Shown: positions 1-64,000, counted from the stretch's first letter. The stretch: DNA of 64,000 bases from Candidatus Bathyarchaeia archaeon (GCA_049515895.1 JBEKTQ010000021.1:32001-96000); one strand, 5' to 3'. The notes: a model not told the origin generated them from the sequence alone. Made by a program: numbers and translations.

Positions 1-152
1 AAATATTGCTTGAAAAAAACCGTCTTTTCTACGGTAAAAAGAAAAAAATAGAGCTTTGCGACTGTAACAGGCGTTATTGCTTGCTTTCTTGCTGGTTTAG
101 CTTCCTTGCAATGTTTAAATTCAACGTTTACAATTTATCTGAAGGGATTATT

Positions 153-1334
153 ATGGCAAACTCAATTTCTGCCGAAGATGTATGTTCAAAAAGCTTTCGA
201 AGCGTGCAGGAGAACGATCCGCTTTCCCGATGCTTAGAAGCCTTTGAAAAAGGAATGCTTCCTGTCTTAGCTGTCTTGAACGATAAAGGCAAGTATGCAG
301 GCATGATTACTCGCCGCGCGATTTTAAGATCAAGACTTGACCTCAACGCCACTAAAGTTAAAACGCTGATGAAGACGGCTCCGCCAGTGACTCCTGATTT
401 TTCAGTGAGCAAAACGGCCAAGTTGATGATTGAAAGCGGGTTAAGGCAGCTTCCGGTTCTTGAGAAAAACAAGCTTTCGGGTTTCATCACTGACGAGAAC
501 ATTATTCATGCGGCGGTGGCACAGGAGTGGGGAAACACCAAAATAGAGACGATCATGACCCGAGCACCACACACTCTTGAAGCTAACCGTTCTGTTGGAG
601 CGGTTCTTAGCTTAATGAGGGAGTATGGTATTTCGCATGTTCCAATCATTGATGGCGGAAAACTCGTGGGCATGATTAGCATTGAAGATATTTTAGAGAA
701 TATCTATTGGCCGCAGAGGCGCCAGACAACGGGGGACATAGTTGGCGAGAAGCTTGAAACTTTGAGCGTTCCAGCTAAAGGAATAATGAGTAGGCAGGTG
801 GTCACTGTTGAACCACAGACAAGCCTGCGTGATGCCGAGAAAATGATGCATGATCATGACGTTTCCTGTTTAGCAGTTACGTCTAACGAGCGCCTGGTCG
901 GTGTTGTGACGAAGCTTGATTTTCTTGAACCGATTAGCCAGCTAGAAACCGTTGAACGCAAATTGTCGGTGCAGTTCGGTCTTAAAGATTTGGAGATCAC
1001 GCCTGAGCAGCAAGCCTTCATGATGGATGAATTCGATTCTTTCACACACAAGTACCAGGAAGCCTTCCAGTTAGGCACACTCTTCGTATACATGAAAAGC
1101 CACGGCAACACAAACCTGCGCGGAACACCCATGATCCACTGCCGCCTCCAATTCAGAACCGTCAGAGGCACATTCTACAGCGCAAGCGAAGGCTGGGGCA
1201 TTGAACCCACATTCAGAGTGGCCTTAGACCGCCTCGACCGCAGATTACTGCGAAGCAAAGAATTGCTGGCATACAACCCAAGGTACGCGCGGGATTACCT
1301 GCGTAAAATCGGGTTGCCACAAGAAGAGAGCTAA
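153..1334 (+). CDS. CBS-domain protein (two CBS pairs) with C-terminal HPF/RaiA-like domain; probable archaeal ribosome hibernation factor
   Basis: Repeated CBS motifs (LPVLEKNKLSGFIT, HVPIIDGGKLVGMIS, LVGVVTKLD). The C-terminal ~110 aa follow the beta-alpha-beta-beta-beta-alpha pattern of HPF (LEITPEQQAF...FYSASEGWGIEPTFRVALDRLDRRL). Likely start is ATG 153, not 6. Confidence 0.75.
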   Translation: MANSISAEDVCSKSFRSVQENDPLSRCLEAFEKGMLPVLAVLNDKGKYAGMITRRAILRSRLDLNATKVKTLMKTAPPVTPDFSVSKTAKLMIESGLRQLPVLEKNKLSGFITDENIIHAAVAQEWGNTKIETIMTRAPHTLEANRSVGAVLSLMREYGISHVPIIDGGKLVGMISIEDILENIYWPQRRQTTGDIVGEKLETLSVPAKGIMSRQVVTVEPQTSLRDAEKMMHDHDVSCLAVTSNERLVGVVTKLDFLEPISQLETVERKLSVQFGLKDLEITPEQQAFMMDEFDSFTHKYQEAFQLGTLFVYMKSHGNTNLRGTPMIHCRLQFRTVRGTFYSASEGWGIEPTFRVALDRLDRRLLRSKELLAYNPRYARDYLRKIGLPQEES

Positions 1335-1430
1335 TTCCATCCCTCTTTCTTATGGCAAAGACTTAGGTATATTTTTGTTGTTTGTGTCTTGTGTTGCTTT
1401 GCTTGTTTAGGGCTTGAAGCGTTTGCAGGT

Positions 1431-1520
1431 TGCGACCCACAACGACTCCCTTCGACCCATTGCGACTCGTAACGACCCAATACGACTCGTAATGACCCAT
1501 CCCGACTATTCCAGACCTTC
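1431..1520. repeat. Degenerate 10-bp tandem array (9 units, GAC in register; alternating GACC/GACT units give a 20-bp higher-order repeat)
   Basis: tgcgacccac aacgactccc ttcgacccat tgcgactcgt aacgacccaa tacgactcgt aatgacccat cccgactatt ccagaccttc. Confidence 0.85.
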
Positions 1521-1944
1521 CCGTTTTTTCGCGTTTTTTAGCGTTCTTTCCCGTTACAAGCATCCTTTCCTCTCGTCGGTCCTTTTTGACTATCGTCCTG
1601 CCGAACATACAGCTAACCAAGGCAGGCAACAACTCAAGATCGCCCCATCCCTATGAAAGCGCCGAAATAAAACTGCCTGGCAAAACGGGTCAACAATCAG
1701 AATTGGAGAGGCACCTTTCCGAACGTAATTGGTCGGATACTGTTTTAGCCAAATAATGATTAGGTTAACTGTAGAAACGATAAACAAGTGCGGCAAGTTG
1801 CGCACATGAATCAAGGCGGCAAAATCGGCATTTCTAGAATGCATCTGAAAAAGGCTTTTGAAATCTTAGCTGAAAAGAGAAAACAGTTCTCAACCGTAAT
1901 CTGAGTTATTTCTTTTTTATTATAAGAGGTTTTACCTAAAACCC

Positions 1945-2061
1945 ATGCTCACCACCTTTACTGCTGACAGCAAACACGCGCAAAACGAAAAGAAAGACTG
2001 GCTTCCAGGAATAATCAATCAGTTTGAAGAATGTGGGTTTGCTAAGGCTCTGGAAAATTAA
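1945..2061 (+). CDS. Candidate leaderless microprotein (38 aa, MLTTFTADSKHAQNEKKDWLPGIINQFEECGFAKALEN)
   Basis: TATA-like TTATAA at 1921-1926, about 24 nt before the ATG. Too short for the ORF track. Confidence 0.3.
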   Translation: MLTTFTADSKHAQNEKKDWLPGIINQFEECGFAKALEN

Positions 2062-2187
2062 GGAAGAGAATTCATTAAGAAAAATCTGCATCACTCTTCT
2101 ATGCAGCCATTTCTCTTCGTTTCTTCTAATTGCTTTTTAGGGACTAAAAAAGGGGGAAAGGTGATTTATTTGCTTGGATAATCCAGC

Positions 2188-4773
2188 TTATGGCCGTTTT
2201 CTAAGCATTATCATTGCGAGTACGGCGATTCCCACGATTATTACCACTATTATGGCCAAGCCTATGTACATGACGGCGTTTTGAGTGGCTAAACCGCTAA
2301 GTGGTGTGGCTGTGGGTGCGGGTGTAGGCGCTGATGCGCCGGCATGGAGGTATGTTTCAGCGTAAGATCCATAGTACGAGTTTGTGCCTGCGAAAGTAGC
2401 GAAAACTGTGAAGTTACCTAGTATGATGGGTGTCCAAGTTAGGCTGAATGTGCCGCTTGCATCAGTCGTTGCAGTGCCAATGGGGTAGTGATTTCCATTA
2501 GAATCCAAAACTGCTATCTGCACAGGAACGCCTGTAATGTTGGTTGGCATCGGCTGTTGCATGTAAACAGCTTCCATAAACTGGCTCATGCTAGCGTCAG
2601 AAACGCATGGTAACCCGTTGGGGAAGTTCGCTGCAACTGCATTTTGCGATGCGCCTGCGGAGATGTCTGTAACTGAACCGGTGATCGTCACTGGTGTCGA
2701 TGTTGTAACGCCAACTTGAGGTGCATTAACGGTTGTTTTGCTTGGTCCCATGCCATAGGCGTATACCTGGTTGTCGTAGCCGTTTAGGGCTACAAGGGAG
2801 CCATCTGAAATAGGCATGTCTCCTTCACCGAATGTATTTATGTTCCAAATTAGTTTTCCAGTGGTAGCGTTTACGCAGTAAAGTTGTGCGCCATCAAAAA
2901 CGGGGTCTCCATGACTGACGCCTGTGTTCAAGTAGAGTTTTCCGTCAGCAATGGTCATCGTAGCTTGCTCAAATGGATAGTAATTGAATCCAGGGAAATT
3001 CGTTCCACTGCTAATTCCGTTGAAAGTCCATAGAAGGTTGCCAGTTGCGAGATCGAAGGCGTGAACCCCATCTGAGGCAAATCCATATAGGATTCCATAA
3101 GCGATTTGAGATTGCCACGGGCAAGGTTCTGAACCCCATGGGTCTGTATCGGCTGTGGTGGGGCCCCATATCTTTGCGCCTGTGTTGGCATTATATGCAT
3201 ACCACTGCTCAGCAAATGCGTCATATGCTGTGAATATGCCGTCGGCCATTGGTCCCATCTCGTAGTTGAATCCGGTTGTGGGTCCAGATGGTAGTGTCAC
3301 TTTTTGAACCCAGAGTTGTTGCCCTGTTGTCGCGCTATAGCCTACTTCGGTTGCATAGGTAGCTGTGGGCGGCGCCAAAAAGCTGCCTACTCCTGTATTT
3401 GTGCTTGTAAGTATTATTCCTGAATTGACGTCTACTATTGCCTCGCCTGGGTAAGTTTGAATCGTAAGGTTCCACTGTATGCCTTTTTCCCAGTTAAGAG
3501 TTGCTCCAATTGGCGCACTCCAGACCCAATAGTTTGAACTAAACAGCGGGATCGGTGGGGTATAGTCGCCGTAGGTTCCGATGCAATGTGACGAGTTCCA
3601 CAAAGCTATCCAATTATTTCCTACGATGTAGTCCAGCAATTCGCCACTAGGTCCTTCGACAGTTAGTTGAGAAAACTGCGTTGGATTCAATGCATTAGTC
3701 ATCTGCAAGATCAGGTTTCCTGTGTTAGCGTCATACAGGTACCACGTATTTGCATCAGTAGACCATAAGTAAGGGAAACCTCCTTCCATGTTGGGTGACT
3801 CGTAGTTATAAACTTGGCCGAGGGTAATCTGAGGATATTCCCAGCCTACAACCAAACCGCCAAAAGGTTGGAACGGTTCGCCAGTGCTGTTTTGCCACCA
3901 TAATGTTTGTCCCGTTCGCAAATCTACAGCGTAGAAGCCTTCTTTAGGATTTGTAGGAGCATTATAGAAAAGTACGCCGTTGATAATTATTGGCGGTGTG
4001 AACTCCATTTGATAAGACTTTCCCGTGAAGTAGTTGCTCGTATCGGTTCCGCCGAATTCGCCTCCGATTAAGCCGCCAGCCTCCAAAGGCTTAGACCAAA
4101 GTATGTGAGCACTTCCAGGTCCTGTGCTGTATGCATTAAAGTTTCCTGTCGAGTTGTAGTTTGTTGATCCAAAAGTTGATACTCCTAACGAAAGCCAGTT
4201 TCCTGAAATTCCTGCCCACAAGCTATTTTGTGAATTTATGGGACGTGTCCAGTAGGATGTTGGGAGCTGAGATTGTGAATAAGATGCCGCTGCCTGCTGC
4301 TGCACTAAAAGGCCTGTGGTGAAACCGCTCGCTGCAAAATAATTGTCGATTGGTTGCCCAGTTAATGCTGAAAATCCAGTTACGTGTTGCCCTGGAAAAG
4401 TGAACTTAAAGGTGTAATTACCGATCTTGGCAGGAGTGTAGTATGTCACATAGAATGAAGCGTCGTTGGCAGTGAAAGGCCCTAGAGTTGTGGTTGACCC
4501 GCCAGGCTCTGTGATCAACATTGTGAAACCCTGCCACCTTCCACCTACCAATCCAAATGCAGTCGGGTTGGCTTGCCCCAACCACATTTCTATGGTTACC
4601 TGCTGACCGATGCCGGCAGGGTTTGGCGAAACATTACAAAAGGCATTCGTAGGGAAAGGAGAAGCTGCTGTCTGAGCTTTTGAAGTTGGAATTGCAGTCA
4701 TTATTCCTGAAACTGTCAACAAGAGAATAAACGCAATTGAAATCGCTGCAGTTTTGTTTTTAGGAATTTTCAT
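2188..4773 (-). CDS. Secreted PQQ-like beta-propeller repeat surface protein with C-terminal membrane anchor
   Basis: Signal peptide; repeated A(V/F)DLxTG..W propeller motifs; Ig-like segment; Pro/Thr linker; C-terminal TM followed by RKRP. Confidence 0.85.
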   Translation of the reverse strand: MKIPKNKTAAISIAFILLLTVSGIMTAIPTSKAQTAASPFPTNAFCNVSPNPAGIGQQVTIEMWLGQANPTAFGLVGGRWQGFTMLITEPGGSTTTLGPFTANDASFYVTYYTPAKIGNYTFKFTFPGQHVTGFSALTGQPIDNYFAASGFTTGLLVQQQAAASYSQSQLPTSYWTRPINSQNSLWAGISGNWLSLGVSTFGSTNYNSTGNFNAYSTGPGSAHILWSKPLEAGGLIGGEFGGTDTSNYFTGKSYQMEFTPPIIINGVLFYNAPTNPKEGFYAVDLRTGQTLWWQNSTGEPFQPFGGLVVGWEYPQITLGQVYNYESPNMEGGFPYLWSTDANTWYLYDANTGNLILQMTNALNPTQFSQLTVEGPSGELLDYIVGNNWIALWNSSHCIGTYGDYTPPIPLFSSNYWVWSAPIGATLNWEKGIQWNLTIQTYPGEAIVDVNSGIILTSTNTGVGSFLAPPTATYATEVGYSATTGQQLWVQKVTLPSGPTTGFNYEMGPMADGIFTAYDAFAEQWYAYNANTGAKIWGPTTADTDPWGSEPCPWQSQIAYGILYGFASDGVHAFDLATGNLLWTFNGISSGTNFPGFNYYPFEQATMTIADGKLYLNTGVSHGDPVFDGAQLYCVNATTGKLIWNINTFGEGDMPISDGSLVALNGYDNQVYAYGMGPSKTTVNAPQVGVTTSTPVTITGSVTDISAGASQNAVAANFPNGLPCVSDASMSQFMEAVYMQQPMPTNITGVPVQIAVLDSNGNHYPIGTATTDASGTFSLTWTPIILGNFTVFATFAGTNSYYGSYAETYLHAGASAPTPAPTATPLSGLATQNAVMYIGLAIIVVIIVGIAVLAMIMLRKRP

Positions 4774-4797
4774 TTTTCTTTTCCTTCCTAATTCTTA

Positions 4798-4813
4798 TTG
4801 AGCAAGAGCTCAA
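4798..4813. promoter_or_regulatory. Palindrome TTGAGC-AAGA-GCTCAA, candidate operator
   Basis: Perfect 6-bp inverted repeat in the divergent gap between the propeller gene and trmB. Confidence 0.35.
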
Positions 4814-4911
4814 ATGCTCTCGCCCAATGGTGTATGCTTTATGAAAGGTTTTAAATCCTAGAAAGAACAGCAGAGTTCTATCAACTCGTAGTCACCTTCG
4901 CCGGTATTCTA

Positions 4912-5733
4912 ATGAGTTATTTAACGGTTTCAAACGAAGACATCCATGTTCTGAGACAATTAGGGCTGTCTTCTCTCGAAGCCAGAGTCTACATCGCACT
5001 CACTCGCACGGAAAGAGCAACCATAAAAGCCTTATCCAAGAGTACAGATTTAGCACGTCAACACGTTTATCAAGTGATTAATGACTTATTAGACATTGGA
5101 ATAATTGAAAAAATAGTGGCGGCACCCTTTGAGTACTCAGCTATCCCAATAAAAGATGCGATTTTCATTATGCTTCAGCGGAAACAGCATGAATTTTTGG
5201 ACATGGAGATAGAAATTGAGTCAGCAGCAAAGCAGTTGCTTGAACGATACGAAGCAGCAAGCAAAATAAAACGTACTATGTCACAAGAGAAACAAACCTT
5301 TGTTTTTCGCAACATCCGCCTGCATGAAGTCGCGCGTGTGCGTGTCCGCGATTTTTCTGATTGCAGGTCAAGTATCGATTTAGTTATTTTAGAGAGAAAT
5401 TTAGAATCAATAAATGAAGAATTAGGCGATGCATTGAAAAAAGAAGTGAAGATAAGAATGATTATAGGAAATACCGAAAGAAGTAGCTTTCAGTTTAGTT
5501 TAGAAGATTTGATAACAAATCCTTTTTTCGAAGCTAAAGTTTCGCTTAACCAGGCAATTTTTCCACTTGCTATCTTGGACGAGAAACAAGCCGTGATTAT
5601 TACGTCGAAACCAAGCGATTTTCCTAAAGCATCCTATTTAAAGACAAATAACTCTCATCTAATGGCGATAGCCAAAGTATACTTTGAAAAGCAGTGGACA
5701 GACTCCCAAACACTGAAAGCGGCTGGAAATTAG
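4912..5733 (+). CDS. TrmB-family transcriptional regulator
   Basis: LRQLGLSSLEARVYIAL...HVYQVINDLLDIGII wHTH plus a C-terminal effector domain ending YFEKQW. Confidence 0.9.
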   Translation: MSYLTVSNEDIHVLRQLGLSSLEARVYIALTRTERATIKALSKSTDLARQHVYQVINDLLDIGIIEKIVAAPFEYSAIPIKDAIFIMLQRKQHEFLDMEIEIESAAKQLLERYEAASKIKRTMSQEKQTFVFRNIRLHEVARVRVRDFSDCRSSIDLVILERNLESINEELGDALKKEVKIRMIIGNTERSSFQFSLEDLITNPFFEAKVSLNQAIFPLAILDEKQAVIITSKPSDFPKASYLKTNNSHLMAIAKVYFEKQWTDSQTLKAAGN

Positions 5734-6006
5734 GAGTTTCAGTGTAAAGCGCGTACAACTACAGTAAATCAGCTTTCGCCTCAATGAAAAAGCAAATACA
5801 ACAAAACCCGAAAACGAGTTTAGAATTTGTGAGCTGTAGTCTTAACAAAATAACCTGTCTCTATTCCAGTCCTTTTTCCCTGCAGCAACAAACAGAAAAA
5901 AAATTGTGCCTCAGTTCTTTGTAGCTGTTTTTTTGTCTGTGTGTGCTCTCCTGCTCACCTGCATGCTCACTTGCATGGATGCTTGCTTGCCGCCCGGGGG
6001 AGAGAT

Positions 6007-6129
6007 AGTAAGTAAGTAAGTATGAGTGATTGAGTGATAGAGAAAATGAGTGACTGAGTGACAGTCACTGAGTGATGCAACAAGTAAGTGATGCAGTCAG
6101 TGTGTGATGGAGTTAGTTTCAGAGAGAGA
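6007..6129. repeat. Low-complexity AGTA / TGAGTGAY 4- and 8-bp periodic tract ending in (GA)n
   Basis: (agta)4, then TGAGTGAY units at 6023, 6031, 6047, 6055 and 6069, with degenerate units to 6116. Confidence 0.75.
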
Positions 6130-6146
6130 GGATTAAAATTTAATCC
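6130..6146. repeat. 17-bp palindrome copy A (GGATTAAAATTTAATCC)
   Basis: Perfect 8-1-8 inverted repeat in a convergent intergenic region. Confidence 0.85.
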
Positions 6147-6239
6147 ACACACAAAACGACCTGAAGTATAGGGTGTTGAATAGAATCTACTGGTGTCGGT
6201 TAAAACAATAATTTTAATTGAAAGAAGACAAGACCTTTC

Positions 6240-6527
6240 TTATCTGGTTTTGACGTTGTAGTCTACTTCAAAGATTCTTGGGGTTATTTGCCTGGTTTTG
6301 CCAACCTTCAACTCCGCTTTGCCGCTTAGAGCTTTGATTTGTTGTGCGAAGCCTTCGACGTAATCGAGTACGCCACAGCTGTAGCAGAAGCCCCCGGAAA
6401 ACGAAACCGTGACGCTTACAGGAGTTACTGAAATCTGTTTAACCGTTATTTCCGGGCTTCTGAGCCTGTTGTAGAGAGAAATGGCTTTACTTACGAGTTG
6501 TTCAAGCTCCTGCTGACTAAGAGACAT
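6240..6527 (-). CDS. Small CxxC protein, possibly NifU-C-like
   Basis: FSGGFCYSCG motif; directly downstream of pyrK on the same strand. Confidence 0.6.
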   Translation of the reverse strand: MSLSQQELEQLVSKAISLYNRLRSPEITVKQISVTPVSVTVSFSGGFCYSCGVLDYVEGFAQQIKALSGKAELKVGKTRQITPRIFEVDYNVKTR

Positions 6528-6536
6528 AGTGTCGCC

Positions 6537-7355
6537 TTAGAAGGGTATTCTTGCGCCGTCGAATCCTAACTTTGAAATCCCCAGTTCCTCTTTGACTTCC
6601 CGCAGCTGCGCAGCTGTGAATACGGGTCCGTCTCTGCAGACTCGGTACTTGCCGATTACGCAGCTTCCGCATAAGCCTATGCCGCAGCGCATCAGCCGCT
6701 CCAAGCTTGCTTCCAATGGCAGTTTGCGTTGTTCTGTCAAGTCGAAGATCTTCTTCACCATAACCTCGGGTCCGCAGGTGTAGATCATGTCGAATTTTTC
6801 CCTATCCAGCAACTTGGCTAAGGGTTCAGTCACCATGCATTGCAAGCCATATGTACCGTCTTCAGTTGTTGTTATCAGGCTTTTCTCGTTGCAGACGCCA
6901 TTGAGCTCCCGTATGAAAAGAAGTTCGTCTTTGGTTTTTGCACCCTCCACAAAGGACAACCGTTCAGTCTTAGCCGCAAGCTGCTTTGCCAAAAACAGAA
7001 GAGGAGCTGTTCCAGTTCCACCGCCTACCAGCAAGACTCTACCTCGGCTTTCAGTGAAGCTATTCCCAAAAGGTCCCCGAACGCCAACGGTTGCGCCTGC
7101 TTCCAAACCGTGGAGATGCCGGGTTGCGTCGCCAACCTGCTTCACAGAGACGGAAACCAAGTCTTTTCCAACTTCCATTATGCTCAGCGGAATTTCGTCT
7201 ATTCCCGGGAGCCAAAGCATCAAAAATTGCCCTGGCTTAGCCTTTGAGCATAGTTTGTCGTAGATTGTGTAGGTTCTTACGGTTGGACTTTCCGTCCGGA
7301 CCCGCACGATTTCTGACGTTCTAATCGTATTAGCTGCGATGAGCGAGGCTGACAA
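6537..7355 (-). CDS. pyrK: Dihydroorotate dehydrogenase electron transfer subunit
   Basis: KPGQFLM, RGPFGNSF, GGGTG, CGPEVM and MRCGIGLCGSC...VCRDGPVF. Confidence 0.95.
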   Translation of the reverse strand: MSASLIAANTIRTSEIVRVRTESPTVRTYTIYDKLCSKAKPGQFLMLWLPGIDEIPLSIMEVGKDLVSVSVKQVGDATRHLHGLEAGATVGVRGPFGNSFTESRGRVLLVGGGTGTAPLLFLAKQLAAKTERLSFVEGAKTKDELLFIRELNGVCNEKSLITTTEDGTYGLQCMVTEPLAKLLDREKFDMIYTCGPEVMVKKIFDLTEQRKLPLEASLERLMRCGIGLCGSCVIGKYRVCRDGPVFTAAQLREVKEELGISKLGFDGARIPF

Positions 7356-8253
7356 TTTCCTTCACACTCCCAACATGTTTCTTTCTCAAGTAAACTTCTA
7401 AGCCTTTAGTTATCTTCTGGAAAACATCCGTGTCCTCCCAAGCCACCGCGGTGCCGACCTGCACGGCTGAAGCGCCTGCAAGCAGAAACTCAACAGCGTC
7501 GCGCCAGTCACTTACGCCTCCGCAGCCTATTATGGGTACATCGGGCAACTCTTCGCGAATGTCAAAGACACACCTTAGCGCCACGGGTTTGATGGCTGCG
7601 CCTGACAGTCCACCTTTGATGTTGCTTAGGATTGGCCGCGTCGTCTCCGTGTCAATCGCCATTGCCTTAAGTGTATTTATCGCCGTTAATGCGTCCGCGC
7701 CAGCTTCAACCGCCGCCTTAGCTGTGACTGCGATGTCTGCGACGTTTGGCGTAAGCTTTACGATGACGGGTTTACTAATTGCCGCCTTAACTTTTTCAAC
7801 GACTTGCGAGAGAAGCTTGGGGTTTTGACCGATTTCCGAGCCTGTAAACTGGACATGCGGGCATGAAACGTTGAGTTCCACGGCATCTGCGCCTGCTTTG
7901 ACGGCTTTCTCAGCGACTGCCTCGTATTCGTCAGCTGTGTATCCAAAGACGCTGACGATTAGCGGAATGCGAAGTATGGTTTTTGCATATTCTATTTCTC
8001 CAGCGTACTCATCGATGCCTGGGTTCGGCAAGCCCATTGCGTTTATCAACCCAGATTCAGCTTGAACCACCGTTGGATTCGGGTACCCACCTCGGGCTTT
8101 TACACCGATGGATTTTGAAACCACGGCGCCTGCCCCGCCTTTAGCAACGCGGCTTAAGGATTCTGCTGAGAAACCCAACACGCCAGAGGCAAGAATCGTG
8201 GGGTTCGGCAGCTCCAAGCCCGCGATGCTCACGCGTAACGGATTGCTTTCCAA
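7330..8253 (-). CDS. pyrD: Dihydroorotate dehydrogenase B catalytic subunit
   Basis: NAMGLPNPG, ELNVSCPH, KLTPNV, GGLSG, GCGGV, VQVGTA. Confidence 0.95.
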   Translation of the reverse strand: MESNPLRVSIAGLELPNPTILASGVLGFSAESLSRVAKGGAGAVVSKSIGVKARGGYPNPTVVQAESGLINAMGLPNPGIDEYAGEIEYAKTILRIPLIVSVFGYTADEYEAVAEKAVKAGADAVELNVSCPHVQFTGSEIGQNPKLLSQVVEKVKAAISKPVIVKLTPNVADIAVTAKAAVEAGADALTAINTLKAMAIDTETTRPILSNIKGGLSGAAIKPVALRCVFDIREELPDVPIIGCGGVSDWRDAVEFLLAGASAVQVGTAVAWEDTDVFQKITKGLEVYLRKKHVGSVKEIVSLAHRS

Positions 8254-8368
8254 ATTCTAAGTCACCTTTCTTAAAACTAGTTTGCGCAACTAAAAAGATA
8301 AAGCTTCTTTTTCAGCAAAAACTGAACCGAAAGCGCACGCAAATTTTCGGGCAAAGTTTTTTCGAGGA

Positions 8369-9940
8369 CTACTTTGTAAACATAGCCGCGTCCTGAATGT
8401 ACTCCTTCCCAGTTCTCAGCGCGATTTCAGCCTTCGCCAACTCGCTTCCCAAATAAGCCAAATGGAGGGGCTGCACCGCTAAACCTAAATCGACGATTTC
8501 CGTGTAGATAGCCTCTGCCGTTTTGCCCTTGATGATTTTGTCGGGTTTATCCTTCTTTTGGTCTGAGTAATGCGTAGCCACAATGTATCCGCCGACGCGG
8601 TCAAGGATAACTTTGAAAGCTCCCGACGGGTCCAGTTTCGCCGCACCACTTTTTTCAGCATCGATTACAAGCGCTTTCCGCTCCAGCTTTTTGTCGTACT
8701 GTTCTTCCCTGTTTCTTTTGTCCTTAAACAGAAGCAGATCCATGCCGAGGTCTTTAGGAACCGAGCCACGCTTTTTCGCGAGAAACATCATTTTAGCCGC
8801 CGTGGCTTCCTCACCTACGCTGCCTTTCGCCTTGTCGCTTTTCTCAGTTGCCAAAAGGATGCTTGCGCCAACCTCTGAAGAGAGCCGCGCCAACAGAGCG
8901 TTGACCCCGACGGAATCGGCATCTATTAGCTCGGTAACGTTTGAAACACCTACAAACAAAGGGACATCGGGGTTTCTTTGGGCGAACAGATGAAAAGCCA
9001 TAAGCGATTCCAAAATGTCTGTCGGGTCAAGAATTAGGTCAGCAATGCATTTCGATATTCCAAGCCGTTTTGCCTTCGCAATTGTTAGTTCAAGAATAGC
9101 TGCGCGTTCCTCTGCTTTTTTATAGAATACCCCTTGCTGTTGATTAGTGGGAATCACGACGACTGCGACGTTGGAGACATATGTCGCGATTGTTTCAATG
9201 TTTCCTGCGTCCCCGCTTAAAACCAAGTCTGCCCCTGCACGGACGGCCTCGCGGATTTCTGCGGCGTCAAGCGAATCAATGCTGACCGGCACTTTCACCG
9301 CCCGTTTAACAAGCGCCAGAATTCGCTTTGCTTCTGAAGGCTGGGATTCGCCTGCAATCATGCCCACGTCGATGATGTCTGCTCCTGACTTTACGTGCCG
9401 TTTTGCCAATCTCTCAATGGCTACTTCATCCATTAGTGGGGCATCGACGATCTCGGCGAGGACGCGCATTGGAAAAGCTTTGCCGACAGCCAAGTCACCA
9501 ATCAGCATGCTACCAGGCATCTTGAGCAGTTCCACGCGGTTCTGTTCTGCCGTCCTTATCTCCCTCAGCGCTTTTTCATGAAGCTTCTCGCGAAGAAGGT
9601 CGTCAGCAGGCACCACTGTTGAAAGCTTAACTTGCCCAAGCGAATCCAGAACAATCGGCAGGTCGGCGTCGTACCGTGGACCCTTAAAAGCTGGGACGCT
9701 GAGGGCTTTTGAAATGGTTGATGTGTCGCAGCAGATTAAACCTGGGGTTAGGATTAAATCGTAACCTTTTAAGTTGGTTTTTTTTAGCGCTTCACTTATG
9801 GTCTTAGGCGTTAAGAAGGCGGCGATGGCGACGTTCAACGCGAGCACATGGGTTTCGACGTGGCTTTCTTTAGCGTAGCGTTCAACTGCGTCTTTTTCGT
9901 GCACGCTGGTTACTAGGAGTACTTTCATTTTTGACTCCAC
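8369..9940 (-). CDS. Archaeal dihydropteroate synthase-like protein with C-terminal DUF4346-type domain
   Basis: GADIIDVGM, PVSIDS, NVTELIDADSVGVNA, PKDLG.DLL.FKDKR, HLAYLGSELAKAEIAL...YIQD. Confidence 0.85.
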   Translation of the reverse strand: MESKMKVLLVTSVHEKDAVERYAKESHVETHVLALNVAIAAFLTPKTISEALKKTNLKGYDLILTPGLICCDTSTISKALSVPAFKGPRYDADLPIVLDSLGQVKLSTVVPADDLLREKLHEKALREIRTAEQNRVELLKMPGSMLIGDLAVGKAFPMRVLAEIVDAPLMDEVAIERLAKRHVKSGADIIDVGMIAGESQPSEAKRILALVKRAVKVPVSIDSLDAAEIREAVRAGADLVLSGDAGNIETIATYVSNVAVVVIPTNQQQGVFYKKAEERAAILELTIAKAKRLGISKCIADLILDPTDILESLMAFHLFAQRNPDVPLFVGVSNVTELIDADSVGVNALLARLSSEVGASILLATEKSDKAKGSVGEEATAAKMMFLAKKRGSVPKDLGMDLLLFKDKRNREEQYDKKLERKALVIDAEKSGAAKLDPSGAFKVILDRVGGYIVATHYSDQKKDKPDKIIKGKTAEAIYTEIVDLGLAVQPLHLAYLGSELAKAEIALRTGKEYIQDAAMFTK

Positions 9941-10572
9941 CCGTCAATTCTTTTCAACAAATCAGCCAGAACCGAGGAGTACGATGAGTTCGGTGCAACC
10001 CGATTCACCAATAAGTTGTAGTCTCGAATTTTTCTTAGCAATTCGCTCACATGCCCCTGTTCGTTTTGGTCGCGTGCCAGCGCTTTCACGCGGGTTGCGT
10101 GTACAATGGCTTCAAGCGTCAACCCAAACGCACGGCAGTAAACTTGCGGATACCCCTTTTCCGCCCACACCTGCTCAACAGTAAAAACCGCCCGCGTCTT
10201 TTCCTCGCCGTCTGCAGCCAAATCTGCGACGGAAACCTCAACTATTGCATCCGCCAGGCGTAGTTTGGGTGCGTTTACTGCTTGGGCTTTTGTGAACCAT
10301 TCCTTGGGGAGCGCACCGTTTAGGTTTGCCTCTTTAAATGCTGTTCTGTAGTAGGCTTCTACGTTGCCGGTCAAGTTGACAACGGCGCATCTTCCCGTTT
10401 TTACGTTGACAAGGGTTTTGGAGGAATTATAAATGTTAACGGTTAGATGCTGCTCGTCAATGAGGGTGGCGCCCATGGGTGCAGCGTTGGCCGATTCATC
10501 TTGGTTGTAGGTGGAAACTATGGTTTCTGCGATTGCACCTTTTAAGAAGCCTAGATCGGTGAGTTTGACCAT
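9925..10572 (-). CDS. DUF447 family protein (flavin-reductase-like fold)
   Basis: ETIVST...NAAPMG...SKTLVN...LEAIVHATR; usual neighbour of the DHPS-like gene. Confidence 0.8.
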   Translation of the reverse strand: MVKLTDLGFLKGAIAETIVSTYNQDESANAAPMGATLIDEQHLTVNIYNSSKTLVNVKTGRCAVVNLTGNVEAYYRTAFKEANLNGALPKEWFTKAQAVNAPKLRLADAIVEVSVADLAADGEEKTRAVFTVEQVWAEKGYPQVYCRAFGLTLEAIVHATRVKALARDQNEQGHVSELLRKIRDYNLLVNRVAPNSSYSSVLADLLKRIDGWSQK

Positions 10573-10699
10573 CGAACCAACCCAATTGACCTAGAAGGTT
10601 GTGATAATTAAGTATAATTGTTTCCTCCGAAACAACTATTGGAAAATCCCAGAAATCAAAGCCTTTTATACGGTTGCGAGGTGATAGTTCTTTAGTCGT

Positions 10700-11038
10700 A
10701 TGAGCGAGGAAATCACCCCGTGGCTACTACAGTTTGAAAGCGGCAGAAAATGGTTTAACACTTTCAAGTCAGAGCAGACCAAGAGACTTTACACGGAAAG
10801 GTTGGAACACTATTGCAAAACGGTAGGTAAAAATCCAGATGAATTGATTGAACTTAAAATTGAAGGGTTAAAAAACATAAATTCAGTAAAAGAGTGGCAA
10901 GCGGAAAACTTGTTAGATAGCTACCTTTACAGCCCATCGGAACAGTTTGCTAAAAACAAATGTGGAACTGGCAACGCCAAAAAAAGGAAAAAAGGTGAAA
11001 TACTTAATAGTCCAAGTACTTCATTTTCTCTGACCTAA
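10700..11038 (+). pseudogene. N-terminal fragment of a tyrosine recombinase/integrase
   Basis: SEQTKRLY...LEHYCKTVGKNPDELI resembles the core-binding (SAM-like) domain. No R-HxxR-Y catalytic domain. Promoter (AAAGCCTTTTATA) and SD (GAGGTGA) are intact. The stop codon lies inside the 140-bp repeat. Confidence 0.65.
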
Positions 11039-11148
11039 CTGTTGAACTTACAATAACTTTTTAACATCGGACAAGTTTTAGTAAATTAAGTGAAACGGCA
11101 TGGAAGAAAAACTTAATAACCATGTCGGAGGAAACCGTTATTTAAGTT
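11008..11148 (+). repeat. ~140-bp dispersed repeat, copy 1
   Basis: tagtccaagtacttcatt...gaaaccgttatttaagtt; near-identical to 17522-17662. Confidence 0.95.
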
Positions 11149-11283
11149 TATCAGAAAGATTAAGTTGCCAAAATATTCTAGGCAAGTTCGATTTTATGGC
11201 GCGCGCGCAGTTAGGCTTAACTTTAACGGAGACATGCATAAGAATCAACTTGGAGCCATTAATAGTTGAAGAAGAGAAATAGC

Positions 11284-11433
11284 ATGGAAGTAAATGAAGC
11301 AGAAACTTTTAAGTCCTACAATCAAAAGCTGGAAGAGAAGTACGGTGACAATTGGCTTGGAAAAGGCAAATGTACGGGACTTGAGTTTAAGCGTTGGTTA
11401 GCCCTGCGTGATAATAAAACAGAAATTCCGTGA
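11284..11433 (+). CDS. Small hypothetical protein (49 aa, MEVNEAETFKSYNQKLEEKYGDNWLGKGKCTGLEFKRWLALRDNKTEIP)
   Basis: Open ATG-TGA frame with protein-like composition downstream of repeat copy 1. Confidence 0.4.
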   Translation: MEVNEAETFKSYNQKLEEKYGDNWLGKGKCTGLEFKRWLALRDNKTEIP

Positions 11434-11625
11434 CGCAGGCGCTAAGAGTTAGATTAAGCGCATGCATTAACCATAATTATCATTGCAATTCCTAACAATA
11501 TTCTTAATTATTTCTTATTTCGCTAGGGGTAACTTTTCTCATATTTTTAACCCCCAAAATCCTTATTTTAACGCGTACATTCAAGGGTCCATGTTCTCTT
11601 CTATCGTCTCTGAGAATGGCTCCAA

Positions 11626-11719
11626 AACTTTTTAACATCGGACAAGTTTTAGTAAATTAAGTGAAACGGCATGGAAGAAAAACTTAATAACCATGTCGGA
11701 GGAAACCGTTATTTAAGTT
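11626..11719 (+). repeat. ~140-bp dispersed repeat, partial copy 2 (3' 94 bp)
   Basis: aactttttaacatcggac...gttatttaagtt, identical to the matching part of copy 1. Confidence 0.95.
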
Positions 11720-12010
11720 AATCCTTATTCCAGCTAGCTTTGAAATAAACAGCAGTTCCCAATAAAATAAAACATTCTTGCGTTTTTCTTACTTTTCCTT
11801 TTTTTCCACACGCAATAGTTGATTTCTACGTTCCAAGCGTCAAAGTAACTATTGAGTGTAAAGCTTGTGGACTTACGCCTGTCCCGAGAATACAACAAAA
11901 TCCTCAGTCCCATATTTACGAAAGACTTTGACTTTAACGCTTAATCAGAAAACGCGCGCTGGTCTGTCCCTAAAATATCAACATTTAGGTTTGGAATAAA
12001 ATCTTGATTT

Positions 12011-12034
12011 AACCAACAAACCAACAAACCAACA
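12011..12034. repeat. (AACCAACA)3 tandem repeat
   Basis: Direct reading; followed by roughly 9-bp CCTG-periodic units near 12047-12073. Confidence 0.7.
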
Positions 12035-12197
12035 ATACTGCAACCTCCTGTAAACCTGAGAAACCTGTGATCCTTATGGCATGCAATTCACATTTGGCAG
12101 CAACCTACAAAACTAACACAAATACGAAAGCATCAAGAATGTCAACGATTCACAAGCCTGAATTTCACAAAAGAAAAAAAGGGTATGTTTTAGTTTC

Positions 12198-12674
12198 TTA
12201 ATCAATCAAAGTATGTCCTTGGCCGATAAAGAGGGTACTGCAACCAAATGCTGTTACGCAATATGGCTTGCTAAGATCAATAACTACGGTAATGGGCGAT
12301 AAAGGCGTCGAAAACACTATGGGATTGCTTGCAACAGGATCATCGACAGCATAAGGGGAAGCGCATAGTGTTAGAACGTTGCATTTACTGATCTTAACAG
12401 AGGACAGATCAATTACCCATTCGAACCCATGACCATGCACCACAAGCAGGACAAAACCCCCACCGAGGGTGTCGGTTATGGCTGGCACCTCGCCGGGTGC
12501 AAGACCAAACACAACCTCCAAAGTCGCGCAACCACTAATGCAGCCCTCGCTAGTTTTCACATAAGCCCATCCAGATGCCTCTGTATTCGGATAAGTAGTC
12601 GCAAATGCTGGTGTCACAAGCAGACTTAGCATTGAGAGCAACGGAATCAAAACAAGCAAAGCTTTCCTATTCAT
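12198..12674 (-). CDS. Secreted hypothetical protein
   Basis: Signal peptide MNRKALLVLIPLLSMLSLLVTPAFA; beta-rich and Cys-containing. Confidence 0.7.
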   Translation of the reverse strand: MNRKALLVLIPLLSMLSLLVTPAFATTYPNTEASGWAYVKTSEGCISGCATLEVVFGLAPGEVPAITDTLGGGFVLLVVHGHGFEWVIDLSSVKISKCNVLTLCASPYAVDDPVASNPIVFSTPLSPITVVIDLSKPYCVTAFGCSTLFIGQGHTLID

Positions 12675-12910
12675 ACATTATACTCCTTACAATTTAAACG
12701 AAGAGAAAACTAACCCAAAAACTGGGCTCTTCGCCACAACCCCCCCTTCTCGCCCTCATATTTATTCATTTTCAAAAAAGTACTCTTACGATACCAAACA
12801 ATCTCCTCTCCCACAAATTAACATGACTTTTCCTAAATTGGGTAGACCTCAGCAATCATCAACCAAGCCGCGTGATTATTCCAAAAGACGTGTGTGGGGG
12901 TTTGGGTTTG

Positions 12911-12927
12911 GGATTAAAATTTAATCC
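12911..12927. repeat. 17-bp palindrome copy B
   Basis: GGATTAAAATTTAATCC flanked by GGGTTTGGGTTTG and AAACACAC. Confidence 0.85.
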
Positions 12928-12987
12928 AAACACACAAAAACATAAAATCGTCTATGTCTATAGAGTCTTAGGATTGGGTGAGAAAGC

Positions 12988-13215
12988 ATGAAACTCCATT
13001 GTGTGAAATGTGGTCACCTGCTACCAAAAGATGAGAGCGCAAAATCCTTGCTGCCATTTGACGTTTACCGATGTCGGAATTGCGGGGATGGTATGCTTTT
13101 TGATATGGCTACAAAAGAAGCTTATCTGATTCCTAAAAGCCTAGGACTGTTCAAGATGACACTTGAAAAAGTCAAAAAAGCAATCAACCAAATTCCGTAT
13201 GATGAAGATTACTAA
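12988..13215 (+). CDS. Small zinc-ribbon protein
   Basis: CVKCG...CRNCG; SD GGTGAG upstream. Confidence 0.7.
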   Translation: MKLHCVKCGHLLPKDESAKSLLPFDVYRCRNCGDGMLFDMATKEAYLIPKSLGLFKMTLEKVKKAINQIPYDEDY

Positions 13216-13256
13216 ACTTCCTGCAAGCGTGAACACGCCTGTATGTGTATTAGCAA

Positions 13257-13303
13257 GTTTAAACTAAATTTGTAAACCAGTAATTTTTGTGGATAAACGT
13301 GAA
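13257..13303 (+). repeat. 47-bp direct repeat, left of the CheB/CheR kinase gene
   Basis: gtttaaactaaatttgtaaaccagtaatttttgtggataaacgtgaa; matches 17357-17404 with one indel and one mismatch. Confidence 0.9.
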
Positions 13304-13570
13304 TGTAGACCTAACACCCTGCACTTTTTGCTTGTTTCTTGCTATTTTCTTGCTTCTTCGCAAAGAAGGTAACGCATATTCACTTTGGTTGGGTTCAATC
13401 CTTCGCGTCCATAATGCGATTCGAACACGGCAAGCTTCAAATCCCAAAGATCCGCGTCACTTAAGCTTCAGAACCTGCTTGGATCATCTTAAGATTCACA
13501 ATCGAAAGAACGTGTCTTCTCAATAAGAGACGGCAAGATTCTGCCGTTTTCTTCTTTGACAAGTTCCCAT

Positions 13571-16500
13571 TCACTTTTTTATTTCTTGGGGAGGGAAACG
13601 AACTGTGAAAGTTGTTCCTTTGCCTTCTTGGCTCTCAAAAGTCACTGTGCCGCCTAAAGCTTCACTCATCCGCTTAACGACAGGTAAGCCAAAACCTTGA
13701 CCCTTAGCCTTTGTCGTGAACATTGGCGTAAACAATTTACTTTTTACACCTTCAGGAATACCAACTCCAGTGTCCTTAACGGTTATGACGACGTCGTTTG
13801 CTTCCTTGTAGGCGTGTATGGAAAGCTTTCCGCCTTTAGGCATGGCTTGAACAGCATTATTCACTAAATTATGCATAATACGGTTAATGTAAGAGGAATC
13901 AACAATAACTTTACAAGCCTCAGTTTCCACTTTAACGCTTGCCTTAACGTTCTCTGGCAACCCGTTCTTTGCTAGCAACTCTTCAATTATCAGTTTTAGG
14001 TCGGCTTCCTCAACACGAGGGTTCAGAGGCCTAGCAAAATCTTGAAGATCAGCCACAATCTTGTTAATATAATCAATGTTCTTTTCAATCTCTTTCAGAC
14101 TCTCTACTGCACTCTTTTTCTCATCGCTTTCCGGAATCAAGGCCAACTCTGTTTTAGCCAAGTAAACATCGCCAGTTATAGCCTGCAACGGATTACGAAT
14201 GTCATGACCAACCATACCAGCAGTCGTACCTATTGCTGCAAGCCTCTCCGAATCTTTTAGCTGCTTAGAACGCTCATCAACAAGATTCTCCAAATTTTCA
14301 GTGTACTGTTTAATCTTCTGCCGCAATTCTTTGTGTTTACTTATGTCGCCACCGTAAATGTTAACGTAACCTTCAGCTGCTATTGGCATAAACAGCAACA
14401 GAAGAGTCATATCGCCAAAGGTTTCCTCAAGCTCAACCTGTTTGTTAGAGTCTAATGCGTCGACAACAAGTTTGTTTATGTGGTCAGGTGCGCGTTCGCC
14501 GACTTTGCTTCTCCATTTAGTTAACAAAGACGCGGCGGCGGGATTACGGTATAAAATGGTGCCAGTCCGGTCGATGCGTAATACAGTGGATGGGTTTTCG
14601 GAAGGAAATTTTGCAAGACTTTCAACTTCGCGCTGGTGCTTCTTGCGTTCAGTTATGTCTGTGAAGGATAAGACTGCGCCGTCAATCTTTTTCTCCTCAG
14701 TTAAATAGGGTCGAACTCGCATTTCATAGCAACGACCTTCGGTGCTTGTGACTTCTCGGTTGACAGGCGTTAGTTTGGTGATCACATCCGAGATTGTCTT
14801 TCTTAAATTTACAATAAGAATCCCTGAATTGATGCTAATGATTGAGTGCCCAACATCGGACGGCGAAATTTTCAAAAGTACTTGAGCTGAAACCGTAAAA
14901 CGTCTTATCTTCAGGTCGTTATCAACAATAATTACTGGTAGGTCAATGTTTGTTTGCAGATTGGCTAAGTCATCATTCAGGCGACCAAGAGCCTGATTGC
15001 GGTTCTTAAGCTCCTCGTTTAGAGTATGCAGTTCCTCGTTTCCCGACTGCAGCTCCTCTTTTGCTGTTTCCAGCTCTTCATTTGTGCTCTGCAATTCTTC
15101 ATTGCTAGATTGAACCTCTTCCATAGACGATCGCAGCTCCTCATTGGTTGCCTCCTGCCCCTCGACAAGAGTTTGCAAAGACTCCTTGGTTGCCTCCAAA
15201 TCCTCCCTAAGTTCGCGAATTTGTCGATCCTTAAGATTTTCCATCTCGACAGGCGAAACTACAGATTCAATTTCTTTAGTTGAATTTATATTCTGTGAAG
15301 TTGCTTCAGTAAATAACACAAGATAAAAAGGTTCGTCGCATTCTGGTATTTTTAGTGGTCTTATCTCGATGTTAATTGTTTTTGCGGCCTCTTTTTGCTT
15401 GAAGCGCACCGTTTCTTTGAAGATTTTATTTTCTTTTCTTGCTCTATAAACAGCAGTCTGAACTTGCGACCTCAACTCTTTCCGAATAATCTTAGTAACG
15501 TTCAGGCTCGCCGCTCCCGATTCAGGCGAAAGATAAGGTGCAACGTCTCCGCGAAAAACAAGTATGTCTAAGCTACTATTAGCCAACAAAGTCGCTGGAC
15601 CATACTCTGTCATTATCAGACGGTCGACTTTCTCTCCTAAAACAGTTAGCAGATCCACTTTTCCAATCGGTTTAGCAGTTTTATTGGCTGCGTAAGGAGT
15701 AAAGGTGCCTTCGCCTAAAATCGCTTGCGGCTGGGTTTGCTTCTTTCTGTAAATCTGGCCTTTCGGGATAATTGGTTCAAACATGTATTGGAATTTGCCG
15801 ACGCTTTCGGATTCGCCTAAAACTAAAAAACCATTCGGCTTTAATCCGTAATGGAAAATCGGCAATACACGCTCGTGAAGATGAGAATCAAAATAAATGA
15901 GTACATTTCTGCACATAATGAGGTCTATGTTGGAGAAAGGCGGATCTGTTGTTATGTCCTGTTTTGCAAATATGCACATGTCACGTATGGATTTTATTAT
16001 TCGGCAATGTCCATTGTCAGAAGTGAAAAATCGTTTAAACCTGTTCTGGGAGATTTTGTCTTCTACACTTTTTGGATATGCTCCTTGGCGAGCTTTCTCA
16101 ATATTCTTTTCATTTGCATCGGTTCCAAAAATTTGAATTCGTATCTCTGTTATGGCTTTTTCTTCTAGGAATTCTCGAAGTGCTATGGCGAATGAATAAA
16201 CTTCTTCACCTGTTGAACAGCCAGGAACCCAAACCCGTATCGACTCGTCGGGAGACCTTTTCGCTACAAGTTCTGGAAAAACCTTTTCTTTCAAAGCCAC
16301 GAAAGTGTTCGGTTCTCTAAAGAAGCTTGTTACGCCGATTAGCATGTCATCAAACAATGCTTGTTGCTCACTTGGCTGTTTCCGCAAATACTCAAGGTAC
16401 GCCTTCATGTTTTCGGCCTTGTTGATGACCATACGGCGCGTGATGCGCCGATTTATGGTTGTTTCTCTGTAATGGGTAAAATCAACGCCGAAAGAAGCTT

Positions 16501-17191
16501 TGAGCAGCATAATGATTTTTTTAAAGTCAGTCTCGACTTTCTCTTGCTCCGACGCCTTTGTTTTGGAACGGACAAGTTGAGGATGATTGGCGATTCTTGC
16601 TAGCTCTCTTGCTATCAGCTCCGGGGATAGAACAAAATCAGGGGTTTCGTCGGCTATGGCGTTCTTGGGCATGTCAGGATATTGCGCTGTGTCTGGGTCT
16701 TGTACAAAGGTTATTCCGTCTTCAGCTTTGATTGCTTTTAATCCTTCGGTTCCGTCATTTCCCGTTCCAGAGAGCACTATTCCAATTGCCCGTGTTTTTT
16801 TCTCTGAAGCCAGGGAAATCAGAAAGTCATTAATAGGTTTGAAAAACTGTTTCTTAGGAAAAAGCTTGATGCATCCGTTCTTTAGAGTCATGGTTGCCCC
16901 TGGAGGAATAACGTAAACTTGATCTTGTTCTACCTTCATGTCGTCCTTGGCTTGTTGAACCTTCATTTTGGTGGATCTTGAAAGGATCTCGGGCAACATG
17001 CTTTCTTGACCAGCAGCCAAATGTTGGATAACCACGAAGGACAAACCCGTTCGGATGGGCAAATTTTCCAGTAATTTCGTAATGGGTTCTAATCCGCCTG
17101 CAGAAGCGCCAATCCCAACAATTGGAAACTCATTTGATGCCTTGGTTTCAGAAGAGCTTTGTGGGTTCAACCCCGCTTTTTTTGTCTTCAT
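13571..17191 (-). CDS. CheB methylesterase-CheR methyltransferase-coiled coil-PAS-histidine kinase fusion
   Basis: GASAGG, VIQH, GTGNDG (CheB triad); VTSFFR, WVPGCSTGEE, CRNVLIYF (CheR); EELQSTNEEL coil; HDIRNPL, NNAVQA, DTGVGI, GQGFGL (kinase). Confidence 0.95.
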   Translation of the reverse strand: MKTKKAGLNPQSSSETKASNEFPIVGIGASAGGLEPITKLLENLPIRTGLSFVVIQHLAAGQESMLPEILSRSTKMKVQQAKDDMKVEQDQVYVIPPGATMTLKNGCIKLFPKKQFFKPINDFLISLASEKKTRAIGIVLSGTGNDGTEGLKAIKAEDGITFVQDPDTAQYPDMPKNAIADETPDFVLSPELIARELARIANHPQLVRSKTKASEQEKVETDFKKIIMLLKASFGVDFTHYRETTINRRITRRMVINKAENMKAYLEYLRKQPSEQQALFDDMLIGVTSFFREPNTFVALKEKVFPELVAKRSPDESIRVWVPGCSTGEEVYSFAIALREFLEEKAITEIRIQIFGTDANEKNIEKARQGAYPKSVEDKISQNRFKRFFTSDNGHCRIIKSIRDMCIFAKQDITTDPPFSNIDLIMCRNVLIYFDSHLHERVLPIFHYGLKPNGFLVLGESESVGKFQYMFEPIIPKGQIYRKKQTQPQAILGEGTFTPYAANKTAKPIGKVDLLTVLGEKVDRLIMTEYGPATLLANSSLDILVFRGDVAPYLSPESGAASLNVTKIIRKELRSQVQTAVYRARKENKIFKETVRFKQKEAAKTINIEIRPLKIPECDEPFYLVLFTEATSQNINSTKEIESVVSPVEMENLKDRQIRELREDLEATKESLQTLVEGQEATNEELRSSMEEVQSSNEELQSTNEELETAKEELQSGNEELHTLNEELKNRNQALGRLNDDLANLQTNIDLPVIIVDNDLKIRRFTVSAQVLLKISPSDVGHSIISINSGILIVNLRKTISDVITKLTPVNREVTSTEGRCYEMRVRPYLTEEKKIDGAVLSFTDITERKKHQREVESLAKFPSENPSTVLRIDRTGTILYRNPAAASLLTKWRSKVGERAPDHINKLVVDALDSNKQVELEETFGDMTLLLLFMPIAAEGYVNIYGGDISKHKELRQKIKQYTENLENLVDERSKQLKDSERLAAIGTTAGMVGHDIRNPLQAITGDVYLAKTELALIPESDEKKSAVESLKEIEKNIDYINKIVADLQDFARPLNPRVEEADLKLIIEELLAKNGLPENVKASVKVETEACKVIVDSSYINRIMHNLVNNAVQAMPKGGKLSIHAYKEANDVVITVKDTGVGIPEGVKSKLFTPMFTTKAKGQGFGLPVVKRMSEALGGTVTFESQEGKGTTFTVRFPPQEIKK

Positions 17192-17356
17192 TTACAAACC
17201 TCACAGCCAATAAAATCGATATAATTCTTGACCGAAATTTATGCTCAGGCTATAATTTAAAACTTGGTACTATCGAATTGAAAAACCGCGCACGAATCGT
17301 TTTTCTACCAACTTCTTAATCGCAGGTGAATCAAGTTCACCTTTTCTTTTACGAAG

Positions 17357-17404
17357 GTTTAAACTAAATTTTGTAAACAAGTAATTTTTGTGGATAAACG
17401 TGAA
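17357..17404 (+). repeat. 48-bp direct repeat, right of the CheB/CheR kinase gene
   Basis: gtttaaactaaattttgtaaacaagtaatttttgtggataaacgtgaa. Confidence 0.9.
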
Positions 17405-17521
17405 ATTAAACGATTAGCGGATAAACTTAACTTTCTATCAAGTTGCTTTGAATTGCCTCTCACGGTGGATGCGGGGCGACAGGGAATAATCACCCTCAGT
17501 TTGGCGTTAAAAACGATATTT

Positions 17522-17662
17522 TAGTCCAAGTACTTCATTCTATCTGACCTAACAGACAAAACTTACAATAACTTTTTAACATCGGACAAGTTTTAGTAAA
17601 TTAAGGGAAACGGCATGGAAGAAAAATTTAATAACCATGTCGGAGGAAATCGTTATTTAAGT
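17522..17662 (+). repeat. ~140-bp dispersed repeat, copy 3
   Basis: Same orientation as copy 1, with about 10 differences. Confidence 0.95.
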
Positions 17663-18084
17663 ATAATCGTTTCTGAAGCATTAAATACTGGCTTCTTCGG
17701 CTGAAAACGTAACTACTTCTGATTCAGAAGCACACAATATCACGAAAGAACAACTAACTCTGTTTTAATGATGGACTGTTATTATCTTGAAACGCTCGTG
17801 ATACCAAGTCATATGAACCAGAAATGGATGTTGCGGAGCTCGCCAGAATATTTCAATTTCTTACATATTAGTGTACGTGAAATCTGCTTTAAATCGAGTT
17901 AAAGCTTTGAGTGCATAGGAGCGCACGAAATTAGTGCGGGGGGATAGGAGACGGCTAGTAATACTGCCAAAATAGACGAAGTATCAGATGCTCTGCATAA
18001 GGTTTTCTGCGACCACGCACGGGCACAAGCACAGAAAGTACAACCAGAGAAGCAATGATAATTTGAAGGCGGTTTGATATGGAA

Positions 18085-18346
18085 TCTATTCAGCATTCCA
18101 TTTGTTGAGAAGACGAACGCTTTCTTGTTTGTGAATTGGGTAGTTTGTCTGCAAAGTCAAGGAGTTCTCTGTAGTTTTTCCCGGTGTCGATTGCTGAGCC
18201 GAAGCCTAATAATTCGTGCTTTTGAAGCTCATCTGGGATAGTCGGTTGGGGAGACTTCGCCTGTGCATCGAGCACTTTGGCGAAGACTTCGTCTACTTTC
18301 TGGTGTTGTTGTGAAGATATGAGAATAAGATTATCAAAGACTTCAA
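18085..18346 (-). pseudogene. Flavodoxin-family pseudogene (two frameshifts, 3' truncated)
   Basis: Joining frames gives MKSLIILFSYLHNNT / KVDEVFAKVLDAQ...LLGFGSAIDTGKNYRELLDFADKLP / TNKKAFVFSTNG. The 3' boundary is approximate. Confidence 0.75.
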
Positions 18347-18368
18347 AAGTTGCTCAACCCTTACTTTT

Positions 18369-18926
18369 TCATTGTTTAGCTATTTCTCTTGTCCAATTAC
18401 GTATAGCGTCTAAGTCTCTTAAGTCATAAACTCCAGCTTTTGTTTCCTTGTAACCAGCCCCCTCAAGCTTTGGCTTAATTGATGATAGAGTTTTTTTGAA
18501 GAACCATGGCATTTTGTTGAAATCATAGCATCCACCAAAGAACCCCAATGCGACTGGATTCACTTTGTATTCAACAGCTTTATCTTCAAGATATTTTCGT
18601 TTGGCATTTTCTAGCTCTTCGTTTTTCTTTTCTCCTTCCGATAGAGGATTTGCGCCACCACAAGAAACAAAAAGGGCTAACTTCTTGGTTGATAATTCCT
18701 TCTGGTGTTTTTTGAGGAAGTCTTCAGGTTCGCTGGTCCATTTACCCATTTGGATTCCACTGCCAACTATGATGAGGTCGAATTCGCTTATGCTTTGGAC
18801 TTTTTCTTTTTTGGCATCGACAATCTTGACCTCATAGCCTGCTTGTTGAAGAGTATCAGCGATAACTTCAGATGTATTCGCAGTTGCTCCATAGCGAGTT
18901 CCGTAAACAATCAAAGCCTTACTCAT
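18369..18926 (-). CDS. Flavodoxin-domain protein (HemG-like)
   Basis: LIVYGTRYGAT, IVGSGIQMGKW, ALFVSC, FFGG, DLRDLDAIRNW. Confidence 0.9.
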   Translation of the reverse strand: MSKALIVYGTRYGATANTSEVIADTLQQAGYEVKIVDAKKEKVQSISEFDLIIVGSGIQMGKWTSEPEDFLKKHQKELSTKKLALFVSCGGANPLSEGEKKNEELENAKRKYLEDKAVEYKVNPVALGFFGGCYDFNKMPWFFKKTLSSIKPKLEGAGYKETKAGVYDLRDLDAIRNWTREIAKQ

Positions 18927-19286
18927 GCTTTCCTCCCTCTGCTATTCTATTTCGTTTGTGATATATAATAAGTGATTCTCAGAAATCACAATTATTGAAG
19001 AACGGTGTGTCAAATTACTCTGGGTTTCCAATCAATCATCAAGTGCATTAAAACTGGTCCTAAAGTGTTTTTCGTGCGAAGCATCAAAAATCCCAAAGCA
19101 AAAGAAAGCGGAACTAAGTTTTGTCAACTTCAAATTCGATGGTTATTGAACAGCTTTTCTGCGGCAAAGGGTCATCAGAACTTTACAGGTGTGGAAGGTT
19201 TTTAAAGGATTGAATGCTCTATTTTCATGAGGATTTTTGAGGCGCCCACCTTTTGAGAAAGCGCTTTTTGGTGGTTAAAAATCAAC

Positions 19287-20663
19287 ATGACAGTTAAAGT
19301 AGCCTTAGTTTACCCTTATTTCCACCCGGCGAACGATAACTCAATCTTTCGTTTTCCACCGCTGGGGTTAGGCTACATAGCAGCTGCCCTGAAGAAGCAC
19401 GGTTTTGATGTGGAATTGGTGGACTGCACTTTTATGCAGTTTTCGGAAGCCGTTGAAAGGGTGAAGCGTGCCAAACCACAAATTGTTGGTTTTTACTCCA
19501 TGTTTTCGATGAAGAAAACAACGCTGGAACTGGCGGCAGCAATCAAGCGAGATTGTAAAGATGACTGCGGCTTGTTTGTGGTTGGCGGTCCAATGCCGAC
19601 TTGGTCGCCTGAAAGTTTCCTTGGCCCCTTTGATGTGGTTGCGGTGGGTGAAGGCGAGGAAACCATGGTTGAGCTTGCCAACTGCGTTTCACAGGGGATG
19701 GCTTTTTCAAGCGTTAGAGGGGTTGTATTTAAGGATGGCGACCGCGTTGTGCACACCGAGCCCAGACCCTTCATCCGCGACCTCGACAATTTGGCCTATC
19801 CGGCTCGTGAACTTTTTGATAACGACGCTTATCAGAAGTATTATCTTGACCGTTTCGGCTACTCGACGTCGTCGATGATTACGTCGCGGGGTTGCCCGTT
19901 TTCATGCGATTTCTGCAGTAGACCAATCTTCGGGGTTGACATGAGAAGCCGATCTGCTGAGAGCATTGTTGGCGAGGTGGAGCAGATTAAGTCGCTGGGT
20001 TATTCGCGAGTCTGGTTTGCTGACGACTGCTTCACCCTCAACCGAACACATCTTCTCAATGTATGCAACGAGCTGGTCCGGCGCGGAGTTGACATAGGCT
20101 GGGAGTGTCTGTCGCGTGTGGACACGATGGATGCCAAGGTGGCGGAGGGCATGAAGCGTGCTGGTTGCCTTCGCGTTTTCTTTGGCATAGAGTCAGGCAA
20201 TAACTCTGTTTTAGGCTTGATGAACAAATGCATCACAACCGAGCAGGCGAAAAGAGCGGTGTACGCCGCTAAGGCTGCGGGGCTCAAGGTCGGCGCCTTC
20301 TTCATCATTGGATACCCCGGGGAAAGCAACAAAACAGTGCTGGATACAGTGCGTTTCGCTTCGGCTTTGCCGCTTGATTACTTGTCGTTCACGTTGCCTT
20401 ACCCGATTCCTGGAACCCCGCTGTACGAACGGGTTAAAGGCAAAGGGGTTGCGATTGATGATTGGGAAGAGCCGAAAAATTACCGTTTGATTAGGCACAA
20501 GCTGCTTTATGCTTCTGGCTTTAGCGAGAGTAAGTTGAAGTTTGCTATTGGGAAAGCGCACGCGCAGTTTTACGGACGAAAGTACTTGGGAAAAGCGGGC
20601 TACAGCATTTTGGGGAAACCCTTTGAACGTTTAACTGACGCCACATTTGAAATTATGCTTTAG
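19287..20663 (+). CDS. B12-binding radical SAM protein
   Basis: PPLGLGYIAA, VVGGP, GEGEET, TSRGCPFSCDFC, FADDCFT, GIESG. Confidence 0.92.
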   Translation: MTVKVALVYPYFHPANDNSIFRFPPLGLGYIAAALKKHGFDVELVDCTFMQFSEAVERVKRAKPQIVGFYSMFSMKKTTLELAAAIKRDCKDDCGLFVVGGPMPTWSPESFLGPFDVVAVGEGEETMVELANCVSQGMAFSSVRGVVFKDGDRVVHTEPRPFIRDLDNLAYPARELFDNDAYQKYYLDRFGYSTSSMITSRGCPFSCDFCSRPIFGVDMRSRSAESIVGEVEQIKSLGYSRVWFADDCFTLNRTHLLNVCNELVRRGVDIGWECLSRVDTMDAKVAEGMKRAGCLRVFFGIESGNNSVLGLMNKCITTEQAKRAVYAAKAAGLKVGAFFIIGYPGESNKTVLDTVRFASALPLDYLSFTLPYPIPGTPLYERVKGKGVAIDDWEEPKNYRLIRHKLLYASGFSESKLKFAIGKAHAQFYGRKYLGKAGYSILGKPFERLTDATFEIML

Positions 20664-20761
20664 CTTTCCACCTAAAATTTTCCAAGAAAGAACTGCTAAA
20701 AACTGGTCGGAGACATTTAGCTTCAATTAGCCATAAGGTTAATGTTGCCTGCCATCCAAGA

Positions 20762-21274
20762 TTGCACCAGATGCAGAAATCAATCTTGGTGCCCGCCTGC
20801 ATAAGCTCAATCCGAATCGCAGTCCTGCCTCTCTGGTTCTACCTTTACAATTCAGGAAACATCGTCCTGTGCTTGGCTGTGTTCGCTGCCGCAGCATTCA
20901 CAGACCTTATTGATGGTTTCTTGGCGCGAAGATTGAAGGGGAGCACTAGGTTTGGCGCCTACTACGATGCCGCAACCGACTTTGCCTTCGTGATTGGCAT
21001 TTTCACGTTTTTCAGTTTGAAAGGTTTCTACCCGGTTTGGCTGCTGCTTCTCATAACCGTGTCGTTCGCCCAATTCATCGCTTCAAGCGTCTACGCCAAA
21101 AAACTTCACGATCCTATCGGCAGATTCACGGGTAGTGCGCTGTACATAGGTGTCGTGTTAACGCTTGTCATTCCTTCAAAGGCAACATTCAGCTTCGTAG
21201 AATACGCTTTCTTTGGATTTTTCTTATTGTCGCTTGCGAGCCGCGCTGTAAGCTTTGCCAAAAAACCCGCTTAA
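20762..21274 (+). CDS. CDP-alcohol phosphatidyltransferase family protein
   Basis: TDLIDGFLARR...FGAYYDAATD signature. Confidence 0.88.
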   Translation: MHQMQKSILVPACISSIRIAVLPLWFYLYNSGNIVLCLAVFAAAAFTDLIDGFLARRLKGSTRFGAYYDAATDFAFVIGIFTFFSLKGFYPVWLLLLITVSFAQFIASSVYAKKLHDPIGRFTGSALYIGVVLTLVIPSKATFSFVEYAFFGFFLLSLASRAVSFAKKPA

Positions 21275-21536
21275 AACAGCATTTGCAACTAGCTTTTGTT
21301 TAGGTGATTTTTTGTTTGCTCATGCATGCTACACTGCGGTCAAAATAGACAAAACGAAAAGAAGCATCTAGATGAGCAAAATAGGGAACTAACGAACCAT
21401 TTTTCATGTGCCCCAATGTTTTTCATCCAAGCATTTTGAAAACTGAAATTCAAGAACTCTCAAACTAAGAATAAAGAAAGGATTTTTGCATCCCTTCTTT
21501 TGACTCTTTACCTGCAACTACAAGCGAAGGATTTTC

Positions 21537-21992
21537 TTAGGTTTTCTTAGGCTTTCTAAGCATTGAACCAGCATAAAGCCCGATGAAACTAACCACTAAC
21601 CCAACGACAAAGTCAACCGTTATCACAAGTGCTGCATAAGCTGACCAATCATGATTTGTCCAACCACTAGTTTTGAACATGCTCGTTATAGAGTCCTTGA
21701 ACCAAGGGCTCGCTAAGGGATTGGCGATCCAAATCCCGAGGAAGAACATCAGCGTAAAAGCAGACAAGACAACAATACTGCCAATTGTTCTAATTCTCGA
21801 CTCGTCCTGAATCTTTAGCGCAAACACGAAGCCGACAATTAATGAAGCCACCAGCCACGCAATAATATAAGCAAGCAGGTCACTCATCGAGTTAGAGTTT
21901 AGTGGAATAAACGCAACCAGCAAGATAGCGTCAAGCGCTAAGCCAATGAGAACTAAAGAAGCCGTTGCCATAACCACATCACTGAATTTCAA
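21537..21992 (-). CDS. Four-TM membrane protein
   Basis: Hydrophobic helices; TTG start at 21992 after SD GGAGGTGA. Confidence 0.75.
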   Translation of the reverse strand: MKFSDVVMATASLVLIGLALDAILLVAFIPLNSNSMSDLLAYIIAWLVASLIVGFVFALKIQDESRIRTIGSIVVLSAFTLMFFLGIWIANPLASPWFKDSITSMFKTSGWTNHDWSAYAALVITVDFVVGLVVSFIGLYAGSMLRKPKKT

Positions 21993-22406
21993 ACAATCAC
22001 CTCCTCCCAAGCTGAAATGCAAAAATACTATTTTCTTGTTATTAGCTTAAATAATTTGTGATGTCGATTCATTCACAGTTGTTTTTCCGTCACAAATTGA
22101 AGGTTTCATGCAATCAACATGCCGTAGTGAATCATCTGAAACCTCTACCGCAAACTTTAAACCTAAGGCTAAGCTCACACGCAAAGTGAAGTGAGAGAAG
22201 AAGCCGCTGGCAGAGGCTCATCTGACCAAGGCTATCAGACTCACACAATCGCACGCAAACAACAACCCTTGCAAAAAGTTGCATGCGACCAAAAGATCGC
22301 TATTTCTCTCCCAAGAAAACAATCGAGATTTAGCCGCCAAAAGCGGCTCACATCACTTCCAAAATTAACAGCAGACACTACAAGATAAGAATGGAGGTGA
22401 AATTGA

Positions 22407-22718
22407 GTGACGAAGTATTATGTAAAGTGGACAGTGAATCCTCTGGAAATCCCCAAAAATCCAGAAGAAAGAATGAAACTCTGGCAATCAGCTCTCGAAA
22501 TGGTTAAAGCAGACATGAAGGCTGGGATTGTCAAAGAATGGGGGTTTGCTGCTGATTCAAGTGAAGGATTCGGTATCACGGAATTCGCTAACGAAACAGA
22601 CCACGCCGCTTACGCATTAAAATGGATACCAGTCCTCAACAGTGTAGACAAACCAGTTCTTTCAGTGGACGAGTGTTTAGAGGTATTCCAGAAATTGACT
22701 ACTTCGATGAAGAAATAA
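22407..22718 (+). CDS. Small alpha/beta protein (DUF3303/GYD-like)
   Basis: Strong SD GGAGGTGA before GTG; KEWG...EGFGITE pattern. Confidence 0.7.
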   Translation: MTKYYVKWTVNPLEIPKNPEERMKLWQSALEMVKADMKAGIVKEWGFAADSSEGFGITEFANETDHAAYALKWIPVLNSVDKPVLSVDECLEVFQKLTTSMKK

Positions 22719-22848
22719 TTAAATTCACTTCCTCCTCTTTTTTTTGTGCGATATAGGTGATATGCGCGTGGATGTAAGTGGAAGAGAGAATAAGAAAACA
22801 ATTATTGAAAGATCGAAAAAACAAGTCAGAAAAGTATTTTTGGATTTG

Positions 22849-22865
22849 GGATTAAAATTTAATGA
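22849..22865. repeat. 17-bp palindrome copy C (GGATTAAAATTTAATga)
   Basis: 15/17 match, preceded by TTGGATTTG; convergent intergenic region. Confidence 0.7.
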
Positions 22866-22992
22866 AAAAAACATGGTTTTTACTTCGAAATTATTAGTTG
22901 TCGAGTCACGGAAAGATTTTTTTATGCAAGAAAGTTGGTGTGAAGCACTGAGAGAAGGAAAGATAAGGTTTAATCTTTCCCAAAAGCTGCAC

Positions 22993-23883
22993 TTAAGGTA
23001 TCGCAGAGGATTTTTGGAAATCTACGTAGTACCACAACACAGTGTTATTGATAACGGAAACTGTGCGATTTCCATTTTGATAGGGTTTTCCAACCGTGAC
23101 ATTGACCATCTTGTCCCACTGCGGCTCCACGTAAACAAGCCCCCTGTTTGTGGTGTTGAAACAGTCAAGTGCATGACTTTGGTTGCCTGGAAAATACACG
23201 AATGCGTAACCACATTCATATCCCGCTCTTAAGGCGTTGTTTCTAAAGTCAGTGGCGAAATTGACGCAGGTGTAGCTTCCTTCAATGTAAGGATGACTAC
23301 CAGTTTTGTCTGACGCGACAAACTGTTGGGCTTCAGAATAGGTTGGATTCAAAGGGCTTGCGCTGGCAACCAAAGTTGTTGCCAAAATAACCAAGAGAAA
23401 AACTGATAGACCGAGACTCCAGCATTTGCCCAAGCCTTTAGCCAGAACACGCGCTTTTTTCACAATTCTGTTAACGTTTTTTTCTCCTCTCTCGACAAAA
23501 TCAATGCGTGCTTGCAGTTGCTGCCTCAAGAAGGCTTCAAAATTGGGATTGCTTTTCAACTCGTTTACTGGTTTTCCCTTTTGAAACAGGAACCAGACAA
23601 TTAATAGAACAGCAAAAGCCGAGCAATAGAACTTCGCAACCCAAGTTGAGACCAGCAAAAGGACTAACACTCCATAAACTGGAGTCAGCAACAATATCCA
23701 CATCAGCTCAAGCAAGTTATGAGCTTGTAATAAGACAAATCCGAAAGGTGAAAGAAAAATGATAGAAGCGATAAACCACGCGAAATGTTCGCGATAGAGA
23801 GATTTGAGAATTCTGAAAAGAGTGAAGTAAACTAGCATAATAGTAAGCAAAACAGGAGGGATTGCAAGCCACAAACCCACCAT
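22993..23883 (-). CDS. Multi-pass membrane protein with C-terminal transglutaminase/papain-like domain
   Basis: N-terminal TMs; YTCVNFA...SHALDCF...VEPQWD. Confidence 0.65.
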   Translation of the reverse strand: MVGLWLAIPPVLLTIMLVYFTLFRILKSLYREHFAWFIASIIFLSPFGFVLLQAHNLLELMWILLLTPVYGVLVLLLVSTWVAKFYCSAFAVLLIVWFLFQKGKPVNELKSNPNFEAFLRQQLQARIDFVERGEKNVNRIVKKARVLAKGLGKCWSLGLSVFLLVILATTLVASASPLNPTYSEAQQFVASDKTGSHPYIEGSYTCVNFATDFRNNALRAGYECGYAFVYFPGNQSHALDCFNTTNRGLVYVEPQWDKMVNVTVGKPYQNGNRTVSVINNTVLWYYVDFQKSSAIP

Positions 23884-24056
23884 CGATTACCTTCTTGTTT
23901 AAACTTTTCGGGATTAAACTTGCTGCGTATTCCGTCAACAGCTATTGTGTCGAACTATCTCTTAGATTTATCTGATTAAGACCATTTTTTGGCTAAACCT
24001 TGATTCAATATGATGAATGCTACTTTGCGCAGCATGAACTTTGGATTTGGGTTTTG

Positions 24057-24073
24057 GAATTAAAATTTAATCT
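24057..24073. repeat. 17-bp palindrome copy D (GAATTAAAATTTAATCT)
   Basis: Preceded by TTGGATTTGGGTTTTG and followed by TTCTCTCTCG. Confidence 0.75.
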
Positions 24074-24118
24074 TTCTCTCTCGCCTATCGTCGCTGGTTC
24101 AAGATTAGGTGTTGTCAA

Positions 24119-25339
24119 TTAGGCAGTTGGAAGCAATTGATTTTTGCAGGGATCTTTTGCAAACAAGAACACAACGGCGGCTGATGCTACACCGCATATC
24201 CCAAACATGGCATATAGGATTTGAAAGTTGTTCGCGTAAAGGTTAAGCAACAAACCGCTTAAAATTAATCCCGCAATAACGCCAACGCTCCGAAACGATC
24301 CGTTCAAAGACATCATAGTGCCTCGAAAACCCGGAGCCTGTTCGAGAGCCAAACTGTTGAGACCCACAATTGACATACTGGCAAAACCTGCTGATACCAT
24401 CCACATTGCAGCAGAAGCCCACGCGTTAGGCATAAAGGCGATCAAAACTGCGAATATTCCCGAAATTGCACTTGCCACGACAGCAAGAGGTTTCCTCCCG
24501 ATTCGATTAATCAATCGCCCCCCAACTATTACACCCATAATCCCCATTGCTGAAGCGATCGAATAGAAAATCGCCCCCGTGCTCAAAGACTCATGAAAAT
24601 ACAATCTGTAAAACGACACCGCATACACAGGCGCCAAGAACGCGAAGTTAGCAAACGCGGTCCCGATTTGGCAAGCAAGCACGGATTTCTTTGACAAGAT
24701 TTGTTTAAAAGCCTCCAAGTATCGAGGCTTGTTTACAACCTCTTCTTGACATGGTTTCGAGGGAAGAGCAAAAAAGCCAAATAGCAAACTAAATACGGAT
24801 ATTGGAAGGATAACCCACAAAAGAACAGGGCGCCATCCAGCAGCATTAGTAATTAGGCTCGTCATTTGAGGCATAACCAAATTCGCAATAAATACGCCCC
24901 CCATTACTAACCCTACTGCCATTCCCTTTTTCTCCAAAGGCAAAAAATCTCCAATTAAAGCGAAAACCACAATGCCAATCATTGCTGCGCCTATTCCAAG
25001 AAAGAGACTGAAGAACAGAATAGACGCAAAATCTGGAGCGAAAAACGAACCTAAAGCTCCGACGCCAAAAAGCGCAACACCAAGCAAGAACAACGATTTA
25101 TGTTTGAACCTGACTGTCAAAAAACCCATGACAAAACCTACAATAAGACCCACAAACGAGCTGATGGTCAAAATCTGGCTTGCAGTTCCCACAGTAACTT
25201 TTAGCGACGAGGCCACGTTTACCATAGCATTGCTTAAGAAAACCTCAAATGTGAAGGTTAAGAACATGCCCAAAAGCAAGGCAGGCACGAACAATTGGCT
25301 TTTAAGACTTTTCTTAGCAGCAGACCCTTGGATGCTCAT
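24119..25339 (-). CDS. MFS transporter
   Basis: About 12 TMs; GGRLINRIGRK motif A-like; PLEKKGMAVG. Confidence 0.92.
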   Translation of the reverse strand: MSIQGSAAKKSLKSQLFVPALLLGMFLTFTFEVFLSNAMVNVASSLKVTVGTASQILTISSFVGLIVGFVMGFLTVRFKHKSLFLLGVALFGVGALGSFFAPDFASILFFSLFLGIGAAMIGIVVFALIGDFLPLEKKGMAVGLVMGGVFIANLVMPQMTSLITNAAGWRPVLLWVILPISVFSLLFGFFALPSKPCQEEVVNKPRYLEAFKQILSKKSVLACQIGTAFANFAFLAPVYAVSFYRLYFHESLSTGAIFYSIASAMGIMGVIVGGRLINRIGRKPLAVVASAISGIFAVLIAFMPNAWASAAMWMVSAGFASMSIVGLNSLALEQAPGFRGTMMSLNGSFRSVGVIAGLILSGLLLNLYANNFQILYAMFGICGVASAAVVFLFAKDPCKNQLLPTA

Positions 25340-25558
25340 GTTTTTCTATTATTTATGTAACTAATATATCAGATTATAGTAATTATGTTTGGACTTTTTA
25401 GAATTTTTATTAAGAATTGGCGCATGATTCCTGTGTTGTAGCGTGGCCTGAAAGTATCTGTATACTAAATGTTGTGATTGAAATAGGTTAACTCTTGAGT
25501 TATTCCTAAATTTGAAATAGCACTCTTATATCATATTACAGATCAGTAAATAAGTAAA

Positions 25559-28500
25559 ATGGCGCAAAATCAAAAATTGCCTTCTGAAATCCTAGCCGAG
25601 CCAATTCTGGTGGGAAGAGAAAAAGAACTTGAAGAGTTGAAAGGATGTCTAGATGAAGCTTGGTCGGGAAAAGGAGTAACCCTCTTTATTTCTGGAGAGG
25701 CTGGCGCAGGAAAAACCAGACTTACAACAGAATTCCTAAACATCGCCAAGAAAAAACAAGTAACTGTTTTAACTGGCTGGTGCCTAAGCGATGTCGCAGT
25801 CCCCTACTTTCCATTCATGGAAGCCTTTGACTCTTACACATCAAGCATAGAAGACAATGAAGTAACGATTGCTAACCAACAATTAAGTTTGAAATCATGG
25901 CTTATTAAGAACCAATCTGAAGCAAACGAGACAATTCGAAACACCTCTCCGCAGGTGTGGAAAGATCAAGTGTTTGTGGCAGTCGCTAAAGAACTGCTGT
26001 TCTTATCAACGAAAAAACCCTTGATTTTGGTTTTGGAAGACATACACTGGGCGGATTCCGCCTCTCTTTCGTTGCTTCATTATCTTGCACGCCAAGCGGT
26101 TTCTGAGAGAATTCTCATCGTAGCAACTTTCAGAAGCGAGGAACTTAATGTACGTGTTGAAGGTCATTCTAATTCCCTGTCCAAAGAACTACTTCTAATG
26201 GGACGTGAGGATCTCTACCGAGAAGTGAAACTTTCCAGTCTCACTCGGGATGCCGTTCGGAGAGTTGCTGAGAACATGTTAGGTGGATCGGTGCAGCCAG
26301 ACCTTGGGGAAAAATTAGCAGCCAACACTATGGGCAATCCTCTTTTCCTCGTGGAATCTCTAAGAATGATGCATCAACAAGGAAGCCTCGCCAAAACTAA
26401 CGGTAAATGGAGTCTGCGCGTTGATAACTTTGAAATTCCCAAAAAAGTCAAGGACGTGATACTGCGAAGATTAGAAGCCTTGAAATCCGATCAAAGACTA
26501 ATTTTGAACGCAGCATCTGTGGTGGGAGAAAAATTTGATCCTAAGTTGATCGCTGCCGTTGTTTCTCAGGATTAATGTTGGAGTTCTTACAACATTAAAT
26601 GAGATTGCAAAAACTACCCTAATGATACATTGTGATGCAAGCTGCTGCAGATTTGATCACGCAAAATCTCGAGAAATGATATACGAGGAAATTCCCCCAC
26701 TTCTGAGAAAAGAATATCATTCAAGGATTGCAAAGAAAATTGAGGCTGACCAAGAAACTGAAGGTTTCTCCATAAATGACTTGGCGTTTCATTATGATGA
26801 AGCGGGAAATAAGGAAAAAGCCGTGAAATACTCATTACAAGCGGGTCAAATTGCTCTCTCGCGATTCAGCAACGTGGAAGCCATCAAACACTTCAAATAC
26901 GTCTTGGAGAGCATCGCCCAAAATCCTGAAAACGCTGAAGCAAGAAGAACAGCTCAGGAAGGATTAGGCGACGCTTACTACGCCAACAGCGCGTTCAAAG
27001 AGGCAATGAGAACATTCGAGGATTTGGGCAAAAGCGAAACAGGCACTGTTAAGTTGCGGGCGCTCCGAAAAGCAATGGAGTGCGCATTCCAATGTATGGA
27101 TATAGCTCGTTTGATGGAGCTTGTGAAGGAAGCCGAGCCATATGCTGCCGCCGATCGTTTAGAAAGCGCAAGAGTTCTAATGAGCAGAGGCAGAGTTTAC
27201 ATAATGCGACATTTGGTAACCCTCGCCCCTGAAGATCGCATGCACGCACTTGAAGACATGAGAGCTGCTTTGCGCGTTTTTGAAGAAGAGTATTCTCTTT
27301 GGGACGCCGCTTTAGCCTTGATCGGAGCAGGGACAATGCATCCTTTGTTCGGCGAGCCTCAAAAGGGGATAGCGGAGTCGTTGCGTTCGATTGCGCTGTT
27401 TGAGGAATTGGGCGATTTTCGCTTTCAAATGGAGGCGTGCTGGGCTGCAGGCTTAGTATTTGAGCAGATGCTATTGCTTAATAATGAAGCATTGGGTGTG
27501 CTTGCGAAGATTATAGAAATTGATGAGAAAATGAAGATGGGTGATTATAATAGATTGGTTTACGCGTATGCATTCTCAGCTTCGACTCATGAGCAAATGG
27601 GTGATTGGGAAGGAGCGTTGTCTTTCAGTCTGAAAGCTCTGGAGGCGTCGAAGAAGACGGAGAACTTCATAGCTCCGGGGATTGTTTACGCCAACCTTTG
27701 TAGGGAATATGCTAGGCTTGGAGACATGAAGAATGCGGAAGAATACTTCGAGAAACTCATAAAACTGCCTCCTGAAGTACAAAAGAACATTCTTACAAAG
27801 GGGGAATTAGCTAAAGCTGTCTTTTTTGCAGGAAAGGGTCAGTGGAAGGAGTCAAACCAGTTCTTCAAAGATCACATCGAATCTTTTAAAGTGGACCAAG
27901 TCCGCGGAGATGAAGTGCGTGGAAGATTGTTCTATGCTTGGGCTCTCGAAAGGCAGGGACGATTGGAGGAAGCAAAGGTACAACTCGAGTATGTCCAGAA
28001 GTTGTATCGAGATACGGAGGAAATGTTTGCTCATGTTAGTTTGCAAGCGAATTTGATGGTGCCCAAAAAGGTAGAGGTTGGTCAGATATTTGAGGCGCGT
28101 CTTTGCATCGTTAATGTTTCCAGAGGACATGGTTTGCTGGTTAGAGTTGAAAACGATCTGCACCCCGAATTTAGAGTTAGAAACCTTCCGCAAGAGTATA
28201 CGAACAAAAACGAGTTTTTTGATGAAAAGGAAAGAAAACTTGAACCGTTCCAAGTCACGACACTCAAGGTTAAGCTGGAAGGCACAAAAACGGGTGTTTT
28301 CGACTTTAATCTGAAGGTAGTTTACAGAGATGACTTAGGAAAAATTCGAATATGCAACCCTGAGCAATATAACATCACTGTTGAACCCGAAAGTGCGGGA
28401 GTTGGAAGGCAAGAACTAATTGCGCCCAGGTCAGCAGGCAAACCTCACGTCAAAACCTCCGAAAGCGAGAAAACTGAAGCAGGACCAACTGTTATTTTGG

Positions 28501-28850
28501 ATGCAAAGTTTGAATTTGCGTCTGAACCATCAAAGATGGCCTTTGATTATCTGGTTAACGCTTTTATTGAAGATTACATGCGACGCAGAATTGCACAAGA
28601 AAAAGCTGGCTGGAGATCTTTAATGAGAATTATTACTAAGGGAAAGTTGCCGAGGTCCAGTTTGTATGGCTATGGAGGACGCAGGGGAAAAGCGTTAATT
28701 GAGTTGGAAAGTCGGGGTCTAGTTGAAGCTCGATTCTTTCCAGGCGAAAGGGGCCGCGGAGGCAAAACCCTGAAAATAAGAGTCGCTTACGAAAAAGAAG
28801 TAATAAAACGCATAGTTGATAGCAGAATAATGAACAAGAAAAATGCATAA
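25559..28850 (+). pseudogene. STAND/AAA_16 ATPase-TPR-Ig-like-wHTH protein, frameshifted at ~26572
   Basis: LVGREKE, GEAGAGKT, LEDIHWAD and GNPLF in 25559-26575; continues RFDHAKSRE, TPR repeats and a C-terminal wHTH in 26559-28850. One extra T in CAGGATTAATGTT separates the frames. Confidence 0.85.
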
Positions 28851-29060
28851 GATTATTTTGCGCTCTATTCAGTAGAATCAGCAATTATTTAACGCAATAG
28901 ACTGTTTAACGGCGTAAATGTGCTCATTCAGCTGTGATTCACATAATGATCTCTTATTTTTGGTTTTTAAGCAGTTTTTTCGGCGCTTTACTACTAGAAA
29001 AATGATTAAGTATTTTTCTAGACCCAGAACATGACAAAGATATCAGTGGAGGTGAAAAAC

Positions 29061-29663
29061 ATGAAGATGAAAAGAATTATGATTTTGGTCTTCTCATTGG
29101 CTTTGGTTGTGGTGTTTGCTGCGTCTACGCCTGCTTTAGCATGCGGGCCACATCATGAGACTTTCACATGGACAGGAATTGGAGTTGGAACCAGTCCTGG
29201 AACCGTCTATGTGGACAGTAATAAGGTTGAGCATGTAACGGGACATACTGCAGAATGGACGTACTCTGCAGCACCATGGGGGACGGGAGCGCCTACAGCC
29301 ACAAGCACAGAATATTTCACCCTTAATTTGAACACACTCACCGGAACCGATTTTGCGCTGAACGTAGGTACCTACCCAGGGGCAGGAGTCACTAATGGCG
29401 TCGCATTCATTAAATTCAATGGACTTGGCATGTTCACCTGCAATGGACCAACTGTAAGCGCTTATGGATACACAGCAACTACAGGGCACTCATACTTCGG
29501 ATTACTGAATTCGGCTGTCGCAACGCAATTCGGCACGAGCGGGACACTGAAAGGACTGTACGCGGTAACTGAATCATCTACTGGAGTAACCGTAAGTAAT
29601 CCGACAACCCACGCACCTCTGTATACCATCGCTGTCGAAACTTACACGTATTGGTTCATTTAG
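29061..29663 (+). CDS. Secreted Thr/Gly-rich beta-strand protein
   Basis: SD GGAGGTG before ATG 29061; signal peptide ending TPALA. Confidence 0.7.
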   Translation: MKMKRIMILVFSLALVVVFAASTPALACGPHHETFTWTGIGVGTSPGTVYVDSNKVEHVTGHTAEWTYSAAPWGTGAPTATSTEYFTLNLNTLTGTDFALNVGTYPGAGVTNGVAFIKFNGLGMFTCNGPTVSAYGYTATTGHSYFGLLNSAVATQFGTSGTLKGLYAVTESSTGVTVSNPTTHAPLYTIAVETYTYWFI

Positions 29664-29887
29664 CAAGACGAACCTGTGTGAACAAGTCTGGATAGAGAAA
29701 ATAGGAATTAACCCAATTTTTTTCTTTCTCATAGGCTTTTTCTACGCTGTGCAGATCTGATTTATTTTCATGAAAACTTTTAAAATCGACTAATTGTGTA
29801 AGGTGACTGACAGGGTTGGCACGCGCACGTGTACCTGGGAGTGAGTACCTAGTCGTAAGCGTGTGCGAGTTCGAGAGAGAGAGAGAA

Positions 29888-29904
29888 AGATTAAAACTTA
29901 ATCC
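29888..29904. repeat. 17-bp palindrome copy E (AGATTAAAACTTAATCC)
   Basis: Preceded by (GA)n and followed by TACACACAC, like copy A. Confidence 0.75.
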
Positions 29905-30148
29905 TACACACACCTTTTACGCTTTCTGAAGGTTTGCGGAATTTTTTATTGAGGTTGATTTGGATAGAAATAATGTGGTGTTGGTATTTGTTGGTAGTAT
30001 TCTTTTGAAGAAGAAAGTTTTTGCGCTCTCTTCACTGTTTTGCGCAAATAATTATTCTAAATATGTTTTCTAGGTTAACACACCTTTTTAAGCACCATTG
30101 GATTTTAGTTCAATCAACAAGAATCACGTGATTATTAAGATTTAAGAG

Positions 30149-31090
30149 ATGGAAATTAGCGTGCTAACGAAGCCAAGCGTCCAAATTGAAGAAATGGCAT
30201 GTTTCATGGACGCCTGCTATAAAGGAAAGGTTTCAGTTAATTCGAAAATAAAACTGAAAGACTTTGATTCTGGGTGGGCGCAAAATGAAGAAGCCAAATT
30301 CTTGGGAAAAGGCAAATTAAAGGAAATGGCTAATACACTGTTAGAGCAGAACCGCCGAGAATTGGCGAAAGCGCAGGAGTTGCTTTATGCAAATAATACT
30401 TACGCTTTGCTTGTGATCTTGCAAGGTATGGATGCAGCGGGCAAAGATGGCATTATCAAACATGTAATGTCGGGAGTTAACCCGCAAGGTTGTCAGGTAA
30501 CTAGTTTTAAGCAGCCGTCTATTATGGAGTTAGAGCATAATTTTTTATGGCGACAGGTTGTGGCTTTACCTGAAAAAGGCAAGATTGGCATCTTTAACAG
30601 ATCATACTACGAAGAAGTCTTGATTGTTAAAGTTCATAGAAATCTTTTAGAAAACCAAAATCTTCCGGCGAGAAAATATAACAGCGAGTTTTGGAAAAAC
30701 CGCTATGAGGATATAGCAAATTTTGAACATCATCTTGTTCGAAATGGAACAGTGATTCTAAAGTTTTTTTTGCATATTTCCAAAAATGAACAGGAAAAAC
30801 GCTTAGTTGAACGATTAAACAACCCTGACAAATATTGGAAATTTTCGGATACTGACATTAAAGAAAGGGATTATTGGGATGATTACATGAAAGCTTATGA
30901 GGACATGATAAACAATACAAGCACGAAATGGGCGCCTTGGTATATTATTCCAGCAGACTATAAATGGCTAGCTCGTTCACTAGTTGCCGACATAATGACC
31001 ACAAGCATACTGTCTTTGGGGATCAAATTTCCCATGTTGAGTGAGCAACAATTTGAAGCAATTGAAGAAGCCAAAAGAAAACTTGAATGA
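30149..31090 (+). CDS. ppk2: Polyphosphate kinase 2 family (polyphosphate:nucleotide phosphotransferase)
   Basis: QGMDAAGKDG, GVNPQG, FNRSYYE, KFFLHISK, APWYIIPAD.KW. The true start may lie slightly downstream. Confidence 0.93.
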   Translation: MEISVLTKPSVQIEEMACFMDACYKGKVSVNSKIKLKDFDSGWAQNEEAKFLGKGKLKEMANTLLEQNRRELAKAQELLYANNTYALLVILQGMDAAGKDGIIKHVMSGVNPQGCQVTSFKQPSIMELEHNFLWRQVVALPEKGKIGIFNRSYYEEVLIVKVHRNLLENQNLPARKYNSEFWKNRYEDIANFEHHLVRNGTVILKFFLHISKNEQEKRLVERLNNPDKYWKFSDTDIKERDYWDDYMKAYEDMINNTSTKWAPWYIIPADYKWLARSLVADIMTTSILSLGIKFPMLSEQQFEAIEEAKRKLE

Positions 31091-31169
31091 GCATCATAAT
31101 AGTAGACATGATAAGTTATCATTCTAGAAGCAGGCAGGTTTCGTTGGTGACAGATTCAAGCGGTTGTTT

Positions 31170-31186
31170 GGATTAAAATCTAATTC
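31170..31186. repeat. 17-bp palindrome copy F (GGATTAAAATCTAATTC)
   Basis: Preceded by TTGTTT and followed by TCTTTTC. Confidence 0.6.
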
Positions 31187-31215
31187 TCTTTTTCATTTGT
31201 TTTGTTGTTCTCCCC

Positions 31216-32325
31216 GTGGCTAGACCATTACCAATAAATCGTTCAGCTACTTCTTTTTGGCACGGTCGTTTGACCAAGTTGGAACAAGAAAACTTCAGCC
31301 TATATCCAAATCTAATTCGTGTTTCAACGGGCACCGCCATAGTTCTCGGGTTGCTACAAGGCAAGCTAGATGCTGAGCCTTCAACGGCATACTTGATGAC
31401 TTACAGGAACGGCAAGTGCACGGCTAACTGTGGCTTCTGTCCTCAAGCTCGCGGCAGCAAGAGCAGCGCAGAGTTGCTTTCCAGGGTTACTTGGCCAACC
31501 TTTTCAACTCCTAAAGTTTTGTCGGCACTCGGAGACAGGTTCAGGAAAGGCAAAATCAAGAGGGTCTGCATTCAAGCCTTAAATTACCCTGAAGTTTTCG
31601 CGCATCTAGAAGCCCTCGTCAAAGAAATAAAAAGGAATGCAGCAGTTCAGGTTTCGGTTTCCTGCCAGCCTCTGAGCAGAACAAATATTGAGCTTTTGGC
31701 GAAAGCAGGCGTTGACAGGTTAGGGGTAGCTTTCGATGCGGCAACCGAGCCACTTTTTGACCAAGTTAAGGGTAAAGGTGCAGGAGGCCCTTACAGCTGG
31801 AGTAACCAGTTCCAAATGCTAGCTGAGGCTTTAGCGGTTTTTGGAAAGGGAAATGTCAGTACACATGTTATTGTTGGGCTCGGCGAGATTGAACAGGAAG
31901 CGGTACAGCTAATTCAGAAGTCCGTTGACATGGGTGTTTTGCCTGCTCTTTTTGCTTTCACCCCCGTTCGTGGAACCTCGCTCGAAAAGAATTCGCCGCC
32001 GCCGTTGGAGTCTTACAGGCGAATGCAGCTTGCCAGATTCTTGATTACTAAGGGATCAACGCGAACTGAATGCATGCGCTTTGATGATGAAGGCAGGATT
32101 GCAAGCTTTGGTTTGGAGAAAGAAGCGTTAGAAGAGGCGGTTTTGTCAGGTAAACCTTTTCTGACCTCGGGCTGTCCAGACTGCAATCGACCGTTCTACA
32201 ATGAAAAACCCAGCGGACCCATCTACAACTATCCTCGGAAACTGACGGATGAGGAGTTGGAATTTGTTATGTGGCAATTCGCGGGTTTTTTTAGCTCCGC
32301 CATTGGCAAAAGACTATTTGGGTAG
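31216..32325 (+). CDS. lipS2: Radical SAM protein, LipS2-type lipoyl synthase subunit
   Basis: CTANCGFC plus C-terminal TSGCPDCNRP, matching the TxGCPxC(N/D)RP motif of LipS2. Start probably ~20 codons downstream. Confidence 0.75.
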   Translation: MARPLPINRSATSFWHGRLTKLEQENFSLYPNLIRVSTGTAIVLGLLQGKLDAEPSTAYLMTYRNGKCTANCGFCPQARGSKSSAELLSRVTWPTFSTPKVLSALGDRFRKGKIKRVCIQALNYPEVFAHLEALVKEIKRNAAVQVSVSCQPLSRTNIELLAKAGVDRLGVAFDAATEPLFDQVKGKGAGGPYSWSNQFQMLAEALAVFGKGNVSTHVIVGLGEIEQEAVQLIQKSVDMGVLPALFAFTPVRGTSLEKNSPPPLESYRRMQLARFLITKGSTRTECMRFDDEGRIASFGLEKEALEEAVLSGKPFLTSGCPDCNRPFYNEKPSGPIYNYPRKLTDEELEFVMWQFAGFFSSAIGKRLFG

Positions 32326-32344
32326 TTGCGGTTTTGAGTGCTGT

Positions 32345-33709
32345 TTACGCTATTAGTTGATCAGCTGCTTGTGAGGCTTTATTTTCGTTTTTGGGTAGTT
32401 TCGGTTTCTGCCTTGTCACTTGCTCAACAAGTCGCCAGAACTCATCCATCGTGTAACCCTTAAGCAGGTCCTTCATAAGCCGCTTCACTTGATAATACGT
32501 CATTTGGGCTTCGCCTTTGTCCAGGCTTTCCTGTGGACCTTTGATGCGGCGGAAAAGCTCATCCATTTGGCGAGGAGACGCACGAACCCCGGCTTTCTCC
32601 AAAAGTTTCTGAATCAGCGTTTGACCTGTGCTTCTGCCTATGAAAATCGTGGTTTCTCTGCCTACGATTTCAGGAGGGAAAGGCTCGTAAAGCAGGGGTT
32701 GAGCCATCATTTCCTCCACGTCTTCCTCCACCTCATGAGTAAAAATGTTTTCGCCGATTATGGGTTTATGGAATTGGATTGGTAGGGCGAAGGCTTTTTC
32801 TGCAGCCTGAGCGACGCGGTAAATCTTACCCATATCTATGCCTGTGTCAATATTGTAAAGAAGTTCTGCCCCTGTTACAACCTCTTCGAAGGGGGCTATT
32901 CCAGCCCGTTCCCCGAATCCGGCTATGCATGTGTGCAGGTATGCGACGCCTTCTTCCATGGCGGCTAAGGTGTTAGCTGTCGCCAAGCCGAAATCGTTGT
33001 GACAGTGAATTGACAACGGGACTTTGTTTCGTATCGAATCAGGTAACCCATCGCGAACATGAGCCATTAGGTAACGCATTGAAAGCGGTCTGATGAATCC
33101 GACGCTATCAGCTATTCCCAGGCTTTTTGCTCCAGCTTTAGCCGCAACCCCAAAAACCTCCAATATATCTTCGAGCACTGTTCGGGTGCCGTCCACAAGC
33201 ACGAAGTCCACGGCTGCTCCACGTGTCTTCGCGTAGTCTATGCCTTCAGAAAGTCTCTGCAGAGCCTGGGCCTTAGTTAGTTTAAGTTTGTACTGCAGGT
33301 TTAAGCCGTTAACGGGTGTTTCAATTGTTATTTCTTTGATTCCACACTCTAAGCAGGCGTTGATGCTGTTTTTAGTCGGTTCAGCTGAAGCGGTAAGCTT
33401 AACGCTACTAAAACTTTCATTTACGATGCGTTTGACATTGCGTTTTTCATCTTCAGACAAAGCAGGAAATCCAACGTTGATTTTAGCTACTCCTGCCTCA
33501 TCCATCAGTTTTGCAAGCCTAACCTGCTCTGAGTAAGTTAAATAAACCGTTGGCGCCTTAATGCCTTCTCGAAAAGTTTCATCCCAAATAAAGGCGCGGT
33601 CAGGAAGTTTGGGGGGCAAATTCTTTCTTAGGCGGTTGTAATTTGCGATTAGCCCTTGGGCTTCCAGCTTCTTAAATATGGTCTTCCTCATCCAGACACA
33701 ATCCAACAA
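32345..33709 (-). CDS. Isopropylmalate/homocitrate/citramalate synthase family (DRE-TIM) protein with divergent motifs
   Basis: DETFREG, GFPA, ADSVG, HCHNDFGLATAN, GFGERAG. Confidence 0.85.
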   Translation of the reverse strand: MLDCVWMRKTIFKKLEAQGLIANYNRLRKNLPPKLPDRAFIWDETFREGIKAPTVYLTYSEQVRLAKLMDEAGVAKINVGFPALSEDEKRNVKRIVNESFSSVKLTASAEPTKNSINACLECGIKEITIETPVNGLNLQYKLKLTKAQALQRLSEGIDYAKTRGAAVDFVLVDGTRTVLEDILEVFGVAAKAGAKSLGIADSVGFIRPLSMRYLMAHVRDGLPDSIRNKVPLSIHCHNDFGLATANTLAAMEEGVAYLHTCIAGFGERAGIAPFEEVVTGAELLYNIDTGIDMGKIYRVAQAAEKAFALPIQFHKPIIGENIFTHEVEEDVEEMMAQPLLYEPFPPEIVGRETTIFIGRSTGQTLIQKLLEKAGVRASPRQMDELFRRIKGPQESLDKGEAQMTYYQVKRLMKDLLKGYTMDEFWRLVEQVTRQKPKLPKNENKASQAADQLIA

Positions 33710-33930
33710 TATGAACGTTAAACCGTATGTTTAATCTGCGAATTCCTATATAAAAACTACATTAACAACCCTTCGACGCCCTTTTCTCGTTTTGACCTAA
33801 ACAGTTCTCTATTTATTTTTGTAAACGTTTTCCAAGGTGTTTTTTCACTGATAGTTTTCTGAAAAAAGATTGTTTTGCAAAAGTTTTAAGTGTACAAAGG
33901 GTAATGTATAACCGCCAAGGGGTAACAGGA

Positions 33931-34113
33931 ATGAGTAGCCTTCAAAACACAATCATGAAAATTAAGAATTTAGAAGCTGAGAAAAAAAGTCTTCTTTCTG
34001 AAATTGACGAACTAAATAAAATGGCTGATGCAAAAGCTTCCGACTTGGAGGCTGAGGTGGCTTCTCTGCGGGAAGAGGCTAAAACGCTTAAGACTCTGAT
34101 AGGACAAGGGTGA
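33931..34113 (+). CDS. Small coiled-coil protein
   Basis: Continuous heptads (IKNLEAEKKSLLSEIDELNK...); TATA AAAAGTTTTAAG upstream. Confidence 0.7.
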   Translation: MSSLQNTIMKIKNLEAEKKSLLSEIDELNKMADAKASDLEAEVASLREEAKTLKTLIGQG

Positions 34114-34184
34114 CAAAGTCAGCAGCCAAGCGTAAGCCAGCTCAAGTTGATTAGAATTTCAGCGGCTTGTAACGCTCGTTACGG

Positions 34185-35039
34185 TCACTGAGATTCAACC
34201 GCTGGTGGCGTTCTTTGCAGAAGTGTGTTTACTGCATTCGATAACCCATTGCAGGCCGCTTGCCGTGGTTCAACGGAGGTGTCAGTTTCAAGTTTTTCAA
34301 GCGCCTTGTGCAGACTCTCAATTTTATCTGTAATTTCCTGCTTCTTTTTCTCGTAGCTGTCATGCAGTTTCTCTTGGTCAGCTGTAAAACTTGAAAGTGT
34401 CACTTCCAACTCCGCTTTTTTGGATTTTAGCTCCTGCCTTGTCTTGGCGAGATTTTCCGCCGCCTTTCTTCGAGCATTAAACTTATAGAAGCTGATTTTG
34501 ATTTCTTCCTGGCTTGCCACGTCATCTTCCAAGTCACGGATTTCGGTGCTTAAACGCTGAACGTCCGCATTTCGTTTGAAGCTTAGCTGCCTCGTTTTCT
34601 CAGCATATTCTTTGTCGGTTTCCACTAGAAGATGATTGTTATCAACTAGCTCCTTTGCTTCCCCAGTGAGGCTTGATTCTTGAACCCTTTTCTCGGCGAG
34701 CGCAGCTTCTACGTCCAAGAAAATCTGCGCACGCTCCTTAACAAACTGCTCGTCAGCTTTTATGTTAGGACTTGATTCGAATTCTAAGACGACTTGCCGG
34801 AGGTTCACGAGCCAAGGATCAAAGTATTGGCTGAAGGGTGAAAGGGCAAAAATCTGATTTCCAAGCCTACTTAAGCTGCCCAGCGTTTTTTCAACAGCAT
34901 CTTTGGCTGAAACTTGCGTTTCTTCTTCCAGATATTTGCCGCCGCTACGCTGTTTTTTCTCTTTCGATTTCTTCTCATGCGCAGATTTAGAGAACTGATG
35001 GGTGTTCCGACGTGAACCCGTTTGAGATCTGTAAGTCAT
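34185..35039 (-). CDS. Long coiled-coil hypothetical protein
   Basis: All-helical and K/E-rich; follows cdvC on the same strand. Confidence 0.8.
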   Translation of the reverse strand: MTYRSQTGSRRNTHQFSKSAHEKKSKEKKQRSGGKYLEEETQVSAKDAVEKTLGSLSRLGNQIFALSPFSQYFDPWLVNLRQVVLEFESSPNIKADEQFVKERAQIFLDVEAALAEKRVQESSLTGEAKELVDNNHLLVETDKEYAEKTRQLSFKRNADVQRLSTEIRDLEDDVASQEEIKISFYKFNARRKAAENLAKTRQELKSKKAELEVTLSSFTADQEKLHDSYEKKKQEITDKIESLHKALEKLETDTSVEPRQAACNGLSNAVNTLLQRTPPAVESQ

Positions 35040-35164
35040 AAACACACCAAAGTACAAGAAATATTTAAACAATAACTGTCCTTCAAAAAAAGTCCCGCTT
35101 CGCCAACATACAAAGTTTCGGTTACCCCTTTGTTCCTCACTCTAAGTTTAGTCAGGGAATTTAT

Positions 35165-35250
35165 TGGGTTGTGGGGTTTGGAGATAACTTGAGGGGGAGA
35201 AGGGAGAGCGTGCGAAAAATATAATTCTCCAAACCTTTCCACCCAACCCA
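35165..35250. other. Long imperfect inverted repeat (hairpin) downstream of cdvC
   Basis: TGGGTTG/CAACCCA outer arms and GGTTTGGAGA/TCTCCAAACC inner arms. Confidence 0.6.
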
Positions 35251-35281
35251 TTGTTTCGGTTTTGTTTTTGGCCCTCCGTGA

Positions 35282-36460
35282 CTATAAGGCTTTGAAAGCC
35301 TCGAACCACCTGTTGTATGCAGTTAACATGTCCAGTGAAACGCTTGGTTTGCGCTCTTCGAGGATTTGACGGAAGTCACTCATCGTTAAAGCTCTCGGAG
35401 TTGCTGCTTTGTCCATTGCTTTGCCTGACTCGAAGAATTCTCCGATTAGTGACAACTGTGCTGACTGGCAAACGTCACGTATGTCGCTTCCTGAGAAGCC
35501 TTCAGAAAGCCGCGCCAACTCGTCGAGGTCTACGTCGGAAGCTGTTTGCAGGTTGCTTGAGTAGACTCTAAACATGTTTAGCCGTGTGGAATGGTCCGCC
35601 AGCGGTACAAGAATTCTCTTCTGGAACCGCCTGATAAACGCCCAATCAAGATCCCATGGCTTGTTCGTTGCACCTATAACGTAAACATGCAGGTTCTTAC
35701 CTTTGTCAACTATGCCGTCCATTTCTTTTAGGAACTGGTTGCGGACGCGAATTTCTCCGCCGACCTCGTTTGTGTGAGCTCCCATTAACGAGTCTAATTC
35801 GTCAACGAACACTATTGCTGGTTTGCCGTCGGTTGCGGATTTACGCGCGGAACCAAAAAGTTTAGCGACGTTCTGTTCCGCTTCCCCAAGCCACTTGGAC
35901 ATAATTGATGCTGCATCAATGGAGTAGAAGTTAGCATCGATCTCTGTTGCAACCGCCGCCGCCAAGAGCGTTTTTCCGCAGCCTGGTGGACCAAAAAGCA
36001 GTATGCCTCGAGGCCAGCCTAAGGGGAACAGGTCAGGTCTTTGAACTGGGTAAACGATGGCTTCTTTGACTGCTTTTTTAGCAACGTCTAAACCTACCAC
36101 TTCATCCCAGTTAACCTTGGGTTTCTCAGTAAGAACGAGTTCTTCGTTATTCGTCTTGGAGACGCTGCTGCCCTCCATCGTTGCTGCTCCGCCTCCCCCG
36201 TCATTGTTGCTTGCTTCGTTCATTTCAGCTGAGGAAACGGCTCCTTGCAACGCTTTGATTCTTTCCTGATAGGCGATTGCTCGCTGAACATATACTTTGT
36301 TTAAACCGTATTCAGGATAAAGCTGGACAAGTTGCAGGAGGGCTTCGATTGCTTTTTGGTAAAGTGTTATGGCTCTACCTCTTTGCCCCTGCTTATCTAA
36401 ACGCACAGCATCCAAGGCGTATGCTGTTGCTGCTTTCTCAAGTTCGTTTGAAGCGCTCAT
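35282..36460 (-). CDS. cdvC: Vps4-like AAA ATPase CdvC (MIT + AAA)
   Basis: N-terminal MIT (AVRLDKQG...AITLYQKAIE); GPPGCGKT, IMSKWLGE, FVDELD, ATNKPWDLD.AFIRRF. Confidence 0.95.
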   Translation of the reverse strand: MSASNELEKAATAYALDAVRLDKQGQRGRAITLYQKAIEALLQLVQLYPEYGLNKVYVQRAIAYQERIKALQGAVSSAEMNEASNNDGGGGAATMEGSSVSKTNNEELVLTEKPKVNWDEVVGLDVAKKAVKEAIVYPVQRPDLFPLGWPRGILLFGPPGCGKTLLAAAVATEIDANFYSIDAASIMSKWLGEAEQNVAKLFGSARKSATDGKPAIVFVDELDSLMGAHTNEVGGEIRVRNQFLKEMDGIVDKGKNLHVYVIGATNKPWDLDWAFIRRFQKRILVPLADHSTRLNMFRVYSSNLQTASDVDLDELARLSEGFSGSDIRDVCQSAQLSLIGEFFESGKAMDKAATPRALTMSDFRQILEERKPSVSLDMLTAYNRWFEAFKAL

Positions 36461-36479
36461 TTATTCTCTCTCCTTTCGC

Positions 36480-37421
36480 CTATTCTGGCGATTTTAACTC
36501 GATTTTTATTTTGCCCTTTGTTCCTAAACTTTCTAGGGCACGTTCAATTTCTTCGTTTGAAGTTTGAAGTTCATTTGAACATCGACTGAGATCGATTTCC
36601 CCGTTAGTTTTGCGGACGTACTCCATCAGGATATCTTCTAGTGCCGAGTTCTGAACCTTGAGCGAGAACTCCTTTATTTCCTGCTTTTTGTAGGAAAACA
36701 GAGCCTTCGTCGGGTCAAACCCGGTTTCCTCAGTGGTTTTGTGCCCGATCAATTGGGAAGAAGTTGCGGTAAGTGCAACCAACTCCTTGATTGGTGTTTT
36801 TTCCTTAACTGCTGGGGCTCCAATAGGGGGTTCGGGAAGTGTTTCAGCAATTTTCTGCTGCATGAACGATGTAACTTCTTTAAGTATTTCTTCGCCGCCC
36901 TCCGTCTTTTTTCCGACAGGAATCAGATTTTCGTCAGTCGTGATTTTCGCAGCATGCAATGTATCCTGGATTGCCGTGTTAACGCTATCTAGTTCCGAAC
37001 TGACGTCAGGGAGAACCTGGAACAGTTCTTGGGAAACGCCTTGCAGCAAACGCAGGGCGGGCTTCAGGTCAGTAACGATGTCGCCAAGTTCCCTAATAGT
37101 CTCAAGCCGCATGATTACTCGGTCAATAGCTAACTGGACGTTGTAGAGAAATTTTACAAGTTTTCTGACTTCAGCCAGTTCAGTCGCGCATATGGCTGCT
37201 TTTTCGCGGTTATTCTTTTTCAAGGCGCCCATGCACGATTCAAAAAGTATCCGGTCTCTTTCTTTAAGGCGGAAGCCTGCCTGTTCAAGTTTGCCTTGTT
37301 GAACCTTAAGGGTGGTGATTGATTTAGTGGCGACTTCGCGGACTGGCGGGGGGGTTGGGTTGCTTAGTACTTTGATGCCTTGTCCCTCCCCCAGGCGTCT
37401 CCACTTTGTTTTGGCGTTTAA
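36480..37421 (-). CDS. cdvB: ESCRT-III protein CdvB with C-terminal winged-helix-like tail; start codon non-canonical or uncertain
   Basis: ELAEVRK...RLETIRELGD Snf7 core; LPEPP MIM-like segment; wH-like tail (EYVRKTNGEIDLSRCS...). The frame stays open and homologous upstream of ATG 37232 to ~37421. Confidence 0.85.
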   Translation of the reverse strand, partial: LNAKTKWRRLGEGQGIKVLSNPTPPPVREVATKSITTLKVQQGKLEQAGFRLKERDRILFESCMGALKKNNREKAAICATELAEVRKLVKFLYNVQLAIDRVIMRLETIRELGDIVTDLKPALRLLQGVSQELFQVLPDVSSELDSVNTAIQDTLHAAKITTDENLIPVGKKTEGGEEILKEVTSFMQQKIAETLPEPPIGAPAVKEKTPIKELVALTATSSQLIGHKTTEETGFDPTKALFSYKKQEIKEFSLKVQNSALEDILMEYVRKTNGEIDLSRCSNELQTSNEEIERALESLGTKGKIKIELKSPE

Positions 37422-38134
37422 ATGCCTGCTTTTCCTACTTCTTTAACGTAGACAACTACTGGAGGCTCAGGCAGTTTCTGAGCTGCAACATTCACCTGTT
37501 CAGCATATGTTTTTGATCTCTGAAGGGAATCCTGGGTGTCGCCTAGGAGCACGCTTGAAACTTTGCTTTTCGTTAACTCATAGTCGGTTTTCTCTGAAGT
37601 TGCACGTCTAAGAGCATCTTGAAGCGCCACAAACGCAGACTTGTAGGTTTCCTCATCTACTTTGCCGATTTCATGCTCGATTTCCAGGTTAGCGATGGCG
37701 TAGCTTAGAGATGTTATTTCTTCTTTGCAACGCTCGATTTCAACCGTGGCGTCGTCGACGATTTCCTGAGCATCTTTCCTAAGCGAAGACAGTACGTTAG
37801 TGAAGCTGTTGTGCAGGTCCTGATAGATGTCGGGGCTGATTTTTTTCTTGTCAAGAAGGTCTTTTAAGGCTTGGTCTTTGCGCCAAATTAACGGTATGTG
37901 GTCACATAAAATGCCTGATTGGGACTTGATTTTTGTTATGAACATAATTTCAGCGCCATTAAAGCGTAAGCTTTCCATGGGCTGTTTTGTAAATTGACCA
38001 TCACCAAATTCGACGTAAACTGCATCAAATTTTCCGCTTGGAGTTAATGCGAATGAAGCAATTTTACCGATGACTCGGCCATATTCGTTTTTAACGGGTT
38101 TACCAATATAAAGAAAAAGATTGGAGTTAGACAT
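37418..38134 (-). CDS. cdvA: Cell division protein CdvA
   Basis: PRC-barrel N-terminus (IGKPVKNEYGRVIGK), coiled coil, EIEHEIG, C-terminal PVVVYV ESCRT-III-binding-like peptide. Confidence 0.88.
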   Translation of the reverse strand: MSNSNLFLYIGKPVKNEYGRVIGKIASFALTPSGKFDAVYVEFGDGQFTKQPMESLRFNGAEIMFITKIKSQSGILCDHIPLIWRKDQALKDLLDKKKISPDIYQDLHNSFTNVLSSLRKDAQEIVDDATVEIERCKEEITSLSYAIANLEIEHEIGKVDEETYKSAFVALQDALRRATSEKTDYELTKSKVSSVLLGDTQDSLQRSKTYAEQVNVAAQKLPEPPVVVYVKEVGKAGI

Positions 38135-38153
38135 TGTGCTTTATCCTCCTATT

Positions 38154-38718
38154 TTAGAATCCCTGTGTTGATTTCTCTGTTTGTGGGGCTGCTGGCATTC
38201 CAGGCGGCAGATCTGGGAATTTGTCCTTGATCTTCTGCTCTGCGACTGTGGCGGCTTCTGTGAGAATCTTTGCTGCATCCTCGTTTACTGTGTCAAAGTT
38301 CAGTGTCATTCCGCTGCCTTGGCCTGCTTCGATCATTATTCCGCTCAGCATGTTACCGATTTCGCCCAGTTCATTTTCTGCTTCTGGGAACACGCTTACT
38401 AAGCCTGCTCTGACGGAACGTAGAACTCCTACGGCTGGACCTTTTGCGGACTTCAGCTAGCTCGTTAGCGAAGACGTTTGCGCGTGCGCTGTCATGCTTC
38501 GCGTAGGCGTCAACGATTCTGGCGAAAATTGCTTTGTCTCTTTGGCTGAACCTGTCTGTTGCTTGGTCAAGCTTCTGAACTTGAAGGTCGATGCGTCTGA
38601 CTGCGAAGTCAAGTCGTGGCTTCAATGGCCCTGGCGGCTTCACTGCGTCTTTAATGCGGTTTTGGAAGGGTGTGTCGTCCCGCTTGCTGTCCCACTTTTT
38701 TGCGAAATTTTCTGACAA
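38154..38718 (-). pseudogene. ESCRT-III CdvB1/B2-type paralogue with an internal ~95-nt frameshifting deletion
   Basis: MSENFAKKW...ANELAEVRK joined out of frame to GPAVGVLRSVRAGLVSVFPEAENEL...KFPDLP; junction at 38441/38442. Confidence 0.85.
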
Positions 38719-38790
38719 TTTGATTACCTCTGAACACAAGGACATGCGGAGTGTAATCTTAACCATTGTTAATATGTTGAGAATATGCGC

Positions 38791-38810
38791 GTATATATGT
38801 ACATATATAC
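38791..38810. promoter_or_regulatory. Perfect 20-bp palindrome upstream of the cdv operon
   Basis: GTATATATGTACATATATAC. Confidence 0.55.
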
Positions 38811-38935
38811 ATCACGAAAAAAAGTCCATTAGGCTTGCGATATAAGAGTTAAAGACGATGTAAGCGCTAATCTGTTTATACAGAAATATGTAAGTTAGAC
38901 TAAAAAGCTCGGCGAGGTAATGCTAAAACAAAAAG

Positions 38936-39172
38936 GTGAATCAAATGAATAGCAGACTAAAAATATTCGGATTAATAGCTCTTTTAGGCTTCGTAGCAGG
39001 CATCATAGCCCAACTTACCGCGACCTTTTTCATTCCATGGCTCATCACAATTTTGCCGTCTTTAGAAGGTGCAACAACCTACTTGATCTCAGGCTTTGCG
39101 GGCGCATGCCTAACAGTTGTGCTAGTTGGCGCATGGGCATACATGACTGGGAAGAAAGACCCCTACCAATAA
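38936..39172 (+). CDS. Small membrane protein
   Basis: Two to three hydrophobic segments; SD GGTGA before the ATG near 38946. Confidence 0.75.
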   Translation: MNQMNSRLKIFGLIALLGFVAGIIAQLTATFFIPWLITILPSLEGATTYLISGFAGACLTVVLVGAWAYMTGKKDPYQ

Positions 39173-39223
39173 GAGCTTAATCCCTCTTTCTTTATTACCA
39201 AATTTTTAAAAAAGTATGGAAGA

Positions 39224-40243
39224 TTATTTAGTTTCTGCCGCGTTGCTTTTTCTGATTTTCCCGTAAGCGATCAGCGGCGCGCCCAAGAAAATAAGAGCTA
39301 CTGCCCAAAGGTTAGGGTTGTGAAGTGGACCTATCACTTCGTACCACACGCTGGGATGCGCTGGGTAGGCGCCTGTAAGGTAATAGTAGAACAGGTTGAA
39401 GATGAAGTAGCCGCTGAGCGCAACCATGAAGACACCGACCCATGCCAGGTTTGGCAATGTCAACTGTTTTTTGATTGCTGGAAGCGTCGTTACTAAAGCT
39501 GCAATGGCAAGGGCGAGCAGACCGAAAACGGTGAGGAAAAAGCTTAGGAAATTGGCTGGCTGCAACACGAAGCTTAGTCCCCATTGTTCATAAACCCGTG
39601 TGTATGGAACAGCTTCGCCTGCCCACAGCATGGTGTAGTTGAACCAGAAAACGGCGAAGAGGTAGCCGACCCCAGCTAAACAAGTCCACTTCAGGATTTC
39701 ATGGCTAGGCGCCTCCTTCTTGACCACTGCTCGCAGTTTGAGAAGCAGCGGCGGAACGATTAGAACCATGGCGAGACAAGGGATCAATGTGCAATAGATT
39801 AGCAGGATTCCAGGTGTATGACCAAAATAGAAGAGAAGCTGGCTTGTTGAGTTGTAAGCTGCGGCGGTGATTATTGAGGGAATCAACGCGAGAAAGAAAA
39901 CGGCTTCAAGCAGTAGCGCCATGCATGCGCTTTGCCGCATGGTTAGCAATGTGTTGTCTTTTTTTCTCCAGAATAGGAAAGCGGCGTAAACAGCGAATGC
40001 TCCCGCTATGGCGCGGCTCAAGATTGCGATCGAGCCAGAAACTCCTTCGCTGCTGTAGAAGAGGAATAGCCACCACCAGGGATTATGCGTTAACGAAGTG
40101 TAAATGTAATTGTTGGTAAGCATGCCTAAACTATCGCGCATTCCGCTTACTGCAAAGTAGACATTATAGGCGAAATACGTGGAAGCGACAGTCAAGACCC
40201 AAAAGCGAAGCGAACCTGCGTATTCTTCAAGACGTTGGCCCAT
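39224..40243 (-). CDS. Polytopic membrane protein
   Basis: About 8 hydrophobic helices. Confidence 0.8.
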   Translation of the reverse strand: MGQRLEEYAGSLRFWVLTVASTYFAYNVYFAVSGMRDSLGMLTNNYIYTSLTHNPWWWLFLFYSSEGVSGSIAILSRAIAGAFAVYAAFLFWRKKDNTLLTMRQSACMALLLEAVFFLALIPSIITAAAYNSTSQLLFYFGHTPGILLIYCTLIPCLAMVLIVPPLLLKLRAVVKKEAPSHEILKWTCLAGVGYLFAVFWFNYTMLWAGEAVPYTRVYEQWGLSFVLQPANFLSFFLTVFGLLALAIAALVTTLPAIKKQLTLPNLAWVGVFMVALSGYFIFNLFYYYLTGAYPAHPSVWYEVIGPLHNPNLWAVALIFLGAPLIAYGKIRKSNAAETK

Positions 40244-40343
40244 CTAATCACCGTCAGAGTGTTGGGGCTTTTAGCTATTTAGTTCTATTTACGGAACAAA
40301 ACGTTCCAAAGCTGGAACGCGCACCTTTTGCCGTAGTCTTTAT

Positions 40344-41063
40344 TTATAACTGCCCAAGTATCAATGGGAGTTCAGTTAAACTTTTTATGGTCACGTCTGG
40401 AACGACGTTCTCAATTTGATTTTCTTCGCGTCTCTTAACGTAAACTGTTTTCATTCCGACTGTTTTGGGGCCTGCGATGTCTGCATCGAGGGTGTCGCCG
40501 ACGAAAACCGTTTCAGCCGCCGAAACACCCAAGGCACTTAGAGTTAAGTTGAAGATTTCTGGGCTCGGCTTGCGCTTGTTAACCGCTCCTGACACCACAA
40601 CCGCGTCAAAAAGATTGCCCAGCCCATGTATTTTGAGCAGTCTATCAACGCATTCAGGAATGACATAGTTAGAAACGATGCCCAGCTTGTACCTGCCGTA
40701 GAGGCTGCGCAGCAGGGGTTCAGCGTCACTGTCCAAGTAAACGTGATTCATAAATTCCTCACAGAAAACTGAGCTGGCCGACACGACAAGGAAGCTGGAG
40801 GAATCAAAGTTGTAACCCAGCATTTTTAGCGCCAACGCGATTCGAACGTTGAAGTGCGGCTCCTCAAGGTTTCGATCAGCCTTCGAATAAAGTTCCTCAC
40901 GGGCTTTACTAAATACTTCTTGAAACCTTTGCAAATGCACGTTCACACCGTTTTCGACCAGGAATGTGTACATATGTAGCATGGATGGACTGTAGAAATC
41001 ATGGTTCTTCCTGATCATCATCAAGGTATCGAACATATCAAACAAAATAGCTCTAACCGTCAT
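40344..41063 (-). CDS. HAD-family hydrolase
   Basis: FDMFDTL, VSN, KPSPEIF, VGDTLDADI. Confidence 0.92.
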   Translation of the reverse strand: MTVRAILFDMFDTLMMIRKNHDFYSPSMLHMYTFLVENGVNVHLQRFQEVFSKAREELYSKADRNLEEPHFNVRIALALKMLGYNFDSSSFLVVSASSVFCEEFMNHVYLDSDAEPLLRSLYGRYKLGIVSNYVIPECVDRLLKIHGLGNLFDAVVVSGAVNKRKPSPEIFNLTLSALGVSAAETVFVGDTLDADIAGPKTVGMKTVYVKRREENQIENVVPDVTIKSLTELPLILGQL

Positions 41064-41208
41064 CGAATTTTCCTAAAAATAAAGTTTAGACAGGGTTAAA
41101 ATTCTTATCGCAACCCAAAACCATTTTTCAATTGGCTCCTCTCTCACTCGGACTCTTCACTTTAGCCAAGGAAATAGGCTGCCTCAAACATGTAAAATTC
41201 TAAACCCG

Positions 41209-44094
41209 TTACTTATCCCAGTATTCCCTAGTGCGCAGATACTGAACCTTTGCCTTCAACAAATCCATGTAGAACCCGTCTTCCTGCGAATGCATCTTGC
41301 CTAAAATCCGCGAAGCCGTTTCCGGACCGACACCTTTCACCTGCAAAGCCCGCACAGCATCTTTGCCGTAACTCAAAATCAAATCCGCCTTACGCCGCGC
41401 CTGGCTGAGCTCCTTGAGTTCCTCGGGAGTCAATTCTTTGCCTTCTTTTCTTCGGGCCAAAGCATCCCATAATTGGTTAGCATCCTGTGAACGGTAAAGC
41501 GGCGCCAAAAGTCCTGAACCGCACTTGGGGCACTCGGGCTGCAGAGGAAGATCCTTGATTTTTTTCTGCGCTGTCCACTGGGCACATTTCATACACATCA
41601 GCGTTATGGTGCGTGCGTCAATCGCCATTTTCATTTTATCAATGTTGTTTACTATGACTCGTTCTGGAGCCATCAGCTCAGTGACATCGGCGTATTTGGA
41701 TAAGAAGTGATAGGCGAGCGGCGTCGGCTTTTCGTAGCTGATGTAGGTTGTAAGCTTGATTTTCCCGTGTGCAACGTCACCCAAAATTTGTTTGGTTCGT
41801 GGCAAATCGATTTTTTCCATCATTGCTTCGCGAATGGTTTCGCGGTAAACAGGCGTATTGTTAAACTGGGCTCTGAGTTCGCTTTGCCGTTGGTAACTCA
41901 TGGTTTTTCCACGGGGCAAAACGCCGAATCTTTCAGCTACAGCCTTCATCTTGTACCCGAACGGGAACTTGGCTCCCAAATATTTCTCAAATGCAAATTC
42001 AACTGCTTGGTCACTGAGTCCGAACAGGGTTTGAGGAAGCTCAGCGACTTCTTGTTTGTTGAGTTTCCGCGCCAGTTCAATTAGGATTCTGTAGCCGTCG
42101 GTCCACCAGCCCGTTATGATTTCTCGCTCGGACAATACGCTATCGAAGACTCCGCCCAGAGTCTTATTAACAAGATCGCCGAAGCAGGCGTGGACAATCA
42201 GGTATTTGTCGTAAACCTCCAAAACAACATGTTTCTCAGTTGGCAAAGGCGCATTCTGCCGGATTTGCTCGTCAACTTCCGAAATTGCGTTAAGCATACT
42301 TTCTCTGTCGGAGCCTAATTCTTTAGCTAAAACCTCAGCCGCAACGCTAACTTCTCCCGTTTCCTTGAGTACCTGGGCAATTCTTTCCCTGTTATGTCCA
42401 GTTTGCTGGGCAAGCTCGAATGGCACAGGCAAGATTTCCCCGTCCCAGCCTGGAACAGAAGCGAATGGGTCTTCGGACGGCAAGACATGCACGGTTCCAG
42501 TTTCCTCTTCGATCTGCACTATGCGCCACACCTTGCCTTTCATGATAAAGTTTAGCCCTAATCGTGCGTGTAGAGCCATGAATTCGTCGCCTAAGGTGCC
42601 TATCTTTCGGTCGGAGAGGATGTTTATAACTGGGTACCTTCGCTCGTCTGAAATCATTGAGAGGTTGCTGTAGTAGTATTCGCGGGTTCTGCGTGTTTTA
42701 GTCAAAACTTGGTCGACTTCGTCGAATCTTAAATGGTTTAGGCTGTCTAAAAAGTGTATCAGGTCCAGTAACTCGATTTTCGGGAGGTTTCGGTACAGGT
42801 AAGACCCGTGTAGCAAACGCTCCAACTCATCGACCTTAACCATTTGCAGATCCATCAGCATCCCAGCGATTTGGTGCGACAGAACGTCCAGCGCGTTCTC
42901 ATGCATCAAGACAGGTTCAATCATGTTACTCTTGGCGTTTTTTATGGATGCCAAAGCTTCAAGGGTGTCATCTGGGTAAACAGTGATTATTGTGCCTTCA
43001 GAGGCTCTGTCCAAACTATGTCCGCTTCTGCCGACTCGTTGAATGAGGCTGTTTACCTGCCGCGGTGACATATATTGGATGACCAGATCTACGTTGCCGA
43101 TGTCTATGCCTAACTCCAAAGTGCTCGTGCAGATAATGGCTTTCAGCTGCCCATTCTTAAAAGCATCCTCAATGCCGATTCTTTCCTCTTTACTGATTGA
43201 CCCATGATGAACCGCCACGTCATCCCTGTTCAGCTGCTGAAGTTTATGTCCCAAAACCTCCGCGACCGTGCGGCTATTAACGAAAACAAGGGTTGACTTA
43301 TGCGAATCAATAAGCTCCAAAATTCGCCTAATTCTTGCAGCTGCTTCAGGCGACGTTTCCAGTTTTCCAGCCATCTCAAAATCTATTTCTTTTGGCGAGG
43401 GATTTTCAACGTTGTAGCGGTAGCTTTTCTCAGGCAACGCTTCGATGATGCATATTTTTCGTCGGGTACCAGCAATGAACTTGGCGATTTCCTGTGGGTT
43501 CCCAACGGTTGCTGACAAGCCGATTCTCTGGAACTCCTTGCCCGTAACCAACTGCAGCCGCTCAAGTGCCAAAGAAAGCTGGGCTCCCCGTTTGCTTGAA
43601 GCCAAATCATGGACCTCATCCACGATGACGAACTCTACATTCCGTAGGTGCTGACGCATCTGGGTTCCAGGAAGCACGGCCTGCAAGGTTTCAGGCGTGG
43701 TAACAAGCAGAGTTGGCGGTTTTTTAGCCTGCATTCGACGCGTCTTCTGCTCTGTGTCTCCATGGCGAACTTCCACTGTTAAGTCAAGCTTCTGCGCCCA
43801 AAGGGTCAGGCGTTTTAGCATGTCTCGGTTTAACGCGCGAAGAGGCGTAATGTAGAGCGCCCTTATGCCTTTCTGACCTTTGCTTTGCTCCTCAATTAGC
43901 TTGGAGAAAACGGGTAGAAGAATCGCTTCAGTTTTTCCGCTGCCAGTCGGCGCAACCAAAAGCACGTTTTCGCTGTTAAGCACTGCTGGGAAGGCCAGAG
44001 TCTGCGGCAAGGTAGGCTCGGTGAAACCGAGCTCAGCTAACGCTTTTTGAACTGGCGCAGCAAGCAAATTGAAAACGAAAGGTTGAGTCTGCAT
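41209..44094 (-). CDS. lhr: Lhr-family SF2 helicase with C-terminal Cys-rich/HhH region
   Basis: APTGSGKT, PLRALNRD, DEVH, LSAT, HHGS, LELGIDIG, QRVGRSGH; CMKC...CPKC. Confidence 0.93.
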   Translation of the reverse strand: MQTQPFVFNLLAAPVQKALAELGFTEPTLPQTLAFPAVLNSENVLLVAPTGSGKTEAILLPVFSKLIEEQSKGQKGIRALYITPLRALNRDMLKRLTLWAQKLDLTVEVRHGDTEQKTRRMQAKKPPTLLVTTPETLQAVLPGTQMRQHLRNVEFVIVDEVHDLASSKRGAQLSLALERLQLVTGKEFQRIGLSATVGNPQEIAKFIAGTRRKICIIEALPEKSYRYNVENPSPKEIDFEMAGKLETSPEAAARIRRILELIDSHKSTLVFVNSRTVAEVLGHKLQQLNRDDVAVHHGSISKEERIGIEDAFKNGQLKAIICTSTLELGIDIGNVDLVIQYMSPRQVNSLIQRVGRSGHSLDRASEGTIITVYPDDTLEALASIKNAKSNMIEPVLMHENALDVLSHQIAGMLMDLQMVKVDELERLLHGSYLYRNLPKIELLDLIHFLDSLNHLRFDEVDQVLTKTRRTREYYYSNLSMISDERRYPVINILSDRKIGTLGDEFMALHARLGLNFIMKGKVWRIVQIEEETGTVHVLPSEDPFASVPGWDGEILPVPFELAQQTGHNRERIAQVLKETGEVSVAAEVLAKELGSDRESMLNAISEVDEQIRQNAPLPTEKHVVLEVYDKYLIVHACFGDLVNKTLGGVFDSVLSEREIITGWWTDGYRILIELARKLNKQEVAELPQTLFGLSDQAVEFAFEKYLGAKFPFGYKMKAVAERFGVLPRGKTMSYQRQSELRAQFNNTPVYRETIREAMMEKIDLPRTKQILGDVAHGKIKLTTYISYEKPTPLAYHFLSKYADVTELMAPERVIVNNIDKMKMAIDARTITLMCMKCAQWTAQKKIKDLPLQPECPKCGSGLLAPLYRSQDANQLWDALARRKEGKELTPEELKELSQARRKADLILSYGKDAVRALQVKGVGPETASRILGKMHSQEDGFYMDLLKAKVQYLRTREYWDK

Positions 44095-44341
44095 TTTACT
44101 ATGGCATACTGATTGAAGCGTGCTTTAACCTTTTACCCTTAAAACTACGGCTTCTGCCTGAAAAAACCCAAGTTTTACGGTCAAAGTGTGCAGTCAGTCT
44201 TGGGAGGTTCAGGGTGTGAAATGGATTTGACAAACAGCTTCATTGGGTTTTGCCAGAAAGTTAATATTTGCTAAAAGCCCATGCAAAAAGATAAGGAAAG
44301 TTGAACTTACAGTTAACAGAACCCTGACAAGTTAGCGGTAG

Positions 44342-44659
44342 GTGGACAAGGTGAACTTAAAACTGTACGCAGTCAAAAAAGGCAACCAGAAGATAGAACG
44401 CAATGTCCAACTGGTCGTCGTGGATCTAGACAGGGGCAAGCGTTACCCGCTGAACTTCGTCTGCATCCTGCCCAGATACCTCCGCCTGCTTGAAAAAAGA
44501 TCCAGCAACTTCGCCAAAATCTTTGGCGAAAAGAGCATAGGCGTCGCGAAGAACCTTTTAGTTGAAGCAAAACATGTTGAAGAAGACCAGGATATACAGA
44601 AAGCTATCAGCAAACGAATAAAAGACATCGAACACAAAAACACCCAAGCAGTCCGCTAG
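44342..44659 (+). CDS. Hypothetical protein
   Basis: Clean ORF with protein-like composition (YPLNFVCILP). Confidence 0.65.
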   Translation: MDKVNLKLYAVKKGNQKIERNVQLVVVDLDRGKRYPLNFVCILPRYLRLLEKRSSNFAKIFGEKSIGVAKNLLVEAKHVEEDQDIQKAISKRIKDIEHKNTQAVR

Positions 44660-44783
44660 GTTCAAGCCACTCCAAAAAAGAGACAAACGCAATTTCTATT
44701 TAACAAGTTTTTAGCGAAGATAGTTTTAGATTTAAATTCTGGGCAAGCGAATGCTATGCTAATAGCTTGGAGGGAGGGAGCGT

Positions 44784-45653
44784 GTGGCTTTAGACTGGGG
44801 AATAGCCCTTGCTGCTGTTGCTATGGTCAGTTGGGGAGTAGCAGACTTCTTAGCTAAGAAGGCCATAGACCAAATCGGCTACAGAACCAGCATAGTCATA
44901 AACCAAGCTGTCGCGTTTGTTCCAATCCTGTTCATCGCAGCTTTTTTCTTCAGAATGCCCAGTTTTTCGCCCCTGCTGGTAGGCGAAATCTTTTTGGCGG
45001 GCGTAACAGGAGTCATCGGCTATATATTCTTGTACAGAGGCTTCGGAAGAGGCAACGTGTCAATTGTCGCCCCGATTACCGCCAGCTGGTCAGTCATAAC
45101 CGTCCTGCTGGCAGGCATTCTTTTCGCAGAAGTTTTAACCCCACTACAAATCGGGGGCGTCGTCGCGGTTTTCATCGGAGTGTTTTTCGCTTCAACAAAC
45201 TTTGCAGAACTAAGAAGAAGCATCAAAGTGGGCGGTTGGTCAGCGGGCGCTACCGATGCCGTGGTGGCAATGATCGCGTGGGGAATCAGCTACGCGTTGC
45301 TTAAGCCAATCACGTCGGCAGTCGGACCCGTCTTGGCGCTTTTTCTACTTAAAATCCTCGCTGTAGCGGCCCTTTTCTCATGGACGGGCGTGACCAAAAC
45401 CAAGGTTTCGGTGCCAGCCAAAATGATTTTCCTTTTCTTAGCCGTGGCGGGGCTACTGGATTTTTCAGCGTACTTAGCTTTTAACTTCAGTTTAAACACT
45501 CAGTATGTTTCGGTGGTTTCGGCGATAGTGGCGACGGCCCCAGCCATAACCATAGCGCTCGCCTATGTTTTTTTGAAGGAAAGAATTGTTCGTAACCAGA
45601 AACTTGGGATAACCGCCATACTAGTCGGGCTGGTTCTCATTTCCCTGGCTTAA
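44784..45653 (+). CDS. EamA/DMT family transporter
   Basis: 10 TMs in two EamA repeats (VSIVAPI, FLKER). Confidence 0.9.
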   Translation: MALDWGIALAAVAMVSWGVADFLAKKAIDQIGYRTSIVINQAVAFVPILFIAAFFFRMPSFSPLLVGEIFLAGVTGVIGYIFLYRGFGRGNVSIVAPITASWSVITVLLAGILFAEVLTPLQIGGVVAVFIGVFFASTNFAELRRSIKVGGWSAGATDAVVAMIAWGISYALLKPITSAVGPVLALFLLKILAVAALFSWTGVTKTKVSVPAKMIFLFLAVAGLLDFSAYLAFNFSLNTQYVSVVSAIVATAPAITIALAYVFLKERIVRNQKLGITAILVGLVLISLA

Positions 45654-45663
45654 GAAACCACAA

Positions 45664-46902
45664 TCAGTGACTCTTTCTAGTTTTGCTGCCTCTGTTTGTC
45701 GAATGAACAAGAAGTGAAATTAGGTAGTTATTTTCGACAATACCGAAGGCGCCGTTTCTGGCTGAAGACTCATCGAATTTTTTGACTCCATCAGGCTTCA
45801 AACCCGGAGACTTAATTGCAAAGGGTACTGGGTCTCTTGCGTGGGTGCCAGTGCTGACTGGTGTGAAATGGTCGGGCGATATAGAAATCGCGTAGGGTTC
45901 ATCTAACCCTTCTAGAATTCTGCCCAGCAGCCTCTTGTCCAAATCCTCAATCGTCTTCACTTTCAACGCATAGTCTTTAGCGTGTCCTGCCTCGTCCGGC
46001 GCTTCAACATGGACAAAAACCAAATCCACAGTCTGCAAAGCTTTAAGCGCTGCCTCAGCTTTGCCCTCATAGTCGGTGTCGTATAAGCCCGTTGCTCCGG
46101 GAACCTTGATTATTGCCATGCCGGCATAAGTGCCTATACCCTTAACCAAGTCAACCGCGGATATGACTGCCCCTGTTAAGCCGAATTTTTCCTTCAAAGT
46201 AGGCATAGACGGTTTTTTGCCGCCGCCCCAAGGCCAAATCAGGTTTCCAGGCCTTTTACCTGCTTTCTCACGAGCAACATTGACAGGATGACCTCGCAGG
46301 ATATCTCTTGAACCCACAATCAAGTCTCTAAGCAAAAGAGCATCTTTCTCAGCTCCAGCCTCTTTGGCTTTCGGCATAACCGCCGTGACCTTCATCCCGA
46401 TGGCATCATGCGGTGGAGTGCACGCGACAAGCTCAGGATGAGGGTAATTTCGCATTATCAAGAAGTGCCTGTAGCTCATCCCTGAGTAGAACTCGATTTT
46501 ACCTCGCTTCCCAAAGGCTTCTTCAACGGCATCCATCAGCTCGGAAGCTTCCTCTGATGTTATGTGCCCTGCTGAGTAGTCAAGGATGGCGCCGTCTGCC
46601 TCAGTTATCAGGTTGCACCGGTAAGCTGCATCCTTTCGTCCAAGCTTTATGCCGCGGATGGGGGCTTCAAGGGGTCCTCTGCCTGTACAGTAAATCCTTG
46701 GATCGTAGCCCATAAGTGAACATATTGCTGTGTCTGAGCCCGGGACACACTCAGCTGGAACAGTTTTTAGCAGGCCGCTTTGGCCGTTGGCTGCAATCGA
46801 ATCCATGTTGGGTTTGTGGGCCGCTTGAAGAGGCGTCTTGCCTCCAAGCTCCGGAACCGGATAATCAGCCATTCCATCGCCAACAACTAGGATATACTTC
46901 AC
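45664..46902 (-). CDS. apgM: Cofactor-independent phosphoglycerate mutase (archaeal type)
   Basis: GDGMAD, TPLQAA, PGSD, HVEAPDEAGH, PDHFTP, HARDPVP. Confidence 0.93.
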   Translation of the reverse strand: MKYILVVGDGMADYPVPELGGKTPLQAAHKPNMDSIAANGQSGLLKTVPAECVPGSDTAICSLMGYDPRIYCTGRGPLEAPIRGIKLGRKDAAYRCNLITEADGAILDYSAGHITSEEASELMDAVEEAFGKRGKIEFYSGMSYRHFLIMRNYPHPELVACTPPHDAIGMKVTAVMPKAKEAGAEKDALLLRDLIVGSRDILRGHPVNVAREKAGKRPGNLIWPWGGGKKPSMPTLKEKFGLTGAVISAVDLVKGIGTYAGMAIIKVPGATGLYDTDYEGKAEAALKALQTVDLVFVHVEAPDEAGHAKDYALKVKTIEDLDKRLLGRILEGLDEPYAISISPDHFTPVSTGTHARDPVPFAIKSPGLKPDGVKKFDESSARNGAFGIVENNYLISLLVHSTNRGSKTRKSH

Positions 46903-47040
46903 TTAATCAACTCCAACCTCTGTGCCGTTAAACCTGCATTTGCCTTCTTGGCTTTTTAAAGTTAATGCGCGCATATATTTAAGCGCAAAATGACCTGAAC
47001 AAGTAAAAGAGTGAAACAAAAGGATGGCTATGGCTGGAAG

Positions 47041-47826
47041 CTACGGCATGACGACTGCGCCGACCAAGTTCACGGTTGTTACTGGTTGAGAAACTTCGCC
47101 GTTATATTCTGCGCTCGCTTGCACGGGCACCTCTGAGATTTTCATCACAGTACCTTGTCCGTATATTACTTGACCGAAAACGGTGTATAACGCGTCAAAA
47201 TGCGTTCCATCCTGATATACCAAATTGTTGTTGTTTGCCACGTTGATAAAGAATTGGCTGCTCGCTGAGTTTGGTTGACCCGTGTTTGCCATGGCGATTG
47301 TCATGTTGTAATTGTGGTTGTCGTTGCCTATCTCATCTTTAATGGTTGGAACGGTGGTTTTGCCTTGTCCGCCTTGAATCATAGCCAGCTGGCCTGGGGT
47401 GGAAGGAGCGATTACTCTTTGGAAGATGGTGTTGTTGTAGTATCCTTCGTTGACAAGTTTTACGAAGTTGGTTGTTGTGATGGGTTTGTCGTTTCTCATC
47501 TGGATAACTATATCGCCCTTTGACGTAATGAAGAGTACCTTGGTGCCGCTGGCGCTGTATTCGCCTGCAGGTGAAGTGAGTGGAGTGACGGATGGGAATG
47601 GACTGCTTGAAGAAGCTGGAGGAGCAGAAGTTGTTGGAGCCGGCGAAGGAGTAGCCTGCTGGTTAGACCCTACTTGACTCGGGCCGAGGTGAGTAACAAC
47701 TACGTAGCCAACAAATGCGATGACAATTACAGCTAACACCGCGCCTACTGTCAGCTTACGGTTTTTGCTTCGGGTTTTAGGATTGTAAGTCTTAACTTTG
47801 CTGTTCCGTTTAGAGCCCATGCCCAA
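47041..47826 (-). CDS. Membrane-anchored cyclophilin-type PPIase
   Basis: N-terminal TM and P/S/T linker; FQRVI, MIQGG, IAMANTG, SQFFIN, YTVFGQV. Confidence 0.9.
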   Translation of the reverse strand: MGMGSKRNSKVKTYNPKTRSKNRKLTVGAVLAVIVIAFVGYVVVTHLGPSQVGSNQQATPSPAPTTSAPPASSSSPFPSVTPLTSPAGEYSASGTKVLFITSKGDIVIQMRNDKPITTTNFVKLVNEGYYNNTIFQRVIAPSTPGQLAMIQGGQGKTTVPTIKDEIGNDNHNYNMTIAMANTGQPNSASSQFFINVANNNNLVYQDGTHFDALYTVFGQVIYGQGTVMKISEVPVQASAEYNGEVSQPVTTVNLVGAVVMP

Positions 47827-48029
47827 ATTTATTGAGCATTTTTTTATTTAAACCTTTCAAAAATAACAAGTAAAAGAGACCGCATTCACGCAGCATCAGA
47901 ATTGCTCTCTTAGAGAAGGCAATCATTGGAAACAAGCCTTGAAGTTCTCAGTATGATTTTTATGTGCGTTTCGGTCTTAGTCGTATGCTGAAAATTTGTT
48001 AAAGGTGCAAATTCTGGCAAAGTTGAATC

Positions 48030-48629
48030 ATGATGACAGAAAGTGAATATAGCGTGCATTTTGACTTTGATAAAATCAAAGCTGAAACAGAAAAACTCCA
48101 AGGGGCCAGTAAGGAGACAATTGATAAAATCGATCTTTTCTTGGATTCACTTAAAGAAACCACGGCGAGAGTTGAGCCTACCCTCAGTAAAGAAACTAAC
48201 AATGAACGCGAGCTTTGGGAGGATTACAAGCAGTTGCAGAGAGAAAAACTGGCTGTTCTAGATTTGTCTCACGAATGGGATTATGTTGGTGAAGAAATTA
48301 AGCAATCAAATCCCAGATTGGATTTCTTGGTCCGGGATGCGATTGAGGAGCTGAATGATCATATTGGAGTTCTAGCAGAATCGCACCGAGCACACATTGA
48401 TATTCTTGAAATTTATAATACTCGTAAAATTGAAGTTTTAGCCCTTGTCGTAACAGTCGTAATCTCGTACATTGCCGTGTGGGAATTCACTGTTAGGGAT
48501 CTGTTGGTGAGCTTTGTGTTTCCTTACGGTTTGAGCCCTCGCTTAAATTACGTGATAGTAATTCTTACTCTTCTGCCAGTTTTCGTAACGGTCGCGTGGG
48601 CTTGGGTCAGACGCAAAAGCTACTTCTAA
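48030..48629 (+). CDS. Helical protein with two C-terminal TMs
   Basis: Coiled N-terminal region followed by two hydrophobic helices. Confidence 0.7.
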   Translation: MMTESEYSVHFDFDKIKAETEKLQGASKETIDKIDLFLDSLKETTARVEPTLSKETNNERELWEDYKQLQREKLAVLDLSHEWDYVGEEIKQSNPRLDFLVRDAIEELNDHIGVLAESHRAHIDILEIYNTRKIEVLALVVTVVISYIAVWEFTVRDLLVSFVFPYGLSPRLNYVIVILTLLPVFVTVAWAWVRRKSYF

Positions 48630-48641
48630 AACTTTGGATAC

Positions 48642-49049
48642 TCAAATCGTCGAGGGTTTAAAGCAGTATCGGGGCCACTGCGGCCATTGCTGCGTTGCAG
48701 TGCAGGAGCCGAAATCCACTGTTAACTCCATCCCTATTTTCAGCTGTTCCTGCGTGATGCCGTTGATCATGCCTGGGATCTTCAAGCCGTCTTCAAGCTG
48801 GACAATGCCTACTGCGTAGGGTGTTAGCGCACGGAACTGTTCGGGTGCGACGTTTATGACTGTGTATGTGAGCAATTTGCCTTTCCCCGAGATTTTGACC
48901 CATTCAAATTCTTGTGAGAGACAGTTGTCACATAGAGGTCTAGGCGGCAAATGGATTTTTCCGCACTTGAGGCATTTTCCCGCCATCAACTTGTCCTGCT
49001 GCAGGAACTTGTAAAATTGTTCAATTGAAAAGGGTTCTTGCGAGCTCAT
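48642..49049 (-). CDS. DUF35 Zn-ribbon/OB-fold protein
   Basis: CLKCG...PPRPLCDNC, GKLLTYT; follows the thiolase. Confidence 0.92.
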   Translation of the reverse strand: MSSQEPFSIEQFYKFLQQDKLMAGKCLKCGKIHLPPRPLCDNCLSQEFEWVKISGKGKLLTYTVINVAPEQFRALTPYAVGIVQLEDGLKIPGMINGITQEQLKIGMELTVDFGSCTATQQWPQWPRYCFKPSTI

Positions 49050-49051
49050 TT

Positions 49052-50230
49052 TTAATCTCTCCTGTAAATGTGCACGGCCGCCGTTGCGCCAGATCCGCCA
49101 ACATTGTGTGTTAAACCTATCTTGGCATCCTTCACTTGACGTTTTCCAGCTCGATCTGTAAGCTGCAGGTAAACCTCGTAGGCTTGCGCGGTTCCAGTAG
49201 CGCCGACAGGGTGTCCTTTAGCTTTTAAGCCCCCGCTAGTGTTAACTGGAATTCGCCCGCCAAGGCATGTTTCGCCGCTTTCTACCATTTTGCCGCTTCC
49301 GCCAACTGCACAGAACCCGAGATCTTCGTAAGCCATAAGTTCCGCAAACGTGAAACAATCATGAATTTCAGCCAGATTAATGTCCCGTGGATTTACGTCA
49401 GCCATTTCATAAGCCGTCTTCGCAGCCAATTTGGTCGCATTCAGCGACGTTAAGCTTTGGCGTTGATACAAGCCGATGGTGTCTGTTGCTTGTCCGCTGC
49501 CCACGATATGTACGGGCGCATCGGTGTACTTATTGGCTAATTCGGGTCGTGTTATGATTACGCAGCTTGCGCCGTCAGTAATCAAGGAACAATCATAGAG
49601 TTTAAGCGGCCAAGCGACGTATCGTGAGGACATGGCGGCCTGCAATGTGATTTCTTTTTGCATGTGAGCTTTGGGGTTTAGACTACCATGATAATGGTTC
49701 TTGACCGAAACCATAGCCATCTGCGCCTCAGTCGTGCCATATTCGTGCATGTGAGCAGTCGCCATCATCGCGTATAATCCTGGGAAAGTGATACCGTGCC
49801 ATTGTTCAAATGGGTAATCTGAAGCCATAGCCAGATACTCAGTTACCTCTACAGTAGTGCGATGAGTCATCTTCTCGACCCCGCCGACCAAGACCACGTC
49901 AGCAAGCCCGGACATCGCAGCGTATATTCCCGAACGCAACGCAGCACCTGAAGAAGCACAAGCAGACTCCGTGCGCGTTGCAGCAACTCCCGTTAGCCCT
50001 GCCCAGTCCGCGACAGCTGCTCCCATGTGACCCTGATGCTCATAAGCTTCACCCATTTGCCCGATGAACATGGCTTTGATGTCTCTTTTCGGGTCAAGCT
50101 TGGGACAACTACTGAACGCTTCTTTTGCAGCTTCTGCAAAGATCTCTCTTGCCAGTAAACCATCACGCTTGCCGAACTTGGACATTCCAGCGCTTATGAT
50201 GCTAACAAGCGGCTTCCCATTCAAACCCAA
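49052..50230 (-). CDS. Archaeal thiolase (acetyl-CoA acetyltransferase family)
   Basis: ESACASSG, GVEKM, EIHDCF, NTSGGLKAKGHPVGATG. Confidence 0.93.
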   Translation of the reverse strand: MGLNGKPLVSIISAGMSKFGKRDGLLAREIFAEAAKEAFSSCPKLDPKRDIKAMFIGQMGEAYEHQGHMGAAVADWAGLTGVAATRTESACASSGAALRSGIYAAMSGLADVVLVGGVEKMTHRTTVEVTEYLAMASDYPFEQWHGITFPGLYAMMATAHMHEYGTTEAQMAMVSVKNHYHGSLNPKAHMQKEITLQAAMSSRYVAWPLKLYDCSLITDGASCVIITRPELANKYTDAPVHIVGSGQATDTIGLYQRQSLTSLNATKLAAKTAYEMADVNPRDINLAEIHDCFTFAELMAYEDLGFCAVGGSGKMVESGETCLGGRIPVNTSGGLKAKGHPVGATGTAQAYEVYLQLTDRAGKRQVKDAKIGLTHNVGGSGATAAVHIYRRD

Positions 50231-50339
50231 AGTTCCCTCTTAGATGCAATAAACAGTTGCCGAGCTAAATAAAAACTATGCAAATGAACCTCGAGAAACC
50301 ACAAAAAACCGATACAAATCATCAGTCAGTTCTTTATTT

Positions 50340-51308
50340 CTAAAGTCCTGTAACATAAATTCTCAAGGCCAAAATAGGCATAACCACAATTGCCCCGAAG
50401 AGAACAGCGGTCAAAGTCATAACCCTAAGTGCCCTGTGAATGTGTTCAGGCGTTATGCCATGGTCGTCACCAAGCGCGTAATGCCCGGGCTTCTCAAGCT
50501 GAGTACTAAGTGCACCAGCCATTGCTGAAATAGTCCACCCTGCATTTAGACTGACGGTTTTAGCCTTGTCCCTCTGCAATATGCGCAGTGATTCTCGCCA
50601 GTTCTCACGGAGCAAGTAGGAGGCAACAACCATAAGGTAAGCTGTTAACCTAGCTGGAATGTAGTTGGTTACGGTGTCGAGGTTTGCACTGAACCATCCG
50701 ATGTTCCTGTTTTCCTCGTTCTTGTAGCCCACCATTGAGTCCAACGTGTTAACAACACGGTAGGCAAAGGCGCCTGCGACGCCGAATATTGCGAAGAAGA
50801 AGAACGGCGCGGTTATCCCGTCGGTGGTGCTTTCCGCGATGGATTCGACTGCGGCTGAGGTAATTTGTCTCTCGTTTAGCGTGTTCGGGTCTCTGCGGAC
50901 GATGTAGGGTAGCCATTTTCGGGCTTCGGCCAAATCATTCTGTTTCAATGCTTTTGCAATTGGCTTGGTGTACTGGCCCATCCCTTTCACTGCAAATGTA
51001 GCCTTGAACAGAACTGCACCGACTATTATGTAGGGGATATCTCCGAATAATTGCCTAATAAAAAATAGCAATACGAAAACAGGCAAAGCGACAATAACCA
51101 TGACTGCTATGGCCAATAGTGAGCCGTTTGCTTTCTCCATTCGCGGGTTAGAGCTTTTCAGCTTAGGTTTCAGGTACCCGATGATTTTGCCTATCCCGAT
51201 GGTAGGGTGAATCCTGTCAGGGTACTCGCCGAATACCATGTCAATCAGAAGGGCTAAGATGAAAATCAGCGCGGAATCCACAAGAAGGGTTAGGTCAAAA
51301 GAAAACAT
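50340..51308 (-). CDS. cbiB: Adenosylcobinamide-phosphate synthase
   Basis: HPTIGIG, VESIAES, YRVVNTLDSMVGYK, NYIPARLT, NAGW. Confidence 0.92.
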   Translation of the reverse strand: MFSFDLTLLVDSALIFILALLIDMVFGEYPDRIHPTIGIGKIIGYLKPKLKSSNPRMEKANGSLLAIAVMVIVALPVFVLLFFIRQLFGDIPYIIVGAVLFKATFAVKGMGQYTKPIAKALKQNDLAEARKWLPYIVRRDPNTLNERQITSAAVESIAESTTDGITAPFFFFAIFGVAGAFAYRVVNTLDSMVGYKNEENRNIGWFSANLDTVTNYIPARLTAYLMVVASYLLRENWRESLRILQRDKAKTVSLNAGWTISAMAGALSTQLEKPGHYALGDDHGITPEHIHRALRVMTLTAVLFGAIVVMPILALRIYVTGL

Positions 51309-51334
51309 GGTTTAGCAATCAAACCCATTCATTG

Positions 51335-52465
51335 TTAATTCTTCACTGTCCGCTTTAAAGCTTCAATCAAATGTTCATTCTCAGAGTGGGTTTTGACTGC
51401 TACGCGGACATAATATTGGTCTATTCCACGGAAAGATGTACAGTCGCGAACCAAAATACGTTGAGTAAGCAACCTACCTGCAATTTCAGTCGCAGTTAAA
51501 CCCGTCTTGCGGACGTCGATGAAGAAAAAGTTCGCGTCGGCTGGGTAAACCTTGAACGAGTTGAATTTGTCCAACTCAGCCAAAAGCTGCGTTTTCTCTT
51601 TTTTGACAAGTTCGCGAGTCACCCTCAGGTGTTCCTCATCTTTGAGTGCTGCGACAGCAGCAGCCTGAGCTAAACAATTAACGTTCCAAGGAATCTTCGC
51701 GCATGAAATCACGTTGACGATTTCTTCGCTGGCGATGCCGTAGCCAATACGTAAACCAGTTAACCCGAAAATTTTCGTGAACGACCGAAGAATGAACAGG
51801 TTGGGGTAACGTTTGATTTTGCCTATCAGCGATAAGGCTTCTCCGTTTTCTACAAACTCCAAAAAGTCCTCGTCGAGAAAAACAAGCGTGTCCTGCGCCA
51901 TTGCCTTTTCAACTATTTCAGTCAGGGTTTGGTTTGGGATTAAAATGCTTGTCGGGTTATTCGGGTTGCATAAGAAAACAATCTTGGCACCAACCATTTC
52001 ACGAATAAAAGCTTCGGCTTCTACATTGAAGTTCTTGTCAAGCTTGACGAATTTCGCTGTTTCCCCAGTTTTCCTAACCGCGCTCTCATATTCGCCAAAT
52101 GTCGGCGCAGGAATCAGGGCTACTTCGCCCTTTCTCAGAAATGCCTCGGCGAAGAGGTACATGAGTTCCGTGGAGCCGTTTCCGACAACAACGTTATTTT
52201 TGCTGATTCCGCTGAAGTGACCTGCGATAGCTTGCCGAAGCTCGTTAGAGTTTGAGTCTGGGTAAGCTGGAATTTCGGAGAACCTTTTTTTTGCCGCTTC
52301 AAGCGCTTTTTTGGATGACCCCAGAGGGTTCACGTTTGAACTGAAGTCCAAAATTTCCTCTCGCTTCAGCCCGCTTTTGCCAGCTGCATCCAAAACCTCG
52401 CCGCCGTGAACGCATGGCTTGAGGTTTTTTATGTTGTCTCTGACCAGGTTTTCAACAGGCTTCAT
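51335..52465 (-). CDS. cobD: Threonine-phosphate decarboxylase / HisC-like PLP enzyme
   Basis: HGG, DFSSNVNPLG, CNPNNPT, RSFTKIFGLTGLRIGY; adjacent to cbiB. Confidence 0.8.
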   Translation of the reverse strand: MKPVENLVRDNIKNLKPCVHGGEVLDAAGKSGLKREEILDFSSNVNPLGSSKKALEAAKKRFSEIPAYPDSNSNELRQAIAGHFSGISKNNVVVGNGSTELMYLFAEAFLRKGEVALIPAPTFGEYESAVRKTGETAKFVKLDKNFNVEAEAFIREMVGAKIVFLCNPNNPTSILIPNQTLTEIVEKAMAQDTLVFLDEDFLEFVENGEALSLIGKIKRYPNLFILRSFTKIFGLTGLRIGYGIASEEIVNVISCAKIPWNVNCLAQAAAVAALKDEEHLRVTRELVKKEKTQLLAELDKFNSFKVYPADANFFFIDVRKTGLTATEIAGRLLTQRILVRDCTSFRGIDQYYVRVAVKTHSENEHLIEALKRTVKN

Positions 52466-52697
52466 CGGGGTTCAATCCTTCAGTCAATCAGGGCTGAAAT
52501 GCGTAGGTTTCTCTTTGACGTAAATCATATAAATGTTTGGTTGGCGCATGACAAGTCAATGCGGAGGATTCAGATTTTGCCACATCTAAAGAGGAAAGGT
52601 GAACGAATGGAAATTGCCACATATTAGCTTGACTTAGGTTAGTATACAAAAGCTTTTTTGGTCGGCGAGGGAAGAATAAATAGGAAGGTTTTGGCTC

Positions 52698-52880
52698 ATG
52701 AGCGATAAACTGGATAAACATGACTTGGATTTGCTAAAGGAAATGGTCAAGGAAAAGAAGCGTGGCGAGCCTGTGGAGGAAGTTCTCTCCGTATTTTGCG
52801 AGCGTCAAGGAATTTCTATGGATGCGTGTCGCGAATGCTACAAGGAGCTGGTTGAAAAGGGCGAGATAAAAGAGAAATAA
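52698..52880 (+). CDS. Small hypothetical protein
   Basis: 60 aa, charged and helical; lies upstream of dph5. Confidence 0.6.
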   Translation: MSDKLDKHDLDLLKEMVKEKKRGEPVEEVLSVFCERQGISMDACRECYKELVEKGEIKEK

Positions 52881-52921
52881 CGTTTAAGTTTTAAACCTTC
52901 AATAGCTAAGCGGGTCTCAAA

Positions 52922-53719
52922 TTGAACGAACTTGTATTCGTAGGCTTAGGGTTAAACGACGAAAAAGGCGTCAGCGTCAACGGTTTAGAAGAAACCAAAA
53001 GCGCAGATACCGTTTTTATCGAGCTCTATACGAGCCTAATGCCTGACTTTAGCCTTCGACGCTTTGAATCTTTGTGCGGCAAACATATCTGTGTTGTTTC
53101 AAGGAATGAACTTGAAGAAGAAAACGGAACATCGATTCTGCAAGCCGCTGAGAAAGGCAAAACGGTGTTTCTTGTTCCAGGCGACCCTTTCATCGCTACG
53201 ACACACGTCACGCTGAGAATTAATGCAGAGAAAAAGGGGGTAAAAACTCGCATTGTTCACGGTGCATCAATAATTTCGGCGATTGTAAGCCTGTCAGGGT
53301 TGCATAATTACAAATTCGGAAAAACCGTCACCGTTCCTTTCCAGGAAAACTTCTCCGCCACACCTTACCACGTTATTTCCCAGAACAAAAAGTCTGGTTT
53401 GCATACGCTTTGCCTTTTGGATTTGAAAGCCCCTGAAAAGCAGTTCCTAAGCGTCAAGCAAGCCATCGGGTTGCTTTCGGAGGTTGAAAAGAAAAAGAAG
53501 GAGGGCATAGTTACGCCGGATGCTGTTGCGGTCGGGATAGCTCGGGCGGGAAGCAAAAACCCAACTTTAAAGGCAGATTTCGCGAAGAACATTATGGATT
53601 TTGATTTCGGTGAGCCACCCTATAGTTTGATTTTTCCGGGAGATATGCATTTTATGGAAGTTGAAGCCTTAATCGCTTTTGCAGGTGCCCCAGCAGAGTT
53701 CAGGAGGCTTGCTAAGTGA
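52922..53719 (+). CDS. dph5: Diphthine synthase
   Basis: FVGLGL, ELYTS, GDPFIATTH, YKFGKT, GLHTLCLLD. Confidence 0.95.
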   Translation: MNELVFVGLGLNDEKGVSVNGLEETKSADTVFIELYTSLMPDFSLRRFESLCGKHICVVSRNELEEENGTSILQAAEKGKTVFLVPGDPFIATTHVTLRINAEKKGVKTRIVHGASIISAIVSLSGLHNYKFGKTVTVPFQENFSATPYHVISQNKKSGLHTLCLLDLKAPEKQFLSVKQAIGLLSEVEKKKKEGIVTPDAVAVGIARAGSKNPTLKADFAKNIMDFDFGEPPYSLIFPGDMHFMEVEALIAFAGAPAEFRRLAK

Positions 53720-54003
53720 GTTTAAAGTCTCTTACAACGAAGTACATTGAATCTGCCGAAAAAGTTCTAAAAGACTTGGAGCAGACAAAAGTAGCTATAA
53801 CTGTTCCAGAGGCGGATGTGGTTAAGGTTCTGAATTGGGCAAGTGACTACTTGGAGGACGCAAAGTATTATAAGGCTCAAGGAAAATTGGAAACCAGCTT
53901 GACCTCGGTAGCCTACTGTGAAGGGCTACTTGACGCATTACGATTATTGAGAGGTGTGAAATTCGAATGGCCAACCGTAAAAGAAAGAAAAAAACTGTCT
54001 TAG
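53716..54003 (+). CDS. DUF357 family protein
   Basis: YLEDAKYY...AYCEGLLDALRLL; usual dph5 neighbour. Confidence 0.88.
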   Translation: MSLKSLTTKYIESAEKVLKDLEQTKVAITVPEADVVKVLNWASDYLEDAKYYKAQGKLETSLTSVAYCEGLLDALRLLRGVKFEWPTVKERKKLS

Positions 54004-54455
54004 CATCAGGCGTGTTCGACTTACTTCATCTGGGTCACGTGAGGTTTTTAGAGGAAGCCAAGAAAGCAGGTGGAAAAGACGCTCAGTTGATCGTTGTTAT
54101 TGCAAGGGATAGCACGGTTGAGAAATCTAAAGGTGGAAAACCTATAATGCCTGAGAATGAACGCTGCTTGTTGGTTGAGTCTCTCAAGGTGGTTGATAAG
54201 GCGGTGCTTGGTTACGAGAACCTTGACATCGGCGAAATCATTGAGAACCTTAAGCCGGACGTAATTGCTTTAGGATACGACCAAGACGATGTGATGAAGC
54301 AAGTTCAAGACTACGTGAATAAGAACAAGTTGAAGGTGAAAGTTGCGAGAATCGGCAAGTTTGGAGAGGATAGTTTAGATAGCTCATCAAAGATTAAAAA
54401 AGAAATAATCGACAAACGCCCGCGCCTCAGCTACGCGCAGAGCAAATTTGGTTAA
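53967..54455 (+). CDS. ribL: FAD synthase (cytidylyltransferase family)
   Basis: GVFDLLHLGH, VIARD, PDVIALGYDQ, SSSKIK. Confidence 0.85.
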   Translation: MANRKRKKKTVLASGVFDLLHLGHVRFLEEAKKAGGKDAQLIVVIARDSTVEKSKGGKPIMPENERCLLVESLKVVDKAVLGYENLDIGEIIENLKPDVIALGYDQDDVMKQVQDYVNKNKLKVKVARIGKFGEDSLDSSSKIKKEIIDKRPRLSYAQSKFG

Positions 54456-55068
54456 CCCGATGAATAGCGAGAAGTACAAGCCGACATACGTCCTCATAGC
54501 CCTTAACGCGGCAATTTACATTTACACTTCTATAGTCGGCGGGAACGCGTTGACTACAAACTTGGCAGCCATCCCGCCCCTATACCAATGGAATTTTGAA
54601 GTTTTACACGGATGGTACTTCCAGCTTTTCACGTCCATGTTTATCCACGCATCAATACCGCACATAGTCGGCAACATGCTTTTCCTTTTCATCTTCGGTT
54701 TAAGAGCTGAAGAAATGTTTTCACTCCCCGAATATCTGGGAATCTATCTTGTAGGTGGCCTCGTCGGCAACGTTTTTACCTTGGCGTTTGGACCAGATTT
54801 TCTTTCAGTGGGAGCTTCCGGCGCAATCTTCGCTCTTTTCGGTGCATGCGTCATTTACGAAAAGCGTTCTGTTCGTCAATCTATAGTTGGAGCACTCGTT
54901 TACGCGTTCTTCCTGCTGCTTATGAGCGGATTAAGCACTGGAGTAAACGATTTGGCTCACCTCGGCGGCTTAGGCTTCGGTCTTCTATTTGGTTACTGGA
55001 TAGCAACAACACGCAAACCGCTCCAGGAATACTCCGTCAAGTACAAGCATCCTCTTTACCCGTTTTAG
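54448..55068 (+). CDS. Rhomboid intramembrane serine protease
   Basis: HIVGNM, GASGAIF, AHLGG. Confidence 0.92.
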   Translation: MVNPMNSEKYKPTYVLIALNAAIYIYTSIVGGNALTTNLAAIPPLYQWNFEVLHGWYFQLFTSMFIHASIPHIVGNMLFLFIFGLRAEEMFSLPEYLGIYLVGGLVGNVFTLAFGPDFLSVGASGAIFALFGACVIYEKRSVRQSIVGALVYAFFLLLMSGLSTGVNDLAHLGGLGFGLLFGYWIATTRKPLQEYSVKYKHPLYPF

Positions 55069-55069
55069 C

Positions 55070-55759
55070 CTACGTGGCAATGTAGATTTCCACTTTTACT
55101 TTGTTGCCATCTTTGAGATTCAACTGTTTTCTCAAGCAAACAGGCGCTATGATTTCCAGAACTGAGACATCGTAATGGCTCCGCAACGCTGTAACAAGGG
55201 CTCCTTTGACCTTGTTGTCTATCACCGCAGGGTAACACTTCACCAAACCGAAAGAACGGTCTTCATTCTTGAAACCTGTGACCTCAACGGCTGGGTATGC
55301 TTCCAGTTCCATGCGGGTTTTAATGTCATAGTCCGCCGTCAGCTTAAGGTTTAGAGTGCCGGGGTAAGGGTCAAAACCTAGCTTTTCAGCAAACTGTTTC
55401 CGATAATGCTCTTTGGAAATGTAGTATGCGCCTTCCCCCAGCCCAGTAAAGACGGTTCCTTCCAAGGTTACGGATGGCGGGTAGGTTTTTTCGACCAAAA
55501 ACTTTAGGCTGGAATAAAGCTTCAATAACTCCTTGGCTCCCTCCTCTTCGATTCTGATCAAGCTGCCTTCTGGAGTAATGTTGCGTTGGATCCAACCTTT
55601 ACGCTCCAGATCAATGAGGTAACGTGACGCTGTCTGCTGAGAAAACCCAAGCTTTCCCGCTAAGTATTCGGTCGAGATTTTGGCGGTTCGACGGTAGGCA
55701 CCCATCTCAGCAAGTTTCAGAAGCATGTAGAGGTGCTGCCAATCCTGCTTTTCACTCAA
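55070..55759 (-). CDS. ribK: CTP-dependent riboflavin kinase with N-terminal HTH
   Basis: SQQTASR HTH; GLGEGAYY, PYPGTLN, LEIIAP..LR. Confidence 0.92.
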   Translation of the reverse strand: MSEKQDWQHLYMLLKLAEMGAYRRTAKISTEYLAGKLGFSQQTASRYLIDLERKGWIQRNITPEGSLIRIEEEGAKELLKLYSSLKFLVEKTYPPSVTLEGTVFTGLGEGAYYISKEHYRKQFAEKLGFDPYPGTLNLKLTADYDIKTRMELEAYPAVEVTGFKNEDRSFGLVKCYPAVIDNKVKGALVTALRSHYDVSVLEIIAPVCLRKQLNLKDGNKVKVEIYIAT

Positions 55760-55913
55760 AGCTGTGTTCTCCGGCGGATTAGAAAGTAAGTGATAAGGTT
55801 ATTTAAGCGCCTCGAAACTCTCAGCCATCAAAGGCCGTAAAATTGTGAAAACCTAAAATCTATGCAAAAGATAATTTACCTAGCCGAGTTTTGCGGAAAA
55901 ATGGAGAGAAACC

Positions 55914-56660
55914 TTGAACGTTTTTGACAAGATGGGTATTTACTGGGCGGAGATGGCTGATCAAAACCCAACGCACAGGCAGGTAGAATTCCTAAAGAAC
56001 ACTTTAAAGTCGCAGGGGCCGATTTTAGACCTTGCTTGCGGAACGGGAAGGCACATAATTCCTCTTAGCGAAAAATACAGCGTTGTCGGGGTGGACATCT
56101 CGCCAAATCTTCTCAAAATAGCAAAAAACCGACTAAGCAGGATCCAACTAGTGAGAGCTGACATGCGAAGTTTACCCTTTAAGCCTGAAGCGTTCGCCGC
56201 CGCTATAAGCATGGATACAAGCTTTGGTTATTTGCACTCATTGAAAGGAGACATGCAAAGTCTTAAAGAACTTCAGGGAACGATAAAACCGAATGGATTG
56301 TTAATTGTTGACGTTTTTAATCGAGAACACTTATTGCAAAAATACTCTGCCAAAAACAATGTCAGTTTTAGACGAACGGAATATCCGAGTTTCTTTCTTT
56401 TGCAGCAGCGAACCATCGACAAAAACGGCGCAAAACTGCACGACTTATGGAAGGTTTGTGACAAAACTAACGGGAAAACAAGGATTTTTAGGCATGTTGT
56501 ACGTTTGTTCCAACTCAAGGGCTTGCAAGATTTGTTGCAGAAGACTGGTTTTGTGATTAAGCAGGTTAATGGAGATTATGAAGGGCAACAGTTTAGCCCT
56601 GACTCTAACAGGCTTATCTTGGTTGCACGTAAGAAAATTAATTATTTCGTCGAGAATTAA
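55914..56660 (+). CDS. Class I SAM-dependent methyltransferase
   Basis: ILDLACGTGRH, GVDIS, ADMR, TSFGY. Confidence 0.9.
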   Translation: MNVFDKMGIYWAEMADQNPTHRQVEFLKNTLKSQGPILDLACGTGRHIIPLSEKYSVVGVDISPNLLKIAKNRLSRIQLVRADMRSLPFKPEAFAAAISMDTSFGYLHSLKGDMQSLKELQGTIKPNGLLIVDVFNREHLLQKYSAKNNVSFRRTEYPSFFLLQQRTIDKNGAKLHDLWKVCDKTNGKTRIFRHVVRLFQLKGLQDLLQKTGFVIKQVNGDYEGQQFSPDSNRLILVARKKINYFVEN

Positions 56661-57274
56661 CTGGTTAGGAAAGGGTTAACCCTTTTTTCTTCGCCTATCA
56701 TCGATGTTGGTCCGTGACCGGGGTAAATTAGCAAGTATTCTGCCAAACTCTGCAGTTTTTGCAAAGACAGCTGCATTTCGCTGTCGGAACCACCTGGAAA
56801 ATCGGTCCTTCCAATCCCTCCTGCAAACAAGGTGTCACCAGTGAAAACTAGTCGTTCACCGAGAAGGCAGATACTTCCAGGCGTGTGCCCAGGAGTGTGT
56901 ATGACCGTTAGGGACGACTCGGTGCCGACCTCGATTAAGCTACCTTCATTCAGTAGGACGGTTGCGGGATAATTCTTGTTTTCTAAGACCGCCAGTGAAG
57001 CCGCATCCAAGTGGTGAATGCAGATGGGAACGTTGTATTTCTCTTGAAATATGGCGTCGCCGTTTATATGATCTGAGTGCCCATGTGTGTTCACAATCAG
57101 CTTCACGTTCAAGCCCGCTTGCTCTACGTAATCGAAGATCTGGTCGGCTTCTATAATAAGGTCCAACCCTGGGTCGATCACGATTGCGTCTTTCGTCTGT
57201 CGGGAGCTGACGACATAGCAGTTTGTTGATAAGCCGCCAACAGTGAACGTCTCAATAAGCATTGAAATCAACAA
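56657..57274 (-). CDS. MBL-fold metallo-hydrolase (glyoxalase II-like)
   Basis: THGHSDH, HTPGHTPG, TGDTLF, YPGHG. Confidence 0.92.
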   Translation of the reverse strand: MLISMLIETFTVGGLSTNCYVVSSRQTKDAIVIDPGLDLIIEADQIFDYVEQAGLNVKLIVNTHGHSDHINGDAIFQEKYNVPICIHHLDAASLAVLENKNYPATVLLNEGSLIEVGTESSLTVIHTPGHTPGSICLLGERLVFTGDTLFAGGIGRTDFPGGSDSEMQLSLQKLQSLAEYLLIYPGHGPTSMIGEEKRVNPFLTS

Positions 57275-57438
57275 TTCGAGTAATGCAAAAAGCCGAAATA
57301 AACCATTTGCTTAAGACCAAACATTAAGCAGCAAATACCCCGTTAAACCGATATCCTTACGAAAATGTAAGAAAAGCGTAGTTTGTGTTAACTTGACAGA
57401 CAGAATAAAAAATTAATTAGGACAACGCTTGGCCATTC

Positions 57439-57687
57439 TTAAGCGTCGAAGCCTGCTTGAAAGCCAGTGATTCTTATGGTGCTACTACATTTGCCGCATG
57501 AGATAACTAACTCTGCAAGTTCATCGTTCATGACTTTTGTATCTACGATTTTGTAGTTGGATTCGGACTCGTCATCGGGCGAAATCATTGTTCCACACTT
57601 GGGGCATGCGAAAGCGCCGTCTCCCTCGATGGCAAATAGGTTTATGACGTAGGCGCAACCCTTTTTCTCAGGCTTTTTCATCATCAT
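57439..57687 (-). CDS. Small zinc-finger protein
   Basis: CPKCG...CGKC. Confidence 0.75.
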   Translation of the reverse strand: MMMKKPEKKGCAYVINLFAIEGDGAFACPKCGTMISPDDESESNYKIVDTKVMNDELAELVISCGKCSSTIRITGFQAGFDA

Positions 57688-57832
57688 TTTTTTCCACTCT
57701 GTTTTGCTTTTTTTCTCTGTGTTTCTTTTTCTTTGTTTTTCTTAATTAACGGTTATGAATTTCTAGTCTGTATACAGGATACTTTTAAAATTTTACCCAA
57801 ATGAAGGGATAATAAGGGGGCGCCTCCGCTGC

Positions 57833-59746
57833 TTAGCCAGTCTGCTTCACTTTTTCTTGCTCAAATTTCTCGGGGGAAATGTAGTCGCCATATTTGTTTT
57901 TGGCTTCGAGTAAGCGTTGACGCTGCAGATACAGGATACCGAATAGTTCCAGCGGGGTGTCAGTGACGTTTTCTTGGTAGAAACGTGAGACACGTTCAAT
58001 CTTCGCCAAGTTTTCTGGGACACGGATGGTGAACTGCTTGATGTAATCTTCTTTTGGATAGTTTTTGTTCAGCACCTGTTTGAACAACCTGTGTAAATCC
58101 TCATATTTGGGTATGTAGCCAGTTGGAGTTTCTAAGGCGCCAACTTCGTCGTGTACCCTGAGCTCCATCCATTTTATCCAAACATGTTTATCCTGCGTAC
58201 CATTCAGGTATTTGCCGTTCCCGACTTCTCTGAGGAAATAGTTGACTCCGAAGATTACCGGCCGCTTCTTGAGTTTGCGCCCGAAATCCAAGTTATTATG
58301 AACGTTTTTTCCAAGCGGGATGGAAATGAAGTCCTGTATGCTCATCATATTGATTTCTGGAACGCCTTCTTTGCCAACTGTTGCGAAAGTAGTTACCGTT
58401 TCAAGCGAGGCTCCGTAGGCGATGATGCCGTGTTCCCAGCTGAAACTCTGCTGTACAGGTACGTAAGCCTTGTAGTCACGTCCACCATACATTATTCCGC
58501 CGACTTCGATGCCCATCGGATTGTGAAGCTCAGGGTCGCAGTTCTTTAATGCACTGAGCGCCAGTGTGTAACGTGCGTTTTTGTTGGCTGGCGGAATATC
58601 GTTGCCAGTCTCATCTTTTTTGCCGTCAAACCATGCGCCAGTGTAGTTGCAACCATCTTTGGGAAGCTCTCGTCCCATGCCTAGCCAGTATGGTTTGCCA
58701 TCCTTAACTAGCACGTTTGAAAAGATAATTTCACCGGGGTAAGTCAGCAGCTGATAGATCAAGGCGTCATCCTTTGGATTCACATCTTGTATGATTCCGA
58801 AAATGCCTGACTCAACGTTAACCGCGTGAGCAGCAGCGTCTATATCCCTGATATACGCGATATCGTCACCAAGAATTGTTTCTCCCGGAAGCATAGCGGT
58901 CGATGTTTTACCGCAAGCACTCGGGAACGCTCCTGCAAAGAAAGTTTTGCGCCCTCCGGGACCGAACACGCCCATGAGCAGCATGTGTTCTGCCAGCCAT
59001 CCTTCGCTGCTTGCTTTGCGGATGGCTAGTCGGAAAGCCAGTTTTTTGAAGCCGACAGAGTTGCCAGCGTACTGGGTGTTTACGCTGTAGATGGTGTTGT
59101 CCATGTTATCGATGTAGACGCATTTCTTGTCGTGATCAACGCTAATCATGTCGCCATTCAGTTTTCCTGCCGAGTGAACAACACGTAGGAAATCGCTTTT
59201 TGGCCCTGCCTTAACAAACTGATCGTACCCTGACCGGTAAAGAAGGCTTTCAGAATGCGCGACGTACCATGAGTCGGTGCATTGTACACCGAGAATTGTG
59301 AAGATTGAATCTTGGGGTCCGAGGCATATGAATCGGACTATCATCGTTTTTCCCTGCATGGAATCGCGCAGTAGAGATCTGACCTCCGCTAATCCTTCTT
59401 GGCGGTCCATTTGGTTGAGGGCTTTGCTTAGGACTACTCCTTTGGGTACAAGGTACTTGGTGGCTTGGCGGTCTCGTCCCTGGTCGTATTCGCCGTCAAA
59501 ATGTACAGTGTGCCCCGGCAATGTCAGGATTGCTTGCTCTTCTCCGGAAGATATCGCCATTTTGAGAACATGAGCAAGGTCTTCGGCGGAATCGCTGCAG
59601 ATAAAAATGTCTTTAGGTTGACAAAGATCGCTTTCTTTTGCAATAAACTCGTGAACATTAGGGTTATCTATGGTGCTTAGTCTTTTGAAGTCCGCGTCAC
59701 TGAGTTTTGGCTGAAGCGCCTCAAGGTAAGGATTCATTATGGCCAT
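57833..59746 (-). CDS. pckG: GTP-dependent phosphoenolpyruvate carboxykinase
   Basis: YAGNSVGFKK, WLAEHM, AFPSACGKT, GDDIAY, NARY, YGGRD, VNYF. Confidence 0.95.
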   Translation of the reverse strand: MAIMNPYLEALQPKLSDADFKRLSTIDNPNVHEFIAKESDLCQPKDIFICSDSAEDLAHVLKMAISSGEEQAILTLPGHTVHFDGEYDQGRDRQATKYLVPKGVVLSKALNQMDRQEGLAEVRSLLRDSMQGKTMIVRFICLGPQDSIFTILGVQCTDSWYVAHSESLLYRSGYDQFVKAGPKSDFLRVVHSAGKLNGDMISVDHDKKCVYIDNMDNTIYSVNTQYAGNSVGFKKLAFRLAIRKASSEGWLAEHMLLMGVFGPGGRKTFFAGAFPSACGKTSTAMLPGETILGDDIAYIRDIDAAAHAVNVESGIFGIIQDVNPKDDALIYQLLTYPGEIIFSNVLVKDGKPYWLGMGRELPKDGCNYTGAWFDGKKDETGNDIPPANKNARYTLALSALKNCDPELHNPMGIEVGGIMYGGRDYKAYVPVQQSFSWEHGIIAYGASLETVTTFATVGKEGVPEINMMSIQDFISIPLGKNVHNNLDFGRKLKKRPVIFGVNYFLREVGNGKYLNGTQDKHVWIKWMELRVHDEVGALETPTGYIPKYEDLHRLFKQVLNKNYPKEDYIKQFTIRVPENLAKIERVSRFYQENVTDTPLELFGILYLQRQRLLEAKNKYGDYISPEKFEQEKVKQTG

Positions 59747-59880
59747 TTCCCTTCAATCTCCAACAACTTTTGAATTAAACATTTTACTCTCTGAGATTTG
59801 CATAAGTAAAGATAAACCTTTCGCAATTAAAAGAAAAGTTGAGGATTGTATCATTCGCCAGTAGGTTTCTTTACATAGAA

Positions 59881-60852
59881 TCAGAGTTCATTTACAGTCC
59901 CAGGAATCCTCGGGAACGGTTGACACTCACCGACATGCTTAACGCCTGCAAGCCAGCCCACTAAACGTTCCATGCCTATTCCGCCACCAGCAGTGGGTTT
60001 AAGCTTTCCTTCTTTCGCCATCGTCAAGATCAATGCGTAGTTTTCTTTTTTGACCTTGTCACGTTCAATCTTCTTAGAGATTTTGCTGAACTCCCATTCT
60101 CGCCTGGCGCCTGAAAGCACTTCTCCGAACTGCGGCAGAAACAAGTCGTAGTTGTCCCACTTGCCCGTTTTAAAGTCTTCATAATCGTAGAATTCTCGCG
60201 GTATATTTGTCACCCAAACTGGTTCTTTCGTGTCTTCAGTTATGCCCGCTTCCCAACCGTCCGCGCCGTATTTAGCTTCAAGTTCCACACGGTCGTAGGT
60301 TTTGAATGGAGCCTTCGGAGTCTTGAGTGTGTCACACCGGCATAGACTAGTTAATTCGTCTTTCATCTCTTTCTTTATGTCTTTGACGAGTTTACTGAGG
60401 GCGCTTTCGACAAGAGCGATGATTTCTTTTGAGCTAGCGTCTCGGGCTTCGAAGTCGAGTTGTGTGAACTCGTAAACGTGTTTGCCTGTCTTGGCACGTT
60501 CGGGTTTCTCGATGCGAATATTGGGTGAAAGTATGAAGAGTTTCGGGTAAGCTGTTGAGGCAGCAACGAGTTTATGGATAATCATGCTTGCGGTCGTACG
60601 TACTGGTTTACCGTAGATATCAACTTCGATCCTCTTCTCTATTGAAGCCCCTGGGTCGGGCCAAAGTGGGTCAGTGCTTTGGCTCAACGCCACAGGAAGA
60701 AGCCACTGGTAGCCTTCGCCGACAAATGTTGAGGTTAGGCTGTTCAACGTGTAAGTCATTATCTTGCCTATGCACGCTTTTCTTTCCAGCTCGTTTGTTG
60801 TTAGTTGCTCTAGCGGTTTTGGCATTTGGATTTGTTCTTGTTTGCCTTTCAT
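59881..60852 (-). CDS. asnA: Archaeal asparagine synthetase A (AspRS catalytic-domain paralogue)
   Basis: TDPLWPD, SMIIHK, SPNIRIE, EFTQLDFE, EVLSGARRE, GGGIGMERL; no anticodon domain. Confidence 0.88.
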   Translation of the reverse strand: MKGKQEQIQMPKPLEQLTTNELERKACIGKIMTYTLNSLTSTFVGEGYQWLLPVALSQSTDPLWPDPGASIEKRIEVDIYGKPVRTTASMIIHKLVAASTAYPKLFILSPNIRIEKPERAKTGKHVYEFTQLDFEARDASSKEIIALVESALSKLVKDIKKEMKDELTSLCRCDTLKTPKAPFKTYDRVELEAKYGADGWEAGITEDTKEPVWVTNIPREFYDYEDFKTGKWDNYDLFLPQFGEVLSGARREWEFSKISKKIERDKVKKENYALILTMAKEGKLKPTAGGGIGMERLVGWLAGVKHVGECQPFPRIPGTVNEL

Positions 60853-60980
60853 TTATGTTCATTCCTTTGTCAATTATTGGATTACCAATATCAAAAGGAG
60901 ATAATAAATTTTTTATAATAAAACATGCATAAATTACAATAAACACAACATTTTATTATCGGTGCTTGTAATATTTACAT

Positions 60981-61496
60981 ATGAGCTCAAAACTTGATGA
61001 AAAAGACATAGCCATACTTCTACTCATACAAGAAAACGGCAAACTAACAGCAAGCCAAATCTCAAAAAAAATTAACTCGCCTATAACAACTGTTTTCGCG
61101 AAAATAAAACGCATGGAAGAACTAGATATAATAAAACAATACAGAGCCATCCTTTCCCCCGAAAAGCTGAATTTAGGCACCTCAGCCTTTATCTTGGCAT
61201 CAGTCTCATACACAACAAAAACCGACGACGCCCCAATTTCCCAAAGAGCTGTTGCTGAAGAAATAGCGCGGTTTCCCGAAGTCCAAGAAGTTCACATAAT
61301 CACTGGTGACTGGGATTTGCTGGTGAAACTTCGCGCAGAAAACGTAGATGCAATCGGCAAATTCGTGGTTGATAAGTTGCGGTTGATCAAGGGTTTGGAG
61401 AGGACTCTGACATGCATGGTTTTTGAAACGGTAAAGGAAACCACGAGCCTTCCCCAGCCGTTAAAGAGGGTTGCAACGAATCACTCTAAATCTTGA
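60981..61496 (+). CDS. Lrp/AsnC family regulator
   Basis: LDEKDIAIL..LQENG HTH; EVHIITGDWD. Confidence 0.93.
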   Translation: MSSKLDEKDIAILLLIQENGKLTASQISKKINSPITTVFAKIKRMEELDIIKQYRAILSPEKLNLGTSAFILASVSYTTKTDDAPISQRAVAEEIARFPEVQEVHIITGDWDLLVKLRAENVDAIGKFVVDKLRLIKGLERTLTCMVFETVKETTSLPQPLKRVATNHSKS

Positions 61497-61926
61497 CTTC
61501 GGAACTGCTTGAGTAATATAGAAGTGGCAGAGCAAGAAGTACGGTGTTCTTTCCTTTACTTGTTAAAGCATAATCTACCCTCAGCGGCGGACCAGCTGAA
61601 ACGTTTCTCGTGACGTAACCGTGCGCACAAAGCATTTTCAGCTTATCCGAAAGCGTCCGCGAGTTAACGGTCAAGATTCTTTTGATTTCTCCAAAGCCGA
61701 TGGAGTCCTTAAGCAGAAGAGAATAAAGGATTTCAAGGCTCCACTTCTGGAAAAGCAGGTTGAAGGTTTCTTGCAGGCTGTCGATTTCTTCTTTCAACTC
61801 GCCCGGGGTTATCTTCTGAGTTTCGATTATCTGGTTAAACGTGGCTTCCACGCCTTTGAGTACTTGATCCATGCGGGCTTCAACGATTTTGCGGAATTCT
61901 GCGCTCAAAGTTAAGGGGGCACTCAT
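61486..61926 (-). CDS. HxlR-family wHTH regulator
   Basis: KWSLEIL, RTLSDKLK, PLRVDYALT.KG. Confidence 0.9.
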   Translation of the reverse strand: MSAPLTLSAEFRKIVEARMDQVLKGVEATFNQIIETQKITPGELKEEIDSLQETFNLLFQKWSLEILYSLLLKDSIGFGEIKRILTVNSRTLSDKLKMLCAHGYVTRNVSAGPPLRVDYALTSKGKNTVLLALPLLYYSSSSEVKI

Positions 61927-62030
61927 CTGGTTTACACTCGGTGTGGTTTAGCTCACTTCCAAGTTTATTAAGGTTTACATATACAACAAGGTATACAAAA
62001 TACAGCAGAAAGAGTTCGGAGGAGAAAGAT

Positions 62031-63392
62031 TTGGAAAATTACGACGCCGTGGTAGTGGGCGCAGGAACAGCAGGCTGCCTCACAGCGAAAACCATCGCTG
62101 AATCAGGCTTAAAAGTTTGCCTAGTAGAAAAGAAAAAACAAGAGCAGATAGGCGAAAAAATCTGCGGCGACGCATTGGGTGAACATCACCTAAAATTCTT
62201 GGGGCTTGAAAAACCCACAGGCGGCGAGTTAGAAGCAAAAATTGACGGAATAAAAATCTATTCCCCAGACGAAAACACCATCTTCACCATAGCAGATAAG
62301 GACTTCATCGGTTTTCTGCTAAACAGACGATTATTCGGGCAGTGGCTGCTAAAGAAAGCAACCGACAAGGGCGCGTTTCTGCAAGATAACATGAATTTCC
62401 GTTCACCCATAATTGAGAAAGGCGCAGTAGCAGGCATAACTGCAAAAAACATGAAAACTGGCAAAGTTACAGAGATACGAAGTAGGATTGTGGTTGACGC
62501 TACTGGCTACTTTGGAATGGTACGAAAACAACTACCTGCCGAGATGGGCATAGATCGCGACATAGCAAACGAAGACGTCGAAGCATGCTACCGAGAAATT
62601 CGTCAACTCAAACAAGAAACCGAAAATACCCGCTTCTGCGAAATCTATCTTAACCAAAAAGCTTCGCCAGGTGGCTACATCTGGATTTTCCCAAAAGGAG
62701 GCGCCCGGGTCAACGTGGGCATAGGCACTTGCATGCGTAAAAACTATCCTAACCCCAAACAGCAACTCTATGAGACAGCCTTTAAGAAACCAATCTTCGA
62801 GGGCTCCACGGTTTTGACTGGCGGCTCATGGTTTGATCCAGTACGTAGACCATTAGACAACATGGTTTCAAATGGTGTCGTATTGACTGGTGATGCCGCT
62901 TCATTAGTTAATCCAATTCACGGCGGCGGCATTGGACCTTCAATGATTAGCGGCTATCTCGCAGGACAACAAATCGTTGAAGCCCTAAGCAAAGGTGAAC
63001 CGACAAAAGAGGCACTTTGGGGCTACAACAAGAAATACATCGACACCTATGGCAAGAAACAGGGAACCCTTGACATTTTCAAGATGTTCCTGTTATCCTG
63101 TAGTGACGCGGACCTTAACTATGGCATGAACGAGAAACTGATGACTGAAGATGACGTTCTGAAAGCAGGCATGGGCGACGACTTCCATCTAAACATTACG
63201 GAAACTGCAAAGCGCGTGTTCCGCGGCATACGACGCGTAGGATTCCTCAACAAACTTCGCTTAACCGTTACAATGATGCGGGGACTCAGCGCTCACTACA
63301 ACACGTACCCAGCCTCGCCGCAAAGCTTTGAGCCATGGCGACTACAAACCGTAAAACTCATTGAAGAGGCCAGACACAAACTCGTAGAATAG
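62031..63392 (+). CDS. Geranylgeranyl reductase family (DGGGPL reductase-like)
   Basis: VVGAGTAG, KICGD, PGGYIWIFPKG, GDAASLVNPIHGGGI; TTG start after SD GGAGG. Confidence 0.9.
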   Translation: MENYDAVVVGAGTAGCLTAKTIAESGLKVCLVEKKKQEQIGEKICGDALGEHHLKFLGLEKPTGGELEAKIDGIKIYSPDENTIFTIADKDFIGFLLNRRLFGQWLLKKATDKGAFLQDNMNFRSPIIEKGAVAGITAKNMKTGKVTEIRSRIVVDATGYFGMVRKQLPAEMGIDRDIANEDVEACYREIRQLKQETENTRFCEIYLNQKASPGGYIWIFPKGGARVNVGIGTCMRKNYPNPKQQLYETAFKKPIFEGSTVLTGGSWFDPVRRPLDNMVSNGVVLTGDAASLVNPIHGGGIGPSMISGYLAGQQIVEALSKGEPTKEALWGYNKKYIDTYGKKQGTLDIFKMFLLSCSDADLNYGMNEKLMTEDDVLKAGMGDDFHLNITETAKRVFRGIRRVGFLNKLRLTVTMMRGLSAHYNTYPASPQSFEPWRLQTVKLIEEARHKLVE

Positions 63393-63487
63393 GCAGCCTA
63401 CACATAACTTTTCTTTTTTGATTCTTCTTTTTTTCAGTTCATAAAGGCTTAAATTTGCAGTGTCACATGGATATTTACGGTGAAAAA

Positions 63488-63841
63488 ATGGTTTACTGTT
63501 CAAACTGCGGTGCAAAAATAGATGATGAAGCCTATTTCTGCCCAAAATGCGGAACAAAAACAGAAAAGGGTAAAGCTGCAAAAGCACTTTATCCCGCCGA
63601 TGAGTTGAGAGATGCTTTTTATCAAGTCGGAATAGAACTTGAGAGAGCCTTCAACATGGCGGCGCGCGAGACGCATTCAGCGATTCAGAGGGCAAGAGAA
63701 AATTTGCAGCAAAAACCGCCAAGACAACAAACTGTAACTTGCTCCAAATGCACCACACAGAATCCCAACAGCTCAGTTTTCTGTTACAGCTGCGGCACAA
63801 GACTTAGGCCTGCTGAAGAGTCGCATGGCAGTGGCGTTTGA
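63488..63841 (+). CDS. Double zinc-ribbon protein with helical linker
   Basis: CSNCG...CPKCG and CSKC...CYSCG. Confidence 0.82.
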   Translation: MVYCSNCGAKIDDEAYFCPKCGTKTEKGKAAKALYPADELRDAFYQVGIELERAFNMAARETHSAIQRARENLQQKPPRQQTVTCSKCTTQNPNSSVFCYSCGTRLRPAEESHGSGV

Positions 63842-64000
63842 TGGCTGCTGAAACCCGCGGCAAAACGCTTATCGCCTATGAAACGAAGGGCGGCGCGACT
63901 GAAGAGGCGGCACGGAAAATCGCGGATGTATTGCGTTCCAAATACCAATTAGAAGTTGACTTGGTTGATCTTAAGGAGCAAAAAGTCCCTGATCTGGCAC
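63841..64000 (+). CDS. Flavodoxin-domain protein (5' part, runs off the window)
   Basis: MAAETRGKTLIAYETKGGATEEAARKIADVL... Confidence 0.8.
   Translation, partial: MAAETRGKTLIAYETKGGATEEAARKIADVLRSKYQLEVDLVDLKEQKVPDLA

Follow-up and report, generated by a model that had tools for sequence, protein, structure and literature searches.

We lean towards the reading that the 17-bp palindrome GGATTAAAATTTAATCC, AT-rich and dispersed between the genes of peat-dwelling Bathyarchaeia, is the nearly invariant centre of genus-specific composite junctions that bound exchangeable gene cassettes. In our alignments the two sides of a site assort independently and the homology breakpoints fall at the cores, and for two cassettes the identity between species exceeds that of a housekeeping gene. 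If this reading is true, the palindrome marks an undescribed archaeal route for shuffling gene cassettes; our literature search found no published description of this palindrome family.

Copies of the palindrome in the window

The window analysed here, a stretch of 64,000 nucleotides that is part of contig C21 of genome G000, holds a copy of the palindrome at each of the six positions given in the initial annotation; the exact GGATTAAAATTTAATCC stands at 6130 and 12911 alone, and the cores at 22849, 24057, 29888 and 31170 each deviate from it by 2 mismatches in 17 (Table 1). The repeat itself is real: the chance expectation for exact GGATTAAAATTTAATCC in the window is 0.00, and at ≤3 mismatches both strands together give 13 strand-matches against 0.22 expected. 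A seventh match, with 3 mismatches, at 26525, lies inside the STAND gene without arms and looks like chance. Since there are zero matches at ≤3 mismatches past 31186, the claim that the housekeeping half carries none stands. Sites are dense here: the genome-wide density predicts 0.24 in 25 kb, where six are present (Poisson p = 2e-7).

Gene calls throughout come from a crude ORF caller, with which the gap types come out as had been described: convergent for A and C, divergent for B (a call that counts a 75-aa ORF), and tandem for D, E and F. The description of the flanks was mostly right, as sites A and E follow the order (GA)n-core-(CA)n, site B reads TTTGG-core-AAACACAC, and an inverted TTTAATCTTTCTCTCTC is common to the right of D and the left of E; it fails at D, whose left arm is of the TTTGG type and not the inverse of A or E, and at F, whose arms are degenerate. 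What had been noted as an AAAA run on the + strand comes down to a single central base, A, in six of six window copies and in 7/7 on the contig. The label "transglutaminase-like" for the gene between C and D lacks Pfam support (no match at E ≤ 0.001; best E 0.82).

Table 1. Sites A to F in the window, with flanking units and cargo
Feature	Position	Strand	Description
Site A	6120..6155	.	(GA)n arm, exact core 6130-6146, (CA)n arm
TC-long unit	5855..6129	-	long G-poor flank of site A; conserved block of ~110 nt
Site B	12890..12940	.	TTTGGG arm, exact core 12911-12927, AAACACAC arm
Zinc-ribbon gene	12988..13215	+	75 aa, right of site B; multi-copy cargo
Site C	22839..22875	.	core 22849-22865 (2 mismatches), left arm of TTTGG type
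C-D cargo	22993..23883	-	296-aa membrane-like protein, no family assignment
Site D	24040..24085	.	TTTGGG arm, core 24057-24073 (2 mismatches), (TC)n arm
D-E cargo	24119..29663	.	MFS transporter, STAND NTPase (two ORFs), secreted protein; Pfam matches
Site E	29865..29915	.	long (GA)n arm, core 29888-29904 (2 mismatches), (CA)n arm
Non-coding flank, site E to ppk2 unit	29905..30026	+	conserved; common to L079, partly to L028/L029
ppk2 unit (E-F cargo)	30009..31153	+	own TATA-like box; PPK2 family, E 5.5e-67
Site F	31153..31200	.	degenerate left arm, core 31170-31186 (2 mismatches), T/C-rich right arm

Distribution across the genus and anatomy of the sites

The palindrome family is real and spread over the genus. 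The genome that contains the window (3.18 Mb) has 30 sites at ≤2 mismatches, all 30 outside credible genes, one of them overlapping a dubious 85-aa ORF. Of 119 other genomes of the genus, 68 contain the motif at ≤1 mismatch; copy numbers range over 0-29 per genome, as against 0-1 for a reversed-pattern control, and one of 16 genomes from other genera contains it. By the same threshold G000 holds 16 copies and its closest relatives 0-6.

A site consists of a near-invariant ATTAAAWTTTAAT centre with about nine G-free bases on each side, followed by a non-coding flank of 70-270 nt, and these flanks belong to many families. The core has an 8-1-8 layout with TAA-N3-TTA, and conservation peaks at its centre and is lowest at its edges. 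A profile was built from 129 distinct half-sites: the six innermost bases, TTTAAT counted outward, show 92-98% conservation and the two end bases, CC, 77-88%, and the frequency of G over the nine bases beyond the half-core is 1-7%. Compensating changes were found in 0/13 cores with double mismatches, and the arm types pair freely, with same-type arms at 5 of 52 sites; therefore a hairpin is not under selection. Degenerate cores occur, and solo half-sites with typical arms number, by reading, about 3-5 against 30-49 full cores.

Gene context and genomic location

The sites take no account of gene orientation, being faced by 140 gene ends and 127 gene starts, in 33 convergent, 30 divergent and 54 tandem gaps; the divergent share (30 of 129 classified sites) matches the chance expectation. 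The distance from site to gene is about 200 nt, with a median of 220 nt for facing starts, nine of the 127 lying at ≤60 nt. GC content is lower around the sites (42.0% vs 44.1%, p = 5e-6), and 11 of 30 sites are no more than 3 kb away from the end of a contig (p = 6e-5).

Between sites, genes occur in both orientations, several of them with TATA-like boxes of their own, and the cargo of the arrays is varied (GNAT, methyltransferase, TIR, nitroreductase, RDD, CMD, radical SAM). Among adjacent-site intervals of ≤6 kb, 31/59 hold exactly one ORF and 7/59 none, and neighbouring sites ≤15 kb apart agree in their central base in 45 pairs and disagree in 22 (p = 0.007); for relatives, the 111 sites were taken from loci picked for holding sites, often clusters, so that arrays are over-represented and pairs are non-independent.

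Cores are not conserved at orthologous loci, and synteny breaks coincide with sites A and F. At site A, all eight of the eight closest relatives retain the pyrK-side genes, lack the core and have other left neighbours; at the other end of the series, the radical-SAM gene has orthologues in G003, G013, G042 and G045 that lack an upstream core.

Flank homology and shared cassettes

Among 141 distinct sites we identified 148 homologous flank pairs, which were one-sided in 147 site pairs, two-sided in 0 and unassessable in 1. The earlier suggestion that shuffled arms around a constant core mark recombination joints is borne out by this count, and more strongly than by the 10-nt arms considered on their own, since it is whole flanks of 70-270 nt that assort independently. 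A direct example is the site at C8:108922 of the same genome, in which the left flank of site A is joined to the right flank of site B, the homology to the latter beginning at the first base of the core. The TC-long flank of site A is present in 11 copies in 8 genomes (homologues in G000 at C8:108655 and on C44, and in G016, G052, G096, G076, G019, G127 and G130); 9/11 end at a core, and no two of these have the same partner across it. Similarly, contig L079 has the core and the whole right side of site E in common with the window (82% identity) and neither the left side nor its arm, and L032-L034 have the left arm of site F and GGATTAAAAT in common with it, diverging from the centre of the core onwards. 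One-sided homology and breakpoints at the repeat would also be expected from ordinary homologous recombination at any conserved repeat of 17-30 bp.

Cargo that moves between cores, as had been proposed, is supported by two core-to-core segments about 92-93% identical between species, in which homology ends at the cores. In G052 (C4 760-2010) and G053 (C5 1578-2827), 93.3% identity extends over all 1251 bp, the likeness beginning at the left core and ceasing with the final base of the right one, with unrelated outer flanks, as against about 78% for a housekeeping HCS-like gene of the two genomes. Both genomes are bins, with contamination of 6% and 9%, and the cassette contig could therefore be from another strain; the unrelated outer flanks would hold despite contamination. 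A GNAT cassette is about 92% identical between G013 (C20) and G053 (C18), vs 86% for the HCS-like gene; here the likeness ends inside the core after a common variant, GGAATAAATTTTAAT, past which the arms are different.

The cargo of the window itself counts in part against this picture. The C-D, D-E and E-F segments are bracketed by cores here, as the initial annotation had it, but elsewhere they occur mostly without cores. The C-D gene has a homologue in G013 (C26) that is alignable over the coding region only (~73%), with no core inside the 4-kb locus, and the D-E block recurs in G019 (C53) in the same gene order, at 68-87% identity and with the cores absent. The ppk2 unit is found in about 14 other contexts at 86-94% identity with unrelated outer flanks, in about half of them without cores (G044, L027, L030, L031/L036, L037, L076). 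As for the zinc-ribbon gene, the copy on C19 has no core and that on C44 has one 230 nt off.

Alternative explanations

The palindrome could instead be the binding site of a host protein, be it a BRE/TATA-like two-way promoter, an operator read by a dimeric regulator, or a site for a nucleoid or boundary protein. This is the main rival reading, which we regard as possible though rather less likely. The core would then stand at the head of short non-coding units to either side, or insulate them, and the shuffling would be a by-product of homologous recombination between dispersed identical copies. An invariant centre with variable edges in a 5-3-5 or 7-1-7 layout is the pattern of a dimeric regulator, and the flank families conserved on both sides could be small transcription units. 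On the strand with the central T the core reads TTAAAT, which is among the top upstream-enriched TATA hexamers of the genome (4.9-fold; usual position -55 to -40 from start codons) and matches the organism's own promoters, and ATTAAA presumably counts as a match to the BRE pattern RNWAAW. In G000 the distance between a core and the gene start facing it is 22-60 nt in six cases, and TrmB-family genes flank cores in 3 of 17 cases against about 0.3 expected. There is a precedent in Pyrococcus furiosus, where a symmetric TATA box in a BRE-TATA-BRE arrangement fires both ways from starts 49-50 bp apart (PMC6640164); the palindrome resembles this arrangement, and what another study terms "promoter reuse" (PMC3575422), in that an AT-rich box of symmetric make-up, TATA-like on either strand in one hexamer, is dispersed to unrelated loci. 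Unlike two-way promoters, however, the sites keep an unfixed spacing to gene starts and occupy convergent gaps as commonly as divergent ones, and the 95-98% conservation of the central 13 bases across species (positions 4-6, 12-14) is tighter than a TATA box requires. The genes adjoining sites have no common function. We rejected a core promoter at a fixed 40-55 nt upstream on the few starts within 60 nt and the occupied convergent gaps, and a Fur-type 7-1-7 regulon operator on the functionally unrelated neighbours and the absence of any Fur-family gene from the genome. Cassette genes, moreover, have their own TATA boxes closer to the start codon, and past the TATA box the genome's ordinary promoters have no G-free stretch like the arms of the sites. 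On the outward strand, runs of at least 5 T are rarer than runs of A, both where starts are faced (103 vs 157) and where ends are (126 vs 226); therefore outward transcripts ending at T-runs are unsupported.

We consider it improbable that the palindrome is a selfish MITE- or REP-like repeat, copying itself into low-constraint intergenic DNA, with its link to cassette boundaries incidental. Such a repeat would suit the patchy distribution over the genus with lineage-specific bursts, as in G000, the confinement of copies to intergenic, low-GC variable DNA and the presence of degenerate copies; REP/BIME elements with their RAYT and MITEs are likewise short palindromic intergenic repeats, patchy among relatives, clustered and found in any gap type (PMC3733652, PMC3184786). 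However, copying of a unit was never seen, with no site pair of the 147 homologous on both sides, and wherever one flank is conserved the other is unrelated: the search for empty sites proposed earlier yielded no pair with continuous flanks. A MITE, copied whole together with its two terminal inverted repeats and a target-site duplication, was rejected on these two results. The sites also differ from REP/BIME elements and MITEs in numbering tens and not hundreds of copies, in lacking (by reading) a GTAG or CGTC tag, and in the absence of compensating changes and the free arm pairing, which speak against hairpin selection; solo half-sites are few. Y1 HUH transposases (PF01797) gave 0 matches in the 100%-complete genome, with controls matched in 6 of 14 genomes, and RAYT-type REP/BIME was rejected on this result and on flanks made of (GA)n, (GT)n or TTTGGG arms with no fixed tag. 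The REP-like option of the initial annotation is accordingly not upheld. A search for Y2 HUH proteins also gave 0 matches, though its controls were unresponsive. We give still less credence to a two-way terminator or a replication-linked structure (a cruciform or fork barrier), with rearrangement arising from breakage at the palindrome. Some cores lie 3-12 nt past a stop codon, T-runs are more frequent on the strand reading toward the core, and L032-L034 retain one half of the core, which shows that breakage at the dyad centre has happened. Yet the longest T run in the core is four, and four consecutive T make a weak archaeal terminator; divergent gaps are at chance level, 17 bp is short for cruciform extrusion, and extended complementarity of the arms is not favoured.

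Proposed exchange at the core

On the cassette-junction reading, which we prefer, each site would be a head-to-head joint of two independent end-modules, an end-module comprising half a core (TTTAATCC), about nine G-free bases and a 70-270-nt non-coding flank of one of many families. The DNA between neighbouring sites would form an exchangeable cassette, mostly of one accessory gene with its own promoter and in either orientation, and such cassettes would travel between loci and between species. Breakage and rejoining would take place in or at the core, so that left and right sides are reshuffled. A dimeric, sequence-specific protein may read the double-stranded palindrome and promote the exchange, whether site-specific or site-stimulated, and the single central base may give the site a weak polarity. 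The core-free occurrences of the C-D gene, the D-E block, the ppk2 unit and a zinc-ribbon copy are part of the evidence that runs counter to this scheme.

Recombinase search and comparison with known systems

No cognate enzyme was identified for the sites, and excised or inverted forms did not come to light. Contig C21 carries no tyrosine recombinase. One profiled integrase family is present in 90 of 120 genomes, including the motif-free G041, G063, G071 and G126, and was not found in the motif-bearing G073, G095, G044, G104 and G108; in G088, which has 24 sites at ≤1 mismatch, two full-length tyrosine recombinases score above the cut-off, neither of them near the arrays.

The analogy that the initial annotation had drawn to pdif modules and integron cassettes does not extend to the sites themselves, which bear no resemblance to attC or dif. 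Like integrons, the arrays hold mostly single, functionally unrelated accessory genes with a recurring site between them, site-to-site segments are common to different genomes, and the site at a joint is a hybrid of two neighbours. attC, in contrast, is an imperfect hairpin of 57-141 bp with RYYYAAC/GTTRRRY ends that acts as a folded single strand, whereas the site here is an AT-rich, near-perfect palindrome of 17 bp, bordered by low-complexity arms of about 9 nt and showing no sign of hairpin selection; by reading, no GTTRRRY stands at a site boundary. Integron cassettes are co-oriented and mostly promoterless, whereas those described here lie in either orientation with their own promoters. 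In the window's genome the best match to the integron integrase profile TIGR02249 reached 38.4 bits against a cut-off of 265. Arrays of attC lacking an integrase are known, and a missing IntI alone does not exclude membership; we rejected membership on the lack of IntI together with the differing site structure and the orientation and promoters of the cassettes. Integrons have been reported in Archaea (bioRxiv 10.1101/2022.02.06.479319; PMC9668308).

Sites of the dif type are laid out 11-6-11, with conserved binding arms of roughly 11 bp about a central region of 6-8 bp, the archaeal form being TAA-N6-8-TTA (PMC2958812, PMC11840125). A dif-like site was rejected on the 8-1-8 layout with TAA-N3-TTA, the conserved centre and the variable arms, and dif is normally present once per chromosome, whereas the palindrome is multi-copy. 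A conserved centre with variable outer arms is the opposite of lox, FRT, dif and attC and better fits a transcription-factor or TATA-type site. The layout of the arrays is like that of the pdif modules of Acinetobacter plasmids, in which short inverted-repeat sites bracket modules without an adjoining dedicated recombinase gene; by analogy with pdif/Xer, a housekeeping recombinase acting in trans would suit it, and tyrosine recombinases of XerA size are present.

The Palindromic Core as a Probable Cassette Junction

The 17-bp AT-rich palindrome at sites A to F of the window (hereafter, the core) is best read as the junction site of exchangeable gene cassettes, as the initial annotation had proposed; we hold this reading to be moderately probable, and it is carried mainly by flank homology that is one-sided and by likeness between cassettes that ends at cores. 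The annotation had spoken of six copies of one 17-mer, and the repeat is real but overstated in this form, as the exact sequence GGATTAAAATTTAATCC occurs twice in the window (sites A and B) and the copies at sites C to F carry two mismatches each. Dinucleotide-preserving shuffles give an expectation of 0 exact matches and 0.22 at up to three mismatches, so the window set lies far above chance; one further three-mismatch match, at 26525, lies within a gene without arms and was dismissed as a chance occurrence. No copy was found past 31186 in a search at up to three mismatches, in agreement with the earlier view that the housekeeping half holds none. All six copies do have AAAA on the + strand, although in a palindrome of odd length this amounts to the identity of the lone central base, which is A in 6/6 window copies and in 7/7 copies on the contig. 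The flanks had been described for the most part correctly, except that the left arm of D is of the TTTGG type, not a mirror of A and E, and that F has degenerate arms. A search of window positions 1-34000 against Rfam gave no match at E ≤ 1.

The genome under study (G000; 3.18 Mb, 53 contigs, 44% G+C, with the window at C21:32001-96000) contains 30 sites at up to two mismatches, all of them clear of credible genes, although one runs into a doubtful 85-aa ORF. Scanning the genome and its relatives, the check that the annotation had suggested, thus revealed a dispersed family: of 119 further genomes of the genus, 68 have the motif at up to one mismatch, and copy number ranges over 0-29 per genome, as compared with 0-1 for a reversed-pattern control; a single one-mismatch match was obtained in one of 16 genomes from other genera of the order. 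By the same measure, G000 has 16 copies and its closest relatives (82-85% identical in a conserved gene) have 0-6, so copy number waxes and wanes from lineage to lineage. Viral contigs gave 46 exact matches, which lie in AT-rich contigs (24-46% GC) and are read as chance; an arm-like side was seen on one side in 3/46 and on both sides in none. We found no published description of the element in the literature searched: the 13- or 15-mer had four incidental occurrences, none in a relevant context, and a search on Bathyarchaeia intergenic palindromic repeats gave nothing relevant among the entries listed.

Anatomy of a Site

In a profile of 129 distinct half-sites, read outward from the centre, conservation is 92-98% at the first six bases (TTTAAT) and 77-88% at the last two (CC), and G accounts for only 1-7% over the next nine bases. 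These arms consist of (TC)n, (CA)n or CCAAACC-type runs and are tied tightly to the core (of nine GAGAGAGAGA runs in the genome, eight have a core no more than 40 bp away). Arm types pair freely across the core, variants of the outer core go with the arm on the same side (e.g., AGATT with (GA)n), and none of 13 double-mismatch cores shows compensating base pairs; hence, the two halves vary independently, which favours a double-stranded site, recognised by a predicted symmetric protein, over a selected hairpin. In contigs of two runs, part of the population has an extra G in the G-run of the left arm of site B (window position 12909), so arm length varies in a microsatellite-like manner.

Beyond the arms extend non-coding flanks of 70-270 nt that belong to many families and are conserved across species, and therefore spacers with a site are long (median 482 bp vs 134 bp genome-wide). 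G+C around sites is 42.0% vs 44.1% (p = 5e-6), and 11 of the 30 sites lie within 3 kb of a contig end (p = 6e-5), as variable or repeated DNA would lead one to expect. Where adjacent sites are separated by at most 15 kb, the central base is the same in 45 pairs and different in 22 (p = 0.007, the pairs being not fully independent; 41 vs 16 in an earlier partial count). A link of the central base to one flank family was rejected, because copies of the TC-long flank, a G-poor unit left of site A, carry A and T about equally. One flank family contains the repeated hairpin-like words GGGGGTAAAAA...TTACCCCC. A second dispersed repeat (GTTTAAACTAAATTTGTAAACC...), at window 13257-13327, recurs in at least 10 other genomic places and directly abuts a core or half-core at three of them (see the table).

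Coordinates of the core copies in the window and of recurrent neighbouring features (C, contigs of the genome under study, G000; L, further contigs)
Feature	Source	Position	Remark
Site A	Window	6130	Exact
Site B	Window	12911	Exact
Site C	Window	22849	Two mismatches
Site D	Window	24057	Two mismatches
Site E	Window	29888	Two mismatches
Site F	Window	31170	Two mismatches
PRC-barrel/DUF5752 neighbour	L159	1065-1727	
PRC-barrel/DUF5752 neighbour	L175	1888-2550	
PRC-barrel/DUF5752 neighbour	L175	3009-3398	
PRC-barrel/DUF5752 neighbour	G000 C3	2057-2617	
Core-adjacent TrmB gene	G000 C21	36951	
Core-adjacent TrmB gene	G000 C5	128471	
Core-adjacent TrmB gene	G000 C27	56117	
GGGGGTAAAAA...TTACCCCC flank family	L012	4550-4790	
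GGGGGTAAAAA...TTACCCCC flank family	L012	5979	Outward
GGGGGTAAAAA...TTACCCCC flank family	G000 C21	124200	Outward
GGGGGTAAAAA...TTACCCCC flank family	G000 C24	19542	
GTTTAAACTAAATTTGTAAACC repeat abutting core or half-core	G000 C9	51702	
GTTTAAACTAAATTTGTAAACC repeat abutting core or half-core	G000 C27	55804	
GTTTAAACTAAATTTGTAAACC repeat abutting core or half-core	G000 C26	38800	

Independent Assortment of Flanks, and Proposed Cassettes

When all outward half-flanks were compared, with likeness required to reach at least 70 nt out from the centre, 148 homologous flank pairs were obtained, among which 147 site pairs were alike on one side only, none on both sides, and one was unassessable. Thus, the element is never copied as a two-sided unit. 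The TC-long flank illustrates this, as 9 of its 11 copies (in eight genomes) end in a core and have nine different partners, and at G000 C8:108922 the left flank of site A is joined to the right flank of site B. Orthologous loci between species retain no site: site A is missing downstream of the conserved pyrK-side genes in 8/8 closest relatives, which have different DNA there, and the four relatives inspected lack site F upstream of their conserved radical-SAM gene. Within the TC-long flank, at window 5925-6075, a block of ~110 nt (GTCTGTGTGTGC... through repeated GAGTGA words) hardly varies from species to species, and two of its 11 copies are without a core. The block could be a small RNA on either strand; RNAalifold consensus energies for the TC-long flank were -16.0 (inward strand) and -5.7 (outward strand), from low-complexity, nearly invariant sequences that hold no usable covariation.

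In relatives, the sites form arrays, with a median spacing of 1208 bp among 59 adjacent-site intervals of up to 6 kb, of which 31 hold exactly one ORF and 7 none. The cargo comprises GNAT acetyltransferases, methyltransferases, a TIR protein, a nitroreductase, RDD, CMD and radical SAM proteins, in either orientation. The clearest evidence for cassettes comes from two segments shared between other genomes of the genus. A PRC-barrel/DUF5752 gene segment (G052:C4 760-2010 and G053:C5 1578-2827) is 93.3% identical over the whole 1251 bp, from the left core to the last base of the right core, with both outer flanks unrelated, as compared with ~78% for a housekeeping HCS-like gene of these two genomes (derived from the mean column identity of the alignment). 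Likewise, a GNAT cassette of G013:C20 and G053:C18 is ~92% identical through gene, promoter and left arm, as against 86% for the HCS-like gene, and the likeness stops inside the core, past a shared rare variant (GGAATAAATTTTAAT); beyond this breakpoint the arms differ, being (CA)n in one genome and CCAAACC in the other.

The window's own segments present a weaker version of the same pattern. The ppk2 unit between sites E and F (1.13 kb) is found again, 86-94% identical, in ~14 other contexts whose outer flanks are unrelated. One of these, L079, has site E and everything rightward in common with the window and differs in the left side and arm, while three related contigs (L032-L034) match the left arm of F and GGATTAAAAT and diverge at the dyad centre. 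In another (L075), a core flanked by TC-type sequence follows 82 nt downstream, and the core of L028/L029 is decayed; no core was found around the unit in G044, L027, L030, L031/L036, L037 and L076, within the DNA at hand. In G019, the D-E block (MFS, STAND, secreted protein) keeps its synteny and is devoid of cores, and G013 has a coreless homologue of the C-D gene, which had been called transglutaminase-like and matched no Pfam family. Cores are thus strongly associated with module joints, yet modules need not carry them. The STAND NTPase at window 25559-28850 was called as two overlapping ORFs (338 and 763 aa), as opposed to one 1076-aa ORF in the syntenic G019 gene; the G000 gene would therefore seem to be frameshifted or split.

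Contigs of four peat or wetland runs were compared with window 12001-32000. Those of runs X1 and X2 bridged C-D, E and F unchanged, and none of the joints listed was a core-to-core deletion, in contigs that drop rare variants and show only the arrangement present. Loose contig ends at 12911 and 12927 correspond to other copies of the repeat; a putative low-depth joint (depth 3.5) would connect 22801 to 12898, and another putative joint, in a related strain, 13295 to 24064.

Rival Readings and Known Systems

The main rival to a cassette junction is a two-way promoter-like site, with recombination being incidental homologous exchange between dispersed identical copies. It draws on the observation that TTAAAT, on the strand with central T, is among the best upstream-enriched TATA hexamers of G000, and symmetric BRE-TATA-BRE boxes of Pyrococcus furiosus are known to fire both ways (PMC6640164). 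The core is, however, conserved far beyond the need of a TATA box, and ordinary promoters of G000 are not G-free past theirs. We collected 141 distinct sites, of which 30 are those of G000; the other 111 come from about a dozen relatives, at loci picked for holding sites, so that clusters are over-represented. Relative to crude ORF calls, 54 lie in tandem, 33 in convergent and 30 in divergent gaps, and 12 within a called ORF. The first three counts approximate 2:1:1, as expected if orientation is irrelevant. Sites face 140 gene ends at a median of 204 nt and 127 gene starts at a median of 220 nt (only 9 of the latter within 60 nt), arm type shows no association with the start or end faced, and adjacent genes often have their own TATA-like box closer to the start codon. 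The gap-type ratio, the distances and these boxes are at odds with a gene promoter, a terminator and the operator of a coherent regulon alike. On the promoter reading, the conserved flanks could instead be small outward transcription units; the T-run test spoke against such transcripts, as runs of at least 5 T on the outward strand are rarer than A runs (103 vs 157 facing starts, 126 vs 226 facing ends).

In sites of tyrosine recombinases the arms are the conserved part, whereas here conservation peaks at the centre. Archaeal dif sites have an 11-6-11 layout with TAA-N6-8-TTA (PMC2958812, PMC11840125), and the core has neither. The element fails the tests that define integron attC, dif-type sites, REP/RAYT elements and MITEs alike; the REP-like option of the initial annotation, and a MITE likewise, is poorly supported by an element that is never copied two-sided and whose mismatches are not compensated, in a genome where no Y1 HUH transposase was found.

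Returning to the cassette junction, one may envisage a dedicated, previously undescribed exchange system in the genus, which as a whole we consider possible, though rather unlikely. Here, a trans-acting dimeric enzyme, other than an integron integrase and with a target that is not of the dif type, would cut and rejoin double-stranded DNA at the centre of the palindrome; single-gene cassettes with their own promoters would be inserted either way round, excised and passed between species, with polarity set by the central base, and the G-free low-complexity arms would be scars from repeated cutting and repair.

Bathyarchaeia are among the most abundant archaea of sediments and peat and, to our knowledge, next to nothing has been reported on the ways in which they acquire and share genes. 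An exact boundary site, together with cassettes more alike between species than housekeeping genes, makes horizontal gene flow tractable in this uncultured lineage. With the 17-mer, cassette arrays and accessory gene pools can be pulled straight from metagenomes, and the motif is a defined bait for its putative reader protein. Should a recombinase act here, the system would be site-specific and new, its target compact and palindromic; if the promoter-like reading is right, the element would be a portable regulatory site that drives genome rearrangement.

Candidate Proteins

Eleven tyrosine recombinases scored above the cut-off in G000, none of them on the window's contig. The genome yielded no Fur-family regulator, no integron integrase (best match 38 bits vs a cut-off of 265) and one sub-threshold resolvase match; a search for Y2 transposases gave no match, and its control searches were silent too. 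In five motif-rich genomes, four integrase matches (G042:C132, G053:C46, G052:C22 and G053:C5) have a site at a distance of 1.4-5 kb. Adjacency as a rule was rejected, since the pattern is inconsistent and none lies near the arrays of G088. That genome carries 24 sites at up to one mismatch, yet just two full-length tyrosine recombinases exceed the cut-off there, and both lie away from the arrays. Presence across 120 genomes of the genus was profiled for one integrase family and one small gene. The former, the family of the larger G088 recombinase, occurs in 90/120, including the motif-free G041, G063, G071 and G126, and was not found in the motif-bearing G073, G095, G044, G104 and G108.

Among 266 flanking proteins, the largest clusters (5 members) are PRC-barrel/DUF5752 and TrmB-like, neither a recognisable recombinase. 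PRC-barrel/DUF5752 is the most frequent neighbour of cores, its five members coming from four sources. Three of 17 TrmB-family genes lie next to cores, as compared with ~0.3 expected by chance, making TrmB a candidate reader of the site, a lead and not a result.

The small gene, at window 12988-13215 (+), encodes a 75-aa zinc ribbon with two CxxC pairs and has six genomic matches, several at contig ends. It was rejected as a cognate factor, because only 7/120 genomes of the genus carry it. One copy of its locus (G000 C19:58150-58280) has a GC-rich stretch between GCGCGC runs where other copies have the core. Nearby, window 13314-13445 is 80% identical to the 3' end of a tRNA-Leu and downstream DNA at C2:181737-181873 (tRNA at 181662-181747), and may be the remnant attachment site of an integrated element.
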